This document shows positions 1 through 64,000 of a stretch of DNA of 64,000 nucleotides, piece after piece. The stretch covers positions 703,157-767,156 of the forward strand of contig CAZSDS010000001.1 of assembly GCA_964605735.1 (NCBI GenBank), in the 5' to 3' direction. The translations under genes were made by a program, and so were the position numbers. Source of the DNA: an uncultured Candidatus Saccharibacteria bacterium (GTDB taxonomy: Bacteria; Patescibacteriota; Doudnabacteria; UBA920; O2-02-FULL-48-8). How positions within the stretch are numbered: the first letter of the stretch is position 1; each line of letters opens with the position of its first letter. The notes beneath the pieces were generated by a model that saw nothing but the letters and a program-made list of their open reading frames with translations, did no database searches and was not told the DNA's origin.

Positions 1-4
1 ATTG

Positions 5-634
5 TTACCTCTGCGGTGCAAGGATTATTACGCTGGTCGTGTCTGTTGTAAAATCTTTTCTCTTGACGGTAATTTTGTCTGATTCCACCGGCTTGCCGCC
101 CATTTCTTTGATGAAGTTGTCAGGCTTGTCGAAGTTTAGATTTAATCCTGGGATTTTATAGCTGTGTGGGACGATGTAATATGGTTCGAGTCTGGTGGCA
201 ATGTCTGCGGCTTTTACGTAATCACAAACATCTTTGCCGCCCACCGGGATCAGGACAATATCCGCGCCCTCCAGTGTTTCTTTCTGGTCGTCCGTAAGCT
301 CGGCCTGGTTAAATGCTCCAAAAAATGCGATTCGGATGTCGTCGAGCTCTATGCTGTAAATGGCATTAGGTCCCAAGGTTTTGTTCTCAGCCGGAGCGCC
401 CATGATATGGCCGCCCTTGATGTCGTATTCGCCCGGGCCGTTGATGACAAACGGTGTGCCTTGGATGGATGAAAGGTTATTGCTCCAGTCAAGTTTCGGG
501 TTGGATAAGATGACCACGTCTGCCGCTCCCCTGACCGGGCTTAAACCTGTCTTGTTGTTGAACGGGTCAGTGATGATTGTGAGGTCTTTTCCGACTAGTT
601 TAAAACTGCTTAAACCGAACCACGTGATTTGCAT
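5..634 (-). CDS. MBL-fold metal-dependent hydrolase (UPF0173-like)
   Basis: The 209-aa ORF starts MQITWFGLSSFK..., the pattern typical of UPF0173/beta-lactamase-fold hydrolases. The N-terminus lies inside the window. Confidence 0.6.
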   Translation of the reverse strand: MQITWFGLSSFKLVGKDLTIITDPFNNKTGLSPVRGAADVVILSNPKLDWSNNLSSIQGTPFVINGPGEYDIKGGHIMGAPAENKTLGPNAIYSIELDDIRIAFFGAFNQAELTDDQKETLEGADIVLIPVGGKDVCDYVKAADIATRLEPYYIVPHSYKIPGLNLNFDKPDNFIKEMGGKPVESDKITVKRKDFTTDTTSVIILAPQR

Positions 635-934
635 AAATTTACTGTCTTTTAAGGCGTTTCTTACTCACAAATTCTACCAAATTTCGGCTGTTTTGGGAAG
701 CCTTTTTTGGGCCTGATTTTGCCTTAATTTTTGTCCTGAATAAGGGCTTTGTTTTCGCCCCAACTTGACCCTTGATTTATGAGGCAAATAAGCGTATAAT
801 TCAAAAGCTTTATCTTGCCTTTTAAGGCAGGGTTGCAGGAAAGGCAGTAACTGTCGCAGCGCCTGCTGTTGAACAACAGCGGGACTTGCCCGGAACATGG
901 GCGGGTCGAACACGTTACTATCTATCTAACACAT

Positions 935-2110
935 ATGTCAGACGCTACAACAAGCGTTGCACAGGATTTCAAGACCATGCAGGAGTTACTGACTCAGGGT
1001 GGCATTGAAATCAAAGTTCCTAAAGTCGGCGATGTTTTGGAAGGCACTATTCTTAGCGCCGGAAAAAATGAAGTTTACGTTGACATTGACGGAATCGGTT
1101 TGGGTGTAGTTCGCGGCCGCGAGCTGTATGACGAATCAATTCGTCTGCAGGCTCTCAAGCCGGGTGATAAGGTTTTTGCCTCAGTGGTTGAGCCTGAGAA
1201 CAAGGAAGGAAACATTGAGTTGTCATTCCGACAGGCTGGCCAGGAACGCGTTTGGTCCACTTTGACCGACCGCATGAAGGCAAAGGAAGTTATCAAGACC
1301 CGCATCCTTGAGGCGAACAAAGGTGGTTTGATGGTCGAGGTAAACGGAGTTATTGGCTTCCTGCCGGTTTCCCAACTCTCATCAGAGCACTACCCTCGCG
1401 TGGAAGAAGCAGACAAGAATAAAATCCTTGAGATTTTGAAGAGCTACGTCGGCCAGGTGTTTGATGTCATGATCATCACAGCAGATCCTCATGAAGAGAA
1501 ACTGATTGTTTCCGAGAAGGCTGTAAATGAAGACATCCTCAGAGAGAAGATCGGCAAGCTGGCGTTGAACCAGGTTGTCGAAGGCGAAGTTTCCGGTGTT
1601 GTCGATTTCGGTATTTTCCTGAAGTTCGGCGATGGTCTGGAAGGCTTGGTCCACATCTCAGAACTGGCATGGAGCCGCATTGATCATCCAAAAGACCTTT
1701 ACAAGGTTGGCGACAAGGTTAAGGCAATGGTTATCTCCATTGATCGCGACCGCATCTCCCTCTCAGTAAAGCGCTTGCAGGCTGATCCTTGGGTGGAAGC
1801 AATCAAGAAGTACCAGGTTGGACAGGTTGTTAAAGGTAAGGTTACAAAGATCATGCCGTTCGGCGCCTTTGTAGAGCTTGATCCGGACATCTACGGCTTG
1901 GTCCACTCCGTTGAACTCTCTAATGAAGAAGTGAAAGACCCTTCTGAAATTGTAAAGATAAACGAAGAGCGTGAATTCAAGATTATTTCCATTGAACCGC
2001 AGGAACACAGGCTTGGTTTGTCTTTGAGAGCCCTTACTGCTCCGGCAAAAGCTGAGAAATCAGAAAAGCCAGTTGCAGAAGCACCAAAAGAAGAAGCTAA
2101 GGCTGAATAA
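935..2110 (+). CDS. rpsA: 30S ribosomal protein S1-like, four S1 RNA-binding domains (start moved to the in-frame ATG at 935)
   Basis: Repeated S1-domain motifs (GxV.G.V..i..fG.FV.l..g..GLvHiSE). The ORF is in frame from 869. Shorter than E. coli S1. Confidence 0.7.
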   Translation: MSDATTSVAQDFKTMQELLTQGGIEIKVPKVGDVLEGTILSAGKNEVYVDIDGIGLGVVRGRELYDESIRLQALKPGDKVFASVVEPENKEGNIELSFRQAGQERVWSTLTDRMKAKEVIKTRILEANKGGLMVEVNGVIGFLPVSQLSSEHYPRVEEADKNKILEILKSYVGQVFDVMIITADPHEEKLIVSEKAVNEDILREKIGKLALNQVVEGEVSGVVDFGIFLKFGDGLEGLVHISELAWSRIDHPKDLYKVGDKVKAMVISIDRDRISLSVKRLQADPWVEAIKKYQVGQVVKGKVTKIMPFGAFVELDPDIYGLVHSVELSNEEVKDPSEIVKINEEREFKIISIEPQEHRLGLSLRALTAPAKAEKSEKPVAEAPKEEAKAE

Positions 2111-2122
2111 TGAACGAATAAA

Positions 2123-2148
2123 AACCTCCCGAAAGGGAGGTTTTTTGT
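2123..2148 (+). terminator. rho-independent terminator after rpsA
   Basis: CCTCCC-GAAA-GGGAGG hairpin followed by TTTTTTGTT. Confidence 0.7.
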
Positions 2149-2149
2149 T

Positions 2150-2730
2150 ACCTGCATAAACCGCCGGCTTTAGCCGGCGTGTGCGTTTGAAGGCGTAGCC
2201 CTCTGTCACATAAACTAAAGTCACCACACCTTGGTAAGAAGGGAGGTGACTTTAATGTCTAATCGTCGGTTGTATCAACTCGACCATTGCACCTGGAGAT
2301 GTATCTACCACTTGGTTTGGACACCAAGATACCGGGGCCAGGTTCTTCAAGACAAGTATATCAAAGCAGAAGTAAAGCGAATATTCAAGCAGATATGCCA
2401 ATGGAAAGGCTTTGGAATTGAAGGTTGGCACATTGGTGATGAACACATCTATCTCATAGTAATCATTCCACCAAAGTATTCAGTTGCATACGCAACCCAG
2501 GTTCTCAAAGGTAAATCAAGCTCTTGGCTTAAGAAAAAGACAAAACAATTCCCACCAGGACCATTCTGGGCAAGGGGATACTTTGTCACAACCATGGGAC
2601 TAGATGAGCTTACGGTGAAAAACTATGTTGCCAACCAAAAGCACCACCAAAGACCCTTGCCACAACTGCCTTTTCCAGGCTAAGCCTGGATGATAAAAGC
2701 CACCAGCGTCAGCTGGTGGCTAGTTTACTT
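2150..2730 (+). mobile_element. IS200/IS605-family element carrying tnpA only
   Basis: A Y1 (HUH) transposase ORF is flanked by subterminal hairpins, CCGCCGGCTTTAGCCGGCG (2161-2179) and GCCACCAGCGTCAGCTGGTGGC (2699-2720). No tnpB is present. Confidence 0.55.
2255..2683 (+). CDS. tnpA: IS200-type Y1 transposase TnpA
   Basis: The HCTWRCIYHLVWTPRYR motif (HuH plus catalytic Tyr) is the hallmark of IS200 TnpA. A strong SD (GGGAGGTGA) lies 5 nt before the ATG at 2255. Length is about 142 aa. Confidence 0.8.
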   Translation: MSNRRLYQLDHCTWRCIYHLVWTPRYRGQVLQDKYIKAEVKRIFKQICQWKGFGIEGWHIGDEHIYLIVIIPPKYSVAYATQVLKGKSSSWLKKKTKQFPPGPFWARGYFVTTMGLDELTVKNYVANQKHHQRPLPQLPFPG

Positions 2731-2756
2731 GTTAAAAAATAACACTCAATTGAGTG

Positions 2757-3476
2757 TTATTTAACGCTGTTTTCTAGAGCTGTAAGTTCGTTGTATACCT
2801 GGAGGTTGTTGTAAACCCAGTGGTCTCCTGGTGGTTGCTTGTATAAACCATTCATCTGTTCAAAGTTCATTTGCGAATATTTCACCTGTGATTTTTTTGG
2901 AGCAGTGTTCAGGAAATGGTTCATGGCAACCACCCCTTCACCGAGGTTGTCGCCCATGTCCCAGAGGTCTGAGCCCCCTACTCCCCAGCAGTTGTTCAGG
3001 TGTTCGATGTAACGGCGGCACATAGTGCTTTCTGCATTTGAGAGCGCAAGAATTTTCTTCCAATTATTCTGTTGCAGGATTACATGAGTGTAGTCAGCCA
3101 GCGGTGAGCGTTTGGATTGCAGGTATTGTTTTAGAGCTGTGTTCATTTTCAGCTGGCGCTGAAGTTTGGCAACGGCCTGTTCGTGTCTTTCCTTGAATGA
3201 TTTTTCTTCTGCGCTCTCTTTCAGTTCGCGCATGAACTCGGTATGGTCCCCTGCTTCAAATACAAGCGGGTTGATGATGACAGGCTCAATTTCTGCAGCA
3301 ACTGATTTTTGCGGGAACAGCATAGGAGTAAGACTGAACAACAAAGCCGCAACCAATAATTTGGTGAATGACCCCATGTCCTCTATAGGCTGGGGAACAA
3401 TGTCTATGTGTTTTTTAACTGTTGGGGCTAAGACTTTTTTCGGGTTCTGTTTTTTGACGATTCTTATTGCGTCCAT
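2757..3476 (-). CDS. hypothetical membrane-anchored or secreted protein
   Basis: 239-aa ORF with an N-terminal hydrophobic segment (LLVAALLFSLTPMLF). No recognisable domain. Confidence 0.5.
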   Translation of the reverse strand: MDAIRIVKKQNPKKVLAPTVKKHIDIVPQPIEDMGSFTKLLVAALLFSLTPMLFPQKSVAAEIEPVIINPLVFEAGDHTEFMRELKESAEEKSFKERHEQAVAKLQRQLKMNTALKQYLQSKRSPLADYTHVILQQNNWKKILALSNAESTMCRRYIEHLNNCWGVGGSDLWDMGDNLGEGVVAMNHFLNTAPKKSQVKYSQMNFEQMNGLYKQPPGDHWVYNNLQVYNELTALENSVK

Positions 3477-3628
3477 TTAGGGTTTGTTTCAAAAATTAGC
3501 GTGTTTCTTCTGAGAGAACCTTATCAAAAATTAACTTCAGGGTCAATGTTAAGATGTGGATTTGCTTGGGATAAAAAAAACAAACGCGCTAGCTGCCTTT
3601 CGTAAAGCATCTAAGGCGTATGTTTCTT

Positions 3629-3715
3629 TGGTGGGCAAGGAGGGAATCGAACCCTCAATCCCTTGCGGGCCCGGGATTTTAAGTCCCGTGCGTATGCCAG
3701 TTCCGCCACTTGCCC
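3629..3715 (-). tRNA. tRNA-Leu (anticodon UAA), type II with long variable arm
   Basis: Hand-folded from the reverse complement: GGGCAAG acceptor stem, anticodon loop CTTAAAA, variable arm CCC-GCAA-GGG, T-arm GAGGGTTCGATTCCCTC, encoded CCA. Confidence 0.8.
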
Positions 3716-3726
3716 CTTATTTCCTT

Positions 3727-3800
3727 TGGAGGTCTGGAGCGGAGTCGAACCGCTGTAAAAGCTTTTGCAGAGCTCTGCCTGACCGCTCGGCCACCAGACC
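3727..3800 (-). tRNA. tRNA-Cys (anticodon GCA)
   Basis: Hand-folded: acceptor GGTCTGG/CCAGACC, anticodon loop CTGCAAA, T-arm AGCGGTTCGACTCCGCT, encoded CCA. Confidence 0.7.
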
Positions 3801-3811
3801 AACTTCGGTAA

Positions 3812-4486
3812 TTATAACAATTTTCCCGACATTTTTCGAGTCTTCAAGAAAAGCTGGAAAACATCGTACTTTCGTTTTAAATACAAACCTGGTGAATTAA
3901 AATACATGTACTTATACAGTTTCAAGCTGTCTTTCGTAGAATAAGCTAGTTGATATGATCTACGGCTTTCGTATAGATGGGGTTTCATAATTCTAAGCTC
4001 TGTTTGGAGTATGTAGTCTAATTGTTCGAGAAATGGTTTACTCCCGCTTGTAAAAACTGTTCTCAATCTTCTTGGGTGACTATTCTTATATTCAATTAGC
4101 ACGGAGCCATCTCCATCGAAATAGCCACGAATAAAATGTTTTAGCTTTTGCTTAGATAGGGCTGGAAAAATCATGGAAAGCGATTTGTTAGGTCTTAGGC
4201 CAATTTTGAATAACTCATTGTAAAGCACATGATTTCCGATTCGTAAAAAATATCTTGCTTGTCGTGTCATGGTTGCAGGTAGAGTAACTATTCTATGCTC
4301 AGATTTAAGCGAGTTTTTTACAATTAAGATTAACTCTTTATCGATACTACTCGCTCTAATATATTTCCCTCTTAAATATGTAGCGTCCTCAAGGCTGCCA
4401 TCTGCATATAGATAACCTAGAATATAAGCTGATTCATTGGTTATTTTTGAAAAAAATTTTTCATTAACTCTATATTTTATGCCCAT
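3812..4486 (-). CDS. LAGLIDADG-family homing endonuclease (free-standing, two motifs)
   Basis: Two LAGLIDADG motifs (ILGYLYADGS and IRGYFDGDGS). The ORF is AT-rich and ends 11 bp from tRNA-Cys. Confidence 0.75.
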   Translation of the reverse strand: MGIKYRVNEKFFSKITNESAYILGYLYADGSLEDATYLRGKYIRASSIDKELILIVKNSLKSEHRIVTLPATMTRQARYFLRIGNHVLYNELFKIGLRPNKSLSMIFPALSKQKLKHFIRGYFDGDGSVLIEYKNSHPRRLRTVFTSGSKPFLEQLDYILQTELRIMKPHLYESRRSYQLAYSTKDSLKLYKYMYFNSPGLYLKRKYDVFQLFLKTRKMSGKLL

Positions 4487-4548
4487 AAACGGTGGTTATG
4501 ATATATCCTGCAATTCTATATATAAAATGTAAGTTTGTCTATAAACCA

Positions 4549-4574
4549 AAACCCCGGGGTTGTCCGGGGTTTTG
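4549..4574. terminator. bidirectional intrinsic terminator
   Basis: AAAA-CCCCGG-ggttgt-CCGGGG-TTTT, with A/T runs on both sides. Confidence 0.6.
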
Positions 4575-4580
4575 TTCATG

Positions 4581-5366
4581 TTAGTTCACAACAGCTGCTG
4601 CGGCTGCGGTTTCAACCAACGCAGCGGCTTCGATAGCCTTAGCCTCAATGGCCTGGGCGGAAGCAAGCACAGCTGGCAAATGCTTTTTGTAGGCGCCTTT
4701 GGTATATGCATACCAAGGTTGGAAACCTCTTCGTGAGTACATTTCCAGGGCTACATCCAGGTTATACTTACAGTCCTGCAAGTTTTCGAAGGTGTGCCAT
4801 GGGTTCCCGGGTTTCCAGTTGATTTGAGCAAGACCGATGTCTATAGAACCATTGCGGTTCAATCCGCGGTTGTCACGAGTACATTCGTGAGTTCCGTTTT
4901 CGGCTTTCAAAATAGCAATGAACGTATTACATTTATCCCCTAATCTAGGACAGACGTATGCACGAATTTCAGGTTCTTGCATGAAGACTCTGTCGGCGCC
5001 GGTTTTCTTTGGCGGAACTGAGTTAGAAGATGTTGAGCTTGTTAAAGTTACAGCTTTCGCTACTGGAAGAACTTGTGCGATTTCAGTGACTGGGAGCGGA
5101 GCCGGATTAGGCACCATCTCCAGTTTAGTAGCAACTTCGACCATTTCTACTTTTTCAGAATTCTTATAGATGTCAGCAATGAGCTGAATTTTAGGAAGTT
5201 CTGGTAATTTTATTGTTGGAAGATTTTTGATTTCAAAGACTTGGGACGTTTTGTTTTCGGTATGAGCATCAGCGGAATTCGGAAAACCGAATAAAGCCAT
5301 GATGGCAAGCATAGAAGCTAAAATTGTGCCATCGATGATGCTCAGCCTCTCAAAACGGGCTGTCAT
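4581..5366 (-). CDS. secreted protein with C-terminal lysozyme-like / transglycosylase-like domain
   Basis: An N-terminal TM/signal segment, and a C-terminal IDIGLAQINWKPGNPW...GFQPWY segment that resembles SLT / transglycosylase-like folds. Confidence 0.45.
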   Translation of the reverse strand: MTARFERLSIIDGTILASMLAIMALFGFPNSADAHTENKTSQVFEIKNLPTIKLPELPKIQLIADIYKNSEKVEMVEVATKLEMVPNPAPLPVTEIAQVLPVAKAVTLTSSTSSNSVPPKKTGADRVFMQEPEIRAYVCPRLGDKCNTFIAILKAENGTHECTRDNRGLNRNGSIDIGLAQINWKPGNPWHTFENLQDCKYNLDVALEMYSRRGFQPWYAYTKGAYKKHLPAVLASAQAIEAKAIEAAALVETAAAAAVVN

Positions 5367-5737
5367 CTTGAAATACTCGCTGGCTTCCTTAAATCACCCT
5401 TCCTATTCCCTTACATAGCAGAGAGCGGCAAATAGGCTGCAATAAAAGGTAGCTTAGTTTGACCTTTATAAAAAGAACTTTCTGCTGCGTTTTTCGGGCA
5501 CTAAATCCTTGGTGATTTAGTTGCCTGCCCTGGCCTCCCGGAGGAGGCTAGGGTACGCAACTGTGAATGTTATCATAAAAAGGGTGTTTTGTCAAGAGCT
5601 AAAAGGTGGTGAATGACCAATAAATACGTGGGTTTTAGAAAGAAATAGGCGTGTGAAATTGTGATAAAAAATGCATAAAAAACAGCCATTTTAAAGGCTG
5701 TTCCAGGTTGTGCTATTTAGACCCTGTTTTCCTCAGT

Positions 5738-5935
5738 TTATAGAAGCTTTATGTGATGTTTGATGGCTAAATTCTCATGCTTGATATCCCGGACGTCTTT
5801 AACGACTGCATCCAGTGTTGTTGTAATTGTTGTGACAGTATCTTCCACCCTGGTGAGCCGTTCGTCCAGTCCGCGAATATCTTCTTTGGTTGCCAAAACT
5901 TTAGCTAATTTTGCAATATCGGAATTTGTGATCAT
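5738..5935 (-). CDS. small coiled-coil protein (hypothetical)
   Basis: 65-aa ORF. Downstream on the minus strand at 5694-5722 is the hairpin AACAGCC-ATTTTAA-AGGCTGTT plus a T-run. Confidence 0.4.
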   Translation of the reverse strand: MITNSDIAKLAKVLATKEDIRGLDERLTRVEDTVTTITTTLDAVVKDVRDIKHENLAIKHHIKLL

Positions 5936-5991
5936 AGGGGGTTAATTATCCCGCGCTGAAATTTTGCGGTCAATATCAACTCTGTGGATAG

Positions 5992-6363
5992 CTAACTTAG
6001 ATGACCAATCACTCCCGCTGATACAGGCATCACAAGCATAGTGTATAGCATTAAGCTGTAGACCTTAGCTGGGAGTTTAAGTCCGAGCCATTGGTTTCCG
6101 TAGTGAGACAGGCATGAGCCCAAGTATGCCAGCTCTTTTTGTTCAATTGCCCGGAGCCTGTTCTCCCAGACCGTGAACGGACATCCTTTGAATAGTTTCC
6201 AAGAAAACATGGTGGCGCCAAGCAAGACGCCGGCAATTATTGCGTAAAGATATGATGCGAAGATTGACGGGTAGAAAATTGCAAGTACGGGAGAACTTAT
6301 GGCTGATACTGCGAACACTGCAAATATCATAGTATGCAGATAGAGGACGTGTTGGGCTTTCAT
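5992..6363 (-). CDS. small integral membrane protein (possibly DUF2784-like)
   Basis: 123 aa with 3-4 hydrophobic helices and a CPFTVWE motif. Confidence 0.45.
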   Translation of the reverse strand: MKAQHVLYLHTMIFAVFAVSAISSPVLAIFYPSIFASYLYAIIAGVLLGATMFSWKLFKGCPFTVWENRLRAIEQKELAYLGSCLSHYGNQWLGLKLPAKVYSLMLYTMLVMPVSAGVIGHLS

Positions 6364-6403
6364 ATGTTGAGCTTAACAGATAAACATTAATATTCCTAAT
6401 TCC

Positions 6404-6793
6404 CTACTTTACTTTGAACCAGACCTCATCTTTGCTGTCTGGTTCGCCATTGTAGTTGCTCATTAATTCCTCACCTTTTTTGATGTCTCTGAGGGCGGTG
6501 AAGATCATAGCTTTTCGTTCAACGTCTTCGTCGTATTCTATGTTGGGCGTGTAGGAGTGGTTGTATAACGAGCCGAACCCAAGCACAATGGCCGGCTGGT
6601 ATTGCGTTGCCCAGGGGAAACAATAATCATCCAAGAGAGTTTTTCTTAAAGTCTTCTCCTGGCTTTTGGGAACAGCTATTACAGGGCAAACTTCGATCAC
6701 TTCACCCTTTTTGATGTCAGCTGTGGCGAACACTCCCCTGCCCTTTTTTCCTGTCTTTCTTACAATAATTTTGGTTGGTGGTTTTATGCGCAT
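6404..6793 (-). CDS. SET-domain protein (putative protein-lysine methyltransferase)
   Basis: GRGVFA...KGE N-SET core, the NHSYTPN (NHSC-like) motif, and a post-SET ELxxNY segment. Confidence 0.7.
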   Translation of the reverse strand: MRIKPPTKIIVRKTGKKGRGVFATADIKKGEVIEVCPVIAVPKSQEKTLRKTLLDDYCFPWATQYQPAIVLGFGSLYNHSYTPNIEYDEDVERKAMIFTALRDIKKGEELMSNYNGEPDSKDEVWFKVK

Positions 6794-6898
6794 AGAAGGA
6801 TTTTAGCAAAAAAATCGTTTATAAGGAATATTTTTAGCGTTCGATTCCCTTCCACATACTAAAGAAAAAACTTCCACCTGTTGGTGAAAGTCTTTTCT

Positions 6899-6972
6899 TG
6901 GAGCAGGTAGGGGGAATCGAACCCCCGCATCGTCCTTGGCAAGGACGTGTTCTACCACTAAACCATACCTGC
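6899..6972 (-). tRNA. tRNA-Gly (GCC)
   Basis: Hand-folded: acceptor GCAGGTA/TACCTGC, anticodon loop TTGCCAA, T-arm GGGGGTTCGATTCCCCC, CCA encoded. 74 nt. Confidence 0.8.
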
Positions 6973-6991
6973 GCTCTAATATGTTATTTTC

Positions 6992-7066
6992 TGGTGCCCC
7001 GGGTCAGAATCGAACTGACGACACGACGCTCTTCAGGCGTCTGCTCTACCACTGAGCTACCGAGGC
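6992..7066 (-). tRNA. tRNA-Phe (GAA)
   Basis: Hand-folded: acceptor GCCTCGG/CCGGGGC, D-arm GCTCAGTGGTAGAGC, anticodon loop CTGAAGA, T-arm GTCAGTTCGATTCTGAC. Confidence 0.8.
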
Positions 7067-7086
7067 TATTATATCAAAATTTTCTT

Positions 7087-7163
7087 TGGTGGGCGCTAAA
7101 GGATTCGAACCTTTGGCCTTCTCGGTGTAAACGAGACGCTCTAACCAGCTGAGCTAAGCGCCC
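7087..7163 (-). tRNA. tRNA-Val (UAC)
   Basis: Hand-folded: acceptor GGGCGCT/AGCGCCC, anticodon loop TTTACAC, T-arm AAAGGTTCGAATCCTTT. Confidence 0.8.
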
Positions 7164-7166
7164 TCT

Positions 7167-7252
7167 TGGTGGGCACGGAGAGACTCGAACTCTCAAGCCA
7201 TAAAGGCACACGCACCTCAAGCGTGCGCGTATACCAGTTCCGCCACGTGCCC
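7167..7252 (-). tRNA. tRNA-Leu (GAG), type II
   Basis: Hand-folded: acceptor GGGCACG/CGTGCCC, anticodon loop TTGAGGT, long variable arm, T-arm GAGAGTTCGAGTCTCTC. Confidence 0.75.
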
Positions 7253-7319
7253 GAACAGTTAAAACCAATTGTAAAAGCCTAAAAATTATACAAAAAATAT
7301 GCTATCCAGTCAATCCGGC

Positions 7320-8165
7320 TTAGAAGGTCCTGTCTTTGCCCACAATCACACGGATTTTGTTCGGCAATGCCTGTATTGTTGTTGGGGCTTTTGCCAGTGT
7401 CCTGTCCCCTTCATAGAAAGGCAGGCCATCCGGCGAACTTATGGTGATGCGCCTTCCGCGCATTACTGCGCATCCTGGAATGTTTTCAAAACAGGCGGTT
7501 GCCAGGTCGCTTCTGTATTTCCAAGCGTCAAACGGGGTTATGCCTGGAAGCAAAAGAATATCCAGTAAGCCGTCTGTCGGGTTGGCTAGTTTCGAGTTGC
7601 TTTTCGCCGCCCTACTGTTGAAGATTGCCCCGAGGGCAACTTCAAATTCAGCGCTGAATTGGTCGTCTATTTCCATTCTCATTTGCACTGGCTTGAGGTT
7701 GGCAGCAAGCGAGAATTTGGAAAAATCGAACATGGATTTTGGGTGCAGGTCGTCCAGTTTCACTCCCAGCCCTATCTTGGTCATAAATAACCCAGACTGT
7801 GCCTGACCCAAGTCCAGCAGTTCAACTCTTCTGTGCGCCAGGGTTTGGCAGGCGTTTTCCACTCCAGCAATCCCCAGAATTTTGGACAGCTCTGAATCAA
7901 CCAAAGGCACATAGCCAATTGTCATTTCTTTGTCCCCCAGGCAATTTATGATTTCCTGGATAGTGCTGTCATAGCCGACTGCCACGATAGTGCTGGCTTC
8001 GCGCAATACCGCAGTCTCTACAAGTTGCGGAATTGTGCGCAATGGCGTAACCCGGGTCATTTCTCCGCTAATTCGAAGCTGAGAAACGCACGAGTACAGC
8101 TGGTTCTGTACTCGTTCAAAAATTTTCTGTTCTATTTTTTGCGGATCAATTATGTAGTAGTACAT
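7320..8165 (-). CDS. diacylglycerol-kinase catalytic-domain family lipid kinase-like protein (degenerate GGDGT motif)
   Basis: 281 aa laid out like YegS/BmrU; GYDST sits where GGDGT is expected. First gene of a tightly packed three-gene minus-strand operon. Confidence 0.45.
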   Translation of the reverse strand: MYYYIIDPQKIEQKIFERVQNQLYSCVSQLRISGEMTRVTPLRTIPQLVETAVLREASTIVAVGYDSTIQEIINCLGDKEMTIGYVPLVDSELSKILGIAGVENACQTLAHRRVELLDLGQAQSGLFMTKIGLGVKLDDLHPKSMFDFSKFSLAANLKPVQMRMEIDDQFSAEFEVALGAIFNSRAAKSNSKLANPTDGLLDILLLPGITPFDAWKYRSDLATACFENIPGCAVMRGRRITISSPDGLPFYEGDRTLAKAPTTIQALPNKIRVIVGKDRTF

Positions 8166-8171
8166 GGCTGC

Positions 8172-8549
8172 CTACTCCTCGATAACTTCCTCTTCCACAA
8201 TTTGCACCTGCTTTGGCTCTTGCATGCGACAGTTGCCTACGAAAAGCGCGCCGTTTCTTATTTCGAGTTTACTGCACGCGATATTTCCCAGCACCCGGCC
8301 AGTCTCCGCAATTGTCAGCGAGTTTTTAATCGTTACATTCCCCTTAACCACTCCGGCTATGGTGGCATTATTGGCAATAAGATCAGCGTCAATCTGCGCG
8401 TTTGGGCCTATAATCAAATCCTGGGACGTATGCACTTTCCCGGAAACGATCCCGTCAATTCTGATATTGCCCTGGCTTTTTAGTTCACCCTCCACGCGCA
8501 TTGCTGTGGCAATTACGGTTTCCGGATTTTGTTCCATTCGGTTTGGCAT
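8172..8549 (-). CDS. bactofilin (DUF583) cytoskeletal protein
   Basis: Repetitive beta-helix pattern (IxGxV.G.V...LIIG..A.I.A.L...ATIAGVVKGNVTI...) and an acidic C-terminal tail. Confidence 0.75.
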   Translation of the reverse strand: MPNRMEQNPETVIATAMRVEGELKSQGNIRIDGIVSGKVHTSQDLIIGPNAQIDADLIANNATIAGVVKGNVTIKNSLTIAETGRVLGNIACSKLEIRNGALFVGNCRMQEPKQVQIVEEEVIEE

Positions 8550-8550
8550 G

Positions 8551-9015
8551 TTACTTTGCTTCTTTAATTGCCTGCTGTTCTTCTTCGGTCAGCTGGGATT
8601 TTGAGATTCCTTTTTCAACCTCCTTTGCGTAGACTCTGTTTCCTTCGCGGCCATGCAGAGAGGAAATGACCACGCCGCTGTTGTCTGCATCAAGCAGAGC
8701 GATGACAAAACTGATGCTGCCGCCTGCGTCGTCAAACGGATTAAACCTGATAAAGCCGATTTTCTGGAAATTGTTTTTGTTGGCAGTTGCCAGACCGCTG
8801 ACAAACTGTTCTAAATGGTCAATCTGGCTGTTTATTTTTTTGATGGATTGTTCATGGGAAGCAATGACGTTGTCCAGTTTTTCAGTTACGGCGCCGTCGT
8901 AAAACTCCTGTCTTATGCTGTCTATGTTTTTGACGCGCAAAAACAGCCACACCCACATAAATAACACAAGTACGGACAGCCCTGCGGCACCCAGTGCAAT
9001 ATATTCGTAGTTCAT
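8551..9015 (-). CDS. DUF4446 family membrane-anchored protein
   Basis: N-terminal TM, then the IRFNPFDDAGGSISFVIALLDADNSGVVISSLHGREGNRVYAKEV signature typical of DUF4446. Confidence 0.65.
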   Translation of the reverse strand: MNYEYIALGAAGLSVLVLFMWVWLFLRVKNIDSIRQEFYDGAVTEKLDNVIASHEQSIKKINSQIDHLEQFVSGLATANKNNFQKIGFIRFNPFDDAGGSISFVIALLDADNSGVVISSLHGREGNRVYAKEVEKGISKSQLTEEEQQAIKEAK

Positions 9016-9059
9016 AAATTTCCGTCTTATTATAGCCTAAACAATAAGGTTTGTGAAAA

Positions 9060-9088
9060 TTGGCAGTTAAGCGCGGGTAAGGTATAAT
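9060..9088 (+). promoter_or_regulatory. near-consensus sigma70 promoter (TTGGCA-17-TATAAT)
   Basis: -35 TTGGCA at 9060-9065, 17-bp spacer, -10 TATAAT at 9083-9088. Drives the small ORF and probably tRNA-Ala. Confidence 0.6.
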
Positions 9089-9112
9089 CTTAATGCTCTT
9101 AACAGGAAACTT

Positions 9113-9292
9113 ATGAAAAACAATAATTTGGCTCAGCAGAGCGAAGAACGCGAACTTCGAGTGGTAAAAAAGGATTTTACTTTTGTAGTTGGTTTGAATT
9201 TAATGCTTTTGGCCTTGATGGTGGCTTTGTATTTCTGGAACAGGTCAACTGGACAGCTTGAACACTGGTTTTCGCAGCTGATTAAATTCTAA
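9113..9292 (+). CDS. small (59 aa) single-TM membrane protein, not in the ORF track
   Basis: ATG at 9113 after AGGAAA. It sits between a consensus promoter and tRNA-Ala. The hydrophobic segment is FVVGLNLMLLALMVALYFW. Confidence 0.4.
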   Translation: MKNNNLAQQSEERELRVVKKDFTFVVGLNLMLLALMVALYFWNRSTGQLEHWFSQLIKF

Positions 9293-9387
9293 GTCGTTAT
9301 GTTGCAAGCGTTGCACAGCGTGAACCTGCACGGTTTTTAGTCAGTTTTGCTGTATTCGGCATTCACACCGCCTGCCTTTCTCCTGTT

Positions 9388-9461
9388 GGGGATATAGTAA
9401 AGTGGTATTACATCGCATTCGCATTGCGGAGGCGCGGGTTCGATTCCCGCTATCTCCACCA
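9388..9461 (+). tRNA. tRNA-Ala (CGC)
   Basis: Hand-folded: acceptor GGGGATA/TATCTCC with a G3:U70 pair, anticodon loop TTCGCAT, T-arm GCGGGTTCGATTCCCGC, CCA encoded. Confidence 0.75.
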
Positions 9462-9484
9462 AAGGAAAGTTAGGTGAAATGAAA

Positions 9485-9510
9485 AACGCGGGTTAACCGC
9501 GCTTTTTTGT
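9485..9510. terminator. bidirectional intrinsic terminator
   Basis: CGCGG-GTTAA-CCGCG with a downstream T-run and an upstream A-run. Confidence 0.6.
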
Positions 9511-9517
9511 TTTTTGG

Positions 9518-10747
9518 CTATTTTCTTAAGAAGGCTTCTTTTGGTGAAAGGCCCGTGGCTCTCCGTGCCGGCCAGAATCCGGCAAACACTCCAATGAACG
9601 CGGATGATCCAATACAAAGTGCGGCAAACCACCATGGCGTAATGAACAGATCCACTGGTGTGCCCCCCAAGCGTGAGGCTAAAGTGTTAAAGCCAAGGTT
9701 GAGCAACTCCCCTGCTCCCACACCAAGGACAACTCCTGTGACTCCGCCGGCCAGTCCCATCAACAAAGATTCCATTAAAAACAAATTCCTGACGTCAGAG
9801 TCAGTCGCGCCCAAAGATTTCATAACACCAACCTCATAAATGCGCTCCAGGAAGCTGACAATCATGGTGTTGAACATTCCCACAGCCGAGACAACCAAAG
9901 CGGCAATACCGAACACACCAAGCACAATTGTGATTATGGTTAAAATTCTCCCTGCCTGGTTGACCAAGTCAAGTTTTGCTGAGATCAAGAATCCTTTTTC
10001 CAGCAAGGCGTCCCGTAGCTCATTAACTTCATCCCCGCTTTTGGCTTTGATATAGGTTTCTTTGTAGCCCGGCATCTCCTTGTCCATGGATTGAGCCAAA
10101 ACATAGACGACTGGCGGCTCGGCTTCGTTTGTGATTAAGCCCAAAATGGGCAAGTCACGTTTTGAGTTTATTTCCTGCGTGATCTCCCCTTGGTCATTTT
10201 CAATGGCAATATGTATTCCCAACTGCTTGCCTAATGCCGTGGCATCTTCAGGCAAGCCAAAAATCTTTGCCGTTTGCAGGGTTATGATCACGCCTTCGCT
10301 GGCGTTTTTTATTTGGTTTCCAACATCCGGGATCGTGCCGGAAAGCCGGAAGAAATTTTCATTGATTGTACGGACCAGGATGCCGCTTCCCAAAGCTTCG
10401 CCTGCCCTAACTTCGCCTTGAAACTCCGCCACCGGGCTTATTTCCGCTGTTAACGGTAGGTTTGCGATTTCCTGTACCTGCTCTGCTCTGATTGTCAGGC
10501 CGCTCTCCTGCGGATAATATGCTTGAACGGTAAGCAGTGAATCTTCTGTGGTGATAAGGCGGCCAAGCAATACGTATTGCAAGCCATACCCAAGCGAAAT
10601 CAAAAAGACAACCGTGGCAATGCCAATGGACGTGCCAAAAATCGTCAAAAAAGTCCTGGTTGGTTTTACCGTAAAAATTCTGGTTGAAAGCCTAACCAGG
10701 TCAAACAGCCTTAGTTTGTGGTTTGTTTGTTGAGTGGATTGTTCCAT
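9518..10747 (-). CDS. ABC transporter permease, FtsX/MacB family
   Basis: An N-terminal TM, a large periplasmic domain, then a C-terminal FtsX-type four-TM bundle. Confidence 0.8.
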   Translation of the reverse strand: MEQSTQQTNHKLRLFDLVRLSTRIFTVKPTRTFLTIFGTSIGIATVVFLISLGYGLQYVLLGRLITTEDSLLTVQAYYPQESGLTIRAEQVQEIANLPLTAEISPVAEFQGEVRAGEALGSGILVRTINENFFRLSGTIPDVGNQIKNASEGVIITLQTAKIFGLPEDATALGKQLGIHIAIENDQGEITQEINSKRDLPILGLITNEAEPPVVYVLAQSMDKEMPGYKETYIKAKSGDEVNELRDALLEKGFLISAKLDLVNQAGRILTIITIVLGVFGIAALVVSAVGMFNTMIVSFLERIYEVGVMKSLGATDSDVRNLFLMESLLMGLAGGVTGVVLGVGAGELLNLGFNTLASRLGGTPVDLFITPWWFAALCIGSSAFIGVFAGFWPARRATGLSPKEAFLRK

Positions 10748-10767
10748 TTGTTTTGGTGTCTAGTTGG

Positions 10768-12066
10768 TTAGTCAACCTGTCCGGCTGGCAGTTGTTTGGA
10801 GGAAAGGGCAAGTTCGAGTTTTTCCGCCATGCGCTGGGAGCTGCGCAACGGTATTCCCACTCCCATTTTGCTCTTTGGCAGGTTCAGCACTTTCTGGAAA
10901 GATTCATAATCGATTATATTTACGATTCTTTCGCGGATAATCTCATCAAGTCGTTCGATTTGCAGGTAGTCCAAAGTTCCTTTGTATCCTTGCAAAAGCC
11001 ATTTTCGGATCAGCATCATTTCTTCGTAAGGAGGATTTTCCGGGTTGGTTTCAAAAATTTTATGGATTTCGTCCAGTTTGGCTTTTTCCTGGATCAGATC
11101 CTCCACAAACAAACTGATCTTGCTCGCTTTTTGGAACCACAAGCCAATTCCACCTTCTTTGTAGGGGCGGTCCAGTTCCCATAAAAACTGCTGAGCAGTA
11201 ATTTTTCTATCGAGTCTGTCGCGGATCAGTTTTTGGAATCGTTCCATTTCTTCCCTTGAAAAACCCCGCAGGAACATGCTTGAAAGTGACTTGGCGGCAA
11301 CCTCGTTTGGTTCGGCCTGCTGATCAATTTGCCCGAACATATGTTTGGTGATTGATTTTCTCAGTGTTTTCGGAGTCGGGGTTTCTGTTTTTACAACCTG
11401 CCCATCTTTGATGTAGAAAATTTTCTTGGCATCGCGCAAGCTCCAGGCTTCGTGAGTGACCATGATGACAGTGCGGTTGTCTTTTTCGTTCAGCTCTTTC
11501 AAGAACTCTAGAACTTTTTGGGAGTTTTCAGAGTCAAGGTTTCCCAGCGGTTCGTCAGCGATTAATATTGGGGGGTTGTTCGCCAGTGCGCGCGCTATGC
11601 CGACGCGTTGTTGTTGTCCGCCGGATAATTCATAAGGCAGGCGCTCCGCCAAATTGCTGATTCCCAATCTGTCCAGCAGTTCCATGGCTCTCTTGCGGCG
11701 CCTGTCAGCGGAAATCCCAAGGAAAGCCATTGGCAAAGCCACATTATTGGCCACGCTCAATGTTGGAATCAGATTGAATTGCTGGAAAATCATGCCAACC
11801 CCCACCTGGCGGTAAATTGCCAGTTCCTGGGAAGTAAAATTGGCGATGTCACGGCCGTTGATTTTCAATTCACCGGCCTGCGATTTTTCAATGCCTGAAA
11901 TAAGGTAAAGCAAAGAAGTTTTCCCGGATCCGGACGGCCCAAAAAACGCGGCATACTCTCCCCTGTTGATGGTCAAGTTGATGTCTTTAAGCGCCCACGT
12001 TTCAGAGGGCTTGTCTTTGTTGTACCAAAAATTAACTTTGTTAAGTTCGATGATCGGCTCAGCCAT
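10768..12066 (-). CDS. ABC transporter ATP-binding protein (MacB/LolD-like) with ~200-aa C-terminal extension of unknown function
   Basis: Walker A GPSGSGKTS, signature LSGGQQQRV, Walker B ILIADEP. 432 aa against a normal 230 or so. Confidence 0.8.
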   Translation of the reverse strand: MAEPIIELNKVNFWYNKDKPSETWALKDINLTINRGEYAAFFGPSGSGKTSLLYLISGIEKSQAGELKINGRDIANFTSQELAIYRQVGVGMIFQQFNLIPTLSVANNVALPMAFLGISADRRRKRAMELLDRLGISNLAERLPYELSGGQQQRVGIARALANNPPILIADEPLGNLDSENSQKVLEFLKELNEKDNRTVIMVTHEAWSLRDAKKIFYIKDGQVVKTETPTPKTLRKSITKHMFGQIDQQAEPNEVAAKSLSSMFLRGFSREEMERFQKLIRDRLDRKITAQQFLWELDRPYKEGGIGLWFQKASKISLFVEDLIQEKAKLDEIHKIFETNPENPPYEEMMLIRKWLLQGYKGTLDYLQIERLDEIIRERIVNIIDYESFQKVLNLPKSKMGVGIPLRSSQRMAEKLELALSSKQLPAGQVD

Positions 12067-12086
12067 TTTGAAATTAAAATTACGTT

Positions 12087-12530
12087 TTAAGCGAATCGTT
12101 CAATAACAGCAACCATGTCCTGCGGCAGGTGATCATCTTTGACCAGGTATTCATCTGCGCCGAGCTCTTTGGCCTTTTTGCGGTACTTGGATTCTGTGAA
12201 TCCGGAGAAAATTATGACGACCGTATTTTTAAGTTTGGGGTTGCCTTTTATTTTTTTCAAAAGCTCAAATCCGGTTTCGTCAGTTCTGGTTGATTTGTTG
12301 CCGTCAATCATTGGCATGGACAAATCTAAAAGGACCAACGAAGGTTTTTTCTTGGGGTTCATGATGACTTTTTCCGCTTCGTTTATTCCGGCGGTTATCG
12401 TCAGTTCGAACTTATTTTCCAGCCCGTGCAGCCAGAAAATATCTTTTATGTACATTCGGACAATTTCACTGTCGTCAACCAGCAAAACCTTGGTTTTTTG
12501 CTTCTTTTTCGTTGCGGTTTTTGTTGTCAT
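12087..12530 (-). CDS. stand-alone response regulator receiver domain (CheY-like)
   Basis: KVLLVDDSE...LLDLSMP...K conserved Asp/Lys positions. Confidence 0.75.
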   Translation of the reverse strand: MTTKTATKKKQKTKVLLVDDSEIVRMYIKDIFWLHGLENKFELTITAGINEAEKVIMNPKKKPSLVLLDLSMPMIDGNKSTRTDETGFELLKKIKGNPKLKNTVVIIFSGFTESKYRKKAKELGADEYLVKDDHLPQDMVAVIERFA

Positions 12531-12582
12531 ATGGGTAAAAATTTTCAGGTTTATTATATCACAAATCTGCTCAGGAAGAATA

Positions 12583-12611
12583 AAAACCCCTCAGTTTTGA
12601 GGGGTTTTTTT
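12583..12611. terminator. bidirectional intrinsic terminator
   Basis: AAAAA-CCCCTC-agtttt-GAGGGG-TTTTTTT. Confidence 0.7.
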
Positions 12612-12622
12612 AGAAGCTTCAA

Positions 12623-15600
12623 TTACTGTCGCAAGAACTTGAAGGTGTCTTCAAAATTTTTGAAGATGACATCCAAAATTGACTCTGTCTGGCGCGGCAC
12701 TACAATTGTTCTGACTGGGAACGAGGTGGTGTTGCCGGACTGGTCAGTGGATTCGATCTGAATGCGGTAGATGCCGCCTGGTTTAAGCGTGGTCAGGATG
12801 ACTGTGTGTTCCGTGACTGTGTTGTTGGTAATTTCCACTTTATTGGTCAGCGGCCTGTCAGCAGCGCCTGTTCCTTCTTCGTAACGGACAATTGAAGTGG
12901 CTGGTTCATTCGTCTTCCACGCGACAATTGTCTGGGTGCGGTCCTGTCTGCCAGGAACCAGCGCGGTTTCAATCTTCAAACCGCTGATTTCCGGCGCTGA
13001 CTCATCTTGCGTTGTGGTGATGATTGTTGGGGCTCCGCCTTCAATCATGTTGCCATTGGCCGCGTAGCCGTAAACCGTGACTTCATAAGAGGTTGCCGGC
13101 AGCAGGTTCTCAATTACCATTGAGTGGCTGGTTGTGCGGTTTTCGTCAGATTTCTGCAAAACTTCACTTGTGGCCATGTTCTTATACTGCACCACGGTGG
13201 TGGTTGCTGTTGGTGTTGACCAGGAAGCGCGGAAAGAGTTGTTTGTAATTTCCGTGATGCGGCCTTGCACCGGCAGAGGTCTGGTTGTGAAAGTCTGTTC
13301 CCTGCCCTGACCAACTGCTCCTGGTATGCTGAAGCTTTTTGGCAAAATTCTGTACGTGGTGTTTGGTTTGAGGTTAACCAGTTTGATCTCGTGTTGAGTA
13401 ACTTTAGTTGATGTGTTTGAAGCCTCGTTTGGATATTCTGTACTGCCGGCTGGAACCTGGGATTCTTCCGCGTAGTTCAAGACAGAAAAGGCTTTAATGT
13501 TTGTGCGCCACCTTACAGTTGCGCTGTCCGGGGTGATGTCCACCACTTCAGGCCGGTCAATGAATGGTGGAACCAAGCTAGGCAAGGCTGATTCAATAGC
13601 CTCTTCAATAGCCGCCTGGAATTGCTCAGCATCTTCAATATCAATACTGCCTTCAGTGAAGTACTTGGTTTCAAGGTTTGCCGGTGTGTCTGTTTTTGAG
13701 TTTCCGCCTTTGTCCACTGCTTTTACGCGGTAGTAGTAAGTTGTGCCCATTGTCAGGCCGCGCATTTGAATATTATGCTGCTGGGCAAAATCAGCGCTGG
13801 AAGCAGTAAGCCCATAATCTTCTGTCTTGCCGTATTCAACTATACCGATGGTGTCTTCATTGGTGCTGAAGGCGATTTCTGCAGAAAATGAAGTGATGTT
13901 ATTCGCCACGACTCCGGTAATGTTAGGCGCAGTGGTATCTAGGGTAACGGATGACCCTCCTCCCCCGCCTCCAACCTGCTGGATAATGGTTGTTTCGTCA
14001 GTGGTGAACTGTCCGACGTCAGAAATTGTTTCATTTCCTGCCTCATCAGTTGATTTTACTCGGAAGTAGTAAGTGGTGTTTTCTTCAAGTCCGGTAATTG
14101 AAACCACGTGGAAAATGGACAACGTTTCAATCAGGTCAGTTTCGGTATCAAGGTCATCCTCTGCCAAGCCCCAATCCAGTTGTGAAGTGGCAAGCTCATT
14201 GGTTTGCCAGATCACAACAGCAGCCGTGGCAGCAATCACCGGCGTGTCGATTCCGGTAATGACAGGCGCCTGGTTGTCTGTTGTGGTAACAAAGGAGTAG
14301 TAACTGCCGCCATTGGTGTCAGTGGTTGTGTTTTCCTGGTCGTCCGTGGACTGGACTGAGTAATAATATGTGGTGCCCGCGTCCAAGCCAGTCAGGTTCA
14401 CTGAGTGCTGGAAAGGAGCTGAGCCGCCGACCAAAGATGCAGTTCCAACCTGTGTTGGGTTTGCCAGGGTCGGGCTTGTTGAATAGTTTACGAAAGAATC
14501 CGAGTCTGCGTTTGTAGTCCAGAATATTGTTGCCGAATGATCACCAACGCTGGTTTCCGTGACACCGGAAACTACCGGGCCGGATACTGTGGTAAAGTTA
14601 TACCCTGCCCCGTCATTGTCTTTGGTGGTGGCGTTCCCCAGCGGGTCATTGGATTTGACTCGGAATAAGTAAGTGGTGTTTGGAGTCAGGTTGCGCAGAG
14701 TGACTGAGTGCGAGGTGACAAAAGATGAAACCGCCTGGCCTACGTCAAAGGTTGTTGCCGGGGAAATAGAAAAGTCCACGCGAGAATCAGAAAGCTCGTC
14801 AGTGGTCCACGTAATAGTGGCTGTGGTTGACTGGACATCAGCCACGGTGATGTTCGTGATTACCGGGGCAGAGTTATCCGTACCACCTTGTCCGTCAGCG
14901 GTGTCTGAAACAACATCAGAGAATCCGCTGATGTCTCCGTCAGTGTCCACTGTGCGGACTTTGTAGTAATAAGTGGTTTCTTGGTCCAGGGTAAAGTCTG
15001 CGAAGTAGTTGACGTTAATGTCCGTGATGGTGGAATGAAGAGAGAACGAACTACCGTCCGTTGACCGGTAGATTTCATACTGTTCAAACTCAGAACCTGC
15101 TTCCTCAGTGTAAACCTCCCAGGAAATAAATTCGGTGTAATTTTCTGCGCTGACATTGGAGATGTCCTTGATAAACATCTTGTTAGGGTTTGGGGTGTTT
15201 GGCGAAACAGCTGTTACAGAAGTGATGTTTCCGTTTGCGTCCATAACCTGCAGGTAAACCGTGAAGTGATTAGGAATTGGGGCAAAGTTCCAATTTGGGC
15301 TTAGGTCTATAGAGTTCCCGCCCGCGTCCTGCCATTCACCGGAAGTCGCGTTGCGTCCGTCCGCAGACATGTCGGAGTTGTTGGATAACCTGTAGGACAG
15401 CCCCGCGTCATCATCAGCCGTAATTTGAACCTTGCCCTGGCTTACATCCAAATTTAAAGTGACACTAGGCGGAGTCGTGTCTAATGTGAATTCTCCGGAT
15501 GTGGCTTGGGCAGTATTATTGGCTGATTCGTTGTCGTTTATCGTCACGCGAACTTGCGCGGTAGTCACATAGTTGTCCGGTATCTGGCTGAGGGCGTCCC

Positions 15601-17539
15601 AAACCGCAGTGTATGAGGTATAGCCAACCTCCTCCACTTCCTTGTTGTTTGTGTCGCCTGCGGCCAGGGATTGCGAATTGATCGCGACCCATCCCCCGCC
15701 AATATTATATTGGAACGAAGGTGTCACAAAGCCAGGGGTTGTTGTGCCGGTAGTTGTGTCAACGTCACGAATATTATATGTGATCAGAACCTTGCCGACG
15801 TCAGGGCTGTCCGGGTCAGTCTCATGCACTGCTGAAACTGAGTCAGATGGGTCAAAGTTCGGCGGAGCGTTAACAACGTAAGTAACCGTAATACTGCTGA
15901 ATGTTGGCGTTGCAACGCCGTTGCCGCCAAGAATGACCTTGTATTGGAACCACCGGTCATTGCTGCCCGATCTGAGCGGGTTAGATGAGGCAATGGTTAC
16001 GTTGTTGTTTGCTGAAACAAAATAGTTGCTTCCGTCGCACGAACTGCCGGTGTCGGAAAACCCGCACCAGCCGCTCCAGGTTGCGCCATCCGGAGATGTG
16101 CGGATTTGAACGCGGGCGGTTTCTGTGACAGAAGTGCCTGATGCAGTCCAGGCAACCTTTGCCACCAGGGTTTCAGTGTCCCCTGCGTCAAATGGTGATG
16201 AAATCACTTCTGCTCCTGAGTACATCCCACTATATGTGAGCGATGAGCTTGTGATTGGTCTAGGAGTGTCGCTGCCCCCCGTAACAAACGACGCCATGGC
16301 GTTAGCGGTGTTACGAGAATCATTTGTAGTCCAAGTAGCTGTTTCATTCGTTAATGCCGAAGATGATGTCCTATACTGTACCATGTGTTGTCCGTTATCA
16401 CTGCTTACTTCGGTATAACTGGCATTTGGCCCTGAGACTGATGTGGAGCCGACTTGTGTAGCAACACACAACACGAAAACATTAGCAACTGTATTGAGTC
16501 CTGAAGAACAAGGATGGATTGTAGCGGAAATGTTAGAGGTGCTGCCTGTGGTGTCGAGTGGGTCATAATGATCAGCACCAGCAAGTTCAAAAGCATAAAT
16601 TCTGAAGGTTGAACCTACGGTCGCAGCCTGTACTGTGACAGTAGTTGTTCCGCCTGTGACATTTTTTGCGTAATAGATGTGTTCTTGTCGGAAGTTAGTA
16701 CCAGTGAATGAAATTGCAGTAGAGTAAGTGTTACCAGCGTTGTCTGAAGCGGAATAAGCGATTCCAGAACTATCTACCTGCGACATCGCAACAACAATCA
16801 AGTTGCCGGGAGTTACATTCGGAAGTACCGCTTGTGCACTGATTCCTGAGTTAGATCCGCTTGTTTGTTGGACAACCGTTGGCGGGGCAATTGGATAAGG
16901 CACTGCCCTCCACTGCAAGTTTGTACCAGGCGAGGCGAAGGTATGCAGTTGCCCTGGTCTTACCCTCTCCCAAGTTGATCCCCCATTGTTTGATAATTCA
17001 TAATATAAGCTTCCAGTGCCAGCCCCCTCTGTTGCTGTTAGGGTGGCTGAATTTACGGAAGTGCCTGCCGCATTTGCCTGAGTAGATTGGGCAGGGTCTG
17101 TAGTAACCAAATTCGAGTAAGTTCCAAGTTGGATGTTGGATCCTATTAGTGCTCCTGTTTGCGTTGAGTATTTATTCCAATTGGTCTGGTCTGCCGGGTG
17201 GGCCGCTGTTGAGGCACTAACTCCCCCGCTCCAGCTGTTTTGGGTAAAGGTATAGGATGCGGCTGAGCTAGGCGTGCCACCGTACAAAAGAACCCACGCA
17301 AAAATAGCCAACAATAATGTTGTTGCTGACAGTGTTCTCCAGCGCGGTTCGCTGACTTTGAGAAAACCCAGCACTTTCCTTGGAATGACAAAAACAACCC
17401 AAGACAGTTTTCTAAAAAAACTGTCGGATTTTACCTTTTTGTTATTTGTGGTTTTTCTGGGCATGTCAGTCACGTTTGCACTATTTGTGAATGCTGATTT
17501 CTCCGACTGATTTCCCGAACCAATAGGATTTTCATCCAT
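12623..17539 (-). CDS. giant (1638 aa) cell-surface protein with N-terminal signal anchor and multiple Fn3-like repeats
   Basis: An N-terminal TM (LLLAIFAWVLLYGG), Thr/Ser-rich beta-rich repeats with ATITWTT.ELSDSRVDFS-type Fn3 / PAP-N-like units, and a GGGGGGSS linker. Confidence 0.7.
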   Translation of the reverse strand: MDENPIGSGNQSEKSAFTNSANVTDMPRKTTNNKKVKSDSFFRKLSWVVFVIPRKVLGFLKVSEPRWRTLSATTLLLAIFAWVLLYGGTPSSAASYTFTQNSWSGGVSASTAAHPADQTNWNKYSTQTGALIGSNIQLGTYSNLVTTDPAQSTQANAAGTSVNSATLTATEGAGTGSLYYELSNNGGSTWERVRPGQLHTFASPGTNLQWRAVPYPIAPPTVVQQTSGSNSGISAQAVLPNVTPGNLIVVAMSQVDSSGIAYSASDNAGNTYSTAISFTGTNFRQEHIYYAKNVTGGTTTVTVQAATVGSTFRIYAFELAGADHYDPLDTTGSTSNISATIHPCSSGLNTVANVFVLCVATQVGSTSVSGPNASYTEVSSDNGQHMVQYRTSSSALTNETATWTTNDSRNTANAMASFVTGGSDTPRPITSSSLTYSGMYSGAEVISSPFDAGDTETLVAKVAWTASGTSVTETARVQIRTSPDGATWSGWCGFSDTGSSCDGSNYFVSANNNVTIASSNPLRSGSNDRWFQYKVILGGNGVATPTFSSITVTYVVNAPPNFDPSDSVSAVHETDPDSPDVGKVLITYNIRDVDTTTGTTTPGFVTPSFQYNIGGGWVAINSQSLAAGDTNNKEVEEVGYTSYTAVWDALSQIPDNYVTTAQVRVTINDNESANNTAQATSGEFTLDTTPPSVTLNLDVSQGKVQITADDDAGLSYRLSNNSDMSADGRNATSGEWQDAGGNSIDLSPNWNFAPIPNHFTVYLQVMDANGNITSVTAVSPNTPNPNKMFIKDISNVSAENYTEFISWEVYTEEAGSEFEQYEIYRSTDGSSFSLHSTITDINVNYFADFTLDQETTYYYKVRTVDTDGDISGFSDVVSDTADGQGGTDNSAPVITNITVADVQSTTATITWTTDELSDSRVDFSISPATTFDVGQAVSSFVTSHSVTLRNLTPNTTYLFRVKSNDPLGNATTKDNDGAGYNFTTVSGPVVSGVTETSVGDHSATIFWTTNADSDSFVNYSTSPTLANPTQVGTASLVGGSAPFQHSVNLTGLDAGTTYYYSVQSTDDQENTTTDTNGGSYYSFVTTTDNQAPVITGIDTPVIAATAAVVIWQTNELATSQLDWGLAEDDLDTETDLIETLSIFHVVSITGLEENTTYYFRVKSTDEAGNETISDVGQFTTDETTIIQQVGGGGGGSSVTLDTTAPNITGVVANNITSFSAEIAFSTNEDTIGIVEYGKTEDYGLTASSADFAQQHNIQMRGLTMGTTYYYRVKAVDKGGNSKTDTPANLETKYFTEGSIDIEDAEQFQAAIEEAIESALPSLVPPFIDRPEVVDITPDSATVRWRTNIKAFSVLNYAEESQVPAGSTEYPNEASNTSTKVTQHEIKLVNLKPNTTYRILPKSFSIPGAVGQGREQTFTTRPLPVQGRITEITNNSFRASWSTPTATTTVVQYKNMATSEVLQKSDENRTTSHSMVIENLLPATSYEVTVYGYAANGNMIEGGAPTIITTTQDESAPEISGLKIETALVPGRQDRTQTIVAWKTNEPATSIVRYEEGTGAADRPLTNKVEITNNTVTEHTVILTTLKPGGIYRIQIESTDQSGNTTSFPVRTIVVPRQTESILDVIFKNFEDTFKFLRQ

Positions 17540-17715
17540 TTTGTTTTTGTTTCTGATATCTGCTCATTTTGGCAGACAGAAATATATTAACCAACTCAAT
17601 TATACCACAAGAACTTGAATTTGTCCAGCAAAATATAATGGTTGATACTGGCAATTCCAAGAGGTTTACTTAATCATATTTGTTTAAGGAACAAAAGAAA
17701 CTTGTGTTTATGGTT

Positions 17716-19905
17716 GTTTCACGTGAAACACGTATTTAGTCAGATGTTTCACAAGAATTTAAGTCCAAAGAACAGGGCAAAACCTAAATTGCAAAGCTGT
17801 GTCTAAAAACCCCTTAATAACGAGAGAATCAGCTAGATTTCCAAACTATTTCCCTATAAATAAGCATATCAATAAAACATGAAAAATAGGGTGGAAATAA
17901 ATACCGTGAAACAAGGTTATTGCTCAATGTATTTTATTTACGAAAGATGGGACTTCAGAATCAGGGCCCTTTTTCTCAGTTTCACGCATTCTTATTGGGA
18001 GTTGAGAATTTGCCTTTATTTCAAACAATGTTTCACGTGAAACATTGTTGAAATAGCCTTAAAATGTTTCATTTTTTCAAATAGTGTACATTATTGGCCC
18101 AAGTTTTTTGACATAAAATGGCTTATTTAAGCCAATTCTAAGTAGTTTTCATAACCAGTTTCCTAGGATATTAAGGCTGGGGTAGGTGTCTATATTTCGG
18201 CAAATATTACACTTGTGGAACGTTGATTAACTCCCAATAAAATGGTATTCATGCTCAATATACCCTATTCGTGCAAATCTCTATTAGTATTTAGAGTTCA
18301 ATATTTGAACTGCAAAGTAATCCCATCTTATGAAATATTTCGCCAAATAACACTAGAAAATCCCCTGGTAAATTGCGGTTAAATCCTTATTATTTACGCA
18401 AAATCTAGAATTTTTTTGGCTTATCTAAGCCTGTTTTAAATAGATTTTGATTTTGTTTCTTTAGGAATTCGGGGTCTGAATATGTTTCACATGAAACACA
18501 TAGAATGTTTCACATAAGTATGTGTTTCCGCCTTGCTCTTCCTGAGACTGTAAAAAGTGGCTAAATTAAGGGAAAACATACAGTTCTCGAAACTATTTTC
18601 CTAATATATTGATGCACTATATTCCTGTGAAACATACCGCTGTTTCTCAGTGAAACTACTTAGTAATCACTAAATATTAGAGAAATTGCTGTTAAAAGAA
18701 GGATTTGGCCTTGCTGAATAGTTAAAAGATAGTGATCTAACGAGCCAATAACCAATAACGCTAATATTATTGCTATTTTTTGAGTGTTCCACGTGAAACG
18801 TATCCTGGTGCCTACATATAATAGCGTTATCAAACCAAGTAGTCCTGTTGTAGCGGCGATTAGTAGAAAGATATTGTGAGGGGGTTGGTATTGCCATGGT
18901 TCCACGTGAAACGCATGTTCCGCTGTTCTAATGTACTGACCTAGCCCTACACCAAAAATTGGCCTTTCTTTGAATAAAGTGAGTGCCATATCATTAAAAT
19001 CAGCTCGATATTCAATAGCGGGATCATTATCCACTGTTTCCAATGATCTGGGGATAACTAAGTCACTGTAAAACCCTATCAAAATTAGGGTAGAAATCAC
19101 CCCCAATAAGGTCACTAAAAACGCGGTTTTAAAGCGCTTTTTTGCCAAATTTTTTGCAAGGAAATACAGGAGGATGATAGTTGCTGTAAGCCATGCGCTC
19201 CTTGAGAAACTCACAAGTAATCCCCAGGCTAGAATTCCAGCTGTTATAGCGCATAATATAGCCTTGAGTTTGGTTTCACGTGAAACGTTAAGGAGAAAGA
19301 CTAAACAAACAGCCAAAAACCCACCAAGTACATTAGGGTGCGGGAATGTGCCATAAGCTCTTAAAACCTTGGTTCCAGCAATATCCAAAGTAGCGGCCCC
19401 AGAGTCAGTCATTCGAGGCAGATGGTAGCCAATTGTGCTGAATTCCCGGATTTGTTCCACGTGAAACTGTGCTACAGCCAAAATTGACTGAAAAACCCCG
19501 TGAACAAGTAATATGCCAATGATTGGTCTGTGTGTTTGCGGGTTAGATCGTACGTAAATGAAAATGAAAGCATATTCAGCCAGTTTTAATGTTGCATACA
19601 GCCAGGAGTTAAAGTGTTCCACGTGAAACAGTCCAATCAGGCTTATTGCCAAGAGTAAAAGAATTAGTGGCTTTATTTGAAGTCTTTTTTGAGTAAAAAA
19701 ACAGGTGAGTGCCAGGGTTACCACAGCCAAATCACTAGCATAAATAAAGAAAGCTTTGTGGTAAGAAAAGTAATAGTCTATAAAGGCGTCATCAAAATTT
19801 AGGATCGTCCTTAATTGAAAAGGCGCCAAGATAAAGAACAGATAAAGAAGTAGATCTGTTATAGGTATGCTTTGGATTTTCGTAAATAATTGTTTCACGT
19901 GAAAC
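17716..19905. repeat. dispersed palindromic motif GTTYCACGTGAAAC, at least 8 exact copies plus variants
   Basis: Exact copies at 17716, 18030 (inside the 26-bp perfect palindrome 18024-18049), 18786, 18899, 19273, 19454, 19616 and 19892. Variants at 18484 (CACATG core) and 18640 (GTTTCtcagTGAAAC). See F2 for context. Confidence 0.8.
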
Positions 19906-19955
19906 ATTGACTTATTGTAAAAAATATTGTCTGATGATGAAAATTCAAAAATCAT
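18660..19955 (-). CDS. O-antigen ligase / Wzy_C-family polytopic membrane protein
   Basis: Ten or more TM helices; Wzy_C-like motifs RAYGTFPHPNVLGGFLAV and SFSRSAWL. Five in-frame palindrome copies encode FHVE/K. Confidence 0.65.
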   Translation of the reverse strand: MIFEFSSSDNIFYNKSMFHVKQLFTKIQSIPITDLLLYLFFILAPFQLRTILNFDDAFIDYYFSYHKAFFIYASDLAVVTLALTCFFTQKRLQIKPLILLLLAISLIGLFHVEHFNSWLYATLKLAEYAFIFIYVRSNPQTHRPIIGILLVHGVFQSILAVAQFHVEQIREFSTIGYHLPRMTDSGAATLDIAGTKVLRAYGTFPHPNVLGGFLAVCLVFLLNVSRETKLKAILCAITAGILAWGLLVSFSRSAWLTATIILLYFLAKNLAKKRFKTAFLVTLLGVISTLILIGFYSDLVIPRSLETVDNDPAIEYRADFNDMALTLFKERPIFGVGLGQYIRTAEHAFHVEPWQYQPPHNIFLLIAATTGLLGLITLLYVGTRIRFTWNTQKIAIILALLVIGSLDHYLLTIQQGQILLLTAISLIFSDY

Positions 19956-20050
19956 TTTTACTTTGCCGTGTGCTTATTATAATGCTTCGCATAAAAAAAC
20001 CGCTAATGCGGTTTCGTTTTTGAAATTAGAGACGGATTGTAGTGGACTTG

Positions 20051-20542
20051 TTAAGTTTTGTTGCTATTAGCTTTTCTTAATATCCGTATGCTAATTGTTA
20101 ACACTATTAGTTGAGTAATTATGCCCGGCACAGCCCATTGGGGCATGGGGAAGTATTGAACTGGAAAATTGTTCGCCGCATGGTGAAACATCTGAATGTG
20201 GCCAAGTACTGGGATTTTTAAAATATATTGCGACCAAAGCGGTTGGCTATCCAGAATATCAGGCAATAATCCGCCAGCGGCTCCTAAAACAAATGTGCTT
20301 AGGTTAGGGAACTGGAACTTTTTGATCCAAAACGTAAGACCAACTATTGCGCCAATAATGATATCGAATACCACTATTGTCCATGAAAGTTTGTTCCACG
20401 CGTGAATCGCATTAATTGCATCGAGGTGGGGGACAATGTCCAGTATATAATGTGAAACAATGCCAGCGCCTATGGCGTAAAGAAAATGTTTGCGATTAAC
20501 ACCGGCGGCTGCTCCTGCGAGCATGTGTACTGTTGCTATCAT
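20051..20542 (-). CDS. membrane-bound metal-dependent hydrolase-like protein (YdjM/DUF457-like)
   Basis: The VSHYILDIVPH motif and four hydrophobic helices. Confidence 0.45.
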   Translation of the reverse strand: MIATVHMLAGAAAGVNRKHFLYAIGAGIVSHYILDIVPHLDAINAIHAWNKLSWTIVVFDIIIGAIVGLTFWIKKFQFPNLSTFVLGAAGGLLPDILDSQPLWSQYILKIPVLGHIQMFHHAANNFPVQYFPMPQWAVPGIITQLIVLTISIRILRKANSNKT

Positions 20543-20681
20543 ATGATTAAGTATATCTGAGTCAATCTAATTGTTAAAGCCTTTATAATTCAATTAAAGA
20601 TTGTGAAATGTAATGAACGGTGTTTCATACGGTGCAGGCTTTACATGGGCTTGAATATTAAGTAAAATGAAGTGCGTTGAG

Positions 20682-20756
20682 GCCTTCGTAGCTCAATGGA
20701 TAGAGCTATCCCGTCCTAAGGGAGAGATGGGGGTTCGATTCCCTCCGAGGGCACCA
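20682..20756 (+). tRNA. tRNA-Arg (CCU)
   Basis: Hand-folded: acceptor GCCTTCG/CGAGGGC, D-arm GCTCAATGGATAGAGC, anticodon loop GTCCTAA, T-arm GGGGGTTCGATTCCCTC. One A.G mismatch at the top of the anticodon stem. Confidence 0.6.
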
Positions 20757-20856
20757 AGAAATCGAATACCGGGGGGTTTGCAGAATTGATTATTTTTCCG
20801 CCGCGGTCGACGCTGAACTCAAAAGGGTTATTTATAGAATCAACCAAGATTATTTA

Positions 20857-20930
20857 GGGCCCATGGTATAACGGTAATACGCAACTATGGCATAGTTGAG
20901 TCCGGGGTTCGACTCCCCGTGGGTCCACCA
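20857..20930 (+). tRNA. tRNA-Ala (GGC)
   Basis: Hand-folded: acceptor GGGCCCA/TGGGTCC with G3:U70, anticodon stem CAACT/AGTTG with loop ATGGCAT, T-arm CCGGGGTTCGACTCCCCG. Confidence 0.65.
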
Positions 20931-21208
20931 CAAAAATCATCTTCAATGGAAGGTGTTTTTTGTTTGTATTTTGTTTCACAAAAAGTATCCACAGCCTGGG
21001 TATTCCCAAGCCTATTTCAGTGTGTTAGTAATATGTTAGGCGAGCGCGTTGTACCTGTGGAACATAAATAATTTACAGGGACCAGAGAATTGAATATTCG
21101 TGACTTTGTTGAAGTAACGAACCAATACTCAGCTTGCGGTTAAGCCGTAAGACAACCCAGCGTGGTCAATGTTTCTTTAACGCCTTTTAGCATTAGCAAG
21201 CAAAATTT

Positions 21209-21520
21209 ATGTCAGAACGCGAGGGGGAGTTTAGGCTCGGTAAAAATGAACATTCTCGTGAAACCGAGATGAAACACAATATTACGGAGATCTATAACAA
21301 CAGCGGGAGTGTTGAAGAGTTGGAAAGAAATTTGGATAAGTTTCATGAAGATGAGGAGTTGGTGCTTGAGTTGCATGTGTCTGAAGCTGACCCTGACTCT
21401 ATTACCTATATAATGAACAGGTTTCCTCACGCGCGCGTAGTGATAGCCGCTGATAGGGAAGACTATGATAAACACAAAAATATGTTCCCAATCAGCGTTG
21501 AGTGGCCAGGTAATCAATGA
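21209..21520 (+). CDS. hypothetical acidic protein, translationally coupled to rnhB
   Basis: Its stop overlaps the rnhB start (ATGA). The composition is more protein-like than the antisense ORF. Confidence 0.4.
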   Translation: MSEREGEFRLGKNEHSRETEMKHNITEIYNNSGSVEELERNLDKFHEDEELVLELHVSEADPDSITYIMNRFPHARVVIAADREDYDKHKNMFPISVEWPGNQ

Positions 21521-22182
21521 TTTTTCCAACGTTTAAATATGAAACAGAGAAATACCAAAACGGATTTGGCCTGGTGGCTGGATGCGACGAGGTTGGCATC
21601 GCTCCTTTGGCTGGACCAGTTGTTTCAGCGGCAGTGATTTTGGATAAAGAAAGCGTTACCGGCCGCCGGACCAAATCTAAGTGGTGGTATCGTGTCAGGG
21701 ATTCAAAAACCGTAAATGAGAAAGAAAGAGGGGAGCTTGTTGCTTTCATTAAGGATCATTGTTTGGCGCACGCAGTCGGCATCGTCTCACATGAAACTAT
21801 TGATCAGGTAAACATTTATCACGCCGCCATGCTAGCCATGAAACAAGCGTTAAACAGTTTGACGATCAAACCTGATTTTTTGTTTGTTGATGGTAAGCAC
21901 AAAATAAAAGATTTGTTTGATGTCAAACAAGAAGCGGTGGTTGACGGTGACGCAAAGATTTTGTCCATTTCTGCGGCCAGCATAGTTGCCAAGGTTGCCC
22001 GCGATTCAATTATGAACCAGCTGCATGCCAAGCACCCGAATTACAATTTTCATTTGAACAAAGGATACCCAACCAAGTTTCATCGTGAAGCATTAGTGAA
22101 ACATGGTGCGTGTGAAGTTCACAGAAAGAGCTTTGGTCTGGTCCGGCAAACATTCCAACAAGTATTGCCGTTGCCCGTATGA
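21517..22182 (+). CDS. rnhB: ribonuclease HII
   Basis: GCDEVGIAPLAGPVVSAAVIL catalytic N-terminus and overall RNase HII layout. Confidence 0.85.
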   Translation: MIFPTFKYETEKYQNGFGLVAGCDEVGIAPLAGPVVSAAVILDKESVTGRRTKSKWWYRVRDSKTVNEKERGELVAFIKDHCLAHAVGIVSHETIDQVNIYHAAMLAMKQALNSLTIKPDFLFVDGKHKIKDLFDVKQEAVVDGDAKILSISAASIVAKVARDSIMNQLHAKHPNYNFHLNKGYPTKFHREALVKHGACEVHRKSFGLVRQTFQQVLPLPV

Positions 22183-22727
22183 CCGAACAGGAAATAACGT
22201 ATTTGGTTAAAAACGATCCATGGATGATGAAAGTACTATGCGTGGCTGAGTCTTTGAATCTTCCTGACTGGATGATTGGCGCCGGTTTTATAAGGAATAA
22301 AGTTTGGGATCATCTGCATGGTTTTTCAAACGACACAGTTCCTACAAATGACATTGATCTGATCTATTTTGACAAAGACAACACCTCAACCGATTTTGAA
22401 AAAGAATGTGAAACAAAATTGAAACAGGTGATGGGTGTGGAATGGTCGGTAAAAAACATGGCGCGAATGCATGAGAAAAGCAGTGATGGTCCTTACAAGT
22501 CTGCGGCTGATGGTTTAGCACATTGGGTTGAAACGGCAACTGCTGTTGCCGTTAAGTTGGAGAACGGTGGCGTGAAACTTATTGCGCCATATGGTTTGTC
22601 GGATTTAGTGGGGTTGGTTGTGAAACCAACTCCCTACATGAAAAACAGAATGCAGGATTTTAACAGGAGATACAAAGAAAAAGGTTGGCTTGAGCATTGG
22701 CCTAAGTTGAGAGTTGTGGTCGATTAG
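22179..22727 (+). CDS. nucleotidyltransferase family protein (NTP_transf_6/DUF925-like)
   Basis: The LPDWMIGAGFIRNKVWDHLHG motif. Start overlaps the rnhB stop. Confidence 0.6.
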   Translation: MTEQEITYLVKNDPWMMKVLCVAESLNLPDWMIGAGFIRNKVWDHLHGFSNDTVPTNDIDLIYFDKDNTSTDFEKECETKLKQVMGVEWSVKNMARMHEKSSDGPYKSAADGLAHWVETATAVAVKLENGGVKLIAPYGLSDLVGLVVKPTPYMKNRMQDFNRRYKEKGWLEHWPKLRVVVD

Positions 22728-22751
22728 CATATAATAGTGTGGTTCTGAATA

Positions 22752-22843
<92 letters not shown>

Positions 22844-22861
22844 AATATGTCGGCCCAAAAT

Positions 22862-22888
22862 GAACTGCGTGAAACGCAGTTTTTTGTT
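22862..22888 (+). terminator. intrinsic terminator after tRNA-Ser
   Basis: CTGCGT-GAAA-ACGCAG followed by TTTTTTGTTTG. Confidence 0.7.
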
Positions 22889-22930
22889 TGCCCAATAGAC
22901 AGCGTTCAACCCGGTTGCTAATTATGAAAC

Positions 22931-23533
22931 ATGTCTGAGCAGTCTAAAATAATTGCACTGACCGGACCGTCTGCAGCCGGCAAAACAACCCTGGGGCATT
23001 ATTTGGCTCATCACTATGAAGATGAGTTTGTTCATATTCGGCTGGATGACTATCTTAAGGATCCGGACACTTTCCCTGTAAATGAACGCGGCCAAAAAGA
23101 TTGGGACAACCCATCCAACATTCAATTTGACGAACTGATCGCCCATCTTCATAAGCTTAAACGCGGTGAACCAATTGATTGGCATACCTTTGCCAAGCAC
23201 AAAGATGAACAAGTCTACTATTACACGCTTTATCCAAAGAAATATATTTTGGTGGAAGGGACAATGGTTCTTATGGACGAGGAGGTTAGAAACATGGCGG
23301 ATTTAAAAATTTATTTGGATGTGCCTGTAGAGGTTTCACTGGCCCGCAGGCTGGAGCGGGGTAAGAGGGTGTGGGGGCTGGATCTTGAAGAGTATGACAA
23401 AGAGTATACGATTCCAGTTTTAGAGCGACACAGGAGAGTGGAAAAGTTTCACACAGACTACATTATTGACGGCACCAAACCTCCAAAAGACGTGGCTGAT
23501 GAAGTTTACTCCCTTATTACCAGGGTTTTATGA
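22931..23533 (+). CDS. P-loop nucleoside/nucleotide kinase (uridine-kinase-like fold)
   Basis: Walker A LTGPSAAGKTTL at the N-terminus; about 200 aa. Confidence 0.55.
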   Translation: MSEQSKIIALTGPSAAGKTTLGHYLAHHYEDEFVHIRLDDYLKDPDTFPVNERGQKDWDNPSNIQFDELIAHLHKLKRGEPIDWHTFAKHKDEQVYYYTLYPKKYILVEGTMVLMDEEVRNMADLKIYLDVPVEVSLARRLERGKRVWGLDLEEYDKEYTIPVLERHRRVEKFHTDYIIDGTKPPKDVADEVYSLITRVL

Positions 23534-23616
23534 TGCTACCATTCCAACTCGCAAAAGGGGTTTTTAGTTGCTAAAATACACTCGTTAGTTAAGCAACAAC
23601 AAATCAGGAAATATAA

Positions 23617-24774
23617 ATGAAAACTCGGGTTTTAATTCTACATACATCTGTTGGGTACGGCATTAAGGTCACCGCCCAAAACATTCACCAGGCGCTATCA
23701 AAGTCAGCCAGTTTTGAATCGCGGATTGAAGACATCCAGCAAGTCGAATCCGGCGCCCTGGTCACAAGTTCAGAAAAAATTTATACGACTATCTTGGATC
23801 GAATCTCACCGCTGTGGGGTTTTTTGTACCGTTCGCGAGTGGTTATGTTTTTGACTTTGCCTCTCCGCAAGTGGGTGGCAGGTTTTAAGTCCGCTAATAC
23901 TCTGAAACTTTTGCGCGAATACCAGCCGGCAATTGCCATGTCAACACAGGCAGCACCATCCGCAGTGCTCGCGTATTTAAAATCGAAGGGATTGTATCGC
24001 GGCAAAGTTGTGGCAGTTTTCTCAGACTATCATATTCATCCGTTCTGGTTGTTTGACGAAATCGATCTTTATGTCTGCAACATCCCTGAGCAGGCGGAGT
24101 ATTTGAGGGTGCAAGGCGTGGCGGAAGACCGCATTGCCGTGACCGGCATGCCAATGGATGAAAAATTCTACAAACCAATTTCCCATGAGGAAGCGTGCAG
24201 GGAAGTCGGCCTGCTGACTACCATGCCAACAGTCATGATCAGCAGCGGCGGCCGGGCTCGCGACGCAGTCAAAGAGTTGTACGTTAATTTTTTGCGCTCG
24301 CCTAAAACTTACCAAATAGCGGTTGTCTGCGGCCGCAATGAAGAGCTGAAAAAGGAATTGGAAAAAATCAGCGCTCCATCCAGACATCCGGTTAAAATCT
24401 TTGGCTACATCAATAACATGGAAGTCGTCATGTCAGCGGCCACTGTCATGGTGGGAAAGACGGGTGGTCCTACCATGTGCGAGGCAGTCGTAAAAAAGCT
24501 TCCGATAATTTTAACTGACGTCAGGCCTGGCCATGAATGGGAGAATCTTGAATATTTGGTGAAGCATAAAATTGCCGATTACGCCCGCATCCCGCGCGAG
24601 GCCGTGTTCCTGGCCGAGCAGGTCCTTGACGGAAAAATAAAGCGAGATTGGATCCAGATTGAAGCTAAGGTTATCAGGCCGCCGGCAAGCGTCAGCGTTG
24701 TTGATGCATTGGAAAAAATAAAGCCGCAAACCCCGCCAATACAGGTGAAAAACTACCTAAATCAGTCAGCTTGA
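23617..24774 (+). CDS. glycosyltransferase, GT28/MGDG-synthase (UgtP-like) family
   Basis: LILHTSVGYGIKVTAQNI N-terminus typical of MGDG_synth, plus a C-terminal GT-B half. Confidence 0.6.
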   Translation: MKTRVLILHTSVGYGIKVTAQNIHQALSKSASFESRIEDIQQVESGALVTSSEKIYTTILDRISPLWGFLYRSRVVMFLTLPLRKWVAGFKSANTLKLLREYQPAIAMSTQAAPSAVLAYLKSKGLYRGKVVAVFSDYHIHPFWLFDEIDLYVCNIPEQAEYLRVQGVAEDRIAVTGMPMDEKFYKPISHEEACREVGLLTTMPTVMISSGGRARDAVKELYVNFLRSPKTYQIAVVCGRNEELKKELEKISAPSRHPVKIFGYINNMEVVMSAATVMVGKTGGPTMCEAVVKKLPIILTDVRPGHEWENLEYLVKHKIADYARIPREAVFLAEQVLDGKIKRDWIQIEAKVIRPPASVSVVDALEKIKPQTPPIQVKNYLNQSA

Positions 24775-24869
24775 AACGCGCACCTGCGGCTTACAAACAA
24801 ACATAAAAACAGGTGTTGACCCAGCATTTACGTTCGTATAATATTTAGTTACTTAAAGAAACATTTACC

Positions 24870-25361
24870 ATGCCAAAAGACAAGAACCTCATAAACAAAC
24901 TCATGGGTACGCAATCTGTCCGGGACAACGACGATGAAGAAATCGAAGAAGATGAAGAAATGGAAGAGGTTGACGAAGAAGAAGAAACAGCCGTCCAGCC
25001 GCAACAGGATGAATGGATGAGTGATTTTGAAGGTCAGCTGACAATTGACATGTTCCAGACCAAAGATAACGTCATCATCAAGTCAACCATTGCTGGTGTG
25101 AAGCCGGATGATATTGATATTACGATCGCCAATGACATGGTGACTATCCGCGGCGAGCGAACACGGGATTTTGAAGCTTCTGCAGAAGATTACTTTTATC
25201 AGGAATGTTACTGGGGCAGTTTCTCAAGATCAGTTGTTCTGCCGGTTGATGTAGACATTGAAAACGTCAGCGCTGATTTGAAAGATGGAATTCTGACTGT
25301 GGTCTTGCCAAAAGCGGCAAAGGCTAAAGCAAAGAAGATTCGAGTCGGCGGCGCAGTATAA
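24870..25361 (+). CDS. Hsp20/alpha-crystallin small heat-shock protein with acidic N-terminal extension
   Basis: Alpha-crystallin domain (DMFQT.DNVIIKSTIAGV...GILTVVLPK) preceded by a DEEIEEDEEMEEVDEEEE run. Confidence 0.8.
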   Translation: MPKDKNLINKLMGTQSVRDNDDEEIEEDEEMEEVDEEEETAVQPQQDEWMSDFEGQLTIDMFQTKDNVIIKSTIAGVKPDDIDITIANDMVTIRGERTRDFEASAEDYFYQECYWGSFSRSVVLPVDVDIENVSADLKDGILTVVLPKAAKAKAKKIRVGGAV

Positions 25362-25375
25362 AACTTTAGCAAAAA

Positions 25376-25400
25376 AACGGCCCAGATCAGGGCCGTTTTC
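25376..25400 (+). terminator. intrinsic terminator
   Basis: ACGGCCC-agatca-GGGCCGT followed by TTTCT. Confidence 0.6.
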
Positions 25401-25478
25401 TAATTTAACAACCCTGAGTTTTGGCAAAAAATCGCTGCTTGATTAATTTGAAGATTTGTGGCAAAATAAGTTGATTAC

Positions 25479-27407
25479 ATGGATATTTCTACACTCTCCA
25501 AACAATTGAACATGTCTGCCCAACAGTTGCGCCAGAAAATGACAGCAGCTGGTTTTCGCATTTCTCCAAAAGCAAACAAGATTGATAACCAACTGGCAAA
25601 GCAGGTTTTGCAGGCTTTTGGCGGAAAGCAACAGGAGGTGCAGGCGACAGCAGCGAATAAGGATGTGTCTTTGCCTAAAGTCATGACTGTGAAGGAGTTG
25701 GCAGGGATTTTGAAGCTGGATATTGCCACTGTCATCAAAAAATTGATCCAAAACGGCGTCATGGCCACAATCAACGAGGAAATTGATTATGACACCGCCG
25801 CAATTGTTGCTTCAGATTTGGGGTACAACGTCTCAGAGGTGCCGGAAGCAACAGCCCGGTTGGGCGTTGGATATGTTGATGAAGTCCTGACCGCGGAAAG
25901 GGCGGCGAATGAGGCTGATTTTGTTGTCAGGCCTCCGTTGGTTGCAATCATGGGCCACGTTGACCATGGAAAAACCACATTGCTGGACAAAATCCGACAG
26001 GCTAAAGTGGTTGAAACGGAATCCGGCGGGATCACCCAGCACATTGGCGCTTATCAGGTTACTCGCAACGGCAAGCATATTACTTTTCTTGATACCCCAG
26101 GCCACGAAGCTTTTGCGGCCATGCGTGCCCGCGGCGCTAACGTTACGGACATTATTGTTTTGACTGTTGCCGCAGATGACGGAGTTAAGCCTCAGACAGT
26201 GGAAGTCATCAACCGCGCCAAACTGACCCAGACTCCAATAGTTGTTGCCATCAACAAGATCGACAAACCTGACGCAAATGTTGAGCGCGTTAAGAAAGAA
26301 TTGGCAGACTTTGGCGTGTTAATTGAAGAGTGGGGAGGTACTGTCCCAGTGGCCAAAATTTCGGGTATGACCGGGCAGGGCGTGGATGAATTATTGGATT
26401 TGATTTTGCTCCAGGCTGAAGTTATGGATTTGCGCGCCAACCCTAAGGGTCAGGTTTTGGGAACTGTCATCGAATCACACCTGTCAAAAACCTTAGGATC
26501 AGTTGCAACAATCATAGTCCAGAACGGGACTTTGAATTTGGGCGATATTGTTGCTGTGGGCAAGGCTTCAGGAAAGATTCGTTCCATGATGGATGACACG
26601 GGCAAAAAGGTAAAATCAGCCGGTCCTTCTTCAGCAGTTCAGATTACCGGTTTGTCTGATGTCCCAAGTGCCGGTGACATTTTGAAGACATACCCCGATG
26701 CGGATTCTGCCAAGACCGCGGCTTTGAATGTTGCCAAGTCAGAGCGCGCCAAGCGCATAATGACTCAGAGCAATTTGGCTTTGGATGGCGGCAAGGATTT
26801 GAATTTGATCATCAAAGTGGACGTGGCCGGAAGCTTGGAAGCCATTACCGGAGCTTTGGATAAATTGAAAAATGACGAAGTAAAAGTCAACGTTATCAAC
26901 CAGGATGTTGGGGAAATCAACGAAAACGACGTTTTGCGCGCTGAGTCTTCAAAAGCTTTGATTATCGGGTTCCATACCCGCGTCAACGCACAGGCCGCAA
27001 AGCTGGCGCAGGCTAAAAAAGTCCCTATCCAGTTGTACAACATTATCTATGAATTGGTTGAGGATATTACCCAGAGGGTTGTGTCCATGATGACGCCGGA
27101 AATTGTCCGTGAAGATGTTGGTCGGGCAAAAGTTTTGGCCGTCTTCCGAACAGAGCGTGAAAAGCAGATCGTTGGCGGCACTGTGATTGAAGGCAGGATA
27201 AAGGACGCGGCCGGGATTGAGATCAAGCGCGGAGACGAAATTATCGGCAAAGCCCAGATCAACGAATTACAGCAGAACAAAAGCAAGGCAAAGGAAGTTT
27301 TGAAAGGCTTCGAATTCGGCATCAACCTTAAGACCAGCACTAAAATCCAGGAAGGCGATCTCCTTATTGCCTTCGAAGAGACGGTTAAGAAAAAAACCTT
27401 AAGCTAA
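25479..27407 (+). CDS. infB: translation initiation factor IF-2
   Basis: G-domain motifs [19 protein letters not shown], and the C-terminal IF-2 domains. Confidence 0.9.
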
Positions 27408-27421
27408 TTATTCAGAAATTG

Positions 27422-27586
27422 GCGACGCTGAAGCATTTTGCTGATGGCGGGGATTCGGCGCAGGCACATCAGTGCCGAGCCTGAAGCAGCGAACCACCTT
27501 AGAGGAGATCCTGACATTTGTCAGGAATACATAATAATGCAGTTCGACTGCGTGCCCCGACAGCAGAAAAATGCGCAGGCTAAGCC
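27422..27586 (+). repeat. copy 1 of a ~150-nt hairpin element with imperfect terminal inverted repeats (MITE-like or structured RNA)
   Basis: Shares about 75 nt (5') and 45 nt (3') of near-identity with 38487-38622 and with the reverse complement of 53520-53666. The ends GCATTTTGCTGATGGCGGGG and CCCCGACAGCAGAAAAATGC are inverted repeats. Confidence 0.8.
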
Positions 27587-27592
27587 ACATTT

Positions 27593-27934
27593 ATGACACG
27601 ACGCACAGAACAAGTTGCATCTTTAATACAGCAGGAGCTCGGCCAGCTCATGCTGTCTTTGGATTTGCCTGCCATGACCACAATCAGCAGGGTAGAGGTG
27701 ACTCAGGATTTGAAACACGCAAAAGTTTGGATCACTGTGCTGAGCGAAGACAAGAAGGTGGAAGATTTTGTTATGGATGCGCTTCACAAAAACATGTATG
27801 ACCTCCAGGGTGAATTGAACCGAATGTCCACCATGCACCATACCCCGCGCATCGCTTTCAAAATAGATAATTCCCAACACCATGTTTCCCGCATTAACGA
27901 GCTGCTGAAGAGCACGCATGACGATGAACAATAA
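27593..27934 (+). CDS. rbfA: ribosome-binding factor A
   Basis: MTRRTEQVASLIQQELGQL... RbfA N-terminus and KH-like fold; it follows infB. Confidence 0.8.
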   Translation: MTRRTEQVASLIQQELGQLMLSLDLPAMTTISRVEVTQDLKHAKVWITVLSEDKKVEDFVMDALHKNMYDLQGELNRMSTMHHTPRIAFKIDNSQHHVSRINELLKSTHDDEQ

Positions 27935-28886
27935 TTCGGGAGAATTTAAAAAAGCTTGGGTTTTAATAGAATCATCCCAGAAGATTTTCATGACAACTCA
28001 TGAACATACGGACGGCGATGACTTAGGCAGTCTTCTTGCCATGAAGATCGTGTTGGAGAAAATGGGTAAGGAGCTTTTTTGTATTGTTAACGGAGGTGTG
28101 CCGCATACTTTGAAATTCCTGCCAGGCAGCAGTGAGGTAACCGAGGAATTTCAGAACCGTGATTATGACTTAGTGATCACGTTTGGGTGCAACAGCATTG
28201 ACCGGCCTAATTATCCGGAACTTAAAAATCTGAAATCGAAAATATTGAACTTCGATCACCATCCGGATAACAAGATGTTTGGTCACGTGAACATGGTGGA
28301 TGTCAGCACTGCGGCGGTGGCAGAGTTGGTCTATTATTTTTTTAAATCGAATCCGGAAGTAATAATTGACAAAGACATTGCCACCTGTCTGCTTACTGGG
28401 ATATTTACCGATACGGGCGGCTTCAAGCATTCGAACACCTCAAGCAGGGTTTATGAAGTTGCCGCCGATTTGCTTAAGAAAGGCGCGCGAATCGACAAAA
28501 TTTCCCAGGAGACGTTTGGAAATAAACGTCCGCAAACTTTAAGAGCCTGGGCAAAGGCTTTGGAGAATGCCCGTTTTGACCCGGAAAAACAAATGGTATT
28601 TTCTGTCATGACTGAAGAGGATATGAGAGAGGTGCAGGCCGATGATGAAGATTTAACCGGGTTTGTGGAAGTGCTGAACCATATGCCGCAAGCCAAGTTT
28701 GCTCTGATGTTGAGACAGGATGGGGATGTGGTAAAAGGGAGCTTGCGTTCTGATCCGCACAAAAAAACTGATGTATCGGAAATCGCCAAGACTTTTGGGG
28801 GCGGGGGACACAAGTATGCTTCCGGGTTTAAGGTTAAAGGCAAACTCACGCGTGACGAAAAGGGTTGGAAAATAGTTCCAAGGTAG
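27918..28886 (+). CDS. DHH/DHHA1 phosphoesterase (NrnA-like oligoribonuclease / pAp phosphatase)
   Basis: The HEHTDGDDLGS and DHH motifs and a C-terminal GGGH...ASG DHHA1 domain. Confidence 0.75.
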   Translation: MTMNNNSGEFKKAWVLIESSQKIFMTTHEHTDGDDLGSLLAMKIVLEKMGKELFCIVNGGVPHTLKFLPGSSEVTEEFQNRDYDLVITFGCNSIDRPNYPELKNLKSKILNFDHHPDNKMFGHVNMVDVSTAAVAELVYYFFKSNPEVIIDKDIATCLLTGIFTDTGGFKHSNTSSRVYEVAADLLKKGARIDKISQETFGNKRPQTLRAWAKALENARFDPEKQMVFSVMTEEDMREVQADDEDLTGFVEVLNHMPQAKFALMLRQDGDVVKGSLRSDPHKKTDVSEIAKTFGGGGHKYASGFKVKGKLTRDEKGWKIVPR

Positions 28887-29078
28887 TATCCACAAGACAG
28901 GCATTTACAATAGGTAAAATATTATAGCCATACTGACAAGTGAACAACATTTGGGCCAACCCCAAGACTTAAAACACCTGCAATCAGGCCGGTGTTTTAT
29001 ATTGTAAAATACAGTGTTTCCAAACTTGGTGATTTGCCTTGGTTTATGGTAAAATAAACAGGCATTCATAACATATAT

Positions 29079-31304
29079 ATGGGAAGAAAGAAACAAAAAG
29101 ACCATGATGATTACGGCTTTAGAAGGCCGCAGCTTAATTTGAAAAAAGACACACAGCGCGGAGTCGCTGTTATTGTTTTTATAGTCCTCGCCATCCTGTT
29201 TACCCTAAGCCTCGCCAATATTGCCGGACCTTTCGGTGAGATTTCCAACCGCGTAATGAAACTGGCTTTTGGCTGGATGGCTTATGGCGTGCCTTTAATT
29301 TTTCTGATGGTCGCGACAGCTTTGCTGAAACAAACAGATGAACCTGATGAAGAAAAATCCAAAACCATTTCAACCCATGCTTACGTGGGTGCGGTGTTTT
29401 TGACATTGTCCCTGACCGGCTTGTTGCATTTGATTGTCATTCGCGAAGACTATACGCAAGCTTTCCAAATGGTTAAAGATGGATTAGGCGGCGGTTACTT
29501 GGGATTGTTTACTGCATATCCTTTGATTCAGCTCATGGGGTTTATTGCCAGCCTGGTTGTTTTGCTTGCGGCAATTACCATTTCACTGATTGTCACTTTT
29601 AATGTTTCCATCACAGACTTGTTCAAGCGCAGGCAGAAACCGGAAGAGGCTAAGTTGGCGGTTAAACCCGCGGCGCCTCTGAAAATCAATAATGGCGCAG
29701 CCGGATTCACCAAGGAAGAAGTCGGAGAGATGAACTCAGCCGTGAAAAAGGAAAAGGAAAAACTTGAGCCTGTCGTTAACCAGCTCGGTGATCTTAAAGG
29801 CGGCACGCAAGCAGCTCCTAAGATGATGATGACAGACAAGAACTGGAAACTGCCATCACTTGATCTGCTGGAAGGCAGCAAGAATAAAGTTGATTCTGGA
29901 AATATTGAAGCAAATGTTTCGGTCATTCAAAAAACTCTTGCTGATTTTGGCATTGAGGTGGAAATGGGGGAGGTTAATGTTGGTCCGACTGTCACACAGT
30001 ATACCTTCCGTCCGGCTGTAGGCGTAAAGCTTTCACAAATTGCAGGTCTGCAAAATGATTTGGCTTTGGCTTTGGCGGCCAGCGCCATTCGTATGGAGCT
30101 TCCCATTCCGGGCAAGGCATTGGTTGGTTTGGAAATTCCAAACAACGCAAAAGCCACTGTCCGAATCAAGGAAATTTTGGGACACCAAACATTTACTGAA
30201 CACCAGTCAAAAGTTGCTTTTGCACTTGGCCGGGATGTGTCCGGTGCGCCAATTGTCACTGATTTGGCAAAGATGCCTCACTTGCTGGTAGCAGGTGCAA
30301 CCGGTTCCGGTAAATCCGTGGCCATCAACTCCATTTTGATGAGCTTCCTGTTCCGCTCTTCTCCGTCAGATGTAAAGATGATTTTGGTTGACCCTAAGCG
30401 CGTGGAACTTTCTTTATATAACGGGATTCCTCATTTGTTGACCGGCGTCATCACTGACCACCAGCAGGCGGTTAATGCTTTGCGCTGGACAGTGGGGGAG
30501 ATGGACCGTCGTTATAAATTGCTGCAGGAAGTGGGCAAGCGCAACATAGGAGAGTTTAATGATTCTTTGACAGATACTTCAGCAGTCCGCAAACTGCCGT
30601 ACTTGGTTTTGGTTATTGACGAATTGGCGGATTTGATGAGTGTTGCCCAAACTGAAGTGGAAGCAGCCATTGTTCGTTTGGCGCAAATGGCGCGCGCAGT
30701 GGGAATCCATTTGATAGTCGCTACCCAGCGCCCTTCCGTGGATGTCATTACTGGTTTGATCAAGGCAAACATCACAACCCGCATTGCGTTTGCAGTGGCT
30801 TCGCAGGTTGACTCCCGCACCATTTTGGACATGGCGGGCGCGGAAAAACTGCTTGGTGCCGGAGACATGTTGTATACCAGTTCTGATTTGCCTAAGCCTA
30901 AGCGTATTCAAGGGACTTATGTGAACGAAAAGGAAATCAAGAAAGTTACGGACTTTTTGAAGGAGCAGGCCGGGGACGTTATTTATGATCATAATGTGGT
31001 GGAACGGCCGCAACGAGACGTGACTATTCCTGGATTTGAAGGGGTTGGGCAGAGCGACAGCAATGAAGATGATTTGCTGTCTGAAGCAATAGAAACTGTC
31101 CAGGCTGCTGGCAAAGCTTCGGCGTCATTATTACAGAGACGATTGCGAGTTGGTTATGCTCGCGCGGCCAGGCTTTTGGATATTTTGGAAGAGAAGGGAA
31201 TTGTTGGTCCGGCAGATGGTGCCAAGCCTCGCGAAGTTTATGGTGCGACTGGCGGCGATGATGCGGCAGAAGAGGGTTATGGAAGTGATGAAGGAAACGC
31301 TTAA
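29079..31304 (+). CDS. ftsK: DNA translocase FtsK/SpoIIIE
   Basis: Four or five N-terminal TM helices, Walker A GATGSGKS, and a gamma domain LLQRRLRVGYARAARLLDILEEKGIVG. Confidence 0.9.
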   Translation: MGRKKQKDHDDYGFRRPQLNLKKDTQRGVAVIVFIVLAILFTLSLANIAGPFGEISNRVMKLAFGWMAYGVPLIFLMVATALLKQTDEPDEEKSKTISTHAYVGAVFLTLSLTGLLHLIVIREDYTQAFQMVKDGLGGGYLGLFTAYPLIQLMGFIASLVVLLAAITISLIVTFNVSITDLFKRRQKPEEAKLAVKPAAPLKINNGAAGFTKEEVGEMNSAVKKEKEKLEPVVNQLGDLKGGTQAAPKMMMTDKNWKLPSLDLLEGSKNKVDSGNIEANVSVIQKTLADFGIEVEMGEVNVGPTVTQYTFRPAVGVKLSQIAGLQNDLALALAASAIRMELPIPGKALVGLEIPNNAKATVRIKEILGHQTFTEHQSKVAFALGRDVSGAPIVTDLAKMPHLLVAGATGSGKSVAINSILMSFLFRSSPSDVKMILVDPKRVELSLYNGIPHLLTGVITDHQQAVNALRWTVGEMDRRYKLLQEVGKRNIGEFNDSLTDTSAVRKLPYLVLVIDELADLMSVAQTEVEAAIVRLAQMARAVGIHLIVATQRPSVDVITGLIKANITTRIAFAVASQVDSRTILDMAGAEKLLGAGDMLYTSSDLPKPKRIQGTYVNEKEIKKVTDFLKEQAGDVIYDHNVVERPQRDVTIPGFEGVGQSDSNEDDLLSEAIETVQAAGKASASLLQRRLRVGYARAARLLDILEEKGIVGPADGAKPREVYGATGGDDAAEEGYGSDEGNA

Positions 31305-31325
31305 GCAGTAAAAAATCCAATTATC

Positions 31326-31490
31326 CTTCGAACGTAGTGAGAAGTTAATAGTAACCCATAGTTCTCGCGGAGGCTCGAACAATAATATTTAAACTCTGGC
31401 ATTTACATCTTCGAGCGAATTAGCGAGAAGTTAAGCATCCTTATTTTTAGTTCTCGCGAAGCTCGAATAACAAACATTTCATTCTTGAAC
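31326..31490 (+). repeat. two tandem ~83-bp direct repeats, each containing a stem-loop
   Basis: R1 (31326-31408) and R2 (31409-~31490) align at about 75% identity. Each carries CGAGAAgtta...TTCTCG inverted repeats. They lie upstream of the RodZ-like gene. Confidence 0.6.
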
Positions 31491-32453
31491 AATAAGATTT
31501 CTAACATGTCACAAGATCAGCCATTATTCAAAACAAAGGAAGTCAGGATTGATACTCTCGGCGAATATCTCAAGCAAATTCGCGAACAGCTGAACTTCGA
31601 CATAAAAACCGCGAGCATTCTGACACAGATCAAACCGAAGTATTTGGAAAGCCTGGAGGCCGGAGATTATGACAGCCTCCCCTCAGACGTATACATCCGC
31701 GGTTTCATAAAAAGCCTGGCGCGGGTATACAACCTTGAAGAAAAAGTTTTGATCGAACAGTACGAAAAAGAACACGGGTTTACCCCAAAAGCCCGCCCAA
31801 CCACAAACATACAAACAAAAAAGCAATTCAATTTTACGCCCAAGACAATCATTGTCTTGGTCAGTTTGTTATTAGGGGTGCTTGCGGTTGGGTATGTGGC
31901 CAGCCAGATCAGGTCTGTTCTGGCGCCACCGTTACTGGAGCTGGAAGAACCGGGAGAAGATATTACTATTCAGGGCAATACCTTGGTTATTTCAGGGCGC
32001 GCAGAAGTTGGCGCAGATGTTACCATCAATGAACAAATTGTGTTGCTTGACCGGAACGGCCAGTTTACGGAAAGTCTGATTCTGAGCCCTGGATTAAATG
32101 TCATTGAAGTCAAGGCAAGAAATAGGTTTGAAAAAGAAAGTGTTGTTAGTAGGCGGGTAAATGCAGAGCTGCCGCAGAATGTGGTAGTTGCCCCAACCGC
32201 GCCTGTCACAGTAACTATTGAGGTGGGTCCAGAAAGTGCTTGGATTTATCTGGAAGCGGATGGGGTGGTGGTGCAGCGCGGAACAATGTTGCCAAATTCT
32301 ACAAAGACGGTGACGGCATCAAATGATGTTTTGCTCACTTCCGCCAATGCTGGCTCAACAAAGGTGATTTACAATGGCAAAGATTTGGGGGTAATGGGAC
32401 GATTAGGTGAAGTAATTAGGAATGTGGAATTTACGGCAACGCCGTTGCAGTAA
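31485..32453 (+). CDS. RodZ-like HTH / DUF4115 membrane protein
   Basis: N-terminal XRE-type HTH (LGEYLKQIREQLNFDIKTAS), a central TM, and a C-terminal beta-rich domain. Confidence 0.6.
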   Translation: MNNKISNMSQDQPLFKTKEVRIDTLGEYLKQIREQLNFDIKTASILTQIKPKYLESLEAGDYDSLPSDVYIRGFIKSLARVYNLEEKVLIEQYEKEHGFTPKARPTTNIQTKKQFNFTPKTIIVLVSLLLGVLAVGYVASQIRSVLAPPLLELEEPGEDITIQGNTLVISGRAEVGADVTINEQIVLLDRNGQFTESLILSPGLNVIEVKARNRFEKESVVSRRVNAELPQNVVVAPTAPVTVTIEVGPESAWIYLEADGVVVQRGTMLPNSTKTVTASNDVLLTSANAGSTKVIYNGKDLGVMGRLGEVIRNVEFTATPLQ

Positions 32454-32538
32454 ACAGTTATCATTTTACGTCGGTTATTGCCGGCGTTTTTTATTTCAGG
32501 ATACTGTGTTATAGTTCTGAAAAGACAAGGAGGTTTTC

Positions 32539-32745
32539 ATGTTCCCGATTGGAGTATTGTCGATTGACATCCGTCGCTATGTAGAGCGTGGCAAACGGGT
32601 CACCATTGAAGAGCTTGCCGACGTTCTCAAAAGGCCAATGGACGAAGTCCGCTCAGAGATAGAAGTCTTGAGCGAGAAAGACGAAATCAGATTCTACGAT
32701 GGCTGGGTCTATCCAAACTTCAGTCCATCTGCCTTCGAAAAGTGA
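32539..32745 (+). CDS. small hypothetical protein (68 aa)
   Basis: Strong SD AAGGAGG 6 nt before the ATG. Confidence 0.55.
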   Translation: MFPIGVLSIDIRRYVERGKRVTIEELADVLKRPMDEVRSEIEVLSEKDEIRFYDGWVYPNFSPSAFEK

Positions 32746-32835
32746 GCAATCTGAGAACAATGAACCGTGATGGTTCTTATCAACAACCCACCTCTTGACC
32801 AGGGGTGTTTTTATTTTCTAATATTTAGTCTTTCG

Positions 32836-32849
32836 CAAACACTTGTTTG
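32836..32849 (+). promoter_or_regulatory. putative LexA (Cheo-type) box upstream of recA
   Basis: CAAACACTTGTTTG is a perfect 6-bp inverted repeat with AAAC-N4-GTTT geometry. It lies about 100 bp upstream of recA and just upstream of a putative TTGccc-17-TATACT promoter (32856-32884). Confidence 0.4.
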
Positions 32850-32951
32850 AAAAACTTGCCCGGATTAAAATACCGGCTTATACTTAATCTACTTTAACCA
32901 AGGATTCGGGGGCGATGGCGGAAAGGCTCCAGAATCCAGACAGGAAACAGA

Positions 32952-33983
32952 ATGGCAAAAAAAGAACGTGAAGAAAAAACAACTGGCGGCGGTTTAGAAA
33001 ATGCTCTCGCCTCAATCAGAGACAAATTCGGAGAGGGTTCAATCATGACTTTGCAGAAAGCAACCACCATGCACGTGGAGACAATTCCAACCGGATCAAT
33101 CTCACTTGACCTAGCACTCGGTGCCGGCGGAATTCCCAAGGGACGCATCATAGAAATTTTCGGACCTGAAGCATCCGGCAAAACCACCCTTGCCATGCAC
33201 ATCATGGCTGAGGTCCAGAAGCGCGGAGGAGTTGCTGCGTTCGTAGACGCTGAGCATGCTCTTGACCCTGACCGGGCAAAAGCTGTTGGAGTTAAGATCG
33301 ATAAACTTTTGATTTCACAACCGGACAGCGGCGAGCAAGCTCTGGACATTGTTGAGACCCTGGTCAGATCAAACTCAGTCGATGTGATTGTGGTGGACTC
33401 GGTGGCCGCGCTTACACCAAGAGCGGAGCTGGAAGGGGAAATGGGCGACTCACACATGGGCTTGCACGCAAGGCTCATGAGCCAGGCTCTCAGAAAACTT
33501 ACAGCGATCATTTCCAAATCCCGTTCCACAGTCATCTTCATCAACCAGATCAGAATGAAGATCGGAGTCATGTTCGGCAACCCGGAGACGACCACCGGCG
33601 GACAAGCACTCAAGTTCTACTCCTCAGTCCGGATTGAAGTCAGACGGCTTGCCCAGATCAAATCCGGAGAAACCATTGTGGGTAACCGGGTCAAAGCCAA
33701 GATTGTTAAGAACAAAGTTGCCGCTCCATTCAAAGTCGCGGAGTTTGATATCATGTTCAGCGAAGGCGGAATTTCTTACGCCGGCGACTTGCTTGACACC
33801 GGCATTGCCTGTGGTGTTGTCACCAAATCAGGGAATACCCATTCCTTTAAGGACGTGAAACTTGGGGTTGGTCGGGAAAACGCCAAAACATTCCTGCGAG
33901 AAAACCCAAAGATTACATCCGAGATTGAGAAAAATATCCGTGCAAAGTCTAAGGAAATTGATTTATCGGATTCAAAAGAGTAA
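32952..33983 (+). CDS. recA: recombinase RecA
   Basis: [13 protein letters not shown] Walker A and the canonical RecA core sequence throughout. Confidence 0.95.
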
Positions 33984-34155
33984 AAAACACACGGCTCAAG
34001 TCAAGTTAAGGCAAATTTATGAAACCAGACCAAAGGTAAACAGCCAGGGTCTGGTTTTGGATTTGTGAAACATCTGGGATCGCCGTTAAATAAATTGACT
34101 AAAAATTCGTTCCAAAACTTACCTTGACTTTGGGTGCTCATTTAAGTTGTAAACG

Positions 34156-34184
34156 TTGACAATCGACCAAATTTTTGCTATACT
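34156..34184 (+). promoter_or_regulatory. consensus sigma70 promoter TTGACA-17-TATACT
   Basis: -35 TTGACA at 34156-34161, -10 TATACT at 34179-34184. No ORF follows. Confidence 0.6.
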
Positions 34185-34189
34185 TAGTA

Positions 34190-34607
34190 CATAGTTAAGT
34201 GAAGTACATTAAAAAATACGAAACAAAAGTTAGCGGAGAAAGCCGAGAGCTCAAAAAAATTGAACTTCTGGCGTTCTCCACTATTCGTCATAGCCGTCTA
34301 GCCCGGCTGATTGAAAAACAAAAATAAAAAACAAAAAAATTGCTCTTTTGGTCGCACAAAAAGTTCGCACAAAACAAAAATAAAAAGAGACACGTTTGAG
34401 GTCCACAAGACCATAAGAACAGTGGGAACGTTCGCTCTTATAAAGAGGCTAGCAATATAAGGAAACACCTTCACAAGACGATGCGTGCCATTGCCCTGGA
34501 CTTGAGTCCGCTAACCATTAGCGGCATAGCGGATTGGGGTCCAAGGCGATGACAGGCTCCTATGAAGGCCCTCATAGTGAGAGGACCTTGTCCTCGCTAA
34601 TTATTTA
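34190..34607 (+). ncRNA. candidate structured non-coding RNA of unknown family (~415 nt)
   Basis: Strong promoter upstream. The GC-rich 3' half (34380-34600) is made of consecutive hairpins (CTTATA..TATAAG, GGACTtgAGTCC, CCGCTAAccaTTAGCGG, CTATGAaggcccTCATAG). It ends in the terminator GAGGAC-cttg-GTCCTC plus a T-rich tract. Confidence 0.35.
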
Positions 34608-34730
34608 TTTTATATTAGGCGGTACGCTCAAGTTCCTCTCCTATATCCATTTCTCACTATGAAAAAATGACTACAACGCGCAAGGCGTTTTTTTTGTACC
34701 GAAATTTTTTGCTGTACATTTCTGCAGTTG

Positions 34731-34759
34731 TCTCAAGAGCAAGAGTCTGGTATATTAGA
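34731..34759 (+). promoter_or_regulatory. putative promoter TTGTCT-17-TATATT for the dksA/traR-like gene
   Basis: Hexamers spaced 17 bp apart, about 25 bp upstream of the start codon. Confidence 0.4.
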
Positions 34760-34779
34760 AACACTTAAACGAGAACAAT

Positions 34780-35136
34780 ATGAACGAAAAATTACTACAG
34801 GAAAATAAAGCTAAGCTTGAATCAGAACGAGACAGGTTGCGCGGTGTCCTTGGACGTGAAAATATTCATGATGGTCCAGGCGCGTTCCCGGGAGAATACA
34901 AGCCAAAGTTTGATGAGGTTGGAAGGCAGGATGATGAGAACGCTTCTGAAGTCGAGAACTACGCAAATGCTCTGGGTGAAACAAATGTCCTTGAAGGACG
35001 GCTCCAGAAAATTGAAGCCGCTTTGCAAAGAATCGCGGACGGCACTTACGGCAAATGCAAGGAAGGTGATGATATAGAAGAAGAAAGGTTGCGTGCCGTA
35101 CCTGAAGCTGATACCTGCATGAAGCACTCAGTATAA
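34780..35136 (+). CDS. DksA/TraR-family protein (degenerate C4 zinc finger)
   Basis: Coiled-coil N-terminus and a C-terminal GTYGKC...C segment characteristic of the TraR/DksA family. Confidence 0.65.
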   Translation: MNEKLLQENKAKLESERDRLRGVLGRENIHDGPGAFPGEYKPKFDEVGRQDDENASEVENYANALGETNVLEGRLQKIEAALQRIADGTYGKCKEGDDIEEERLRAVPEADTCMKHSV

Positions 35137-35142
35137 TTAGTC

Positions 35143-35580
35143 ATGCACAGGCTGTTTATAGTTTTTGTTTTGATTGATCAAATCACGAAGATGCTGCTCG
35201 CATCCCGTGATTTTTTTATTCTTGGTTTGCACCTCCACCCGATGAAAAATTTTGGCTTGCCTTTTGGTTTGGACTTTGGAGGGGTTTGGAATTTTATTTT
35301 GCTTTGCGTGGTCTATGCTGTTGCGTTGTGGTACATAAAGCACCTGCCAAGCAAATCCATTTGGATGTATGCAGGCAAATCCATGTTTTTGGCAGGAGCT
35401 GCTTCAAACTTAATTGACCGGATTTTTTTCGGTTACGTCAGAGATTTTATAGACATCAGTTTGGGTTTTGTTTTTAATTTGGCTGATCTGTTTATTGTTG
35501 TTGGATTGGCAATTATACTTTTGCTTCCACCGGACAAGACAAGAACAGTGGAAAATTCACACCCAATTAGCAAAACCTAA
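35143..35580 (+). CDS. lspA: lipoprotein signal peptidase II
   Basis: Conserved NxGxxFG and FNLAD motifs; four TM helices. Confidence 0.8.
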   Translation: MHRLFIVFVLIDQITKMLLASRDFFILGLHLHPMKNFGLPFGLDFGGVWNFILLCVVYAVALWYIKHLPSKSIWMYAGKSMFLAGAASNLIDRIFFGYVRDFIDISLGFVFNLADLFIVVGLAIILLLPPDKTRTVENSHPISKT

Positions 35581-35687
35581 CAAAAATATCCGCAAGCAGA
35601 AAGGTATTTACTCCGAATTGTCTGATGACTTAAATTTCTGCTTGCGGTATAAATAGAGGAGATCAACGTAAGAAGGGAGGTGGTTAC

Positions 35688-35816
35688 ATGGCTAGGAACA
35701 ATAATAAGGGTCGAGGATGGTTTGGGGACTCAGCCAGACACGCCGCTGCCGGAAGACTTGGTGGCAGAGCGCGCGGCAGAAAGCGCAAGAACAGTTCAGA
35801 AAGTGAAAACGAGTAG
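35688..35816 (+). CDS. tiny (42 aa) Arg/Gly-rich basic protein
   Basis: Strong SD AAGGGAGGTG 7 nt before the ATG, and a terminator hairpin GCAGA-ttgaataatg-TCTGC-TTTTT at 35921-35948. Sequence: MARNNNKGRGWFGDSARHAAAGRLGGRARGRKRKNSSESENE. Confidence 0.5.
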   Translation: MARNNNKGRGWFGDSARHAAAGRLGGRARGRKRKNSSESENE

Positions 35817-35976
35817 CTGTTAGGCCGGCCCAATTAACAGACCAGGGTGGCGAACCCCTCTGTTTCTTGGGGTTTATACGGATATCTTCAACAATGAAGC
35901 AGAACATGAAGAATTAAAAGGCAGATTGAATAATGTCTGCTTTTTCGTTATTATATATGGGCTTTCCCAGTAAATA

Positions 35977-36012
35977 GGGCCTGTAACTCAGTTGGTTAGA
36001 GCATGTGTCTTA
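35977..36012 (+). pseudogene. tRNA-like 5'-half fragment (acceptor, D-arm and start of anticodon arm only)
   Basis: GGGCCTGTAACTCAGTTGGTTAGAGCATGTGTCTTAC resembles the 5' half of the downstream tRNA (GGGCATGTAGCTCAGCGGTAGAGCGAATGTCTTATAC). No T-arm or 3' acceptor strand follows. Confidence 0.5.
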
Positions 36013-36045
36013 CCCGCCTGCCTCAATATATTTCAATTAATTCTT

Positions 36046-36120
36046 GGGCATGTAGCTCAGCGGTAGAGCGAATGTCTTATACACATTTGGTCCCAGGTTC
36101 GAATCCTGGCATGCCCACCA
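36046..36120 (+). tRNA. tRNA with anticodon UAU (predicted tRNA-Ile, AUA-reading)
   Basis: Hand-folded: acceptor GGGCATG/CATGCCC, D-arm GCTCAGCGGTAGAGC, anticodon stem AATGT/ACATT with loop CTTATAC, T-arm CCAGGTTCGAATCCTGG, A discriminator, CCA. Confidence 0.65.
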
Positions 36121-36307
36121 AGAAAACAATTTCCAGACATGGGCGGGCAGGTACACACAGGTGTCGACTATTGAGAACACATCATTTCAAGTGATCCGAT
36201 AAATAGTCGTAAAAATTAAAGGGTAAAGAAAGTACCACTCATTTTTGTGCAGCAATATCTTTTACCGTCTTCACCCTCTTAATTGAAAAAAATATTTTTA
36301 AATAAAA

Positions 36308-37069
36308 ATGAAGCGAAACCTATTTTCAATTCTAACCCCCACTTACAACCGCGCTGAGAAATTTTTGCCACAGACCATAAAATCAGTGCAAAGGCAAAAA
36401 GAAAAAGGTTTTGAGCATGAGCATATTATTGTAGACAATGCTTCCAGCGACGACACAGCAAAGGTGGTGCGCGAGTTCGCCAAAAAAGACAAGCGCATTA
36501 AATACATTCGCAACCCAAAGAACGCTGGACCAGGTCCGGCTTTAAATTTGGCTTTTAAAAAATCCAAGGGCGAGTTTATAGTACCTTTGGATGATGATGA
36601 CCTTTTGCCGCACCACAGCCTGCAAATGCGTTTTGACTACATGAAAGGGATGCCGGAAATTGATTGGAGTTTTGGATATTGCCTGCATGTGGACCAGGAC
36701 AGAAAGTACGTGGGGGAGTGGGATTCGCCGGCACCCACCGACAACAAAACTTTTTTAAAAAAGAATTTAGTGAACAATTTGATTATCAATGGCACAGTAA
36801 CCATGCGCCGCAAGTGCATAGAAACTGTTAAAGGTTGGGATAAGAATGTTGATGCTGGGCAGGATTGGGCCATGTGGTGTTCACTGCTGTATTATGGACT
36901 CAAGCCGGGATTGATCAAATCCTACCTTTCAATTTACAGATTTCATCCAGGTCAGCGCAGTCATATAAATCTGAAAGAAGGCCGCTGGAACAAAACTAAG
37001 GCGTACATGCTCAAAAAGTTTAAAATAAAACATTCGGAAAAATCTTGGTTTGTGGATAAGGCTGGATAA
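36308..37069 (+). CDS. family 2 glycosyltransferase
   Basis: LTPTYNRAEKF...IVDNASSDDT...PLDDDD (DxD) GT-A motifs. Confidence 0.8.
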   Translation: MKRNLFSILTPTYNRAEKFLPQTIKSVQRQKEKGFEHEHIIVDNASSDDTAKVVREFAKKDKRIKYIRNPKNAGPGPALNLAFKKSKGEFIVPLDDDDLLPHHSLQMRFDYMKGMPEIDWSFGYCLHVDQDRKYVGEWDSPAPTDNKTFLKKNLVNNLIINGTVTMRRKCIETVKGWDKNVDAGQDWAMWCSLLYYGLKPGLIKSYLSIYRFHPGQRSHINLKEGRWNKTKAYMLKKFKIKHSEKSWFVDKAG

Positions 37070-37098
37070 GCCTTATTTTATTTAAGAAATTGCAGCTC

Positions 37099-37127
37099 TT
37101 GACAGTGGGTGAACGATCGTTTACCAT
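37099..37127 (+). promoter_or_regulatory. putative promoter TTGACA-17-TACCAT with embedded Cheo-type LexA box GAACGATCGTTT (37111-37122)
   Basis: The box has GAAC-N4-GTTT geometry and sits between the -35 and -10 elements, upstream of the hypothetical-lexA-small ORF operon. Confidence 0.45.
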
Positions 37128-37248
37128 ACAGTCATGGAAGCTAACAACGAAGGAATTGGTAATATCCTTGCCGCCTGGATACTACTGGTTCCTTCGAAAC
37201 TTCCAGTAGAAGTAAGGTTCTCGTTGGAGGCCTGAAGGAATAAGAATT

Positions 37249-37569
37249 ATGGAAATCAATTATCGAGGCACAGTAGTAAAAGAAAGCTTGAAAGACCCTA
37301 CAATTTTGAAAGGCATGATGGTTATGGGGCATAAAATTGTGGGATCACCGGGAGATTCCTGGGACTTGGTTTCCGTAAGCGCATCTTTGGCTGAAGTAGC
37401 AAAACTTAAGTATTACATAAATGACGGACCATGGTATGCGCATTTCTGGAATGATGAAGAATTGATAGTAGTATTTAAGGATAAGGTTTTCACTAACGTG
37501 AACGAAGCAGTAGAGTATGGCAGGTCAATCGGAATTCCTTTAGAGCAATTAGATTTTATTAAAGAGTAA
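37249..37569 (+). CDS. hypothetical protein, first gene of the lexA operon
   Basis: 106-aa ORF ending 1 bp before the lexA ATG. Confidence 0.5.
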   Translation: MEINYRGTVVKESLKDPTILKGMMVMGHKIVGSPGDSWDLVSVSASLAEVAKLKYYINDGPWYAHFWNDEELIVVFKDKVFTNVNEAVEYGRSIGIPLEQLDFIKE

Positions 37570-37570
37570 A

Positions 37571-38185
37571 ATGCAAGAACTTACACCCAAACAACAAAAA
37601 CTTCTGGAGTATTTGACAGAGGAAATTAGAAACACCGGCTTGCCTCCAACAATCTCGGAGATGGCAAAGAGTTTGAAGGTTAAATCAAAGAATGCAGTTG
37701 CCAAGCTATTGAATGCGCTGGAAGAAAAGGGGTACGTCAGAAAGTCCGGTAAGGCTAGGGGGATTGAAGTTCTGGATCAAGAGGGCGAGGCTGTCAGTAA
37801 AGGTATGTTAAATATTCCTGTCCTGGGACGAATTACAGCCGGATTGCCCATGCTGGCAGAAGAGCAGATTGAAGATTGGCTGAGTTTGCCTACCAGTTTG
37901 ATTAGAGGAAGAAAAGATGTTTTTCTGCTTAAGGTTCAGGGGATGAGTATGAAGGATGCGGGTATTCTCAACGGAGACCTGGTTTTGGTTAAACAGCAAA
38001 AAATCGCGGAAGTGAATGACATAGTTGTCGCGCTCCTGGACGATGAAGCTACTGTAAAAAGATTAGTGAAGCAAAGCAACAAATATTTCTTAAAAGCAGA
38101 AAATAAAGACTACCCAAATATTTACCCTGAACACGAGTGGTCGATTCAGGGAAAGGTGGTCGGTGTGATAAGGAGACTTGAATAA
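37571..38185 (+). CDS. lexA: LexA repressor (S24 peptidase)
   Basis: N-terminal winged HTH (TISEMAKSL), the Ser/Lys dyad context GMSMKDAGILNGDLVLV, and the C-terminal S24 fold. Confidence 0.9.
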   Translation: MQELTPKQQKLLEYLTEEIRNTGLPPTISEMAKSLKVKSKNAVAKLLNALEEKGYVRKSGKARGIEVLDQEGEAVSKGMLNIPVLGRITAGLPMLAEEQIEDWLSLPTSLIRGRKDVFLLKVQGMSMKDAGILNGDLVLVKQQKIAEVNDIVVALLDDEATVKRLVKQSNKYFLKAENKDYPNIYPEHEWSIQGKVVGVIRRLE

Positions 38186-38373
38186 TGAGCGAATTTGAAA
38201 AAAGAAAGGCTAGCATTACAAACCAAATAAAAGGTTTGTGTGCTCATTGCTCATCCGGGGTGCCGCATAACTGCCGCGTGCAATCAATTGCTGAAGATGT
38301 GGCGAAACTTAGTGGGGTGCCGTTGATTGTAAATGACAGCTTTAGAGGTTTATTGCTAGCCGAGAGAGTATAA
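38185..38373 (+). CDS. small Cys/His-containing protein co-transcribed with lexA
   Basis: Start overlaps the lexA stop (ATGA). Contains CAHCSSGVPHNC. Confidence 0.45.
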   Translation: MSEFEKRKASITNQIKGLCAHCSSGVPHNCRVQSIAEDVAKLSGVPLIVNDSFRGLLLAERV

Positions 38374-38486
38374 AGGTCCGTGAATCTAAACAACAGGTTC
38401 CCGGGCTTTTTTATTTTGTTATGACCACTAGCGCTCGCGGTCTCTCTGTGAAAAGGGCAGCACAGTCGTTTTTAGGTGGAGAGTCA

Positions 38487-38622
38487 CTAATGAAGCATTT
38501 TGCTGATGGCGGGGATTCGGCGCAGGCACATCAGTGCCGAGCCTGAAGCAGCGAACCACACTAAAGGAATGTTAACTATAGAAGTTCGACTGCGTACCCC
38601 GACAGCAGGAAAATGCGCAGGT
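38487..38622 (+). repeat. copy 2 of the ~150-nt hairpin element
   Basis: Near-identical to 27431-27495 and 27541-27578 at its ends. The central ~35 nt differ. Confidence 0.8.
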
Positions 38623-38710
38623 AGTACATATCCACAGCCAGGGTCTTCACAAAGGTTTTTTCCATGTTATAGAATGCTTTCTTAAATAATTAATTTTAGG
38701 AAAGCAAAAT

Positions 38711-38941
38711 ATGACAGAACAAAAGCCAGAACCTTTGTTCACAACCAAGTTTAGTCAGGGAGGTCGTACGTTCTTTTTTGACGTTAAGAAAAGCAAGAAG
38801 GATAAGCCGTTTTTGAGGATCACCAGCTCAGCCAAGAAAGGTGAGGAAAAACAAAGGGCTTATCTGACTGTTTTTGACAATGAGGTTCAGGATTTTCATC
38901 AGGCTATTTCTGATGCCACCTCTTTTATAGTGAATACTTAA
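38711..38941 (+). CDS. PUR-alpha-like nucleic-acid-binding protein (DUF3276)
   Basis: The GRTFFFDVKKSKKDKPFLRITSS and AYLTVFDNEVQDF PUR-repeat signature. Confidence 0.6.
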   Translation: MTEQKPEPLFTTKFSQGGRTFFFDVKKSKKDKPFLRITSSAKKGEEKQRAYLTVFDNEVQDFHQAISDATSFIVNT

Positions 38942-38950
38942 AACGGTTTT

Positions 38951-40465
38951 ATGGCGAAAGTTTTCTCTGCTGCTCTGGTGGGGTTGTCTGCTGAAATCGT
39001 TGAGGTGGAAGCAGATATTTTACCGGGGTTGCCTGTGACTATAATAGTCGGGTTGCCGGATGCGGCAGTGCAGGAAGCGCGTGAGCGCGTCCGATCCGCC
39101 ATAAAGAATTCTAGCGCATTGTATCCGCGGAGCAGGGTGGCTGTTAACCTTGCTCCCGCGGATTTGCCAAAAAACGGGTCACATTATGATCTGCCTATTG
39201 CACTTTCAATCCTGTTGAACTCAGAAACCATTAAGTTTAATCCCGATGACACGGTTATTGTAGGTGAACTTGCTCTTGATGGCTCAGTTAGGTCAGTGGT
39301 TGGTGTGCTCCCTGTAATTTTAATGGCCAAAGAAAAAGGGTTTAAGAAAGTGATCGTCCCCGCGGCAAACAAAGATGAGGCTTCGCTTGTGGAAGGAATA
39401 GATGTTTATGCGGCTGACAGCTTGATTCAAGTGATTGGCTTTTTAGAAGGTTTGCTGAAACTTGAACCAGTCAGGGTGATTGATTGGGATAACGCATTAA
39501 AGAGCCCGGAAAACGTGCTGGATTTCAAGCTTATAAACGGGCAGGAAGCAGTAAAAAGAGCTTTGGAGATAGCAGCTGCCGGCGGGCACAATATTTTATT
39601 GCATGGTCCTCCAGGAACTGGCAAAACTTTGTTGGCCAAAGCTTTGCCCTCGATTTTGCCAAAACCAACCATAGAAGAGGTTTTGGAAATTACAAAAATT
39701 TACAGCATTGCGGGCTTGTTGAACAGCGGGCAAACCATAATCTCAGCGCGGCCTTTTAGGAGTCCTCACCATTCGGCTTCCACTTCATCGCTTGTTGGCG
39801 GTGGGGCATACCCAAGGCCTGGAGAAATTTCCCTGGCACACAGAGGAGTTTTGTTTTTGGACGAATTGCCGGAATTTTCCCGGGCTTCACTGGAGACGCT
39901 CAGACAGCCGCTTGAGGAAGGTGTGATTGCTATCTCGCGGGTCAACGGCACTGTAATTTTTCCCGCGCAATTCATCTTGGTGGCTTCCCAAAACCCTTGC
40001 CCGTGCGGGTATTACAACAGCAGCCGCCAGCAATGCACCTGCAGTTACACTCAGATAATGGGTTACCAGCGCCGCGTTTCCGGGCCATTACAGGATCGCA
40101 TTGATATATTTATGGAAGTCAGCAAAGTTGAATATGAAAAACTATCTACTGGCGAAGCAGGGGAGAGTTCACAGGATGTTCAGAAGCGCGTCCAGCAGGC
40201 GCGCAACAGACAACAGAAACGGTTTGCAGGAACTAGGTTGGTTACAAACTCTGAAATGGGGGTTAAGGAGATAAGAAAGTTTTGCTTGTTGGGGAACAGG
40301 GAGCGGGAATTTGCCAAACAGGCAGCAGTAAAGTTGAATCTTTCGGCGCGGGCTTATCATCGGATAGTTAAGCTCGCCAGAACCATTGCAGATTTGGCAG
40401 GACAGGAAGAAATTGCAGTCAAACACATTGCTGAAGCAGTCCAGTATCGGACCAAAATAGAATAA
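38951..40465 (+). CDS. YifB/ComM-family Mg-chelatase-like AAA+ ATPase
   Basis: N-terminal Lon-like domain, Walker A GPPGTGKT, and ChlI-type C-terminal domain. Confidence 0.85.
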   Translation: MAKVFSAALVGLSAEIVEVEADILPGLPVTIIVGLPDAAVQEARERVRSAIKNSSALYPRSRVAVNLAPADLPKNGSHYDLPIALSILLNSETIKFNPDDTVIVGELALDGSVRSVVGVLPVILMAKEKGFKKVIVPAANKDEASLVEGIDVYAADSLIQVIGFLEGLLKLEPVRVIDWDNALKSPENVLDFKLINGQEAVKRALEIAAAGGHNILLHGPPGTGKTLLAKALPSILPKPTIEEVLEITKIYSIAGLLNSGQTIISARPFRSPHHSASTSSLVGGGAYPRPGEISLAHRGVLFLDELPEFSRASLETLRQPLEEGVIAISRVNGTVIFPAQFILVASQNPCPCGYYNSSRQQCTCSYTQIMGYQRRVSGPLQDRIDIFMEVSKVEYEKLSTGEAGESSQDVQKRVQQARNRQQKRFAGTRLVTNSEMGVKEIRKFCLLGNREREFAKQAAVKLNLSARAYHRIVKLARTIADLAGQEEIAVKHIAEAVQYRTKIE

Positions 40466-40551
40466 AATTTTAGTCAAATTGCCAATTGAGCAGTATTGTG
40501 GTTACAATGACAATTAGTGGATGAAATTAACCTAAGGAAAAGATTCAAGAC

Positions 40552-41448
40552 ATGGCAAAAAAAGTTAAGAAAGCTATTATTCCGGCCGCTGGTTACGGGA
40601 CAAGGTTCCTTCCGGCAACAAAGGCTCAACCAAAGGAAATGCTTCCGCTGGTAGATAAACCCATTATTCAGTACGTGGTAGAGGATGCAGTTTCAGCGGG
40701 CATTGAGGACATTATTATAGTCACTGGATGGCATAAGAAATCAATTGAAGATCACTTCGATTACCCGTTTGAGCTTGAAAAAAGATTGGAGGAAAGCGGG
40801 AAGTTTGAAGAACTTGAAAAAATCCGTCAAGTCGCAGATCTGGCGAATTTTTATTATGTCAGGCAAAAAGGGCCGCTCGGAAACCTAACTCCGATTTGGA
40901 ACGCCAAAGAGTTCATAGACGGGGAACCGTTTTTGGTGTTATGGGGTGACGATTTTATAGAAGCAAACCCGCCGCGCTGCCAACAGCTCATAGATGCATA
41001 TGAAAAATTTGGCGGGCATGCAATAGTCAGTAGTTTGAGAAAGGCCCAGCCTGAGGATTATGAAAGGTATGGATACGCAGCTGGAAAAGAAATAGAGAAA
41101 GGAGTCCTGAAGATTGACCGGATCCTCGAGAAGCCAGGACCAGGCAATATTGATTCCGATTATGCGGTTGTCTCAGGTTTTTTGTTTGAACCAACCTTTT
41201 TTGAAGCCGCAGAAGAGGTGTTTAAGCGGGCGCAAAAAGAAGGGATAACCAGAGAGCTTCACTATATTGATGCCATAAACGTTTTACTTGAAGAGGAGAA
41301 AGCCTGCTACGCGCTTGAGATCAAAGGCGGCAAATTTTACGACTGCGGGAATAAACTGGAGTACCTGAAAGCAGTGGTTGAATTCGGGTTAAAGCACGAA
41401 GACCTTCGCGAGGACTTTCTTGACTTTTTGAAGAGTATTAAGGCGTAA
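40552..41448 (+). CDS. galU: UTP--glucose-1-phosphate uridylyltransferase
   Basis: KAIIPAAGYGTRFLPATKAQPKEMLP N-terminal signature. Confidence 0.85.
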   Translation: MAKKVKKAIIPAAGYGTRFLPATKAQPKEMLPLVDKPIIQYVVEDAVSAGIEDIIIVTGWHKKSIEDHFDYPFELEKRLEESGKFEELEKIRQVADLANFYYVRQKGPLGNLTPIWNAKEFIDGEPFLVLWGDDFIEANPPRCQQLIDAYEKFGGHAIVSSLRKAQPEDYERYGYAAGKEIEKGVLKIDRILEKPGPGNIDSDYAVVSGFLFEPTFFEAAEEVFKRAQKEGITRELHYIDAINVLLEEEKACYALEIKGGKFYDCGNKLEYLKAVVEFGLKHEDLREDFLDFLKSIKA

Positions 41449-41551
41449 TAACGGAAGAAAACCGGCAGCTTTGGTTGTAACGCCGGTTTTTTTGTTGTAA
41501 AATAAACCCGTGCATAATACTTCCAAAATTACGAAACAAAAGTTATAAAAC

Positions 41552-42850
41552 ATGAGAAAATACTTACTAATCGGCGGAGCCATCTTCTTCTTTTTGCTTT
41601 TGATCATCGGAGCAATGTTTTTTTCAACCGGCAACCGCCAGAACAATAATGGGGAACAGGTGGAGCTGATCTGGTGGAAGACTTTCCAGGATCGATCTGA
41701 TATGGATAAGTTAATAGAGGAATATCAAAAAGTCCGGCCAAACGTAACCATCAAATATTTTAAGAAGAATATTCAGGATTATGAATCTGAACTGCTGAAT
41801 GCCATTGCTTCTGGAAATACTCCGGATATTTTTACCATCCACAATGACTGGTTGCCCAAGCACATAGACAAAATGGCGCCAATGCCTGAGAGCATGATGT
41901 CGGAACGCCAGTACAGGGAAGCGTTTGTGGATGTGGCTGCTGCAGATTTTATTAAAGACGCCAGGATATATGCCATGCCGCTGGCCGTGGATGTTCTTGC
42001 GTTATATTACAACAAGGATATTTTAGGGTCTGCCGGGATTTTTACTCCGCCTCAAACCTGGCCGGAGGTTGTTTCAGCGGTGCAAAAAATCACCCAGCAG
42101 GATACTTCCGGGAACTTTACCCGCTCAGCGATTGCCATGGGCAGTTCCGGAAACGTAAACAGATCTGCGGATTTGTTGCTTTTGTTGATGTTGCAAAACG
42201 GCACAACATTCTATAACGATAACCTCACTGCCGCCCGCTTTGACCAGCTGACCAGGATCAATGACCAAAGCTTCAATCCTGGTGCAACAGCTCTGGATTT
42301 TTATACCCAGTTTGCGAGGGCAAGCAAGCGGGCTTACACTTGGAACTCAAAAGCAGATAACAGCGTAGATGCATTCGCACAGGGTAAGCTCGCAATGATG
42401 CTGTCTTATTCATATATGATTCCGACTATAAAAGACAAAGCGCCTAATCTTAACTGGGGAGTGACTGGGGTGCCGCAGGTAGATAATTCTGGATTAAAGA
42501 TTAATTTTGCCAACTATTGGGGCGAGGGCGTCTCCAAGACTTCCACAAAACAGGAGTATGCTTGGGATTTCCTGCGTTTCATTACACAGCGGGATATCCT
42601 GGCGAAGTATTATGAGAAGGTGAAAGCACCTTCATCACGCAAGGATCTTCTTGAGTCCCAGACAAGCGACGTGGAGCTCGGGGTTTTTGCGGAAAACGCG
42701 ATTACGGCTAAAAGCGTGTACAAACCTGATGCTGCTCAGTTTGAAACAATTGTTTTGAAGATGATTGATGATGTGACTTTGCGTGGATCTGACCCGGAGT
42801 CTGCGGTTACAGACGCTGTTGCGCAGGTAAACTTGATATTAAGGGATTAA
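41552..42850 (+). CDS. ABC transporter substrate-binding protein (family 1, sugar-type), membrane-anchored
   Basis: N-terminal TM, then an SBP_bac_1-like sequence. Confidence 0.65.
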   Translation: MRKYLLIGGAIFFFLLLIIGAMFFSTGNRQNNNGEQVELIWWKTFQDRSDMDKLIEEYQKVRPNVTIKYFKKNIQDYESELLNAIASGNTPDIFTIHNDWLPKHIDKMAPMPESMMSERQYREAFVDVAAADFIKDARIYAMPLAVDVLALYYNKDILGSAGIFTPPQTWPEVVSAVQKITQQDTSGNFTRSAIAMGSSGNVNRSADLLLLLMLQNGTTFYNDNLTAARFDQLTRINDQSFNPGATALDFYTQFARASKRAYTWNSKADNSVDAFAQGKLAMMLSYSYMIPTIKDKAPNLNWGVTGVPQVDNSGLKINFANYWGEGVSKTSTKQEYAWDFLRFITQRDILAKYYEKVKAPSSRKDLLESQTSDVELGVFAENAITAKSVYKPDAAQFETIVLKMIDDVTLRGSDPESAVTDAVAQVNLILRD

Positions 42851-42890
42851 CGGGCGTTTATGGTATAATAAAGTCACAAAAGACACCTAG

Positions 42891-43322
42891 ATGAAATCAA
42901 AAATCAACAAAATATTCTTTACTGCACTTGTTTTTCTGCTCTTTGCGCAACCAGTTTTTGCGCAAGGTTTTGTTTTTTGCGGAAAACGAAGTCAGGATGA
43001 TCCTAATACCCCAGTTGTGGAAGGGGCGTGTACGCTCAATGACCTTTGGACCTTGATTTTCTACGGTGCCAACTTTTTGATTGGAATGTCAGGTTTGGTT
43101 GCTTTGTTCTTTGTTGTCTGGGGTGGAGTAAGAATGATGCTTTCCTTTGGGAACCCGGAAGCAGTTAAGGAGGGGAAGTCCACTATTACCAATGCCTTAC
43201 TCGGTTTGGTGCTGGTGTTGCTTTCCTATTTGATAGTTGGATATGTTGCTGAATTGCTCTTGCCGGGCGGGGGAGTAGGCAACCCGCTTCAAAACCTTAT
43301 CCGATACGTAAGACCGAATTAG
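42891..43322 (+). CDS. TrbC/VirB2-like pilin family protein (paralog 1)
   Basis: Signal peptide, then two hydrophobic helices flanking a short polar loop (LIGMSGLVALFFVVWGGVRMMLSFGNPEAVKEGKSTITNALLGLVLVLLSYLIVG). Confidence 0.6.
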   Translation: MKSKINKIFFTALVFLLFAQPVFAQGFVFCGKRSQDDPNTPVVEGACTLNDLWTLIFYGANFLIGMSGLVALFFVVWGGVRMMLSFGNPEAVKEGKSTITNALLGLVLVLLSYLIVGYVAELLLPGGGVGNPLQNLIRYVRPN

Positions 43323-43325
43323 ACT

Positions 43326-43982
43326 ATGAAGAAGCTCTTAATAGCATTAATAATAATTTTGGCCATTGTCCCGTTCTTCGCTTTTGCGCAAGAAGCGTGT
43401 TCGCCGGGTTACACCGGCACTTCGCTCTGCAACGCGATCCCAAGATTCGGCGGCTTAAACATAAACGATTTACAGGGATTTATTATTGGGATATTTTCCT
43501 GGATTGCCGGAATCATTGGCACAATCCTTATGGCCGTTCTTATATACAGCGGGATAAAGATGGTGCTCTCACAGGGTGATCTAGGCAAAGTCAAAGAAGC
43601 CAAAGCGTCATTTACTTATGCCATCCTGGGTTTTTTGGTAACTATCTTTGGATACGTGATTGTTTCCTCGGTTCAGTATTTCATTGGCGTCAGGCAGGGT
43701 GATCCTGAGCAGGAAAGAAATTTCTTCTTTAACCCTTTGCGGGACAGCACATTGATCGGATTTCTTGAAACAACAATGACAAACGTTTTAGGAGTTGTCG
43801 GTGCCGTCGTTTTGTTTTATCTTGTGTGGAATGGATTCAAATATATATTGGCTGGATCAAATGAAGAGCAGACAAAAGCTGCCAAGTTGGCGATTACATG
43901 GTCCATCATTGGTTTGATCAGTATTTTAGCATCTTACACAATAGTAAAGGTTCTTATTGATACATTTGGAAAATATACATGA
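43326..43982 (+). CDS. TrbC/VirB2-like pilin protein with duplicated pilin module (paralog 2)
   Basis: Signal peptide plus two consecutive helix-loop-helix pilin modules (..LIYSGIKMVLSQGDLGKVKEAK.. and ..LVWNGFKYILAGSNEEQTKAAK..). Confidence 0.6.
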   Translation: MKKLLIALIIILAIVPFFAFAQEACSPGYTGTSLCNAIPRFGGLNINDLQGFIIGIFSWIAGIIGTILMAVLIYSGIKMVLSQGDLGKVKEAKASFTYAILGFLVTIFGYVIVSSVQYFIGVRQGDPEQERNFFFNPLRDSTLIGFLETTMTNVLGVVGAVVLFYLVWNGFKYILAGSNEEQTKAAKLAITWSIIGLISILASYTIVKVLIDTFGKYT

Positions 43983-44320
43983 AGAAATATTTTCTACCGA
44001 TTTTCATAATACTCTCAAGTTTGGTGGCTGCACCGGCGCAGGCCGTGCTACGGGGGAATGCTCCCGGGGGTCTCTTTGTTAGTTTCACCAGCAATGATCC
44101 TTATAATGTGATCATGGCGGTAATTTCTTTGATACTTGGGTTTGCTGGGTCAGTTGCCATGTTGTTTTTAATCATTGGTGGATTTTATTATGTAACTGCT
44201 GGCATGAACGAGGATTTGGCAAAGCGCGGCAAATTGTATGTTAAAAATTCCATAATCGGCTTGATAATTATCGTATTATCGTATACCATTATATCTGTAA
44301 TATATAGGGAACTTGCGTAG
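43979..44320 (+). CDS. TrbC/VirB2-like pilin family protein (paralog 3)
   Basis: Start overlaps the previous stop. LFLIIGGFYYVTAGMNEDLAKRGK motif. Confidence 0.6.
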   Translation: MKKYFLPIFIILSSLVAAPAQAVLRGNAPGGLFVSFTSNDPYNVIMAVISLILGFAGSVAMLFLIIGGFYYVTAGMNEDLAKRGKLYVKNSIIGLIIIVLSYTIISVIYRELA

Positions 44321-44374
44321 ACTTTTATAAATCCTATGAAAGGTCGAAATAAATATAAAAAGAAAGGAATAAAA

Positions 44375-44755
44375 ATGAAGAAAATAACAAAAATTGCTAA
44401 CATCTTAATGATCTGTTTGAGTTTGGTTTTGGTTGTGGCCCCATTTGTGGCTGGTGCTCAGTTCAACCTGCCTAACGCAGGCGGCACTGGTTTGACCGGC
44501 GGCATCACAAACGAAACCACTCTGACAGGTTTTATCTTGCGCGTTATCAACATCGCGTTGGCGTTGGCTGGTTTGATTGCTGTTTTGTTCCTGATCATCG
44601 GTGGTTTTAGATACATCACTGCTGGCGGAAACGAAGAAGCATCAGGTAGTGCCAAAAAAATTATTTTGAACGCGGTCATTGGTATTATTGTCATCATTCT
44701 GTCATTCGTAGTTGTCCGTGTTGTGGCCAATACTTTGACCTCCACTAACATCTAA
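44375..44755 (+). CDS. TrbC/VirB2-like pilin family protein (paralog 4; start moved to ATG 44375 after AAAGGAA)
   Basis: LFLIIGGFRYITAGGNEEASGSAKK motif and a signal peptide. Confidence 0.6.
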   Translation: MKKITKIANILMICLSLVLVVAPFVAGAQFNLPNAGGTGLTGGITNETTLTGFILRVINIALALAGLIAVLFLIIGGFRYITAGGNEEASGSAKKIILNAVIGIIVIILSFVVVRVVANTLTSTNI

Positions 44756-44759
44756 CAGT

Positions 44760-45143
44760 ATGAAGAAAAAGTTAAGCATATTGTTGGTAGTGGCGTTTGT
44801 CATTGTGGGGGTTTCCGCATTTTTTACCGCAGATGCTCAAGGGTTGACCGCGCCAAGTAATCCCGGTGGATTGTTGGATTTCTCTAGAGTCAAAGGCGGA
44901 TCAGGCGGTGTAGCAGGACTTATCATTGCAATTACAAACTTGGTTCTTGGGGTTGCCGGAGCAATTGCCATACTCTTTGTGATCATTGGTGGTTTCCAGT
45001 ACATTCTCAGCGGAGCCAATGAAGATTTGGCCAAGCGAGGCAAGGCTACACTAACGAATGCCATCATCGGTTTGATAATTATTGTATTGTCATTTACAGT
45101 AATTAGCGTTGTATATACTACACTTACAAATGTACAACCATAA
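44760..45143 (+). CDS. TrbC/VirB2-like pilin family protein (paralog 5)
   Basis: LFVIIGGFQYILSGANEDLAKRGK motif and a signal peptide. Confidence 0.6.
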   Translation: MKKKLSILLVVAFVIVGVSAFFTADAQGLTAPSNPGGLLDFSRVKGGSGGVAGLIIAITNLVLGVAGAIAILFVIIGGFQYILSGANEDLAKRGKATLTNAIIGLIIIVLSFTVISVVYTTLTNVQP

Positions 45144-45152
45144 ATAAAAAAG

Positions 45153-45184
45153 ATAAGCCGACTCCCGTTAGGGGTCGGCTTTTG
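45153..45184. terminator. bidirectional intrinsic terminator
   Basis: AAGCCGAC-tcccgttaggg-GTCGGCTT with T/A runs on both sides. Separates the pilin array from the convergent GC-rich gene. Confidence 0.65.
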
Positions 45185-45229
45185 ATTTGTCTCAGACGAG
45201 ACGCTTAGAGACAGTGTGCAGAATCTTGG

Positions 45230-46435
45230 TCAGTTTTGCGTCGTAGGAACGCAGTTACCGCTCGATTCGTTGAAGGTGCCGCGGAGCGTTCTGCTGCGCT
45301 TGGTGCTGTCCGCGGTGTAGAACCTTGATTCGTTCACCGGAATCTTGGGTGTCTCATCGTCGCCACGGTTGGCGACTTGATACACGGCCATGGATTTCGG
45401 CTTGACTCGTTCCGTAAAGCAGGCATCCTGCCCTTCCAGGGGAGTCACGAACGTAATCAAAGCGGGTGCATCTGAGTCAGCGGGAATTTTGCCGTCCCAG
45501 ATGTTGTTGACGTTGTTTGCCGTGTCCACGAAATTGCCGTTCATGTACACTCGAACCCTGCCCATGAACCGGTCAGGCCCTTGCGTGCGGAACGCGGCGA
45601 TGTAGTTCTCACCCATGAAATTGCGGATCTTGCGCGCCTGGTTGACTGAATAGAACCCATATGGGTTGTAACCATACTGGTATCCGTATGCCGCGCCGTA
45701 GTTCAGTCCGTAGCCATATTCAGCCGGGATAGTTTCCAGCGGCGTGCCGGGTTCAAGTCCGAGCGCCATGTTCCGAAAGTGCGTCATGTTAGTCATGTGC
45801 GCACGCGCCAGGGTCTGCGGCGATTCAAGTGCCGGATTTTTGTAGCGGATCGGCTGAACCAAACCCTGGTCCATTGCATCCAGAACAAAGTCGTTGACCA
45901 AGTCCTGGGGCATGACTTGCCGAGGTGCCGTTGGCGGTACACCGTACAAAGGCGGTGTGTAGGCAGGCGGCGTGGCCGGCGTGGCCGGCGTGGTTGGAGC
46001 AATGCTCTCTGCCCGACGCGTCACTTGCGGCGCGCTTGGTGCAGGGGAAATTGCGCCAGAGCGGTGGTGAAGTACCAGGGTGTTGCCCTGGAATTCGTGC
46101 GTGACGTTGTGCGGGCGCAGTGCCCTGAGCAACTTGTCCAGCACATTGCCGAGCGGTTCTTTGACAAATCCGCCCTTGAGCCTGGTTTCGTCCAAGACCC
46201 GTTCTTCTGTTCCGGCGCCCAGCACGTAACTGAATCCAGGTGCTTGCTGGGTGAGGCCGTCGAGGATTTCCCGCAGGCTCCTGTCCTGTCCGGCCGGCGG
46301 CGCATTCAGGCTCACAATCGAGTTGTACACGTTCCCGATGATCCTGGCCGGCTGCTGCGCCCCGGCGAACGCCGGTACGCTGAGCAAAACCAACAGGATC
46401 AGAAAAACGTTGTGCGCGGTTCTGATGCTCTTCAC
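45230..46435 (-). CDS. secreted Pro/Thr- and Tyr/Gly-rich hypothetical protein (start moved to GTG at 46435)
   Basis: GTG start 6 nt after AAGGAGG. The signal peptide KSIRTAHNVFLILLVLLSVPAFAGA is followed by APTTPATPATPPAYTPP and YGYGLNYGAAYGYQYGYNPYGFY low-complexity tracts. GC-rich by eye. Confidence 0.55.
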   Translation of the reverse strand: MKSIRTAHNVFLILLVLLSVPAFAGAQQPARIIGNVYNSIVSLNAPPAGQDRSLREILDGLTQQAPGFSYVLGAGTEERVLDETRLKGGFVKEPLGNVLDKLLRALRPHNVTHEFQGNTLVLHHRSGAISPAPSAPQVTRRAESIAPTTPATPATPPAYTPPLYGVPPTAPRQVMPQDLVNDFVLDAMDQGLVQPIRYKNPALESPQTLARAHMTNMTHFRNMALGLEPGTPLETIPAEYGYGLNYGAAYGYQYGYNPYGFYSVNQARKIRNFMGENYIAAFRTQGPDRFMGRVRVYMNGNFVDTANNVNNIWDGKIPADSDAPALITFVTPLEGQDACFTERVKPKSMAVYQVANRGDDETPKIPVNESRFYTADSTKRSRTLRGTFNESSGNCVPTTQN

Positions 46436-46644
46436 TGTCTTCCTCCTTGGAAGTGAAAATTGCTGATTGGACAATATCTGAAGTGGTGTAAATCGCGAAT
46501 TTATCGAGCAAGTCAAAATATGATTTTGACTTGCAATTATAGCAAAAAAAGAGCATTTTGTCAATGCTCTAGAAAGAACATCTAAAGACCTTTGCGCAGG
46601 CGATATTAACTACTCCAAAAGATTTTGAGAATGAATTAGACAAT

Positions 46645-46672
46645 AAAAAAGAAGGGCCTAAAGATCAGGCCC
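46645..46672 (-). terminator. intrinsic terminator for the minus-strand operon
   Basis: On the minus strand: GGGGCC-tgatcttta-GGCCC followed by TTCTTTTTTATT. Confidence 0.6.
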
Positions 46673-46699
46673 CTCGATGTTCAAGTCCGCAAGTTGCGG

Positions 46700-48556
46700 T
46701 TACTTGAACCGGTAGTAAAATCCTCCTTCCAGCGGAAACCCGTTCACGGCGATTTTAACCGTTGTGGTTGCCGACTGGATTGTAATTTCGTCCCCAGTCA
46801 TGGGATACGCGACACCGTCCACCAGGACGATGATTTGCATCAGGTTCCCACCCTCAACGAGTGGGCCGTGCTGTTGATATCCACGCAGGCCCATTGGTTG
46901 GCTGCACCTAACGTCAGAACCGATGACACGAGCCGCGTAGCCCGAGATCACCAGGGTCTGTCGTGTTGCTGGGATCACGCCGGTGTCGTGCCAGCGCACT
47001 TGTTCGGTTAAGGTCCCCAGATCCACGTAAGTGAGCGGAGACTTTGACGGCTGCGCCGACGCAAACACGTGTTCGGAGCGAGGTTTGTATTCCCGTTCCG
47101 TGCTGCCCATCCGCGAAGCTGCCCCCAGCTTCCTTTGGTACATGTCCAGTGAGTCGAACATATTGTACACACCAGCCACATACAGCATGATCGCAAGAAC
47201 CATGAGCGATCCGGCGGTAGCTGCCCTTTTTCTGTCGCGTGCCACCATTGCATAGACCCAAACGATGGCAATGAAAGTCAGGAGCAGGATGAGCGGGTAC
47301 TTTGGCATGTCAGACATGTTCATGATCTGGTTCCAGAAAGGCTGTCCAAAGATCAGCACTGCCAGAATCAGAGCCACTCCCATAATCTGTTCCACCAAAC
47401 CAAGCTTGTCGCCAGACGTTGCAGCCGAAGACGAGGTACTGGATTTGGTTGTTATAGTGGTTGCCGCTGAACCTGCTGTTGGATCACCCGCACCCGGCAC
47501 TGTTGGTCCAGTTGCGGCGGCGATTACAGGTGCTGGGCCCGCGATGTTTCTCCAAAACCAGATGACCGTGCCAATGAAGGCGAGGCCAAAAAGCATGAGG
47601 ATGATCCATCCAAGCGCCCAGACGAATCTGTTTTTCCAGGTCATTTCCTGCCATCCGGCCGGAACAAAGTTCCAGCTTTCTGACGAGGCAGAAGAGCTTG
47701 GATTAACAGTTCTAGCCCCCAGAATGCGGTCGCGTTTCTGAATCAGAAGGTCGAGTGCCTTCCTTTCTGATTCGGTTAATCCGCGCTGCATGTTTTTGTT
47801 TTGCAGTACAGCGATTTCGCCATACGTTTTGTTCAATTCAGTTTCAGCCTGATTTCTCAGGTTATCTTCGTGTTGGTTCGCGATTTCCCGATTCTTGTTC
47901 ACGAAGACAGCTTCTGACTGAATTTTCTGAACGTGGGCGAGATGGGGAAGCAGGCTTCCCAGAATCGCGAACAGCAGAATACCGCTGATCGCGTATCCGC
48001 TGAGCCTCATCCACTCGTTCCGGTTCAGTGTGATGATACCCCACGTAAACAGGGCCAGAATGATCATCCCAGAGAAGTACGGGCTTGGCCACTGAGGCAT
48101 TGCCGCCAGGATGAAGATGAACACCATCATGGAGGCGATGACCGCGAGAGCTGACCTGACCAGGAATTTCAGGAATACCAGGTCCTCGAAAGTGCCGGTG
48201 CCTGTGTATTCGATCATTCCCTTAGGGTGGGTAGGGAGGTGAAAGTGAATTTTGCCCCTGAGTTTGTTCAGGACAAGATCGACTCCCACTGCAAGAGCGG
48301 CGGCGTTGATGCTCCGTTCGCTCATCAAAAGCATGAGGATGATCGGCGGGTAAACAATCCCCAGCCACGGCATGATGCTGTGGCCGAAAGATCCCAGTGA
48401 ACCGATTGTCACGGTTGCGATCAGCCAGAGCAGTGAAACAAGAAGGAGGCTGAAGTACGATGCCATCAGCGCCCTCATTGCCGTTGCCGCCCAGCCGCCG
48501 ACTGTTCGGACGGCTTCATCCAGAAGCCGGAAGAAGTCCATGATCAAAGCACCCAT
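46700..48556 (-). CDS. large polytopic membrane protein with internal coiled-coil and Thr/Ser-rich linker (function unknown; VirB6/TrbL-like topology is a guess)
   Basis: 618 aa with 10 or more predicted TM segments, an ~100-aa coiled-coil insert and a C-terminal soluble domain. GC-rich by eye. Confidence 0.55.
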   Translation of the reverse strand: MGALIMDFFRLLDEAVRTVGGWAATAMRALMASYFSLLLVSLLWLIATVTIGSLGSFGHSIMPWLGIVYPPIILMLLMSERSINAAALAVGVDLVLNKLRGKIHFHLPTHPKGMIEYTGTGTFEDLVFLKFLVRSALAVIASMMVFIFILAAMPQWPSPYFSGMIILALFTWGIITLNRNEWMRLSGYAISGILLFAILGSLLPHLAHVQKIQSEAVFVNKNREIANQHEDNLRNQAETELNKTYGEIAVLQNKNMQRGLTESERKALDLLIQKRDRILGARTVNPSSSASSESWNFVPAGWQEMTWKNRFVWALGWIILMLFGLAFIGTVIWFWRNIAGPAPVIAAATGPTVPGAGDPTAGSAATTITTKSSTSSSAATSGDKLGLVEQIMGVALILAVLIFGQPFWNQIMNMSDMPKYPLILLLTFIAIVWVYAMVARDRKRAATAGSLMVLAIMLYVAGVYNMFDSLDMYQRKLGAASRMGSTEREYKPRSEHVFASAQPSKSPLTYVDLGTLTEQVRWHDTGVIPATRQTLVISGYAARVIGSDVRCSQPMGLRGYQQHGPLVEGGNLMQIIVLVDGVAYPMTGDEITIQSATTTVKIAVNGFPLEGGFYYRFK

Positions 48557-48579
48557 TGCTATCTCCTTGGTCTCAAAAA

Positions 48580-49242
48580 TTAGCGGTTGAGGAGAGCTGA
48601 CTTCAGCCGGCTCCAGAAGGTTACATGTCTGGCAGGATCCCAGTCGAAGCCAGTGTTTCTGCTTCGCCGCAGATCATCGGCAAGCTCGCGGAGAGTTGGA
48701 CTTCCTGTCTCTTCTGCCCAGCTTGTGATCAGGGCCTGGTTTTTTTCCATCCATACGGCAAAGCTTTTGCCCTTGCCGCTGGAGAAGAATCCAGTGATCT
48801 GACGATCGACCCGCTTCTTGTCCAGGTCCATGAACTTCACGTAGTTCTTCCAGTCGTCATCAGTCATGTTACTGAGTTTCGCCAGGACCTGAGCCGTCTT
48901 TTTCGGGTCGCCGCCCTTGCGGTCTCCTTCGACCTTGTATTGCGCCACCAGGATACGGAACCGGTTCTGCTGGTGGTCGTTCAGCTTACTGACCCTCTTC
49001 AGCAACGTGTGAAGATTTTCAATGCTGACGTTTTCGTCGCTGATGGCAGCGTTGAACAGCTGTTCATCAGCTACGTCGTTGGGCAGAAAGTCGTTGAAGA
49101 TGCTTTTGACCTTGTCCTTTACTTCAGGTCGGTTTACCAGCATCTTGAACATGCTTGCCAAGCCGCTTGTGAAGCTTTCTTCGGCGATAGCTTCACCGCC
49201 TCGCTTGGTCAAACCCCAAATCGTCTTCCAAAAGCTAGCCAT
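48580..49242 (-). CDS. hypothetical cytoplasmic protein (start at ATG 49242 after AAAGGAG)
   Basis: 221-aa ORF; SD 7 nt upstream. It lies 23 bp upstream of the 618-aa membrane protein. Confidence 0.5.
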   Translation of the reverse strand: MASFWKTIWGLTKRGGEAIAEESFTSGLASMFKMLVNRPEVKDKVKSIFNDFLPNDVADEQLFNAAISDENVSIENLHTLLKRVSKLNDHQQNRFRILVAQYKVEGDRKGGDPKKTAQVLAKLSNMTDDDWKNYVKFMDLDKKRVDRQITGFFSSGKGKSFAVWMEKNQALITSWAEETGSPTLRELADDLRRSRNTGFDWDPARHVTFWSRLKSALLNR

Positions 49243-49456
49243 TCGCACGCTCCTTTTTATCTTTGATTTTTCCCAAATTGTGAAACTGCAATCCGTTCGC
49301 CTAGAAAATTCCAGTCTGAAACAGTAAATAATAGCAGAAATTGACGATTTTGTCAAGAATACACAGTAAATAGCACAAATATCCGGTTAATTTAGGTTTA
49401 TGCTGGCGTTTTCATTAAATGTGGGCTTTGGTATAATTACGAGGCTTTAAGAAAAG

Positions 49457-49543
49457 GCCGGGGTGGTGAAATTGGCAGACACGCAAGGTTTAGGACCTTG
49501 TACCCGAAAGGGTGTGGAGGTTCAAGTCCTCTCCCCGGCACCA
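49457..49543 (+). tRNA. tRNA-Leu (UAG), type II
   Basis: Hand-folded: acceptor GCCGGGG/CCCCGGC, anticodon loop TTTAGGA, variable arm, T-arm GGAGGTTCAAGTCCTCT, CCA encoded. Confidence 0.8.
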
Positions 49544-49682
49544 AGAGCATAATAATATGTTATATTGCGGGGACTTGAACGGGCAGAAGTGAGGCAAGTT
49601 CGTAAGGAACGCAGCCAAACGATCGACAAACGTCCAGTGGACGTTTGGCGCTGCCCTGTAAAGAGCGCCAGCAGGCGACTGA

Positions 49683-49708
49683 AAGTCCTCTCCCCGGCAC
49701 CAAGAAGG
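49683..49708 (+). repeat. 23-bp direct repeat of the 3' end of tRNA-Leu(UAG) (att-like scar)
   Basis: AAGTCCTCTCCCCGGCACCAAGA at 49521-49546 is repeated at 49683-49708. The 137 bp between them contains a perfect 9-bp-stem hairpin, CAAACGTCC-agt-GGACGTTTG. Confidence 0.75.
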
Positions 49709-49809
49709 CGCAATAAGCACTTTGGTTTCCAATTGACAGCGTAAATGCTGTTCTCTAAAATTTTAGGACAACTTAATCAATTTAACCAACATTTTAACCA
49801 CCAAATATA

Positions 49810-51708
49810 ATGAATAGATTTGTAAGAAACATTTTGATTGTACTGGCAATTTTTGTGATAGTGGCTGCGGTGTTCAGTTTTGTAAATACTGACGACGCAA
49901 ATGTCGAACGCGTGACCATATCAGAAGTTGCTGAGCAGGCAAAGGCCGGGCAAATTGATCGTGTTGAAGTTGAAGAAGACCGCGTCTATGTATTTTTGAA
50001 AGACGGTACCCAGCAAACAGCAAATAAAGAAAGACAGGAATCGTTCCTCACGGTTTTGGAAACATATGGAGTGACGCAGGAACAGCTTTCAAGTTTCCGA
50101 GTGGACGTGCTTGACTCGTCAGGTTCATCCTTCCTGCTTTCTACGATCCTGCCTTTTGTGATACCATTCCTCTTCATCGCCGCATTCATATGGTTTTTAA
50201 TGCGACAAGTGCAAGGCTCAAACAACCGGGCAATGTCTTTTGGACAGTCCAATGCCAAAGTCATGGAGCAATCCGACCGCCGCAAGCGCGTAACATTTAA
50301 TGACGTCGCGGGCGTGAAGGAAGCCAAAGAAGAGCTGAAAGAAATAGTTGAGTTCTTAAAGTACCCGCAAAAATTCTTTAACCTTGGGGCGCGAATCCCC
50401 AAAGGTGTTTTGTTGCTTGGTCCTCCAGGCGTTGGGAAAACAATTATTGCCCGTGCCGTGGCAGGGGAGGCTAATGTCCCGTTCTTCCACATCTCAGGCT
50501 CTGAGTTCGTGGAAATGTTCGTTGGGGTTGGTGCTTCCCGTGTTCGTGATTTGTTCAAGAAGGCCAAGCGCAATGCTCCGTGTATCATTTTCGTGGATGA
50601 AATTGACGCAGTTGGAAGACAGCGAGGTGCCGGTCTTGGCGGCTCTCATGACGAACGCGAACAAACTTTGAACCAAATTCTCGTAGAGATGGATGGGTTT
50701 GACAACGAGACCAATGTCATTGTTATTGCCGCCACAAACCGTCCGGACGTTTTGGATCCAGCTTTAATGCGCCCTGGCCGATTCGACAGACAAGTCATTT
50801 TGGACCTGCCGGACATTTCTGACCGCGAGGCTATTTTGAAAGTCCATGCCAAAAACAAGCCTTTGTCCCAAAACGTTGATTTGCGCGCTCTGGCTGAAAG
50901 AACCCCAGGCTTCTCCGGTGCGGATCTCGCCAACTTGATGAACGAAGGAGCAATTCTGGCTGCACGCAAAAACAACAAGGAAATCGGGCAAATTGACCTG
51001 TTTGAAGCAATTGAGAAAGTAATGATCGGCCCTGAAAGGAAAAGCCATGTGCTGTCAAAGCGAGAAAAGGAAATCGCTGCCTGGCACGAGGCTGGGCACG
51101 CTCTGGTTGCCACAGTTCTGCCGCACGCAGATCCGGTGCACAAGGTTTCCATTGTTTCGCGCGGGCGGGCTGCAGGTTACACCATGAAAATCCCGACCGA
51201 AGACAAGAACCTGCACTCCAAATCAGAATTCCTGGCAGACCTGGCAGTGTCATTGGCTGGGCAGGCCACGGAAAAAATGATTTTTAACGAAATCACCACC
51301 GGCGCTTCAAACGACTTGAAAGTCGCCACCAACCTTGCCCGCAAACTAGTCACCACCTACGGCATGTCTGATCTGGGCCCTATGACCTTTGGCGACCAGC
51401 ACGAAATGATTTTCCTCGGCCGCGAAATTTCCGAACAGAAAAATTATTCGGAAAAAGTTGCTGCCCGCATTGACGAAGAAGTGGCTGGGTTCATTGACCG
51501 CGCCTACCAGACCGCAACTGATATTTTGATCAAGTACCACAATTACCTCAAAGCAATCGCTGACAAATTAATGGAAGTTGAAACTTTAGAGCGGGAAGAG
51601 TATGAGGCAATCGTCAAAGACATTATTCCGCAGGAAAAACTCTACAAGAGGTCGTCCAGCGAAATGGTCACGCCTCCAACACCTGAGTTCGGCTCCCAAA
51701 CTGCTTAA
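49810..51708 (+). CDS. ftsH: ATP-dependent zinc metalloprotease FtsH
   Basis: Two N-terminal TM helices, AAA+ Walker [12 protein letters not shown], and the zinc-binding HEAGHALV motif. Confidence 0.95.
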
Positions 51709-51713
51709 AACAC

Positions 51714-52652
51714 ATGGAGGGAAACTTCCTCAAAATACTAAAACAGGCCTTTCAACTGACAAAAGGATATAAATTCTTTTGGCTGTTGGGTCTGTTTTTG
51801 GTTTGGTTTAATTTTTTCCGGGCCTTGTTATTGTTGTTCGGCATGAGAAGCGGGATGGATTGGATGCCTTTGGAAGGGAATATTGGCGCTGGGCCGATCA
51901 ATGAGACTGCCGGCAATGGTTGGATCGGTGTAGTCTCTTTGGTATTCATAACACTTGCCGTGATTTTTTATTTCCGAAGCAAGGGTGCGCTGATTTCCGC
52001 AGTCAGCCAGCTTAGGGACAAAAAATCCCTGGACAAGAAACTTGTTTACAGCGAGTCAGAACCCCATACAATTAAACTGATGAAAGTGGGTTTCGGGCTG
52101 ATGGCGGCAATGTTGCTGGTCGGCGCGCTGTTAGCCAGTCCTGTGGTTTACCTGACCGCAAACAATTATTCCAGCCGCGCATTTTCGCTTGGGTTGATGG
52201 CCACCATTATTTACTTGCCAATTTTTTGCATCCTTTATTATCTGGCGGTTTTGACGCCCATGTTTATTGTCCTGCAAAGGATGAGTATAGGCGGGGCACT
52301 CAAAGCCGGGTTTGATCTGATAAGAAAGTATTGGCCGATGCTGATTGCCTTCAGTGCAATACTGCTGTTGGTGGAGCTGGTTTTGGTCATAGTCTCACTT
52401 GGCCTCATGGTTGCCGCAACCTTGCCATTTGTCCTTTTATATAATGTATTTTATGATATGGGAGGCCAGACAGCGGCAAATATTTTGCAGGGACTGGCAA
52501 TTTTAGCTGGTTTTATGGTATTCTTTATCTCCATGGGTTTGGTGGCTGGATTTCAGCGCATCGCATGGACAATAGCATTCTTTGAAATAATCAAACCGGT
52601 GAAAATCGAAGAAGCCGCTACGGCGGAGACTTTGCCGGAAGTAATCACCTGA
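51714..52652 (+). CDS. polytopic membrane protein (hypothetical)
   Basis: 312 aa, 6-8 TM helices, immediately downstream of ftsH. Confidence 0.5.
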   Translation: MEGNFLKILKQAFQLTKGYKFFWLLGLFLVWFNFFRALLLLFGMRSGMDWMPLEGNIGAGPINETAGNGWIGVVSLVFITLAVIFYFRSKGALISAVSQLRDKKSLDKKLVYSESEPHTIKLMKVGFGLMAAMLLVGALLASPVVYLTANNYSSRAFSLGLMATIIYLPIFCILYYLAVLTPMFIVLQRMSIGGALKAGFDLIRKYWPMLIAFSAILLLVELVLVIVSLGLMVAATLPFVLLYNVFYDMGGQTAANILQGLAILAGFMVFFISMGLVAGFQRIAWTIAFFEIIKPVKIEEAATAETLPEVIT

Positions 52653-52657
52653 ATCGC

Positions 52658-52732
52658 GGACGGTTAGCTCAGTGGTAGAGCATCTCTTTGACGTAGAGAG
52701 GGTCATAGGTTCAAATCCTATACCGTCCACCA
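52658..52732 (+). tRNA. tRNA-Val (GAC)
   Basis: Hand-folded: acceptor GGACGGT/ACCGTCC, anticodon loop TTGACGT, T-arm ATAGGTTCAAATCCTAT, CCA. Confidence 0.8.
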
Positions 52733-52824
52733 GAGGAATTAAGGAAAATAATCATTAACGATTTCAGATCTCAAACTCCAACTAGTTTGGTGCTTGTGAT
52801 TTGGAATTCTTGGGGGACAACCCA

Positions 52825-53517
52825 ATGGCTGATTTAAACCAGCTTGAAGAAGAAATAAACATAAAATTCAACGACCGGAATTTGCTGCAAAGCGCCCTGA
52901 CTCACCGTTCTTACCTAAATGAAAACCGTTCCTGGCCGCTGCCACATAACGAGCGCCTCGAATTTTTGGGAGACGCGGTTTTGGAATTGATAACCACTGA
53001 GTATCTGTACCGCAATTTTCCGAACCCGGAAGGTGAGCTGACCAACCTGCGCTCAGCTTTGGTTAACTATAAGATGCTTTCCGAAATCGCCGCTGGAATC
53101 AGGCTGGACAAATACATAATGCTTTCCAAAGGCGAGGCTAAGGATTTGGGGCGTGCCCGGCAGGTTATTTTGGCGAACGCCATGGAAGCGCTTATTGGCG
53201 CAATTTATCTTGATCAGGGATTTGCAAAGTCTGAAGAATTCGTGCACAGGTTTGTAATTAACCAGCTCGCGGCGATTGTTTCCGGCGGGAAGGTCTTGGA
53301 CCCAAAGAGCAAGTTTCAGGAATTGACCCAGGAGAAAATGGGAGTTACTCCGCATTACAAAGTGCTGGCAGAGTGGGGGCCTGATCATAACAAGCAGTTT
53401 GAAGTTGGGGTTTTTGTGCAGGATAAACAGATTGCCAAAGGCCAGGGTAGTTCAAAGCAAGAGGCTGAAATATCAGCGGCGGCCAATGGACTCAAAGTCT
53501 GGTCCGATCAAATTTAG
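52825..53517 (+). CDS. rnc: ribonuclease III
   Basis: ERLEFLGDAVLELIT signature and a C-terminal dsRBD. Start placed at MADLNQ. Confidence 0.9.
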   Translation: MADLNQLEEEINIKFNDRNLLQSALTHRSYLNENRSWPLPHNERLEFLGDAVLELITTEYLYRNFPNPEGELTNLRSALVNYKMLSEIAAGIRLDKYIMLSKGEAKDLGRARQVILANAMEALIGAIYLDQGFAKSEEFVHRFVINQLAAIVSGGKVLDPKSKFQELTQEKMGVTPHYKVLAEWGPDHNKQFEVGVFVQDKQIAKGQGSSKQEAEISAAANGLKVWSDQI

Positions 53518-53519
53518 TG

Positions 53520-53666
53520 CGGCTTAGCCTGCGCATTTTCCTGCTGTCGGGGCACGCAGTGGAACTTCTACAATTTACATTCCTTTAAAGTTGTTCGCTG
53601 CTTCAGGCTCGGCACTGATGTGCCTGCGCCGAATCCCCGCCATCAGAAAAATGCTTCAGCATCGCC
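53520..53666 (-). repeat. copy 3 (inverted orientation) of the ~150-nt hairpin element
   Basis: The reverse complement matches copies 1 and 2 across both conserved arms. Starts 3 bp after the rnc stop codon. Confidence 0.8.
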
Positions 53667-53703
53667 GCAATATTAGCTAGCTTGAGTAATAAAATACCCA
53701 CTA

Positions 53704-56262
53704 ATGTATTTAAAACGACTAGAAATTCAGGGGTTCAAATCATTCGCACACAAAACGGTTCTTGAATTTGAGCCTGGTTTGACTGCGGTTGTCGGGCCAA
53801 ACGGTTCCGGCAAATCCAACGTAGCTGACGCTTTGCGCTGGGTCATGGGTGAGCAATCCATGAAGCTTTTGCGCGGAAAAAAATCCGAGGATGTGATTTT
53901 TGCTGGCTCTGACAAGAAAGCCAAACTTTCAATGGCTGATGTAACTCTGACTTTCGACAACAAAGACCGCAAACTTCCTTACGAGTACTCAGAGGTGGCA
54001 TTAACCAGGCGATATTTCCGCAACGGCGAATCCGAATACCTCATCAACAACCAGAAGGTCCGCTTGCTGGACGTGGTTGATGCCTTACTGCGCTCAGGAT
54101 TTGGAGCTTCAAATTACGCAGTCATTGGCCAGGGCACAATTGACCAAATGGTTTTGGCGGGACCGGCTGAAATCAAAAGCCTTGTCGAAGAGGCGGCTGG
54201 GGTCAAGCCATACTACATAAAGCGCGAAAAAACCTGGCGCAAGCTTGAACAGACAGAAGAGAATCTTCAGCGTGTTTCTGAATTGACCGCGGAAATCGAG
54301 CCTCGCTTGAGATCCTTGCGCAGACAGGCCAAACGCATGGAAGAGCGTGAAGTGGTTGCCAATGAGCTGACCGCTTTGCACCTTGAGTATTATGGCAACC
54401 AGTATTACCTTCTGGAAACCAATTTGAACGCGCTGAAAACACAGCTTGAATTGAAGGACAAGTCCATTCAAACAATGGAAGCGCAGATTAATGAATTCCA
54501 GGGCAATTTGGAAAAAGAAGAAAAACAGACAAAGACCAATTTAAGCTTTACGGAAGAGCTTGAGAAGAAGATCAGTTTCTTGGAAGCAAAAAGATATAAA
54601 GTCCAGGAAGAGCTTGCGGAAATTCGCGGCAAATTGAAAGCCCAGGTCGTGCCCGGCAAGACAGATGCGGAATCCCTGAACGTTGAAAAACTTGATTATG
54701 AGCGCCAGCTGGATGTAATGAACCAGAAGTTGAAGGAATTGGATGGGCAACTGCTCGGTGAACAAAAACAGTTTACTGATCTGAAGCATTCCGTGGATAA
54801 TTTCAACAAGAAAATTGAGGAAGCCAAGAACAGCAAGGTTGACCCAGACCAGCTTAGGCGAACCCTTGAGCAATTTGAAAATGAATTCACCCACACATTA
54901 GAGATTCTGGATTCTGAGAACTTTGCGGAGATTAGGCAAAAGTTAAGGCAATTGGTCAGTAAACTGGCTGAAACAAGAAGAAACATCACGCTGGCTGGCC
55001 CGGCCGATTTAAGCGGTTTGCTTATCTCAAAAGAAGAGACTCAGACGCGTTTACATAAACTTGAGCTTAATATTGTTGAACACAACACGCTTCGTCAGAC
55101 ATACCTGGATACAATTGAAAGCTATAACTCCAAGCTTAATCAGATCAAGAGTTTGATGAATGATGATCCGGAAAAATTCAAGTCAGAATTGTTCACCCAG
55201 GAAGAGAAACTGAATGCTTCTTTGAATGAGCTGGTCAGCCAAATAACGGATTTGCGCGAAAACCTGAACAAAGTCAGCCAGCAGGAAAAGGAGAAGAAAA
55301 CCTTCCTCATGGAAGAGGAAAAGAAATTCCGCCAGATCAGTTCAGATTTGTCTCGGCTCAAAGATGAGCACAACCAAGTTTTGGTGGACAAGGCGCGTCT
55401 GGAAACAAGGCTTGAATCTTTGAACAAGGAATCAGAGGCCGCCTTGGGGACCAGAACAGCGGAATTGCCTCAGCATAAAAAACCGGAAGTGCCGGCTGAT
55501 CTGATCAATAAAATAGACAAGCTGAAAAGACAGCTTGAATTGTCCGGTGGTATTGACGAAACTACTTTACAGGAGTATCGGGAAACAGAAGAACGCTACA
55601 ATTACCTGACTCAGCAGTCTGAGGATTTGACCAAGGCAGTTGCTGACCTCAAAACCGTCATTGAAGAATTGGATCAGATCATCAAGACTCAATTCAATGA
55701 AGCCTACAATAAAATTTCAGAAAAATTTGCGGAGTATTTCAGAATTTTGTTCAATGGCGGGCGCGCGCAAATGTCTTTGCAAAGATCAGTTGTGAAGCCG
55801 GAAGAGGGGGATGATGGTCTTGAAGAAACTGAACCTGGTGAAGGTGTTGCAGTTCCAGCCGGAGTGGACGGGGTTCGAGCAAAGAAGCCGCAAACAGAAA
55901 TTTCAGGCATTGAGATTAAGGCCACGCCGCCTGGCAAAAAACTGGCGACAATTGCGGCTTTGTCCGGCGGTGAGCGCGCTTTGACCGCTATTGCATTGCT
56001 CTGTGCGATGTTGGCATCTTACCCTTCACCATTTGTGGTTTTGGACGAAGTCGATGCTGCGCTTGATGAAGCCAATTCCATCCGCTTTGCCAAAATTCTG
56101 GGCACGCTGGCTCACCAGACGCAGTTCATCACCATTACTCACAACAGGGAAACCATGCGCCAGGCTCACACTCTGTATGGCGTGACCATGACTGATGAAG
56201 GCATTTCAAAAATCTTGTCATTGAAACTTGAGCAGGCTGAAAAAGTTGCACCACAACAGTAA
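53704..56262 (+). CDS. smc: SMC-like chromosome-segregation ATPase (short, 852 aa)
   Basis: N-terminal MYLKRLEIQGFKSF...GPNGSGKSN Walker A, long coiled coil, and C-terminal LSGGERALTAIALL...VLDEVDAALD signature and Walker B. Confidence 0.75.
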   Translation: MYLKRLEIQGFKSFAHKTVLEFEPGLTAVVGPNGSGKSNVADALRWVMGEQSMKLLRGKKSEDVIFAGSDKKAKLSMADVTLTFDNKDRKLPYEYSEVALTRRYFRNGESEYLINNQKVRLLDVVDALLRSGFGASNYAVIGQGTIDQMVLAGPAEIKSLVEEAAGVKPYYIKREKTWRKLEQTEENLQRVSELTAEIEPRLRSLRRQAKRMEEREVVANELTALHLEYYGNQYYLLETNLNALKTQLELKDKSIQTMEAQINEFQGNLEKEEKQTKTNLSFTEELEKKISFLEAKRYKVQEELAEIRGKLKAQVVPGKTDAESLNVEKLDYERQLDVMNQKLKELDGQLLGEQKQFTDLKHSVDNFNKKIEEAKNSKVDPDQLRRTLEQFENEFTHTLEILDSENFAEIRQKLRQLVSKLAETRRNITLAGPADLSGLLISKEETQTRLHKLELNIVEHNTLRQTYLDTIESYNSKLNQIKSLMNDDPEKFKSELFTQEEKLNASLNELVSQITDLRENLNKVSQQEKEKKTFLMEEEKKFRQISSDLSRLKDEHNQVLVDKARLETRLESLNKESEAALGTRTAELPQHKKPEVPADLINKIDKLKRQLELSGGIDETTLQEYRETEERYNYLTQQSEDLTKAVADLKTVIEELDQIIKTQFNEAYNKISEKFAEYFRILFNGGRAQMSLQRSVVKPEEGDDGLEETEPGEGVAVPAGVDGVRAKKPQTEISGIEIKATPPGKKLATIAALSGGERALTAIALLCAMLASYPSPFVVLDEVDAALDEANSIRFAKILGTLAHQTQFITITHNRETMRQAHTLYGVTMTDEGISKILSLKLEQAEKVAPQQ

Positions 56263-56338
56263 GCGATATTTCATTAACCGCCGATAGATCCGGCGGTTTT
56301 AAATTCGGAAAAATAAAAAGACTCTTCTGTGGGAAGAG

Positions 56339-56869
56339 TCACATTCTGCCGGACAGCCAGTCAATGAGCCGCTGGCGTTTGAAGTAGGCAGCTGCCAGGA
56401 TACACACGGCGGTTGTTGGCCAGATCCATTCGTCACTTGCTGATGCATCCTGGGCATAGTGCATGAGAATTAGGGTGATGACCACCAGGTACAGCAAGGG
56501 AAGGACTATGTTGCTGAAGCGTTTGAGTCTAGGAAAGGAATCCTCGTGCTTGAGCCATTTCATCAAGAGTGCGGCTAAGCCCAGTGCAATTCCAGTTGGT
56601 ACGGCAGACCAGAACCCGGTTGGGCCCAAGCTTAAGCCAAATCCTGCGCCAGCCGTCATGATTGCGTCGCTTGCAGGGTCAATGAATTTTTTTCCTGTGG
56701 CGCTTTCTGCTTTCAGTTTCCTGGCAACCGTTCCGTCAATCATATCCGTGAATACTGCCAGTGCCAGAAACGCAAACGCGAGCGGGCCGTTGCCTGTCCA
56801 CCTAAAATAAACAGCCAACGCCGTTAAAGGTATCCGGGATAAAGACAGCAGGTCAGGTACCCTTTGCAT
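56339..56869 (-). CDS. CDP-alcohol phosphatidyltransferase (PgsA-like)
   Basis: The DGTVARKLKAESATGKKFIDPASDAIM motif (D-G-x2-A-R...G-x3-D-x3-D). Confidence 0.75.
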   Translation of the reverse strand: MQRVPDLLSLSRIPLTALAVYFRWTGNGPLAFAFLALAVFTDMIDGTVARKLKAESATGKKFIDPASDAIMTAGAGFGLSLGPTGFWSAVPTGIALGLAALLMKWLKHEDSFPRLKRFSNIVLPLLYLVVITLILMHYAQDASASDEWIWPTTAVCILAAAYFKRQRLIDWLSGRM

Positions 56870-56943
56870 GTATTCCTCCTTGTCGTCTCAATAAGATACT
56901 TTGGAGGGGGTAATATGTCAACAACCGGACTTAAACACGCCTG

Positions 56944-56972
56944 TTGACGCTGACCCTTATTTCTGTTATTAT
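56944..56972 (+). promoter_or_regulatory. promoter TTGACG-17-TATTAT upstream of rpsP, followed by a ~140-nt structured leader
   Basis: The hexamers, then leader hairpins GGACC-ttcct-GGTCC and CATATAAGGC-acca-GCCTTATATA ahead of the rpsP start at 57117. Confidence 0.45.
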
Positions 56973-57116
56973 TTGCAGGCATTAGTGGCATAAAACCACG
57001 GCAATTATTATTAATTTCATTATTGTCCGAACGGACCTTCCTGGTCCGAAAGGGCATATAAGGCACCAGCCTTATATATTCAATAGTGATTACCGCTTAA
57101 GCGGGAATGAAATAAC

Positions 57117-57518
57117 ATGTTGACCATTCGTTTACAGAGAACTGGCACCAAGAACCGACCGACCTTCCGATTGGTTTTGGCACAGGCTCACAGGGCAGCG
57201 AGCAAGAGATTCATTGAAATCTTGGGCCATTACAATCCTCGCAACAAACAGTTCGGTTTGAAGAGCGAAGAAAGGTTGAAATACTGGCTTGGCCAAAACG
57301 TGCACCTTTCTCCGACAGTCCATAACTTGCTGGTTGAAAAGAAGTTTGTGGATGGAAAGAAAGTGAAAGCTTGGCAGCCAAAGAAGAAAGAGGCTGCAGA
57401 AGGCGAAGCAGCAGCTGAAGCTCCAAGCTCAGCTCCAGCAGCCGCACCAGCTGAAGCCCCGGCCGCTGAATCTGCTCCAGCAGCAGAAACCCCAGCCGAA
57501 CCAGCGCCGCAAGCATAG
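57117..57518 (+). CDS. rpsP: 30S ribosomal protein S16 with Ala/Pro/Glu-rich C-terminal tail
   Basis: The MLTIRLQRTGTKNRPTFRLV...ILGHYNPR bS16 core. Confidence 0.9.
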   Translation: MLTIRLQRTGTKNRPTFRLVLAQAHRAASKRFIEILGHYNPRNKQFGLKSEERLKYWLGQNVHLSPTVHNLLVEKKFVDGKKVKAWQPKKKEAAEGEAAAEAPSSAPAAAPAEAPAAESAPAAETPAEPAPQA

Positions 57519-57620
57519 AAATCAAACTCCGCCCAGGCGGAGTTTTTGTTTTCGTTCTAAAATTGACAAACGAAAGACATTTAAAGTATAATTATTCCAC
57601 GGAAATTAACTAGAATAGAC

Positions 57621-57962
57621 ATGGCAGACGAAAAAGATCAAGAGTTTGTTGAGTACATAGTTAAAAGCCTGGTTGATCATCCAGAAGACGTCAAAACTGA
57701 GCGATCAGTTGACGAAATGGGCGTACTGATCACCCTCCACCTCAACCCTGAGGACATGGGTCAGGTTATCGGAAGACAGGGTCAGACTGCAAAGTCAATT
57801 CGAACTTTGCTCCGCGTAGTAGGCGCAAAGCGCAAGTCACGCGTGAACTTGAAAATCCATGAACCAGAAGGTTCAAATCGCGGCCCACGCCGTGAATCAA
57901 GCCACAGCGAAGCTTCAACAAGCACCGCTGATCTGGGAGACATTGACGAATTCAAGTTATAA
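57621..57962 (+). CDS. KH-domain RNA-binding protein (YlqC/UPF0109-like)
   Basis: VIGRQGQTAKSIRTL GXXG-type KH motif; conserved position between rpsP and trmD. Confidence 0.75.
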   Translation: MADEKDQEFVEYIVKSLVDHPEDVKTERSVDEMGVLITLHLNPEDMGQVIGRQGQTAKSIRTLLRVVGAKRKSRVNLKIHEPEGSNRGPRRESSHSEASTSTADLGDIDEFKL

Positions 57963-57977
57963 ATTTTACTGAAACAA

Positions 57978-58008
57978 AAACCTCCGCCCAAACCGCGGAG
58001 GTTTTTTA
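57978..58008 (+). terminator. intrinsic terminator
   Basis: CCTCCGC-ccaaacc-GCGGAGG followed by TTTTTTA. Confidence 0.7.
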
Positions 58009-58070
58009 AAGCCCGCTAGAGTTTTTGCTGGGTTTTGTTAATAAGGATCACTACAAGAATAAATTATCAA

Positions 58071-58748
58071 ATGAAATTTGTAATTCTTACATTATTCCCG
58101 GAAGCATTTGAGTCTTACTTTAACGTAAGCCTGATTCAACGCGGTCTGGCAAAGAAATTTATTGACATAAAAATCGTAAATTTGCGCGACTATGCTGATG
58201 ATCCGCACAAGAAAGTGGATGACCGGCCGTACGGCGGCGGAGCTGGAATGGTGTTGCGGGTTGATATTATAGACAAAGCTTTGCGCGCACTCAGGGCCAG
58301 GAAGGGGAGCAAGGACAAATTGATTCTCCTGATGTCACCGCAAGGGAAAACTTTAAACCAAAAATTGGTCACCAAGCTGGCCAAGCACAAAACCATTTAT
58401 TTAATCTGCGGCAGGTACGAAGGCTTTGATGAACGAATCCGTAAGCTCGTAGATATGGAAGTTTCCCTAGGCGACTTTGTCCTGACTGGCGGCGAAATTC
58501 CAGCAATGGCTGTGGTAGATGCGGTTTCGAGGTTTGTTCCGGGATTTTTAGGCAAAGCAGAATCATTGCATGAGGAAAGTTTTACTTCCGGGATGCTCGA
58601 GTATCCGCAGTACACCCGCCCCGAAGTTTATAAAAAAATGCGGGTGCCCAGGGTTTTGCTCAGCGGCGACCACGGCAAGGTAAAACAGTGGCGTGAGCAG
58701 GAAGCGCTTAAGCGCACAAAAAAGCGCAGGCCTGACTTGGTTAAGTAA
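58071..58748 (+). CDS. trmD: tRNA (guanine37-N1)-methyltransferase
   Basis: MKFVILTLFPE N-terminus and the SPOUT knot region; 225 aa from the second ATG. Confidence 0.85.
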   Translation: MKFVILTLFPEAFESYFNVSLIQRGLAKKFIDIKIVNLRDYADDPHKKVDDRPYGGGAGMVLRVDIIDKALRALRARKGSKDKLILLMSPQGKTLNQKLVTKLAKHKTIYLICGRYEGFDERIRKLVDMEVSLGDFVLTGGEIPAMAVVDAVSRFVPGFLGKAESLHEESFTSGMLEYPQYTRPEVYKKMRVPRVLLSGDHGKVKQWREQEALKRTKKRRPDLVK

Positions 58749-58879
58749 ACCAAAAACCCGCTTTCGTGGGTTTGGATTCCTGGTTGACAAACCTGACCCT
58801 GCACTGAGCCACCCCCACAGGAAAGAACCTTACATAAAGAATTTTTTTATTGCTAGGTCCTGGTTGTGGATATAATAAA

Positions 58880-59812
58880 ATGCTTGAATTTATTTCCGAA
58901 TCACCAGAAAGAATAGATAAATTTTTAGCGGTCAAGAGCAATGTCTCTCGTGGCCGTGTTCAGGCTGCCATAAAATCCGGTGTTGTGAAAGTGAATGGCG
59001 AGCCAGTTAATGAGCCTGACTACAAGGTTTCAGAGGGGGATGCTGTAACACTCCCAGAATTTGAAGACGAATCTCTCAAGCCAATGGAATATGACCTGAA
59101 AGTGGTGTTTGAAAATGAAGACATAATTGTGATCGATAAGCCGCATAATCTGGTGGTGCATCCGGGAGCCGGCCACAAGCAGGATACGTTAAGCAATGCC
59201 CTCCTTGCCAAGTACCCGGAAATTGCAAATGTGGGGGATGTGGCCAGGCCGGGAATAGTGCACAGGCTGGACGAGGATACTTCCGGTTTGATCGTCGCCG
59301 CCAAGACCCAGTCGGGCTATGGCTACATGAAAAATCTGTTCATGACCAGGCAGATTGAAAAAGAATATATCACATTAGTTCATGGTATTCCGGAAAAAAT
59401 GCACGACATCATCAACGCCCCGATAGAACGAGCCTCCACCCATGTGAAAATGAAGGTTGGGTCCGGAAAAGAGGCTGTTACCGGGTACCGCATCCTGGCA
59501 ACAAATGAGCAAAATGGCGAAAATTCAGGAGTTGACAAAATGGCCCTTCTTAGGGTAAAATTGCATACGGGTCGCACCCATCAGATAAGGGTTCACATGG
59601 CGCACATAGGCCATCCAGTGGTGGGTGATCAGTTGTACGGCGGCAATTTCAAGAAAGCAGACACACAGCTGATTAACCGACAATTCCTGCACGCCGCACA
59701 ATTAAAGTTCAAACTTCCGGATGGCACACTGCTTGATTTGCAAGCACCTTTGCCGAAAGATCTGCAGGAAGTATTAAAGAAAGTAAACATTGACTATGAT
59801 GCACGCATTTAA
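58880..59812 (+). CDS. RluA-family pseudouridine synthase (RluD-like)
   Basis: N-terminal S4 domain (RIDKFLA) and the catalytic HRLDEDTSGLIVAAK motif. Confidence 0.85.
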   Translation: MLEFISESPERIDKFLAVKSNVSRGRVQAAIKSGVVKVNGEPVNEPDYKVSEGDAVTLPEFEDESLKPMEYDLKVVFENEDIIVIDKPHNLVVHPGAGHKQDTLSNALLAKYPEIANVGDVARPGIVHRLDEDTSGLIVAAKTQSGYGYMKNLFMTRQIEKEYITLVHGIPEKMHDIINAPIERASTHVKMKVGSGKEAVTGYRILATNEQNGENSGVDKMALLRVKLHTGRTHQIRVHMAHIGHPVVGDQLYGGNFKKADTQLINRQFLHAAQLKFKLPDGTLLDLQAPLPKDLQEVLKKVNIDYDARI

Positions 59813-60143
59813 ACAAGAACAGCTCAGGACCGATGTCCCTGTGCTCAAAGCCGGATATATCGTTCGAGTCCACCAGAGAATTACAGACGTTTCCCCGGAT
59901 GGAAAAGAAAAACAGCGTATCCAGATTTTTGAGGGACAGGTAATCGGAACCAAGGGCGGCAAGGGAATTAACGGCACTGTGACTGTCCGCAAGGTTACAT
60001 CTGGTGTTGGCGTAGAACGTATCTTCCCAGTACATGCTCCATCTATTGAGAAGATTGAAGTTGTGAAGTCTGCTCCGGCAAGAAAAGCCAAACTGTACTA
60101 CACAAGAGACGGAAAAGAAGCCAAAACAAGAGACGCAAAATAA
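59790..60143 (+). CDS. rplS: 50S ribosomal protein L19
   Basis: The bL19 core (KAGYIVRVHQRITDVSPDGKEKQRIQIFEGQVIG); follows trmD as is typical. The exact start among M1-M4 is uncertain. Confidence 0.85.
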   Translation: MTMMHAFKQEQLRTDVPVLKAGYIVRVHQRITDVSPDGKEKQRIQIFEGQVIGTKGGKGINGTVTVRKVTSGVGVERIFPVHAPSIEKIEVVKSAPARKAKLYYTRDGKEAKTRDAK

Positions 60144-60144
60144 T

Positions 60145-60168
60145 CCGCCATCCCGGCGGGTTTTTTGT
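60145..60168 (+). terminator. intrinsic terminator after rplS
   Basis: CCGCC-atcc-CGGCGG followed by GTTTTTTGT. Confidence 0.65.
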
Positions 60169-60187
60169 ATGAAGGAGGATAGTCGTC

Positions 60188-60382
60188 ATGTCTTGTAAGA
60201 AGGGTGACCATCTGGTTTTGGTTCGGGTAAGAGGCGGGTGGTTTACACCGAACACTGGGTGCACTTTGGAGGAGGCGCAAGCTCAATCTGATCAGATATT
60301 TGCTTCAGGTATGACGGAAAGAAACAATGCAATGGTGGTTCAAGTGGTCGAAGTGAAGGAGCGGGAGTTCGACCCCCGCTAA
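60188..60382 (+). CDS. small hypothetical protein (64 aa)
   Basis: SD AAGGAGG 9 nt before the ATG, and its own terminator GAACGCAATGATTGCGTTC-TTTTTT at 60402-60427. Confidence 0.55.
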   Translation: MSCKKGDHLVLVRVRGGWFTPNTGCTLEEAQAQSDQIFASGMTERNNAMVVQVVEVKEREFDPR

Positions 60383-60503
60383 CGGACGCTGTGCTCTGTG
60401 TGAACGCAATGATTGCGTTCTTTTTTATTGGTCGATTTGCATGGCTTTTTTATAGTTGCTACTATTCAACTGGGTGATTAGATTCCTGTGACTTAAGAAA
60501 CAA

Positions 60504-61091
60504 ATGAAAAATTTAAAACCAGAAATTCTTGGTATTTCTTTGGTAATAATAGTTACTGCAGTGGTTATTGCTTTGGTTGTAGACGAAAAACCAAACACAA
60601 GTACTCAGCAGCAGACGGAAGTAGAAAATGATCAAGAAATCTCTCAAGGAGAGGAGGAAGCTCTACCCTCCACGACAGCTCTTCTTGCTAACGGATGGAA
60701 ACTCTACAAAAATCAAGAACTGGGATTTAGTCTGGAGATGCCCCCTGATATTTCAGTCGAAAAAGAGTTAAATTCAAGGAACAATAGGCTTGTTATTTTT
60801 AAAGGAACGTCTTATGTTTTTGAAGTAAGGTTGAAAGAAGGGCAGGGTACCACATTAAATAATTATTTATACCTTGATTTTCTTCCAAGCGGTTCAGCCG
60901 CCCTGGGAGGTCAGGAAGCAAAAGTTTTTAAAGCTCCTAATGGATATTGTGATGGGCCGAGCTGTGGTGATCCGTTTGTTGTTTACTCGACTAAGCTCAA
61001 TAAAGATTTCTATAACCTAGTCTTTTACGGGGATACTGCACTAAATCAAGTTGAGGAGAAGGTTTTTTCATCTTTTAAGTTTATTCAATAA
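60504..61091 (+). CDS. membrane-anchored hypothetical protein
   Basis: N-terminal TM (ILGISLVIIVTAVVIALVV), then a soluble domain. Confidence 0.5.
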   Translation: MKNLKPEILGISLVIIVTAVVIALVVDEKPNTSTQQQTEVENDQEISQGEEEALPSTTALLANGWKLYKNQELGFSLEMPPDISVEKELNSRNNRLVIFKGTSYVFEVRLKEGQGTTLNNYLYLDFLPSGSAALGGQEAKVFKAPNGYCDGPSCGDPFVVYSTKLNKDFYNLVFYGDTALNQVEEKVFSSFKFIQ

Positions 61092-61180
61092 ACCGCTTAT
61101 GCGGTTTTTGGGAAATTTTCTTTAACATAGAATGGTTTTGGTAAGTTGCATGCGGAGTTTCTTGTTGTTAGAATTTACGC

Positions 61181-61822
61181 ATGATACGCATCGAAGAGTT
61201 GATCAATTTAAAGCCGGTAACCATAGGGCCGGAGACTTACCTGGTTGAGGCTGTTTCACTGATGACAAAAAATGGCATCAAAATAGTGCCTGTGGTTGAC
61301 CAAAGCAGTGTGCTGGTGGGGATGCTGAGGGAAAGAGACCTGATTAAGAACAGCTCCTTTATGCACTTGAGCACCTTATATAAACTGCTCCACAAATTTG
61401 ATTATTACAAGAGAGACAAAAGCCTTATAGAAAATGACCTCAAGCAAATTATGTCGCTTAAGGTTAAAGATGTAATGAGCACAAACCTGCATTCAGTCAA
61501 TGAAAAAGCGACAATTGAAGAAGCCTTGAATATTTTTTCTAAATCCGACTCTGATGTTTTGCCGGTGGTGGACAAGAAAAACAGGGTAGTGGGTGTGATT
61601 ACATTGACTGATCTTACCCGGTACTACGGCGTTTCGCTCAAATCCAGCTCCACGGACAGAGAGATTGACCGTCGGGTAGATGATTTTGTCGAGCACTTCG
61701 GCAGGCAGTTTGTGGTGGTTAGCAAATTGCACACCAAGATGTGGCTACTGTTCAGCATTCTGTTTACTTTTTTGGGGTTTTTTATAGCCACACTATTCCT
61801 GATCAGGATTACGCTTGGGTAA
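61181..61822 (+). CDS. CBS-domain pair protein with C-terminal TM anchor
   Basis: Two CBS motifs (PVVDQSSVLVGMLRERDL and PVVDKKNRVVGVITLTDL) and a terminal hydrophobic helix. Confidence 0.7.
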   Translation: MIRIEELINLKPVTIGPETYLVEAVSLMTKNGIKIVPVVDQSSVLVGMLRERDLIKNSSFMHLSTLYKLLHKFDYYKRDKSLIENDLKQIMSLKVKDVMSTNLHSVNEKATIEEALNIFSKSDSDVLPVVDKKNRVVGVITLTDLTRYYGVSLKSSSTDREIDRRVDDFVEHFGRQFVVVSKLHTKMWLLFSILFTFLGFFIATLFLIRITLG

Positions 61823-61870
61823 ATATAGTCAGCCAATAAAAAAACCGCCAAATTGCGGTTTTTTCGTTTG

Positions 61871-62074
61871 CTACATTCCTGCGTCTACTATTCTGCTTCG
61901 GTCTTCTTTAAGCTTTCCGATTTTCCGACGAAGCTCTTTAACTTCTTTGTCTACGATTTCACCGTTCTCGGCCCTTTCCTTTAAGGATTCCATTTCTTCT
62001 TGAGCTAACTCTAAGGCTTCATCATTTGATTCCATTGCCCGGAATCCGGAGCTTTCAAATCTGGCTTCTTGCAT
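61871..62074 (-). CDS. small acidic coiled-coil protein (hypothetical)
   Basis: 67-aa ORF ending at the bidirectional terminator 61841-61867. Confidence 0.35.
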   Translation of the reverse strand: MQEARFESSGFRAMESNDEALELAQEEMESLKERAENGEIVDKEVKELRRKIGKLKEDRSRIVDAGM

Positions 62075-62338
62075 GAGTTATTGTGATTAAGGTTTGAGTA
62101 TATTATAAAGGAAATTCCACGGCATACCAATAGCTCCTTGCGCCAGCCTTTTTTGCTTTTCCAGTTTGTCCAGATGGGCGTGTATCTAAATCAAATCAGC
62201 AAATTAATCTAAACGGAAAAATAACCAATGCGAGTGTCATGGTTTCTGTATGCGGGAGCGAATTGTTAATAGCCTCAAAAGACGCTAGAATATAGGTGAA
62301 ATAGTTACTTTTAGCCACAATTATCGTATATATCTTAT

Positions 62339-63469
62339 ATGGAAGATCAATTATCGCCATTGATAAAATCTAGAAAGTTCTTGACTCCACTTGGAATCCT
62401 TACTGCTTTGTTGCTAAGTTGTTGGATTATTTATTTTTTTGTCTTCGCCGCTCCAAACTCTCAAGCAGTGCAGCTTCTGACTTTCAGTAATCTCCCAACT
62501 ATTAACAATGATCAAATCGCCATAGATGGCAGGGGAATAGGGAAATTGAAAGGCGAGGGGTGGATCAAAAGCACTTTTGGCTTTAAGATCGCCTTTGCTT
62601 TAAATGGTGGCAAGGAAATTGCGCCTGGTGCATACCAAATTTCCAAGTCCATGAATGCTTGGCAGTTAGCAGGAGTGCTTTCTAAAGAGCCAAACATGAA
62701 ATGGGTTGTCATTCCGGAGGGGCTGCGGAAGGAACAGATTGCAGACCTTCTTGCCGAGGAGTTGGAATGGCCTCCAGCTGCAAGGAACACTTGGGTTAAG
62801 GTGAGCAGTGCAATGAAGTTTGATGAGTTGGAAGGGGTCTATTTTCCTGATTCTTACCTTATTCCTGTCGATAATACGCCAGCAGAAACTGCGAACAGGC
62901 TCGTATCAAATTTCCATGAAAAATTTGCACCGTATTCTCAAGAGGCACTGAATCAGAACATTCAGTGGACTACAGTTCTTAAGGTCGCTTCATTGGTACA
63001 GCGGGAGGCGGCCGGCTCTGATGATATGCCGCTCATCGCCGGCATAATCTGGAATCGCTTGGATCAGGACATGAAGCTGGAAATAGACGCTACTGTGCAG
63101 TACGCGCGTGATTCAAGGGAAGCGTATGACTACGGGAGAAATCCTTGTGAAACCGATGCCATAACTAAGCAATCCGGAATCTGTTACCAGCCCAACATCC
63201 GTCAACCATACTCCGAATACACGGGACTATCCGACTGGTGGAAGCCCATCATTCCTGAAGACAAAAACATAGATTCTCTCTATAACACTTATAAGTACAA
63301 GGGTTTGCCGCCGCACCCGATTGCAAATCCAGGTCTTGATGCAATTAAGGCTGCGTTATATCCAACCGAAACAGAATGCCTTTATTACTTGCATGATAGT
63401 GCTGGCACGATTCATTGCACGAGAAACTATGCTGAGCACCAGGAGAATATAAACAAATATCTACAGTAG
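62339..63469 (+). CDS. mltG: endolytic murein transglycosylase MltG (YceG-like)
   Basis: N-terminal TM, then a YceG domain carrying the GAYQISKSMNAWQLAGVL motif. Confidence 0.75.
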   Translation: MEDQLSPLIKSRKFLTPLGILTALLLSCWIIYFFVFAAPNSQAVQLLTFSNLPTINNDQIAIDGRGIGKLKGEGWIKSTFGFKIAFALNGGKEIAPGAYQISKSMNAWQLAGVLSKEPNMKWVVIPEGLRKEQIADLLAEELEWPPAARNTWVKVSSAMKFDELEGVYFPDSYLIPVDNTPAETANRLVSNFHEKFAPYSQEALNQNIQWTTVLKVASLVQREAAGSDDMPLIAGIIWNRLDQDMKLEIDATVQYARDSREAYDYGRNPCETDAITKQSGICYQPNIRQPYSEYTGLSDWWKPIIPEDKNIDSLYNTYKYKGLPPHPIANPGLDAIKAALYPTETECLYYLHDSAGTIHCTRNYAEHQENINKYLQ

Positions 63470-63485
63470 TATTATTCCAATAACT

Positions 63486-64000
63486 ATGAAATTGCTTGGC
63501 ATTCAGGACAAAAGAATTTTCTATTCTTTGATATTAGTTTTGCTTTGTTTTTGTTTGCTTAGCATCCCGTTTAAGGATGGCAGTTCTTCGTATGTAAAGC
63601 ATGAATTGTACCGTGATTTGGCAGTGGCAGAAAGCATTGATAGTGGGAAGCTTGTTGAGCTTGGGCCGGTTTCAAGCTTAGGTGATTTTCACTTTGGTCC
63701 GGCGTACTATTATCTGATTTTTCCATTCGTTAAATTGCTGGATTTTCAACCCTACTCACTGGCAGTGGCCAGTGCATTTTTTATGTTTTTAACGATTCTC
63801 GGAACGTTCTTTTTTGTGAAGAAATGGTTTGGGAGCGAGTTAATGGCTTTGCTTGCGGCAGGGCTTATGTCTTTTTCAATACTGACATTTCAGATTGTTA
63901 AGTATGGTTCGAACCCGAACTTTATTCCATTTTTCTCGCTGATGTTTTTCTGGGCTATTCGCGAACTTATGGATAATCCAAAGAGTATTAATTTTACCTT
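63486..64000 (+). CDS. GT39/ArnT-like (PMT_2) glycosyltransferase, N-terminal part (runs off window)
   Basis: Multi-TM N-terminus with the conserved periplasmic loop D/E residues (HELYRDLAVAES) of dolichyl/undecaprenyl-phosphate sugar transferases. No stop before the window end. Confidence 0.5.
   Translation, partial: MKLLGIQDKRIFYSLILVLLCFCLLSIPFKDGSSSYVKHELYRDLAVAESIDSGKLVELGPVSSLGDFHFGPAYYYLIFPFVKLLDFQPYSLAVASAFFMFLTILGTFFFVKKWFGSELMALLAAGLMSFSILTFQIVKYGSNPNFIPFFSLMFFWAIRELMDNPKSINFT

Follow-up and report, generated by a model that had tools for sequence, protein, structure and literature searches.

A free-standing LAGLIDADG homing-endonuclease gene in the 5' flank of tRNA-Cys and its tRNA-associated relatives in Patescibacteria

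Gene content of the tRNA-Cys locus

Within the 64,000-nucleotide stretch of Patescibacteria DNA that we analysed (the window), a 224-aa open reading frame (ORF) with an ATG start was identified on the minus strand, its stop codon separated by 11 nt (3801-3811) from the 5' end of tRNA-Cys(GCA), which is followed in turn by tRNA-Leu(UAA) (Table 1). Both tRNA genes were uninterrupted according to ARAGORN, in agreement with the first-pass annotation of this DNA, which had placed the ORF 11 bp from tRNA-Cys with an intron-less tRNA-Leu(UAA) just beyond. The low GC content that had been remarked upon was likewise evident, at 0.32-0.39 along the ORF compared to 0.45-0.48 on either side, and at 0.339 overall against 0.470 for the flanking genes. 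The ORF is the sole gene of an optional segment of ~0.7 kb that extends from a terminator hairpin, which forms its left boundary, to tRNA-Cys, and that comprises a conserved 5' element and promoter-like sequence followed by the 224-aa ORF with its non-conserved tail. At the far end of this segment, the promoter-like sequence of tRNA-Cys overlaps the final codons of the ORF, with the stop codon TAA falling inside the -10 box. Across the loci compared, promoter-like pairs were about 2-fold more frequent than in shuffles within the 70 nt before tRNA-Cys, in loci with and without the gene alike. A tRNA-Leu(UAA) follows tRNA-Cys in most gene-carrying loci and in 49 of the 104 loci without the gene.

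Table 1. Coordinates of the features surrounding the endonuclease gene, in window positions
Feature	Position	Strand	Basis
Free-standing two-domain LAGLIDADG homing-endonuclease gene	3812..4486	-	ORF list, Pfam, AF2/Foldseek, NJ tree
Conserved 5' element TTGCAGGATATATCATAACCACCG	4490..4513	-	3 nt before ATG; seen upstream of Cys-clade start codons
tRNA-Cys(GCA)	3727..3800	-	ARAGORN, Rfam
tRNA-Leu(UAA), intron-less, downstream partner of tRNA-Cys	3629..3715	-	ARAGORN, Rfam
Promoter-like TCGAAA-17-TGtTATAAT for tRNA-Cys	3811..3839	-	Consensus scan, 10/12 with TG
Putative sigma-70-like promoter TAGACA-17-TAGAAT, upstream of the endonuclease gene	4513..4541	-	Consensus scan, 10/12 matches
Terminator hairpin (G+C-rich, with T/A runs) of the upstream 261-aa gene	4547..4574	.	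Terminator scan

A Y1 (IS200-type) transposase gene is present at 2231-2683, 1.1 kb from the ORF, and tRNA genes are classic integration sites, both of which would fit an ORF carried as cargo of a larger integrative or transposable element with a tRNA attachment site. We consider this origin highly unlikely, given that the single-gene segment lies on the 5' side of the tRNA, whereas integrases usually target the tRNA 3' end, that no integrase was found in any locus, and that two tRNAs and a conserved 239-aa gene lie between the ORF and the IS200-type gene, the latter varying independently of the ORF.

An intact two-domain LAGLIDADG homing-endonuclease gene

Pfam LAGLIDADG_3 matched the encoded protein in two stretches (E=5.3e-12, 46.3 bits, against a profile cut-off of 22.5), and the motifs LGYLYADGS and IRGYFDGDGS occupy residues 23-31 and 119-128, respectively. 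The AlphaFold2 model (mean pLDDT 92.7) consists of tandem alpha-beta-beta-alpha-beta-beta-alpha halves, with helices and strands in the order expected, that are predicted to form the DNA-binding saddle of the LAGLIDADG superfamily. Profile and model together uphold the single-chain, double-motif enzyme that had been read from the motifs. When the model was searched against the PDB with Foldseek, the best 50 matches were all of LAGLIDADG fold, being homing endonucleases or engineered variants, one intein and one maturase, with the leading matches I-Tsp061I, E-DreI, I-OnuI, I-AniI and I-SceI each returned at a probability of 1.00. The best of these was I-Tsp061I (2dch; E=1.7e-10), which was also the closest PDB match by sequence, albeit a marginal one (E=0.017), with 17% identity in the structural alignment. 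NCBIfam returned weak matches only (E about 5e-4 to 0.02), to models of long archaeal-type proteins and far under the curated cut-offs, and these contribute nothing past the LAGLIDADG assignment.

Residues D29, D126, K101 and K206 were invariant in 41 aligned family members, and the window protein keeps all family-invariant residues. By analogy, D29 and D126, one at the end of each motif, would be the catalytic acidic residues. These analyses confirm the ORF as an intact, free-standing gene for a single-chain, two-domain LAGLIDADG homing endonuclease; as had been proposed, it is not embedded in a host gene, being a separate ORF between the terminator and the tRNA with no Rfam intron.

Association of protein clades with single tRNA species

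The family to which this protein belongs is large, with 934 clusters at 50% identity (E<=1e-30), and relatives were recovered from at least 492 species genomes in an alignment-based scan of the GTDB; a scan of GTDB genomes with the single protein returned no matches. The ORF reaches or enters the 5' end of a same-strand tRNA in 82 of the 84 informative relatives, the other three of the 87 loci being on contigs that end at the ORF. The start of the same-strand tRNA falls between -100 and +60 nt from the ORF end in 76 of the 87 loci, and seven further loci have an intron-containing tRNA-Asp at that position. Clades in the neighbour-joining (NJ) protein tree coincide with tRNA identity, namely Cys-GCA, which includes the window protein, Asp-GUC and Leu-UAA, and nearly every locus of the Cys clade has its tRNA-Cys start placed -22 to +13 nt from the end of the ORF. 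The right neighbour of the gene is constantly the same tRNA, whilst the left neighbour varies by lineage, the neighbourhood infB-rbfA-ORF-tRNA-Cys occurring in about 27 loci. The tRNA genes that the first-pass annotation had reported beside the ORF are thus present as described, but they are more than context, adjacency to a tRNA being the defining feature of the element.

As a control, we examined 80 viral relatives from IMG/VR (full-length homologues of 28-39% identity), which are probably free-standing phage endonuclease genes. These showed no link to tRNAs: for 77 of the 80, the surrounding 3 kb contained no tRNA, and a single one abutted a tRNA. The tRNA lock is thus a property of the chromosomal clades of Patescibacteria specifically. 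Scanning viral contigs for the tRNA-Cys DNA pattern produced no matches. We also considered whether the 'RPQRID' motif of the protein tail is a captured 3' end of rbfA and rejected this, as the motif does not track the local rbfA sequence; it is probably a shared in-frame -35 box.

Group I introns in the window and its relatives

The adjacency to tRNA-Leu(UAA) had led to the suggestion that the ORF is the survivor of a lost tRNA intron, taken here as a group I intron once situated in that tRNA or in tRNA-Cys. Such introns are indeed common in the tRNA genes of these bacteria, and a sister clade adjoins an intron-bearing tRNA: in seven Asp-clade loci, a group I intron of 196-240 nt (Intron_gpI 49.8 bits, E=7e-12, against a gathering score of 50) splits the tRNA-Asp anticodon between positions 35 and 36. 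At the window locus, however, an Rfam search of positions 3300-5000 returned the two tRNAs and no intron, even at E<=10. Intron_gpI had no match in the whole window at the gathering score, and Rfam likewise detected no rRNA in the window and hence no 16S/23S insertion around the ORF. No intron or rRNA touched the ORF in the 12 relatives scanned, no intron was present in any of the tRNA-Cys or tRNA-Leu(UAA) genes examined, and the introns found in the tRNAs of relatives (196-250 nt, one of 620 nt) have the ORF outside them. Since the ORF lies entirely 5' of an intact tRNA-Cys, no intron remnant was detected in its flanks and the ORF-then-tRNA layout recurs in all but two of the informative loci, a lost-intron origin is very improbable, and the suggestion was set aside.

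Patchy distribution and decay of the gene

In two relatives (L186 and L208), gene order, terminator and the tRNA-Cys/Leu pair are as in the window but the ORF is missing, whilst two other relatives of the window's lineage carry it. The equivalent hairpin follows the homologous upstream gene in both empty-site relatives, and in L186 the empty site retains ATTGTTATAAT immediately 5' of tRNA-Cys. Amongst 108 informative metagenomic tRNA-Cys loci, the gene was found at 16 and was missing from 92. Its state differed from that of the nearest IF-2 neighbour in 14 of 70 loci, and rbfA is intact on alleles with and without it. Relatives also provide a series of decayed copies, comprising split or frameshifted genes in L051 and L166, one truncated gene (L102), one with an internal deletion (L198) and, in L205, a remnant of the tail only. 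L186 additionally encodes a paralogue with an in-frame stop before tRNA-Leu(GAG), no counterpart of which is present in the window. At 7 metagenomic loci, the same tRNA-Cys slot is taken by a GIY-YIG nuclease gene encoding a small single-domain protein. Copies from genome assemblies, in a sample ranked by similarity, are nearly all intact, which we counted against a homing element.

The first-pass annotation had left open whether the endonuclease is domesticated or free-living. Domestication would make it a LAGLIDADG protein with a tRNA-Cys-linked host function, for example in regulating the tRNA-Cys/Leu operon or assisting RNA processing, that is inherited vertically and no longer selfish. 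Consistent with such a role are the strong vertical signal described below, the housekeeping neighbourhood of infB and rbfA, the 32 invariant residues in a family alignment spanning class-level lineages, the conserved 5' DNA element as a possible operator and the tight physical coupling of the ORF to the tRNA promoter. Nevertheless, absence of the gene from syntenic relatives and from most tRNA-Cys loci, together with the decayed copies, renders domestication unlikely. Also arguing against it are the paralogous clades at other tRNAs, the unrelated GIY-YIG nuclease in the same slot, the lack of a WhiA-type domain in the window protein (Pfam), a composition richer in AT than the neighbouring genes in 78 of 78 genomes, and the retention of both putative catalytic Asp residues, which maturase-only LAGLIDADG relatives tend to lose. 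Of the two options, the free-living enzyme is therefore retained.

On comparative sequence grounds, we regard the ORF as probably a member of a Patescibacteria-wide lineage of free-standing homing-endonuclease genes that occupy the 5' flank of one tRNA, in this case tRNA-Cys(GCA), and that home there.

Vertical inheritance and possible lateral movement

Endonuclease and IF-2 identities were correlated (Mantel r=0.55, a value reached in 0 of 2000 permutations) and the GC3 of the endonuclease gene tracks that of the host (r=0.76). Both signals point to largely vertical inheritance and would also suit a long-resident host gene. Between L040 and L042/L017, the tract of endonuclease gene and tRNA-Cys is 79-80% identical compared to about 65% for the flanks, and the endonucleases of L040 and L042 are 83% identical compared to 53% for IF-2. 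The window and a strain contig (L001) differ by 0.9% over the endonuclease gene and tRNAs and by 5.3% in the left flank, a contrast that could in part reflect hypervariability of the Ala-rich 3' end in the neighbouring gene. Our searches found no close donor of the window's copy.

A further explanation is that the window copy, though of homing-endonuclease descent, is a resident relic that is now immobile and awaits decay, either through a lack of remaining sensitive targets or through inactivity of the enzyme. Its protein sits on a long branch, with a strain variant at 99% identity and the next relative at 56%, most family members have a longer C-terminal tail, and the 3 nonsynonymous and 4 synonymous changes that separate it from L001 are too few to show constraint. 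We nonetheless judge an immobile relic improbable, as the ORF is intact with its family-invariant residues in place, the fold is predicted with high confidence, the endonuclease tract is less diverged between strains than the left flank, and the gene is present in some genomes of the same lineage and absent from others, so that sensitive sites probably remain.

The tRNA-Cys gene is itself variable, with 66-80% identity among three related genomes in which the adjacent tRNA-Leu(UAA) is 97-98% identical. This difference and the two tract comparisons above would favour co-conversion of flanking sequence, or lateral transfer of the gene along with it, whereas the identical tRNA-Cys of L173 (with the gene) and L205 (without it) counts against such an event. 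The idea that the window's tRNA-Cys was gained from a donor together with the endonuclease gene was unsupported: its best tRNA-Cys match reaches 84%, tRNA-Cys identity is uncorrelated with endonuclease identity, and L208, which is without the gene, has the window's general tRNA-Cys type. We also rejected the A18/G55 variant of tRNA-Cys as a cleavage-resistant allele, since about half of the gene-carrying loci have the canonical type and 85% of the loci with the variant are without the gene. A broader comparison of tRNA-Cys and tRNA-Leu divergence according to gene state was set aside as biased, the loci without the gene having been chosen with a tRNA-Cys pattern.

Candidate target and proposed homing mechanism

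The homing reading implies a cycle whose steps can be sketched from these comparisons. The enzyme would make a double-strand break in tRNA-Cys loci without the gene, probably in or beside the tRNA gene, and repair from a gene-carrying copy would bring in the endonuclease gene with adjacent sequence, a process of intronless homing. The conserved tRNA could act as both durable target and homology arm, which would account for the fixed right neighbour and the lineage-varying left neighbour. Once resident, the gene would undergo long vertical inheritance and an occasional lateral move, followed by decay and loss. Candidate target regions are the tRNA-Cys segment from D-loop to anticodon and the promoter-proximal spacer.

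The conserved element 5' of the start codon may bear on target choice. A TTGCAG-like word was present at -26..-37 in 27 of 36 loci, with a -10-like box immediately before TTGCAG in related loci, and 33 of 67 left flanks contained the element, compared to 3.9 in shuffles. In its strict bipartite form it was found in 22 of the 69 left flanks of gene-carrying loci versus 2 of 105 loci without the gene. Its reverse complement matches the D-loop and anticodon-loop blocks of tRNA-Cys at the same spacing, and the element may be either a promoter/operator or a tRNA-Cys mimic. Pairing with tRNA-Cys as RNA was rejected as the main reading, given that the element does not covary with the host D-loop type and that the Asp clade has the anticodon-loop word in direct orientation.

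A more speculative and, in our view, somewhat doubtful proposal is that the enzymes recognise the tRNA gene itself, in the DNA from D-loop to anticodon loop, with gene, adjacent tRNA allele and, for the Asp clade, the ORF-less group I intron of the anticodon moving together, and with TTGCAG-N9-TTACCAC before Cys-clade genes serving as a target-mimicking operator by which the enzyme would repress itself. The tRNA-Cys genes of L173, which has the endonuclease gene, and L205, which does not, are identical; were the tRNA body the target, self-immunity of Cys-clade hosts would thus lack an explanation. If tRNA recognition of this kind were true, the tRNA loci of Patescibacteria would constitute a living series of the intermediates that have been postulated for the origin of mobile tRNA introns, from empty site to free-standing endonuclease gene to endonuclease gene with protective intron.

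Comparison with known systems and wider significance

To our knowledge, almost all known cases of free-standing homing-endonuclease genes and of intronless homing come from phages and organelles. The nearest parallel in layout is T4 SegB, a free-standing GIY-YIG homing endonuclease encoded in the tRNA gene cluster of T4, for which preferential inheritance of its own gene and neighbouring tRNA genes was shown experimentally, and whose 27 bp site has a conserved core of tRNA-gene sequence, the T-psi-C stem-loop (PMC2330249). Both are free-standing nuclease genes among tRNA genes, and the SegB mechanism is the one proposed here for the window ORF. SegB differs in its GIY-YIG fold, in being phage-borne and in having no fixed place at the 5' edge of a single tRNA species, and cleavage is experimental for SegB whereas it is inferred for the window ORF.

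F-CphI and the psbA intron of cyanophage S-PM2 exemplify 'collaborative homing', in which a free-standing endonuclease gene adjoins its target gene and an ORF-less group I intron protects the host copy (Zeng, Bonocora & Shub 2009, via PMC6083498). The seven Asp-clade relatives show exactly the same layout, with the endonuclease ORF followed by an intron-split tRNA-Asp, although the fold of F-CphI is of Endo VII type and its target gene encodes a protein. The arrangement applies to this sister clade and is absent at the window, where tRNA-Cys has no intron.

LAGLIDADG endonuclease genes of CPR bacteria have been described only inside 16S and 23S rRNA insertions (PMC11270868). Their products share superfamily, single-chain architecture and phylum with the window protein, and the archaeal rRNA-intron enzyme I-Tsp061I (2dch) shares superfamily and single-chain architecture with it. 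In contrast to these genes, which lie inside rRNA, the window ORF is free-standing beside a tRNA. A full-text literature search found no description of tRNA-flanking LAGLIDADG copies in CPR bacteria, and a large chromosomal lineage of homing-endonuclease genes in which each clade is tied to the 5' edge of one tRNA is apparently undescribed.

Should the proposed mechanism hold, selfish nuclease genes would be shaping tRNA loci across a whole bacterial phylum and possibly driving the unusually fast turnover of tRNA-Cys. The Asp clade would then present a natural stage of 'collaborative homing' at tRNA anticodon loops, with a bearing on the origin of mobile tRNA introns, and the family would be a source of numerous small (about 225-aa) single-chain meganuclease scaffolds whose specificities are related yet distinct. 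For annotation, endonuclease ORFs that overlap tRNA genes by 17-22 nt constitute a recurrent trap.

The endonuclease gene at the window locus

The first-pass annotation had called a 224-aa LAGLIDADG ORF, and both the ORF and its family were confirmed, with Pfam LAGLIDADG_3 matching in two stretches (E=5.3e-12). An AlphaFold2 model built with 41 homologues (mean pLDDT 92.7) predicted two alpha-beta-beta-alpha-beta-beta-alpha halves and a C-terminal helix, and the LAGLIDADG fold was found in 50 of the 50 top Foldseek matches in the PDB, led by I-Tsp061I, E-DreI, I-OnuI, bI3 maturase, I-AniI and I-SceI. rRNA-intron LAGLIDADG enzymes are the nearest structural relatives, and a sequence-only search returned I-Tsp061I as its sole match (E=0.017). 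Every feature that could be tested places the protein in the LAGLIDADG superfamily. The AT-richness and the short gap to tRNA-Cys noted at first pass also held, with GC at 0.32-0.39 across the ORF versus 0.45-0.48 around it, and 11 nt between the stop codon and the tRNA-Cys 5' end.

Features at and around the window locus
Feature	Position	Strand	Source or remark
LAGLIDADG ORF, 224 aa	3812-4486	-	ORF list
tRNA-Cys(GCA)	3727-3800	-	ARAGORN/Rfam
tRNA-Leu(UAA)	3629-3715	-	ARAGORN/Rfam
261-aa neighbour gene	4581-5366	-	no Pfam match; gene end at 4581
Hairpin after upstream gene	4547-4574		terminator scan
Promoter-like TAGACA-17-TAGAAT	4541-4513	-	consensus scan
Conserved 5' element TTGCAGGATATATCATAACCACCG	4513-4490	-	ahead of ATG at 4486
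Promoter-like TCGAAA-17-TGtTATAAT	3839-3811	-	consensus scan; inside last ORF codons
SET-domain protein	6404-6793	-	Pfam E=4.4e-18
IS200/IS605-type Y1 transposase gene	2231-2683	+	Pfam Y1_Tnp E=6.7e-28
67-nt spacer	7253-7319		counterpart of L186 paralogue site
tRNA-Ile(UAU)	36046-36120	+

The TAA stop of the ORF lies inside the -10 box of TCGAAA-17-TGtTATAAT. L186, a 13.9-kb metagenome contig that keeps the window gene order at 65-77% nucleotide identity, carries a homologue of the 261-aa gene, a terminator hairpin, 123 nt, tRNA-Cys and tRNA-Leu(UAA), without the ORF. ATTGTTATAAT is common to the window ORF end and this empty site, immediately 5' of tRNA-Cys, indicating that the insert sits on the 5' side of the tRNA promoter, with the ORF reading through that promoter. 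Promoter-like pairs showed a ~2-fold excess over shuffles before tRNA-Cys, at loci with and without the gene alike.

Among the neighbours, the 261-aa gene is conserved across Doudnabacteria-labelled genomes and by eye has a DIGLAQIN motif that recalls lytic transglycosylases, and a SET-domain protein is encoded in this small bacterial genome. The Y1 transposase gene is absent at the syntenic L186 position, indicating a separate recent insertion.

Association with specific tRNA genes across Patescibacteria

A word-seeded search gave 1297 homologue matches, and the representative search gave 934 clusters at 50% identity (E<=1e-30). Relatives occur in no fewer than 492 species genomes of GTDB, virtually all of which bear a Patescibacteria/CPR label. 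In a sample of 80 genome loci and six contigs obtained via exact-protein look-ups, a same-strand tRNA started -100 to +60 nt from the ORF end at 76 of 87 loci, usually at -22 to +13. In the most frequent layout, seen at 21 loci, the ORF runs 17 nt into tRNA-Cys and terminates in ...G-H/R-V-V-K-TAG, so that the TAG stop forms part of the tRNA D-loop. Seven apparent exceptions have tRNA-Asp(GUC) at the ORF end, missed by plain ARAGORN because it bears an intron; three contigs stop at the ORF, and two loci (L059 and L079) are true exceptions with tRNA-Cys before the ORF.

A neighbour-joining tree split the proteins cleanly by tRNA identity, into a Cys(GCA) clade, where the window protein forms a long branch near Doudnabacteria sequences, one Asp(GUC) clade and two Leu(UAA) groups, the genes of both Leu groups being wedged between tRNA-Cys and tRNA-Leu. 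No tRNA link was detected in 80 viral relatives (28-39% identity), 77 of which lacked a tRNA within 3 kb, and the lock is thus specific to chromosomal Patescibacteria clades rather than an artefact of the method. For these chromosomal endonuclease genes, a tRNA neighbour is the rule and not an accident.

Some Asp-clade ORFs span the entire tRNA-Met/tRNA-Asp spacer, one (L083) starting 2 nt past one tRNA and ending 12 nt short of the next, an arrangement suggestive of co-transcription with the tRNAs. Three Asp-clade ORFs (L072, L080 and L084) carry a ~100-aa N-terminal extension that contains a helix-turn-helix-like sequence (…ISNKLNIPKGTITRWFRQLN…) and is fused to the LAGLIDADG core, which probably explains the 300-330-aa members of the representative search.

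The closest functional analogue of the window ORF is SegB of phage T4, a free-standing GIY-YIG endonuclease whose gene lies in a tRNA cluster and which recognises tRNA-gene sequence (PMC2330249). Published CPR LAGLIDADG genes are rRNA-insertion genes (PMC11270868), and a full-text literature search found no description of tRNA-flanking copies. What is new is the phylum-wide lock of endonuclease clades to specific tRNA genes.

Presence, absence and decay

Like L186, the Doudnabacteria MAG locus L208 (GCA_019662105.1) lacks the ORF in the same layout, and the gene is present in two other relatives of the window lineage. A metagenome survey using a tRNA-Cys DNA pattern that carries no ORF information found the ORF directly 5' of tRNA-Cys at 16 of 108 informative loci and not at the other 92. 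Same-strand upstream neighbours in empty loci were rbfA (38), infB (8), a uracil-DNA glycosylase gene (7) and a small GIY-YIG ORF (7); rbfA is complete on occupied and empty alleles, showing that the insert occupies the short rbfA/tRNA-Cys spacer. With IF-2 as host marker, presence or absence differed from the nearest neighbour at 14 of 70 loci. The endonuclease gene is optional at tRNA-Cys loci, and by location and optionality we regard the window ORF as a free-standing homing endonuclease gene, one of the options raised at first pass, with putative cleavage activity.

Decay is seen in copies that are split or frameshifted (L051 and L166), truncated (L102), internally deleted to 17 N-terminal and ~40 C-terminal codons (L198) or reduced to a tail remnant of ~27 codons (L205), and in an L186 paralogue at tRNA-Leu(GAG) broken by a stop. 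That the window ORF is a relic no longer active seems unlikely. The motif-ending aspartates (D29 and D126) and one lysine per half (K101 and K206) are invariant in the family alignment.

The tRNA-Cys slot can also be taken by nucleases of another family, GIY-YIG. These small ORFs (~84-129 aa; Pfam E=1.5e-16 for L139) lie directly 5' of tRNA-Cys at metagenome loci L094, L103, L136, L139, L188, L191 and L206, and several end at the in-tRNA TAG used by LAGLIDADG ORFs. The LAGLIDADG paralogue in L186 (2875-3618, plus strand), interrupted by an in-frame TAA, passes through a TTGAAA-17-TATAAT promoter into tRNA-Leu(GAG) at 3607; the window has only a spacer there, so that the two related genomes show reciprocal occupancy of two tRNA slots.

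Inheritance and possible sideways movement

Pairwise identity of the endonucleases correlated with that between neighbouring IF-2 proteins (Mantel r=0.55, reached by 0 of 2000 permutations), and GC3 of the gene tracked the host (r=0.76, slope 0.52). Its AT content nevertheless exceeded that of the adjacent genes in each of the 78 genomes. Locus L040 shares with L042 and L017 a ~1-kb tract of 79-80% identity between flanks of ~65%, running from ~120 nt before the start codon to past tRNA-Cys. Against the strain-level contig L001 (Logan SRR26389779), the window has 8 mismatches in 3633-4507 (0.9%) versus 54 in 4608-5629 (5.3%), with the break at the hairpin; many differences fall in the Ala-rich 3' end of the upstream gene.

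Among the window, L186 and L208, tRNA-Leu(UAA) is 96.6-97.7% identical and tRNA-Cys, 9-12 nt away, only 66-80%. In a comparison of seven tRNAs from the window and L186, divergence was greatest for the pair that differs in occupancy, Cys and Leu-GAG; tRNA-Ala(CGC) was nearly as diverged as Leu(GAG). tRNA-Cys is identical in L173 (with the gene) and L205 (without), and a wider divergence test was biased by locus choice. The tract and the tRNA outliers are hints, not proof, of gene conversion or target escape, and together the comparisons point to mostly vertical persistence with some sideways movement. For the window ORF, a domesticated host protein is an improbable reading, and a mobile endonuclease a probable one.

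The conserved 5' element

Of 67 left flanks, 33 had a TTGCAG-like word ahead of the start codon (3.9 in shuffles), and the strict form TTGCAG-N8-11-T(A/T)NCCNC occurred in 22 of 69 left flanks with the gene versus 2 of 105 loci without. Its reverse complement, AAGTGGTAA-N9-CTGCAA, has blocks and spacing as in the tRNA-Cys D-loop and anticodon loop. The best ungapped register fell there at 12 of 33 non-independent loci (~2.6 expected), and 19 of 24 positions match in L028. Averaged over the loci, however, identity to tRNA-Cys was scarcely above shuffles. In the Asp clade, the tRNA-Asp anticodon-loop word CCTGTCAC is present uninterrupted in some 5' regions.

The element may be an extended -10-type promoter related to tRNA-Cys promoters, or may act as a putative target-mimicking operator; a site of that kind mediates autorepression by the phage enzyme I-TevI. 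The L208 empty site holds one copy of GCGGTAA-N9-CTGCAA (3339-3360, plus strand), 46 nt before tRNA-Cys, which is the Cys-clade bipartite element in opposite orientation and may represent a footprint, a target or a fragment of a pseudo-tRNA.

Introns and tRNA variants

Even at E<=10, Rfam matched no intron (Intron_gpI included) or RNA family besides the two tRNAs around the window locus. At the gathering score no group I intron was matched elsewhere in the window, and no intron was found in any tRNA-Cys or tRNA-Leu(UAA) examined. The intron-less tRNA-Leu(UAA) reported at first pass thus stands, and the accompanying idea of an ORF surviving from a lost tRNA intron is not supported here. Seven Asp-clade loci have a conserved intron of 196-240 nt in the tRNA-Asp directly following the ORF, inserted between anticodon positions 35 and 36; the L071 intron scored 49.8 bits against Intron_gpI (gathering score 50; E=7e-12). 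This layout, with a free-standing endonuclease gene next to a gene that an ORF-less intron interrupts, matches the 'collaborative homing' of F-CphI/psbA (PMC6083498) and suggests anticodon-loop DNA as the Asp-clade target.

Interrupted tRNA genes are many in Patescibacteria, affecting tRNA-Phe(GAA), tRNA-Leu(CAA), tRNA-Thr(GGT) and tRNA-Met (L013 4117-4811; L014 1547-1869; L019 3509-3815; L073 3697-4001 and 8921-9196; L082 8153-8474; L184 5163-5471). One tRNA-Leu(CAA) has a 620-nt intron, and several introns are group I by Rfam (62-87 bits).

Two covarying tRNA-Cys types were also seen (55 loci; for example L002, L007 and L040 versus L013, L037 and the window). The D-loop ..AAGTAG.., with A for the expected G18, always accompanies the T-loop GGGTGCAAATCCC, with G for the expected U55, and the canonical ..GTGG.. 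goes with GGTTCGA; the pattern suggests that the 18-55 tertiary pair has undergone a compensated change. In bacteria, AUA is normally read by a CAU tRNA carrying lysidine, and tRNA-Ile(UAU) is uncommon; it is encoded in the window and also in L063 and L086.

Follow-up and report, generated by a model that had tools for sequence, protein, structure and literature searches.

Chromosomal parS sites of ParABS systems, such as the Spo0J sites of Bacillus subtilis and those of Caulobacter (TGTTNCACGTGAAACA), are present in multiple copies per chromosome and typically lie near the origin. One B. subtilis parS is found inside spo0J, so parS in coding sequence has precedent. In Myxococcus xanthus, 22 parS sites are packed into ~3 kb and parAB is co-transcribed with bacM (PMC3899335), and BacNOP/PadC position the ParB-parS complex (PMC5703909). 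ParB of Pseudomonas aeruginosa and of other species binds half-parS (PMC5961200; review PMC7022226). In Streptococcus pneumoniae, ParB-parS acts without ParA and recruits SMC, and ParB is tied to capsule synthesis via CpsD. In our literature search, no paper connected parS or ParB with Patescibacteria/CPR, and chromosome segregation in these bacteria is essentially undescribed.

We analyzed a 64-kb stretch of DNA (the window) in which nine sites of the same 16-bp palindrome, perfect or 1-2 bases off, lie within 2.2 kb. These sites very probably make up the centromere array on the chromosome of a Doudnabacteria-like Patescibacterium (CPR). In contrast to the parS sites of B. subtilis and Caulobacter, two thirds of them are in one unrelated membrane-protein gene, and the array, which has kept its positions across deep divergence, is not beside parAB. 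Its density of 4 sites per kb resembles that of the M. xanthus cluster (~7 sites per kb), and a bactofilin gene is in the neighbourhood in both cases. However, the M. xanthus cluster is 4 kb from parAB and ~35 kb from oriC, whereas no parAB was found here within 10-45 kb; moreover, the present sites occupy conserved codon positions of a gene and are retained by relatives. The half-site heptamers known from P. aeruginosa, GTTTCAC and GTTCCAC, are also enriched singly in the surroundings of the present array, but the P. aeruginosa half-sites are genome-wide while those described here make up a local halo of 3-5 kb that lies on one side, has an orientation bias and is kept in relatives. The orphan ParB of S. 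pneumoniae has a parallel in CPR genomes, which commonly have ParB and are depleted in ParA; its four parS sites are scattered near the origin, whereas the present ones form an array within a gene. Dense parS arrays are thus already known, and what is new is a deeply conserved array in one gene that shapes the protein encoded there.

Identity and arrangement of the repeated palindrome

The original prediction reported eight exact copies of a 14-mer, GTTYCACGTGAAAC, and exact search found all of them, at 17716, 18030, 18786, 18899, 19273, 19454, 19616 and 19892. None is expected by chance (0.00 copies in shuffled sequences), and exact search of the window gave no further copy. With up to two mismatches allowed, the only additions were a variant with a CACATG core, at 18484, and one weak match, at 21784. 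When their flanks are included, the copies have the sequence TGTTNCACGTGAAACA, which is parS, the canonical binding site of ParB. The 16-bp inverted repeat agrees with tGTTNCACGTGAAACa, a consensus which we confirmed from the literature, and the flanked copies match the consensus used in ParB structural work (TGTTTCAC-GTGAAACA). Among the matches listed, the literature containing the exact 16-mer was all on ParB/parS, chromosome organisation or origin finding. Four of the nine sites are perfect 16-mers (N = T or C), three of these being the fully palindromic TGTTTCACGTGAAACA; the other five are 1-2 bases off. Six sites are within a Wzy_C-like gene, and the other three fall in the non-coding gap on its downstream side. 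The sites and the two regions that hold them are as follows (a dot marks features without strand).

17540..18659, strand., AT-rich 1.1-kb non-coding gap with three parS and six isolated half-sites; also the upstream region of a surface-protein gene
17715..17730, strand., parS site 1, perfect 16-mer TGTTTCACGTGAAACA, in the gap, 176 nt before the start of the surface-protein gene
18029..18044, strand., parS site 2, perfect 16-mer, core of a 26-bp palindrome at 18024-18049
18483..18498, strand., parS variant TGTTTCACATGAAACA with CACATG core; the same variant is kept in orthologues as 'VSCGT' sites
18660..19955, strand -, gene for a Wzy_C (O-antigen-ligase-like) polytopic membrane protein, by Pfam match; hosts six parS
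18785..18800, strand., parS in coding sequence, TGTTCCACGTGAAACG, minus-strand reading R-F-T-W-N
18898..18913, strand., parS in coding sequence, GGTTCCACGTGAAACG, reading F-H-V-E-P
19272..19287, strand., parS in coding sequence, GGTTTCACGTGAAACG, reading V-S-R-E-T
19453..19468, strand., parS in coding sequence, TGTTCCACGTGAAACT, reading Q-F-H-V-E-Q; column occupied in 15/19 orthologues
19615..19630, strand., parS in coding sequence, TGTTCCACGTGAAACA, equal to the B. subtilis-type consensus, reading L-F-H-V-E-H; column occupied in 18/19 orthologues
19891..19906, strand., parS, perfect 16-mer over the probable start codon, reading M-F-H-V-K-Q; column occupied in 13/19 orthologues

The perfect 26-bp palindrome had been noted earlier, and we found it as described. 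For half-sites and variants, the CACATG variant at 18484 held up, but some half-site positions were off by a few bases: GTTTCAC was found at 17979 where 17988 had been given, and at 18507 where 18503 had been given. Five copies had been assigned to the Wzy_C-like coding sequence, all in one frame as F-H-V-E/K. There are in fact six, in all three reading frames; four encode FHV(K/E) (19892, 19616, 19454 and 18899), while 19273 encodes VSRET and 18786 encodes FTWN.

Spacing between the sites is irregular (113-454 bp). A recent internal duplication of the ligase gene had been named as a possible source of the repeats. We rejected it because the copies share only a core of 14-17 nt, and their flanks are unrelated with nothing in common beyond 17 nt. 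We also rejected a plasmid or phage partition centromere (sopC, parC iteron arrays) in view of the irregular spacing, the lack of adjacent parAB and the chromosomal housekeeping context of the window, which encodes RNase HII, IF-2, FtsK, RecA and SMC.

A dispersed repeat of the REP or MITE type, or a genome-wide motif resembling DNA uptake sequences that is locally dense by chance, would account for a short perfect palindrome in many copies. We consider this highly improbable. No copy was found in the other 62 kb of the window, the 262 kb of DNA flanking the gene in relatives contain hardly any, and the copies that exist share no flanking sequence beyond 17 nt and stand at orthologous codon positions across species. 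Rather than being dispersed between genes, all are within 2.2 kb and 6/9 are coding, which disposes of the REP-like palindrome of the original prediction. The DNA uptake sequences of Haemophilus and Neisseria are also a DNA signal which, in coding regions, imposes recurrent peptides in several frames. They are spread over hundreds of genes, whereas here one gene bears all and the sites are orthologous.

The CACGTG core of the palindrome is like a type II restriction target, and many inverted-repeat pairs exist between the copies. The original prediction accordingly listed a retained restriction-modification or methyltransferase target and phase-variable recombination or inversion sites. Either has, in our estimate, a negligible chance of being correct. 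Conservation extends over 14-16 bp and not 6, and we saw no selection on a word of 4-8 bp of the kind that restriction-modification would impose genome-wide: outside the cluster CACGTG occurs 6 times, about the chance level and neither avoided nor enriched, and the whole window has 14 against 10 expected. No methylase, restriction enzyme or recombinase gene is adjacent. The open reading frame is intact and collinear in all orthologues, and perfect palindromes, having no orientation, cannot set that of an inversion.

Conservation in relatives and selection on DNA

In 20 orthologous loci, 98 parS-like sites were found inside the gene compared to 5 in 262 kb of flanks. The sites occur at conserved alignment and codon columns, which are occupied in 18/19, 15/19, 13/19 and 12/19 orthologues. 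When 107 sites are compared, most differences are at positions 1/16 and 5/12 and in the centre (8/9); 5/12 is the known degenerate position of parS.

The original prediction proposed a comparison of peptide and nucleotide conservation in orthologous ligase genes, and this comparison was decisive. In the FHV motifs, Val is encoded by GTG in 44/44 codons compared to 22% elsewhere in the same genes (Fisher p = 6e-27), and His by CAC in 41/52 compared to a background of 39%. The codon after FHV is NAA in 53/53 cases, and Gln preceding FHV is CAG in 17/18 (background 41%). The fraction of the commonest codon is 0.84 in parS columns and 0.56 elsewhere. By comparison, the synonymous sites of YGTFPHPNV, the strongest purely protein motif, vary freely. 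Peptides derived from parS are present in 41/41 proteins of the subfamily and in 0/79 more distant Wzy_C proteins; the distant homologues have F/W/V and A/S at the columns where the subfamily has H and V. Because synonymous positions are frozen and the residues of distant Wzy_C proteins differ at those same columns, selection at the parS columns, as read from the codons, is on DNA and not on protein. The suggestion in the original prediction that the motif is under DNA-level selection was thereby upheld.

The opposite reading is that FHV(E/K/Q) and the related peptides are functional, for example with a catalytic or metal-binding His, and that the palindrome is a by-product. H111 and V112 are indeed invariant in an alignment of 32 sequences. 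This reading is nevertheless effectively refuted by the comparison above, and we give it almost no weight: the synonymous positions are frozen while those of true protein motifs vary, one DNA word in three frames gives unrelated peptides, perfect copies also occur in non-coding DNA, and the residues are missing from distant homologues. The peptides appear to be dispensable for the protein, as they are absent from distant homologues and are placed at helix ends and loops in the structural model described below.

The parS array has been inside this gene since before the divergence of proteins which are now only ~33% identical. On sequence evidence, the host gene is moulded around the array, with MFHVK, LFHVE, QFHVQH, VSRET, VSCGT and FTWN being parS in three frames. 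This is an unusually clean case of an array of DNA-binding sites and a protein sharing nucleotides over deep evolutionary time. The DNA signal prevails at synonymous sites and at some amino-acid positions, which shows how far a non-coding function bends coding sequence. For annotation, MFHVK, FHVE, VSRET, VSCGT and FTWN should be taken as marks of parS and not as a catalytic motif.

Host gene, gap and half-sites

The host protein matches PF04932 with a Pfam E value of 2.2e-21 (76.7 bits against a cutoff of 31.7). Its AlphaFold model is all-helical with a pLDDT of 82.5, and the six parS peptides are located at helix ends and in loops. A fold search with this model gave only weak, uninformative matches to SEDS proteins (RodA/FtsW). 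The true start of the gene is probably the ATG of MFHVK at 19907-19905. The first two bases of the site at 19891..19906 correspond to the TG of this start codon, and P0001 begins at this point.

As first described, the gap at 17540-18659 is AT-rich (31-35% GC, compared to ~46% around it), and no open reading frame in it reaches 60 aa, the two longest being 54 and 53 aa. BLAST and family HMM searches gave no evidence for a decayed gene there, a point which the original prediction had proposed to check. For a decayed Wzy paralogue, weak and seemingly collinear BLAST matches were obtained, but the family HMM scored the gap no better than shuffled sequence and we rejected this candidate. Searches of the gap for remnants of the genes following Wzy in relatives (Mur ligase, Fic and others) gave no matches, nor did a search of Rfam for known RNA.

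The isolated half-sites on the other side of the array form the following halo.

20183..23452, strand., 11 isolated half-parS heptamers (GTTTCAC/GTGAAAC) upstream of the Wzy_C-like gene, at ~19 times the expected density

Among the first nine heptamers, eight share one orientation, and the same halo is found at orthologous loci.

Regulatory array or partition complex

We considered whether another sequence-specific DNA-binding protein, such as a regulator of the Wzy_C-like gene and its neighbours, uses these sites, in which case the identity with parS would be coincidental or convergent. One site lies over the probable start codon and the transcription start, two precede the surface-protein gene, no parB was found in the vicinity, and a stand-alone response regulator is encoded at 12087-12530. 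We nonetheless judge such a regulator to be very unlikely. The 16-mer does not differ from the parS consensus shared across bacteria, and nearly all CPR genomes have the ParB family. Most of the sites are deep in the coding region (5/9) and not in promoters, and none is at other envelope genes in the window. In addition, relatives with the array have neither the response regulator nor the ABC genes in the conserved neighbourhood. ORF163 was tried as a candidate binding protein and rejected, as it encodes a conserved YdjM-like membrane protein and no DNA binder. Among the four explanations of the original prediction, the operator array for an envelope regulator came nearest: a dense protein-binding array is most likely, but the sites are mostly in a gene and are missing at other envelope genes. 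None of the four named parS, which is the element itself.

We infer that ParB binds the parS array and spreads from it, that SMC is loaded there and that the locus acts in segregation. ParB is assumed to be encoded elsewhere in the roughly 0.8-Mb genome. Its dimers would nucleate at every site, close as CTP-dependent clamps and slide to adjacent DNA, so that they jointly build a single partition complex which would mark the locus for segregation and probably load SMC. The ParB-SMC link is documented in other bacteria, and a possible downstream partner of the ParB-parS complex is encoded in the window.

53704..56262, strand +, SMC gene, 852 aa

In a published protein-family table, ParB (PF02195/K03497) is listed in 1717 CPR genomes, close to the number for GyrB (1985), and a ParA-like family in 617, marked 'depleted'. 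Because ParA is uncommon in CPR genomes, the system may run without ParA like the orphan ParB of S. pneumoniae. Pfam scans of ~57 ORFs and tblastn over 87 loci, the latter with an approximate query sequence, found no parB or parA in the window, in a further 8 kb of this genome, or up to 10 kb from the gene in any of the relatives. The additional 8 kb encodes GyrA, YebC, RuvC and TyrRS and has no parS. Other parS sites may exist elsewhere, because ~72 kb of a roughly 797-kb genome was covered.

Neither a dnaA gene nor a DnaA-box cluster was found in the window. Cumulative GC skew rises over the whole window. The skew is consistent with one replichore whose origin lies more than 27 kb past the left end. 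A replication origin at the locus itself had been suggested by a conserved divergent strand switch. We consider it unsupported, as there is no DnaA-box cluster, and GC skew in 14 loci fits one replichore plus a coding-strand effect and speaks against an origin at the adjoining strand switch. The locus offers a recognisable candidate centromere, at least for Doudnabacteria-like lineages.

Conserved neighbours and the membrane

In relatives, two further genes are conserved in the vicinity of the gene that carries the parS sites.

8172..9015, strand -, DUF4446 gene and bactofilin gene

A functional link of these genes to the parS array is speculative. It is conceivable, though we think it rather unlikely, that the array is in a gene for a polytopic membrane protein for a reason, and that in these very small cells coupled transcription, translation and membrane insertion (transertion) of the Wzy_C protein tethers ParB-parS to the membrane and thereby serves ParA-free segregation or anchoring. 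DUF4446 and bactofilin might help in this, and ParB loaded over the start codon could link the synthesis of envelope polymer with the chromosome cycle. The very long-lasting association of array and gene and the conserved neighbourhood would fit such a tether, as would the recurrence of parS clusters at other Wzy_C subfamilies.

Our loci were collected by searching for Wzy_C genes, and the sample is therefore biased towards an association of parS with Wzy_C. Within this sample, parS clusters recurred at other Wzy_C subfamilies (L029, L030 and L072), and parS peptides were present in 19/113 more distant representatives.

Identification of the repeated word as parS

A scan of the whole 64 kb found eight exact copies of GTTYCACGTGAAAC, all within 17716-19905 and none in the remainder of the window, as compared to 0.00 expected from dinucleotide-preserving shuffles. 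The positions listed in the original prediction were all exact, and its 26-bp palindrome at 18024-18049 was present. Tolerating up to two mismatches brought in just two more: a variant with a CACATG core at 18484 and, at 21784, a weak match. When one base is added per side, four copies are the perfect 16-mer TGTTNCACGTGAAACA, and three of these four are the fully palindromic TGTTTCACGTGAAACA; the remaining five sites deviate from the 16-mer by 1-2 bases. Six copies, rather than the five predicted, lie within the O-antigen-ligase-like host ORF (18660-19955, minus strand). The in-ORF copies had been thought to share one frame; however, only four translate as F-H-V-(K/E), and those at 19273 and 18786 read V-S-R-E-T and F-T-W-N, respectively, so that one DNA word is used in all three frames. 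The repeated unit is the 14-17 nt core only. Its unrelated flanks and irregular spacing (113-454 bp) rule out internal duplication.

The word TGTTTCAC-GTGAAACA is consensus parS, the loading site of chromosomal ParB/Spo0J, and is given explicitly as such in a ParB/Noc specificity study (10.1101/724823). Among the matches listed, all publications with this 16-mer deal with ParB/parS, chromosome organisation or origin finding. A binding site was among the explanations first proposed, and parS was absent from that list. The best-supported reading is that the array is the chromosome's parS array. That another regulator binds the same word is unlikely, because the word is exactly identical to parS and because of the positions of the sites inside a gene.

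Single parS sites inside genes are known. New here is that one non-par gene carries a whole array, read in three frames, at codon positions that are orthologous across proteins diverged to ~33% identity. No description of parS or ParB in the CPR (Patescibacteria) was found in the literature. M. xanthus also has a dense chromosomal parS array, with 22 sites in 3 kb, lying 4 kb from parAB, whose operon includes a bactofilin gene (PMC3899335). Its bactofilins are co-transcribed with parAB (PMC3899335) and help position ParB-parS (PMC5703909). DUF4446 and bactofilin genes (8172-9015, minus strand) are retained as neighbours of the parS-bearing gene in all relatives examined (L081, L083, L088). This pair may be a remnant or functional partner of the partition locus.

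Conservation of the array in relatives

Pfam assigns the host protein to the Wzy_C (O-antigen-ligase-like) membrane proteins (E = 2.2e-21). Its close subfamily comprises 41 clusters at 32-47% identity, beyond which the score falls sharply. Peptides read off parS DNA, namely MFHVK (N-terminus), LFHVE, QFHVQH, VSRET, VSCGT, FHVEP and FTWN, are conserved in this subfamily; they occur in 41 of 41 members and in none of 79 Wzy_C homologues that are more distant. At the DNA level, 20 orthologous loci taken from GTDB genomes have 98 parS-like sites (at most two mismatches among 14 specified bases) inside the gene vs. 5 in 262 kb of flanks, which were covered up to 10 kb on each side (the host genome over ~72 kb). 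The sites stand at fixed alignment columns, the four best conserved being filled in 18/19, 15/19, 13/19 and 12/19 sequences. An exhaustive profile search gave ~34 subfamily clusters at 50% identity, 33 of them with the peptides, and one to four parS peptides were present in each of 19 of the 113 next more distant Wzy_C representatives. In three more distant loci (L029, L030, L072), a Wzy_C paralogue or the DNA immediately following it contains 5-7 16-mers that are perfect or nearly so; since loci were collected by searching for Wzy_C genes, a parS preference for such genes outside the core subfamily is exposed to sampling bias.

At the Wzy C-terminus of one relative (L001), a split parS, TGTTTCAC-AGTCC-GTGAAACA, consists of two perfect half-sites 5 bp apart and encodes DVSQSVKH; the peptide DVSQ(P)VKH was found again in many close homologues (P0010-P0017). 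A related variant at 20392-20407, within ORF163, has a 2-bp insertion: TGTTCCAC-GC-GTGAAT. Doudnabacteria-type Wzy-parS contigs with CPR synteny sit in MAGs deposited as Binatia, Methylomirabilota, Acidobacteriaceae and Verrucomicrobiia (L001, L009, L017, L045), and L055 and L064 (deposited as Gammaproteobacteria and Bdellovibrionales) hold more distant Wzy_C relatives without parS. These foreign taxon labels probably reflect binning contamination in public genomes.

Selection at the DNA level

Codon use in the three best FHV motifs of 19 orthologues, whose sequences are mutually related, was compared with that elsewhere in the same genes. Synonymous sites should be saturated at 30-45% protein identity.

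Codon use in the FHV motifs and in the background
Valine as GTG: motif 44/44, background 22% (p = 6e-27)
Histidine as CAC: motif 41/52, background 39%
Codon after the motif as NAA: 53/53, background not compared as one class
Preceding glutamine as CAG: motif 17/18, background 41%
Preceding leucine as YTG: motif 12/13, background 35%

The favoured codons are precisely those that rebuild the 16-mer. The VSCGT codons are invariably GTT TCA TGT GGA ACA, whose opposite strand is the CACATG-core parS variant. As a control, YGTFPHPNV, the most conserved true protein motif, uses every synonymous codon freely. In conserved columns, the share of the commonest codon was 84% in parS motifs (n = 16) vs. 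56% elsewhere (n = 108). In the same columns of distant Wzy_C proteins, F, W or V replaces H and A or S replaces V, and Q-F-x-x-Q is the only ancestral part. All six peptides fall at helix ends or in inter-helix loops of an AlphaFold model (pLDDT 82.5, pTM 0.83). Thus the selected objects are the DNA sites, which the protein accommodates where it is able. The comparison of peptide with nucleotide conservation suggested in the original prediction had a clear outcome.

Protein-level selection is contradicted by the codon, control-motif and distant-homologue tests. The other candidates put forward earlier fare no better: a REP-like or MITE element is contradicted by the confinement of the copies to the array and to orthologous columns, a methyltransferase or restriction target by the six CACGTG outside the cluster, which is about chance level, and phase-variable recombination sites by the intact ORF in all orthologues.

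Half-sites upstream and the gene start

Isolated half-parS heptamers (GTTTCAC/GTGAAAC) number 11 in the 3.3 kb upstream of the gene (20183-23452) vs. ~0.6 expected. Across 20 orthologous loci (L001-L021), their upstream density was 1.2-1.3 per kb at a distance of 1-2 kb and 0.4-0.6 per kb at 3-5 kb, with a baseline of ~0.08 per kb; downstream of the gene it was 0.53 per kb over the first kb and returned to the baseline within 1-2 kb. The halo is one-sided, and 49 vs. 19 half-sites read GTTTCAC on the gene-sense strand. Such a one-sided upstream halo of oriented half-sites is also new. P. aeruginosa ParB binds half-parS (PMC5961200).

ORF163 (20051-20542, minus strand) encodes a small membrane protein that is hydrophobic and weakly YdjM-like. 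At least 10 orthologous loci keep it immediately upstream of Wzy, from which a hairpin terminator (19997-20014) separates it. The real start of the 431-aa ORF is probably MFHVK, 16 codons later (window 19905-19955): orthologues and the Logan gene call begin there, and the pLDDT of residues 1-15 is under 50. A -10-like TACAAT ends 6 nt ahead of the MFHVK ATG and a Shine-Dalgarno sequence is absent before it, which suggests from sequence that the Wzy mRNA may be leaderless. With such a start parS would span +2 to +17, and ParB could block expression.

The non-coding gap

The gap (17540-18659) lacks an ORF of 60 aa or more, as had been predicted, and its GC content is 31-35% vs. a window mean of ~46%. 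Two of the perfect sites and the CACATG variant lie in it, along with six isolated half-sites, and the surface-protein gene has a strong promoter-like site there, at 17627-17599 (minus strand). The suggested decayed gene was not borne out for Wzy: HMM scores equalled those of shuffles, and weak BLAST hints come from the parS peptides. Neither remnants of the genes following Wzy in relatives nor an Rfam family was found in the gap.

A four-gene block (9518-17539, minus strand) encodes an FtsX/MacB permease, an ABC ATPase, a stand-alone response regulator and the 1638-aa surface protein with seven Pur_ac_phosph_N/fn3 repeats. It separates the parS gene from DUF4446 in the window and not in relatives. 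Because relatives lack the surface-protein/response-regulator/ABC block and have DUF4446 only 1.4-3.5 kb downstream, gap and block are specific to this lineage, and the block is probably an insertion. The array has spilled into new intergenic DNA, as in L030, where sites likewise occupy the 3' part of the gene and a ~1.2-kb non-coding gap.

A proposed partition role and the search for ParB

Each of the nine sites would serve as a nucleation point for ParB dimers, which would spread from there as CTP-dependent clamps and build a partition complex; ParB binding, spreading and a segregation role at the array are inferred. In other bacteria this complex recruits SMC (reviewed in PMC7022226), and an SMC gene is present in the window. 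ParB was not found in the 64-kb window (Pfam scans and tblastn with an approximate probe), in the 8 kb further left (GyrA, YebC, RuvC, TyrRS), or within 10 kb of the host gene in any relative. The ParB family (PF02195/K03497) is recorded in 1717 CPR genomes as "equally distributed", compared with 1985 for GyrB, and a ParA-like family in only 617 as "depleted" (Meheust et al. 2019, PMC6744442, Supplementary Data 1). S. pneumoniae has a ParB-parS-SMC system working without ParA (PMC7022226). By analogy, with ParB widespread and ParA depleted, a ParB-parS-SMC system often operating without ParA is plausible in CPR.

Chromosomal setting

The window is chromosomal, with genes for RNase HII, IF-2, FtsK, RecA, LexA, FtsH, SMC, S16 and TrmD and 13 tRNA genes. 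This gene set, RecA relatives named Candidatus Doudnabacteria (79-89% identity) and tandem T4SS-pilin-like genes place the host, whose genome is ~0.8 Mb, in the CPR/Patescibacteria.

parS sites are normally origin-proximal. Neither a dnaA gene nor a DnaA-box cluster was found in the window, across all of which cumulative GC skew climbs. Gene orientation switches divergently at the host gene, a conserved arrangement that first suggested an origin there; however, the skew in gene orientation (-0.09 upstream and ~0 downstream in 14 loci and the window) fits a single replichore with a coding-strand effect and not a symmetric origin. For the window, the origin is expected past the left end, at more than 27 kb from the array.

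The T4SS_pilin domains fall in four tandem small genes (42891-45143, plus strand), one fused to a Yip1-like domain. An IS200-like Y1 transposase (2231-2683, plus strand) and a free-standing LAGLIDADG endonuclease ORF (3812-4486, minus strand) adjoin tRNA gene clusters. ARAGORN found a tRNA-Ile with anticodon TAT (UAU) at 36046-36120 (plus strand); this tRNA is uncommon in bacteria, where AUA is usually decoded by lysidine-modified CAU tRNA. The SMC protein (53704-56262, plus strand) has only 852 aa vs. ~1150-1200 aa in typical bacterial SMC, implying a much shortened coiled coil.

Follow-up and report, generated by a model that had tools for sequence, protein, structure and literature searches.

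Correia elements of Neisseria (CREE/NEMIS) are bounded by 26-bp inverted repeats and duplicate a TA dinucleotide at their target, and PATEs are ends-only derivatives of IS200/IS605 insertion sequences which carry the actual left and right ends of their parent. To our knowledge, there are hardly any descriptions of small non-autonomous repeats from the Candidate Phyla Radiation (CPR; Patescibacteria), whose genomes are tiny and streamlined. A full-text literature search uncovered neither MITEs nor REP-like elements reported from the CPR, and no CPR host is among those given in a 2024 review of MITEs (PMC10969869). MITEs that carry promoters and MITEs whose inverted repeats are cleaved by RNase III are both documented, Correia elements being an example of each (PMC10969869). 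Regarding REPINs, compensatory changes have been reported (PMC3116915), and IS200/IS605 elements, which insert on the 3' side of a fixed tetra- or pentanucleotide, generate no target-site duplication (PMC7290912).

The window (the whole 64-kb stretch of CPR DNA that was analysed, from an ultra-small bacterium of Candidatus Doudnabacteria) carries near-identical copies of a hairpin-forming element between housekeeping genes, at sites where the element is missing in relatives, for which a small parasitic mobile element is the most likely explanation. The element is probably a lineage-specific, non-coding, non-autonomous mobile DNA repeat, i.e., a MITE in the broad sense.

Copies of the element and their predicted fold

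The core of the element, TGAAGCATTTT...AAAATGCGCAGG, is 131 nt long and was found three times in the window (Table 1), the span listed for copy 1 including a 20-nt insertion specific to that copy. A stretch of 49 nt (GGCGGGGATTCGGCGCAGGCACATCAGTGCCGAGCCTGAAGCAGCGAAC) is identical in all three copies (no match in 100 shuffles), the 65-nt 5' half shows a single variable base, and the 32-nt 3' arm has at most one mismatch among the copies. The sequence-only reading had named the same three loci, at nearly the same coordinates, and had claimed identity of their arms; both claims were upheld on alignment. A repeat search and nhmmer --max recovered no further copy in the 64-kb window. Distances of 11 and 15 kb separate the copies, which occur in both orientations, are each placed precisely between genes and have unrelated flanks.

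The element measures about 130-170 nt. Copies 1 and 3 (extended length about 155-170 nt) share outer segments of about 10-20 nt at each end, (T)G(C)GGCGAYGC (left) and CTAAGCCRCA (right), which set the approximate outer limits listed in Table 1. Copy 2 deviates from them on both sides simultaneously, where it reads GTCACTAA (left) and TAGTACA (right); these outer ends run against the prediction of a transposase that reads fixed ends. Substitutions were counted at 6 of 26 positions of the tip (copies 2 vs. 3) and at 4 of 107 positions of the arms, and tips more variable than arms are the usual pattern in MITEs. The apex of copy 1, initially described as unrelated to the other two, aligned as the same tip enlarged by the 20-nt insertion, which forms a small hairpin of its own.

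Imperfect terminal inverted repeats (TIRs) of about 35 nt (25 of 35 positions inverted-identical in copy 3) enclose an invariant hairpin and a variable tip, so that either strand folds into a Y-shaped structure. The degenerate inverted-repeat pattern GCATTTTNCTGNTGNCGGGG has exactly six matches in the window, which are the six ends of the copies, with none expected. The predicted fold (z-scores of -5.1 to -5.4 as RNA and -5.4 as DNA) is a three-way junction of an outer stem (P1), a local hairpin (P2) and a stem with the variable tip (P3), instead of the one long imperfect hairpin first proposed. All P1 pairs are retained in the three copies. As RNA, P2 reads UUCGGCGCAGGCAC-AUCA-GUGCCGAGCCUGAA; its 32 nt lie entirely within the 5' arm and have no counterpart in the 3' half. 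The base of P3 reads GCAGCGAAC/GUUCGACUGC as RNA, and no complementarity of the tips to the flanks was found. In copies 1 and 3 the 3' end carries a mini-hairpin, GGC-TAA-GCC. Folding is about as good on one strand as on the other, also as single-stranded DNA, with the sense strand somewhat ahead of the antisense strand in copy 2 (-55.4 vs. -51.4 kcal/mol) and copy 3 (-67.2 vs. -58.5 kcal/mol). Compensatory changes between the copies were seen in part, in three sequences that carry no statistical power: the two outermost pairs, in an ambiguous end region, changed on both sides and stayed paired, and within the core no substitution was compensatory and one broke a P3 pair in copy 3.

Table 1. 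Positions of the element copies, their structural parts and associated features in the window.
Feature	Position	Strand	Remarks
Copy 1, extended form	27420..27589	+	core 27429-27579; fold -71 kcal/mol, z = -5.1
Copy 2, core only	38491..38621	+	fold z = -5.3
Copy 3, extended form	53518..53669	-	core 53528-53658; fold z = -5.4
5' TIR, inner part (P1 5' strand), GCATTTTGCTGATGGCGGGG	27433..27452 (copy 1)	+	equivalents 38495-38514 (+) and 53635-53654 (-)
3' TIR, inner part (P1 3' strand), CCCCGACAGCAGAAAAATGC	27555..27574 (copy 1)	+	equivalents 38597-38616 (+) and 53533-53552 (-)
P2 hairpin, DNA TTCGGCGCAGGCAC ATCA GTGCCGAGCCTGAA	27454..27485 (copy 1)	+	identical in all three copies
P3, base GCAGCGAAC / GTTCGACTGC and variable tip	27486..27551 (copy 1)	+	20-nt insertion in copy 1
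Promoter-like site CTGACA-16-AATAAT	27511..27538	+	toward rbfA; 10/12 consensus matches, a consensus match only
IS200-family Y1 (HUH) transposase gene	2255..2683	+	Pfam Y1_Tnp E = 6.7e-28; candidate trans-acting mobiliser only

Genomic sites, relatives and coding capacity

Copy 1 lies between the stop codon of infB (27405-27407) and the start of rbfA (27593) and is oriented like the two genes. Copy 2 is separated by 118 nt from the stop codon of a preceding 62-aa ORF and by 90 nt from the DUF3276 (PUR-alpha-like) gene downstream, and lies between a terminator-like hairpin with a T-run, which follows the ORF, and a promoter-like site (TTCACA-18-TAGAAT) of the DUF3276 gene. Copy 3 abuts the stop codon of rnc (53515-53517), precedes the smc start (53704) by 35 nt and is antisense to both genes. 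The identities first given to infB, rbfA, the DUF3276 (PUR-alpha) gene and rnc were correct; the accompanying statement that all copies directly follow gene stops is true of copy 3 and fails for copy 2, which is separated from the nearest stop by its 118 nt and the terminator-like hairpin. Orientation with respect to the neighbouring genes is mixed among the three copies, and with copy 2 placed between a terminator-like hairpin and a native promoter-like site the element shows no dependence on transcription.

The element is missing from the orthologous spacers of the examined relatives at all three sites. The infB-rbfA spacer measures 185 nt here vs. 5 nt (relative L003), 33 nt (L002) and 97 nt (L005), all without the element, and L004 carries a different, unrelated insertion at that site. 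At the site of copy 2 the L002 spacer, without the element, has 5 nt in place of about 210 nt in the window. Regarding the third site, the closest relative (RNase III 94% identical) has 27 nt between rnc and smc, and no homologue exists in L090 and L091; with a spacer this short in relatives and copy 3 antisense to rnc and smc, the meaning once attached to the proximity of rnc is not supported. These comparators are at genus level, not strain level, with an IF2 identity of only 80-84%, so that the absence shows a lineage-specific gain and not a recent transposition. Searches with blastn and nhmmer found no copy in about 110 kb of DNA from related Doudnabacteria, and exact-word scans of genome, metagenome and viral collections gave no homologue in the collections searched; the family is therefore known from one genome only, and its movement has never been observed.

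An independent Logan assembly of the same genome reproduces the infB-element junction and ends 41 nt into copy 1. A contig end inside a repeat is a typical assembly break. For metagenome assembly the element matters in that it breaks a short-read assembly of this genome; it could also serve as a strain marker. It is highly improbable that the element is immobile, its copies being a short sequence multiplied by segmental duplication or by gene conversion, or an artefact of assembly or sequencing. The small number of known copies (three) and the lack of a target-site duplication as a signature of transposition would suit such an origin, but the junction recurs in the Logan assembly, the copies lie far apart in both orientations with unrelated flanks and precisely intergenic limits, and their substitutions and 20-nt indel show that they were not pasted in as an artefact.

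No reading frame is consistent across the copies, and a six-frame peptide query gave no match among 5.8 billion proteins. Rfam 15 yielded no match at gathering thresholds, and permissive thresholds gave only chance-level matches for the three copies (E of at least 0.24, scores far below the cutoffs); in line with the sequence-only reading, which had recognised no family, no known RNA family was assigned to any copy. The element is probably not an RNA gene. A functional structured RNA, either a small RNA gene or a cis module for mRNA processing or stability (e.g., an RNase III substrate) that was spread or retained for its RNA role, would fit the strong and significant Y-shaped fold, the P2 hairpin and 5' half that are invariant but for one base, the somewhat better folding of the sense strand in copies 2 and 3, the outermost pairs that change on both sides and stay paired, and the location of two copies within operons of RNA-related genes. 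Such a function, offered by the sequence-only reading as its alternative, is nevertheless quite unlikely: Rfam assigns no family at either threshold, orientation is mixed, with copy 3 antisense to its transcription unit and copy 2 between terminator-like hairpin and promoter-like site, both strands fold alike, no promoter or terminator common to all copies was found, the core holds a P3-breaking substitution and no compensatory one, the two covarying pairs come from an ambiguous end region in three sequences without statistical power, and the orthologous spacers of every examined relative are without the element.

As a mobile repeat, the element would be moved by a transposase that is encoded elsewhere in the 797-kb genome and recognises its ends, and would settle in short intergenic spacers, where it would be harmless. 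Co-transcribed copies (copy 1 in sense, copy 3 in antisense) could place an imperfect duplex of 20-30 bp into the mRNA, which, by analogy with Correia elements, could undergo RNase III cutting or alter mRNA stability. The promoter-like site of copy 1 arises from the insertion specific to that copy, which may thereby supply a promoter facing rbfA. Insertions tolerated or exploited at the infB-rbfA and rnc-smc junctions would point to selfish DNA even in CPR genomes.

Candidate target sites and the IS200-type transposase gene

A scan of the three copies over all boundary offsets found no target-site duplication of at least 3 bp at shared offsets, a weak result given the uncertain boundaries; neither the TA dinucleotide suggested at the outset nor any other consistent duplication appeared in it. 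This argues against ordinary DDE cut-and-paste transposition and keeps alive a route via single-stranded DNA (Y1/HUH, REPIN- or PATE-like). No parent insertion sequence with the inverted repeats of the element was found in the 64-kb window. The number of copies (three only), the missing duplication, the missing parent insertion sequence in the window and the lack of a homologue in the collections searched all speak against a mobile repeat.

The preferred explanation can tentatively be refined: a Y1/HUH transposase, perhaps the TnpA encoded at 2255-2683, possibly mobilises the element in folded single-stranded form, as for REPINs or PATEs, with insertion 3' of a short word, perhaps CTAA, and without target-site duplication. 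The missing duplication is as expected of IS200/IS605, both strands fold well as single-stranded DNA, and the correlated changes at both ends recall the compensatory changes in REPIN hairpins (PMC3116915). In each of the three copies the region of similarity is immediately preceded on its 5' side by CTAA (27404-27407, 38487-38490 and 53676-53673), which contains the infB stop codon in copy 1 and is present on both sides in copy 3 only. This word rests, however, on three sites with uncertain boundaries, and copies 1 and 3 also share GCCRCA beyond their internal CTAA.

The only transposase gene in the window is the IS200-type gene, 25 kb from the element and with different ends. It is intact, with the usual predicted stem sequestering the ribosome-binding site, and has hairpins at both ends, CGCCGGC-TTTA-GCCGGCG (2161-2179) and TCCAGGC-TAA-GCCTGGA (2674-2690), which favours its involvement. 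The sequence CAGGCTAAGCC (10-11 nt) is common to its 3' hairpin and the 3' ends of copies 1 and 3 and occurs nowhere else in the window, but local alignment of the copies with either end of the insertion sequence recovered only this match, with a score no better than that of the best shuffle. The end hairpins are otherwise absent from the element beyond these 11 nt, so that it is not a simple deletion derivative of the Y1 insertion sequence, and the shared motif should be taken as a lead only. Further points against a role of this gene are that its protein scores as an IS200 TnpA (NCBIfam IS200/IS605 transposase, 109.5 bits, cutoff 55) and not a RAYT (21 bits, cutoff 80), that IS200/IS605 elements normally have no terminal inverted repeats, and that its HUH motif, aligned to solved TnpA structures, reads H-I-Y, with which the enzyme may be inactive.

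An unlikely but wider proposal combines these observations into a REPIN/RAYT-like partnership in the CPR, in which a single-copy, possibly domesticated H-I-Y HUH enzyme would spread the Y-shaped repeat as single-stranded DNA next to CTAA words, often stop codons, and the copies would serve the host at operon junctions as modules that provide RNA duplexes or promoters. If true, it would be the first system of its type from the Candidate Phyla Radiation, with a three-way-junction repeat whose invariant side hairpin is unlike known REPINs. A true link to the Y1 transposase would extend REPIN/RAYT-type biology to a new phylum; if the link is false, the element would be an ordinary, though new, member of a well-known class.

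Comparison with known systems

The kinship with Correia, ERIC and RUP elements that was originally suspected was rejected, as the sequences are unrelated and neither a TA duplication nor any other consistent target-site duplication was found; regarding Correia (CREE/NEMIS) in particular, the element ends in TG(C)GGCGAYGCTGAAGCATTTT and AAAATGCGCAGGCTAAGCCRCA, and its host is a CPR bacterium. Unlike these families, the element folds into a three-way junction with an asymmetric invariant hairpin and not into a simple foldback, its parent insertion sequence was not found in the window, and it resides in a CPR genome of about 0.8 Mb.

Like REPINs, the element has doublet-like palindromic ends, which let single-stranded DNA or RNA fold into a long hairpin, with a less conserved central spacer, arms that change in a correlated fashion and no target-site duplication found, and the window also contains a Y1 transposase gene with small inverted hairpins on either side. 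Unlike REPINs, it has no GTAG or CGTC tag at its ends, no independent REP singlets were seen, its length exceeds that of a typical REPIN, it branches internally, and three copies are known (64-kb window) vs. usually tens to hundreds. A cognate RAYT gene flanked by REP sequences was considered and rejected on the failed RAYT model and on flanking hairpins that share only 11 nt with the element.

PATEs resemble the element in being non-coding and hairpin-rich, with no target-site duplication found, a candidate target word (CTAA) 5' of each copy and an IS200-type tnpA nearby that shares an 11-nt hairpin motif with two copies. Membership was rejected, since the left- and right-end hairpins of a parent insertion sequence are not carried and only CAGGCTAAGCC is common; the inverted repeats of about 35 nt also set the element apart from IS200/IS605 elements, which normally have none at their termini.

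Regarding bacterial MITEs in general, neither a fixed-length target-site duplication nor, within the window, a parent insertion sequence with the same TIRs was found. The MITE-like dispersed palindromic element proposed from the sequence agrees with the length below about 500 bp, the TIRs, the lack of coding capacity, the three copies dispersed in 64 kb in both orientations, the empty sites in relatives (genus level) and the assembly break inside copy 1. As in Correia (CREE), ERIC and RUP elements, it has 100-200 nt, is non-coding and intergenic, often at gene ends and in both orientations, and its imperfect TIRs let the transcript fold into a long hairpin; as in Correia elements, a sigma70-like promoter motif is present, here in one copy. 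The element thus most likely represents a new family, of a known general kind, of MITE- or REPIN-like non-autonomous palindromic repeats.

Copies and predicted fold

The element, a palindromic non-coding repeat of ~130-170 nt, is present at all three loci proposed in a sequence-only reading of the window, and repeat finding, blastn and nhmmer --max agreed on exactly three copies in these 64 kb, with no degenerate remnants. The arm identity on which that reading relied was upheld: over 49 nt the three copies do not differ at all, and the 3' arm shows at most one mismatch among copies, neither pattern being present in shuffled sequence. The common core of the copies comprises 131 nt, TGAAGCATTTT...AAAATGCGCAGG, and the terminus can be written as TG(C)GGCGAYGCTGAAGCATTTT. 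Copies 1 and 3 share the outer segments (T)G(C)GGCGAYGC (left) and CTAAGCCRCA (right), whereas the outer bases of copy 2 are GTCACTA and TAGTAC, again mutually complementary. The main seat of variation is the tip, where copies 2 and 3 differ at 6 of 26 positions; elsewhere, the 39-nt 3' arm has three variable sites and the 68-nt 5' half has one. Copy 1, whose tip was previously taken to be unrelated to the others, proved on alignment to have the same tip enlarged by a 20-nt insertion.

Coordinates and context of the element copies and of other features of the window
Feature	Position	Strand	Context or content	Spacer in window	Same spacer in relatives
Copy 1, core	27429-27579	+	between infB and rbfA, sense to the genes	site 1, infB-rbfA: 185 nt	5 nt (L003), 33 nt (L002), 97 nt (L005)
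Copy 2, core	38491-38621	+	after terminator-like hairpin, upstream of promoter-like site TTCACA-18-TAGAAT of DUF3276 gene	site 2, upstream of DUF3276 gene: ~210 nt between conserved flanks	5 nt, same flanks (L002)
Copy 3, core	53528-53658	-	abuts rnc stop codon, precedes smc, antisense to both	site 3, rnc-smc: 186 nt	27 nt (closest relative, RNase III 94% identical)
Stretch directly upstream of copy 2	38417-38490
IS200-type insertion sequence	2152-2729		tnpA only
tnpA (Y1 transposase)	2255-2683	+
Left-end hairpin of insertion sequence	2161-2179
Two tRNA genes	3632-3800	-
LAGLIDADG_3 ORF	3812-4486	-	free-standing
1638-aa protein	12623-17539	-	several Pur_ac_phosph_N and fibronectin type III repeats
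Gene-free gap	17540-18659		low GC, 1.1 kb
Wzy_C-like ORF	18660-19955	-
Genes adjoining the ORF run	42891-45143
ORF run	45230-49356	-	three consecutive ORFs (444, 618 and 258 aa)

Each copy folds well beyond shuffled controls (z -5.1 to -5.4). The predicted fold is a three-way junction, not the one long hairpin per element that had been envisaged: the outer stem P1 (~20 bp, with regularly spaced mismatches) is built from the terminal inverted repeats (25 of 35 positions match in copy 3), P2 is a 32-nt hairpin wholly inside the 5' half and identical in all copies, and P3 consists of a 9-bp base bearing the variable tip. Matches of the degenerate inverted-repeat word in the window were confined to the six element ends. 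As RNA, the reverse complement is almost as stable as the sense strand (-71.2 vs -71.1, -51.4 vs -55.4 and -58.5 vs -67.2 kcal/mol in copies 1, 2 and 3, respectively), and a fold was likewise predicted for either strand as single-stranded DNA. The RNAalifold consensus retained 45 pairs, almost all of them invariant and therefore uninformative for or against structure; two outermost pairs carry substitutions in both strands, and in copy 3 a single P3 pair is disrupted, in a comparison of three sequences without statistical power.

A small structured RNA family, the other interpretation offered in the sequence-only reading, found no support. Rfam returned 13 tRNAs only for the whole window at gathering thresholds and chance-level matches only for each copy at permissive thresholds. 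Moreover, copy 1 is sense, copy 3 antisense and copy 2 placed between a terminator-like hairpin and a promoter-like site, so that orientation and transcriptional context are inconsistent. No reading frame common to the copies was found. Several specific classes were rejected: a tRNA-like element (all 13 tRNA matches lie elsewhere in the window), a hammerhead or other small ribozyme (the hammerhead core is broken by CUGAUGG, and none was found by Rfam), TnpB/IscB omega RNA, IS110 bridge RNA and retron RNA (no Rfam match, no adjoining effector gene, no complementarity of the variable tip to the flanks), diversity-generating retroelement repeats (intergenic copies, whose differences are not adenine-specific) and integron attC sites (GTTRRRY core absent, housekeeping-gene context).

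Insertion sites in related genomes

The neighbouring genes had been named correctly as infB, rbfA, a PUR-alpha-like DUF3276 gene and rnc. A protein 100% identical to the IF2 of the window is on record from a 797-kb NCBI contig, for which the reads are in SRR7082976. The next relatives by IF2 (80-84% identity) are annotated as Candidatus Doudnabacteria (CPR/Patescibacteria), and the promoter-like site of the DUF3276 gene is conserved in one of them, L002. All three sites were found short in relatives (Table), and at site 3 the loci L090 and L091 hold no homologue of the element. In ~110 kb of DNA from related Doudnabacteria, blastn and nhmmer detected no copy. The Logan assembly of this organism breaks off 41 nt into copy 1, the usual behaviour of assemblers at repeats. 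Taken together, the empty sites, the copy-free DNA of relatives and the assembly break show that the element was gained within this lineage, in three separate spacers between genes.

The position of copy 3 beside rnc had been pointed out next to the remark that such elements can be RNase III substrates. A functional link to rnc was rejected, this copy being antisense and absent from relatives, and nothing indicates more than coincidence.

The orthologous spacer of L002 likewise lacks the ~72 nt directly upstream of copy 2, which have no match elsewhere in the window or among the loci fetched; a GGTGGA within them is able to pair with TCCAC of the native right flank, and the stretch is possibly part of the insertion. 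In L004, a related locus with an 84% identical IF2, the infB-rbfA spacer holds a different palindromic insertion of ~180 nt (8700-8906), Y-shaped too but unlike the element in sequence; direct repeats of 16 nt, AGACAATTTA[A/G]ACATA, flank this insertion, the left one including the infB stop codon. Small insertions may thus be favoured at the infB-rbfA junction of Doudnabacteria, as at a hot spot. The rnc-smc spacer of L090, unlike the short spacers of the other genomes examined, contains a 122-aa ORF (1597-1965) with no Pfam family and a putative HELVH (HExxH-like) motif, spotted by eye from the DNA.

Candidate mobiliser and other features of the window

A target-site duplication, raised as a possibility in the sequence-only reading, was not found at consistent offsets in a systematic boundary scan of the three copies, nor does the window contain an insertion sequence with matching inverted repeats. 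When the remaining ORFs were annotated, one proved to be an IS200-family Y1 transposase gene, lying in an IS200-type insertion sequence that also has two right-end hairpins and a stem sequestering the ribosome-binding site, as usual for the family. The exact protein is on record on two contigs only (one NCBI, one Logan), interpreted as one genome assembled twice; clustering at 90% adds two more proteins, on contigs shorter than 1 kb.

It is possible, if rather doubtful, that the element was moved by a Y1/HUH single-strand route linked to this gene. The missing target-site duplication fits single-strand transposition in the style of IS200/IS605 (PMC7290912) and of REPINs (PMC3116915), which leaves none and takes place 3' of a short word. 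CTAA lies directly 5' of the similarity onset in all three copies (including the infB stop codon in copy 1), as insertion 3' of such a word would have it. The 3' hairpin of the transposase gene, TCCAGGC-TAA-GCCTGGA, has the 11-mer CAGGCTAAGCC in common with the 3' ends of copies 1 and 3; the shared word, as a 10-mer, is found at no other place in the window, but its alignment scores no better than the best shuffle, and it was kept as a lead only. Against this route, the end hairpins of this insertion sequence are otherwise absent from the element, the transposase fails the RAYT model, and its HUH motif, when aligned with solved TnpA structures, is H-I-Y (the catalytic tyrosine is retained). 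Furthermore, the element has terminal inverted repeats, which IS200/IS605 elements normally lack. Because of these four facts the link is treated as a lead only.

A LAGLIDADG_3 homing-endonuclease-like domain (E = 5e-12) was found in an ORF directly upstream of two tRNA genes, about 1.1 kb from the transposase gene. The 14-nt palindrome GTTTCACGTGAAAC and its one-mismatch form GTTCCACGTGAAAC occur 10 times (0.32 expected), nine of them within 2.2 kb (17716-19905) and one more at 21784, and many additional GTTTCAC half-sites are present. The cluster, which spans the gene-free gap and the Wzy_C-like ORF and adjoins the gene of what is probably a large surface protein (1638 aa), possibly marks a replication origin or densely arrayed binding sites of a regulator; at ~20-21 kb gene orientation switches from - to + and the AT skew changes sign. 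The run of three ORFs without Pfam match has a higher GC content (0.50). Its adjoining genes appear, by gene order only, to match genes annotated as T4SS-pilin-like in relatives, and L091 and the P0126 contig have a comparable unannotated run in the same gene order (gene-table positions only).

Further searches and comparison with known repeats

No match was obtained with a 24-mer exact word in genome and viral contigs, or with a 28-mer exact word and a split inverted-repeat pattern (12 + 12 specified bases) in metagenome contigs; a degenerate inverted-repeat pattern (17 specified bases) gave four single matches in viral contigs, the estimated chance number. A concatenated six-frame peptide query, aimed at spurious ORF calls on other element copies, matched none of 5.8 billion proteins. 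Only chance-level matches (22-49 nt) resulted from blastn against plasmids and phages, and the 1.36 Mb of fetched loci yielded no further copy with either blastn or nhmmer. No description of such repeats was found in the literature on CPR bacteria.

If co-transcribed, the copies would give the transcripts of infB-rbfA and rnc-smc an imperfect duplex of 20-30 bp; in Correia elements, RNase III cleaves at the inverted repeats (PMC10969869). Through its own insertion, copy 1 gains a promoter-like CTGACA-16-AATAAT facing rbfA.

The element is probably a non-autonomous mobile palindromic repeat. The MITE-like reading stands in part: the element is a dispersed palindromic non-coding repeat with empty sites in relatives, and neither a target-site duplication nor a matching insertion sequence was found in the window. 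By the features tested, the element is not a member of the Correia family, an analogy drawn earlier that is not supported, nor of ERIC, RUP, REPIN/RAYT or PATE; in its behaviour it resembles a bacterial MITE or REPIN.
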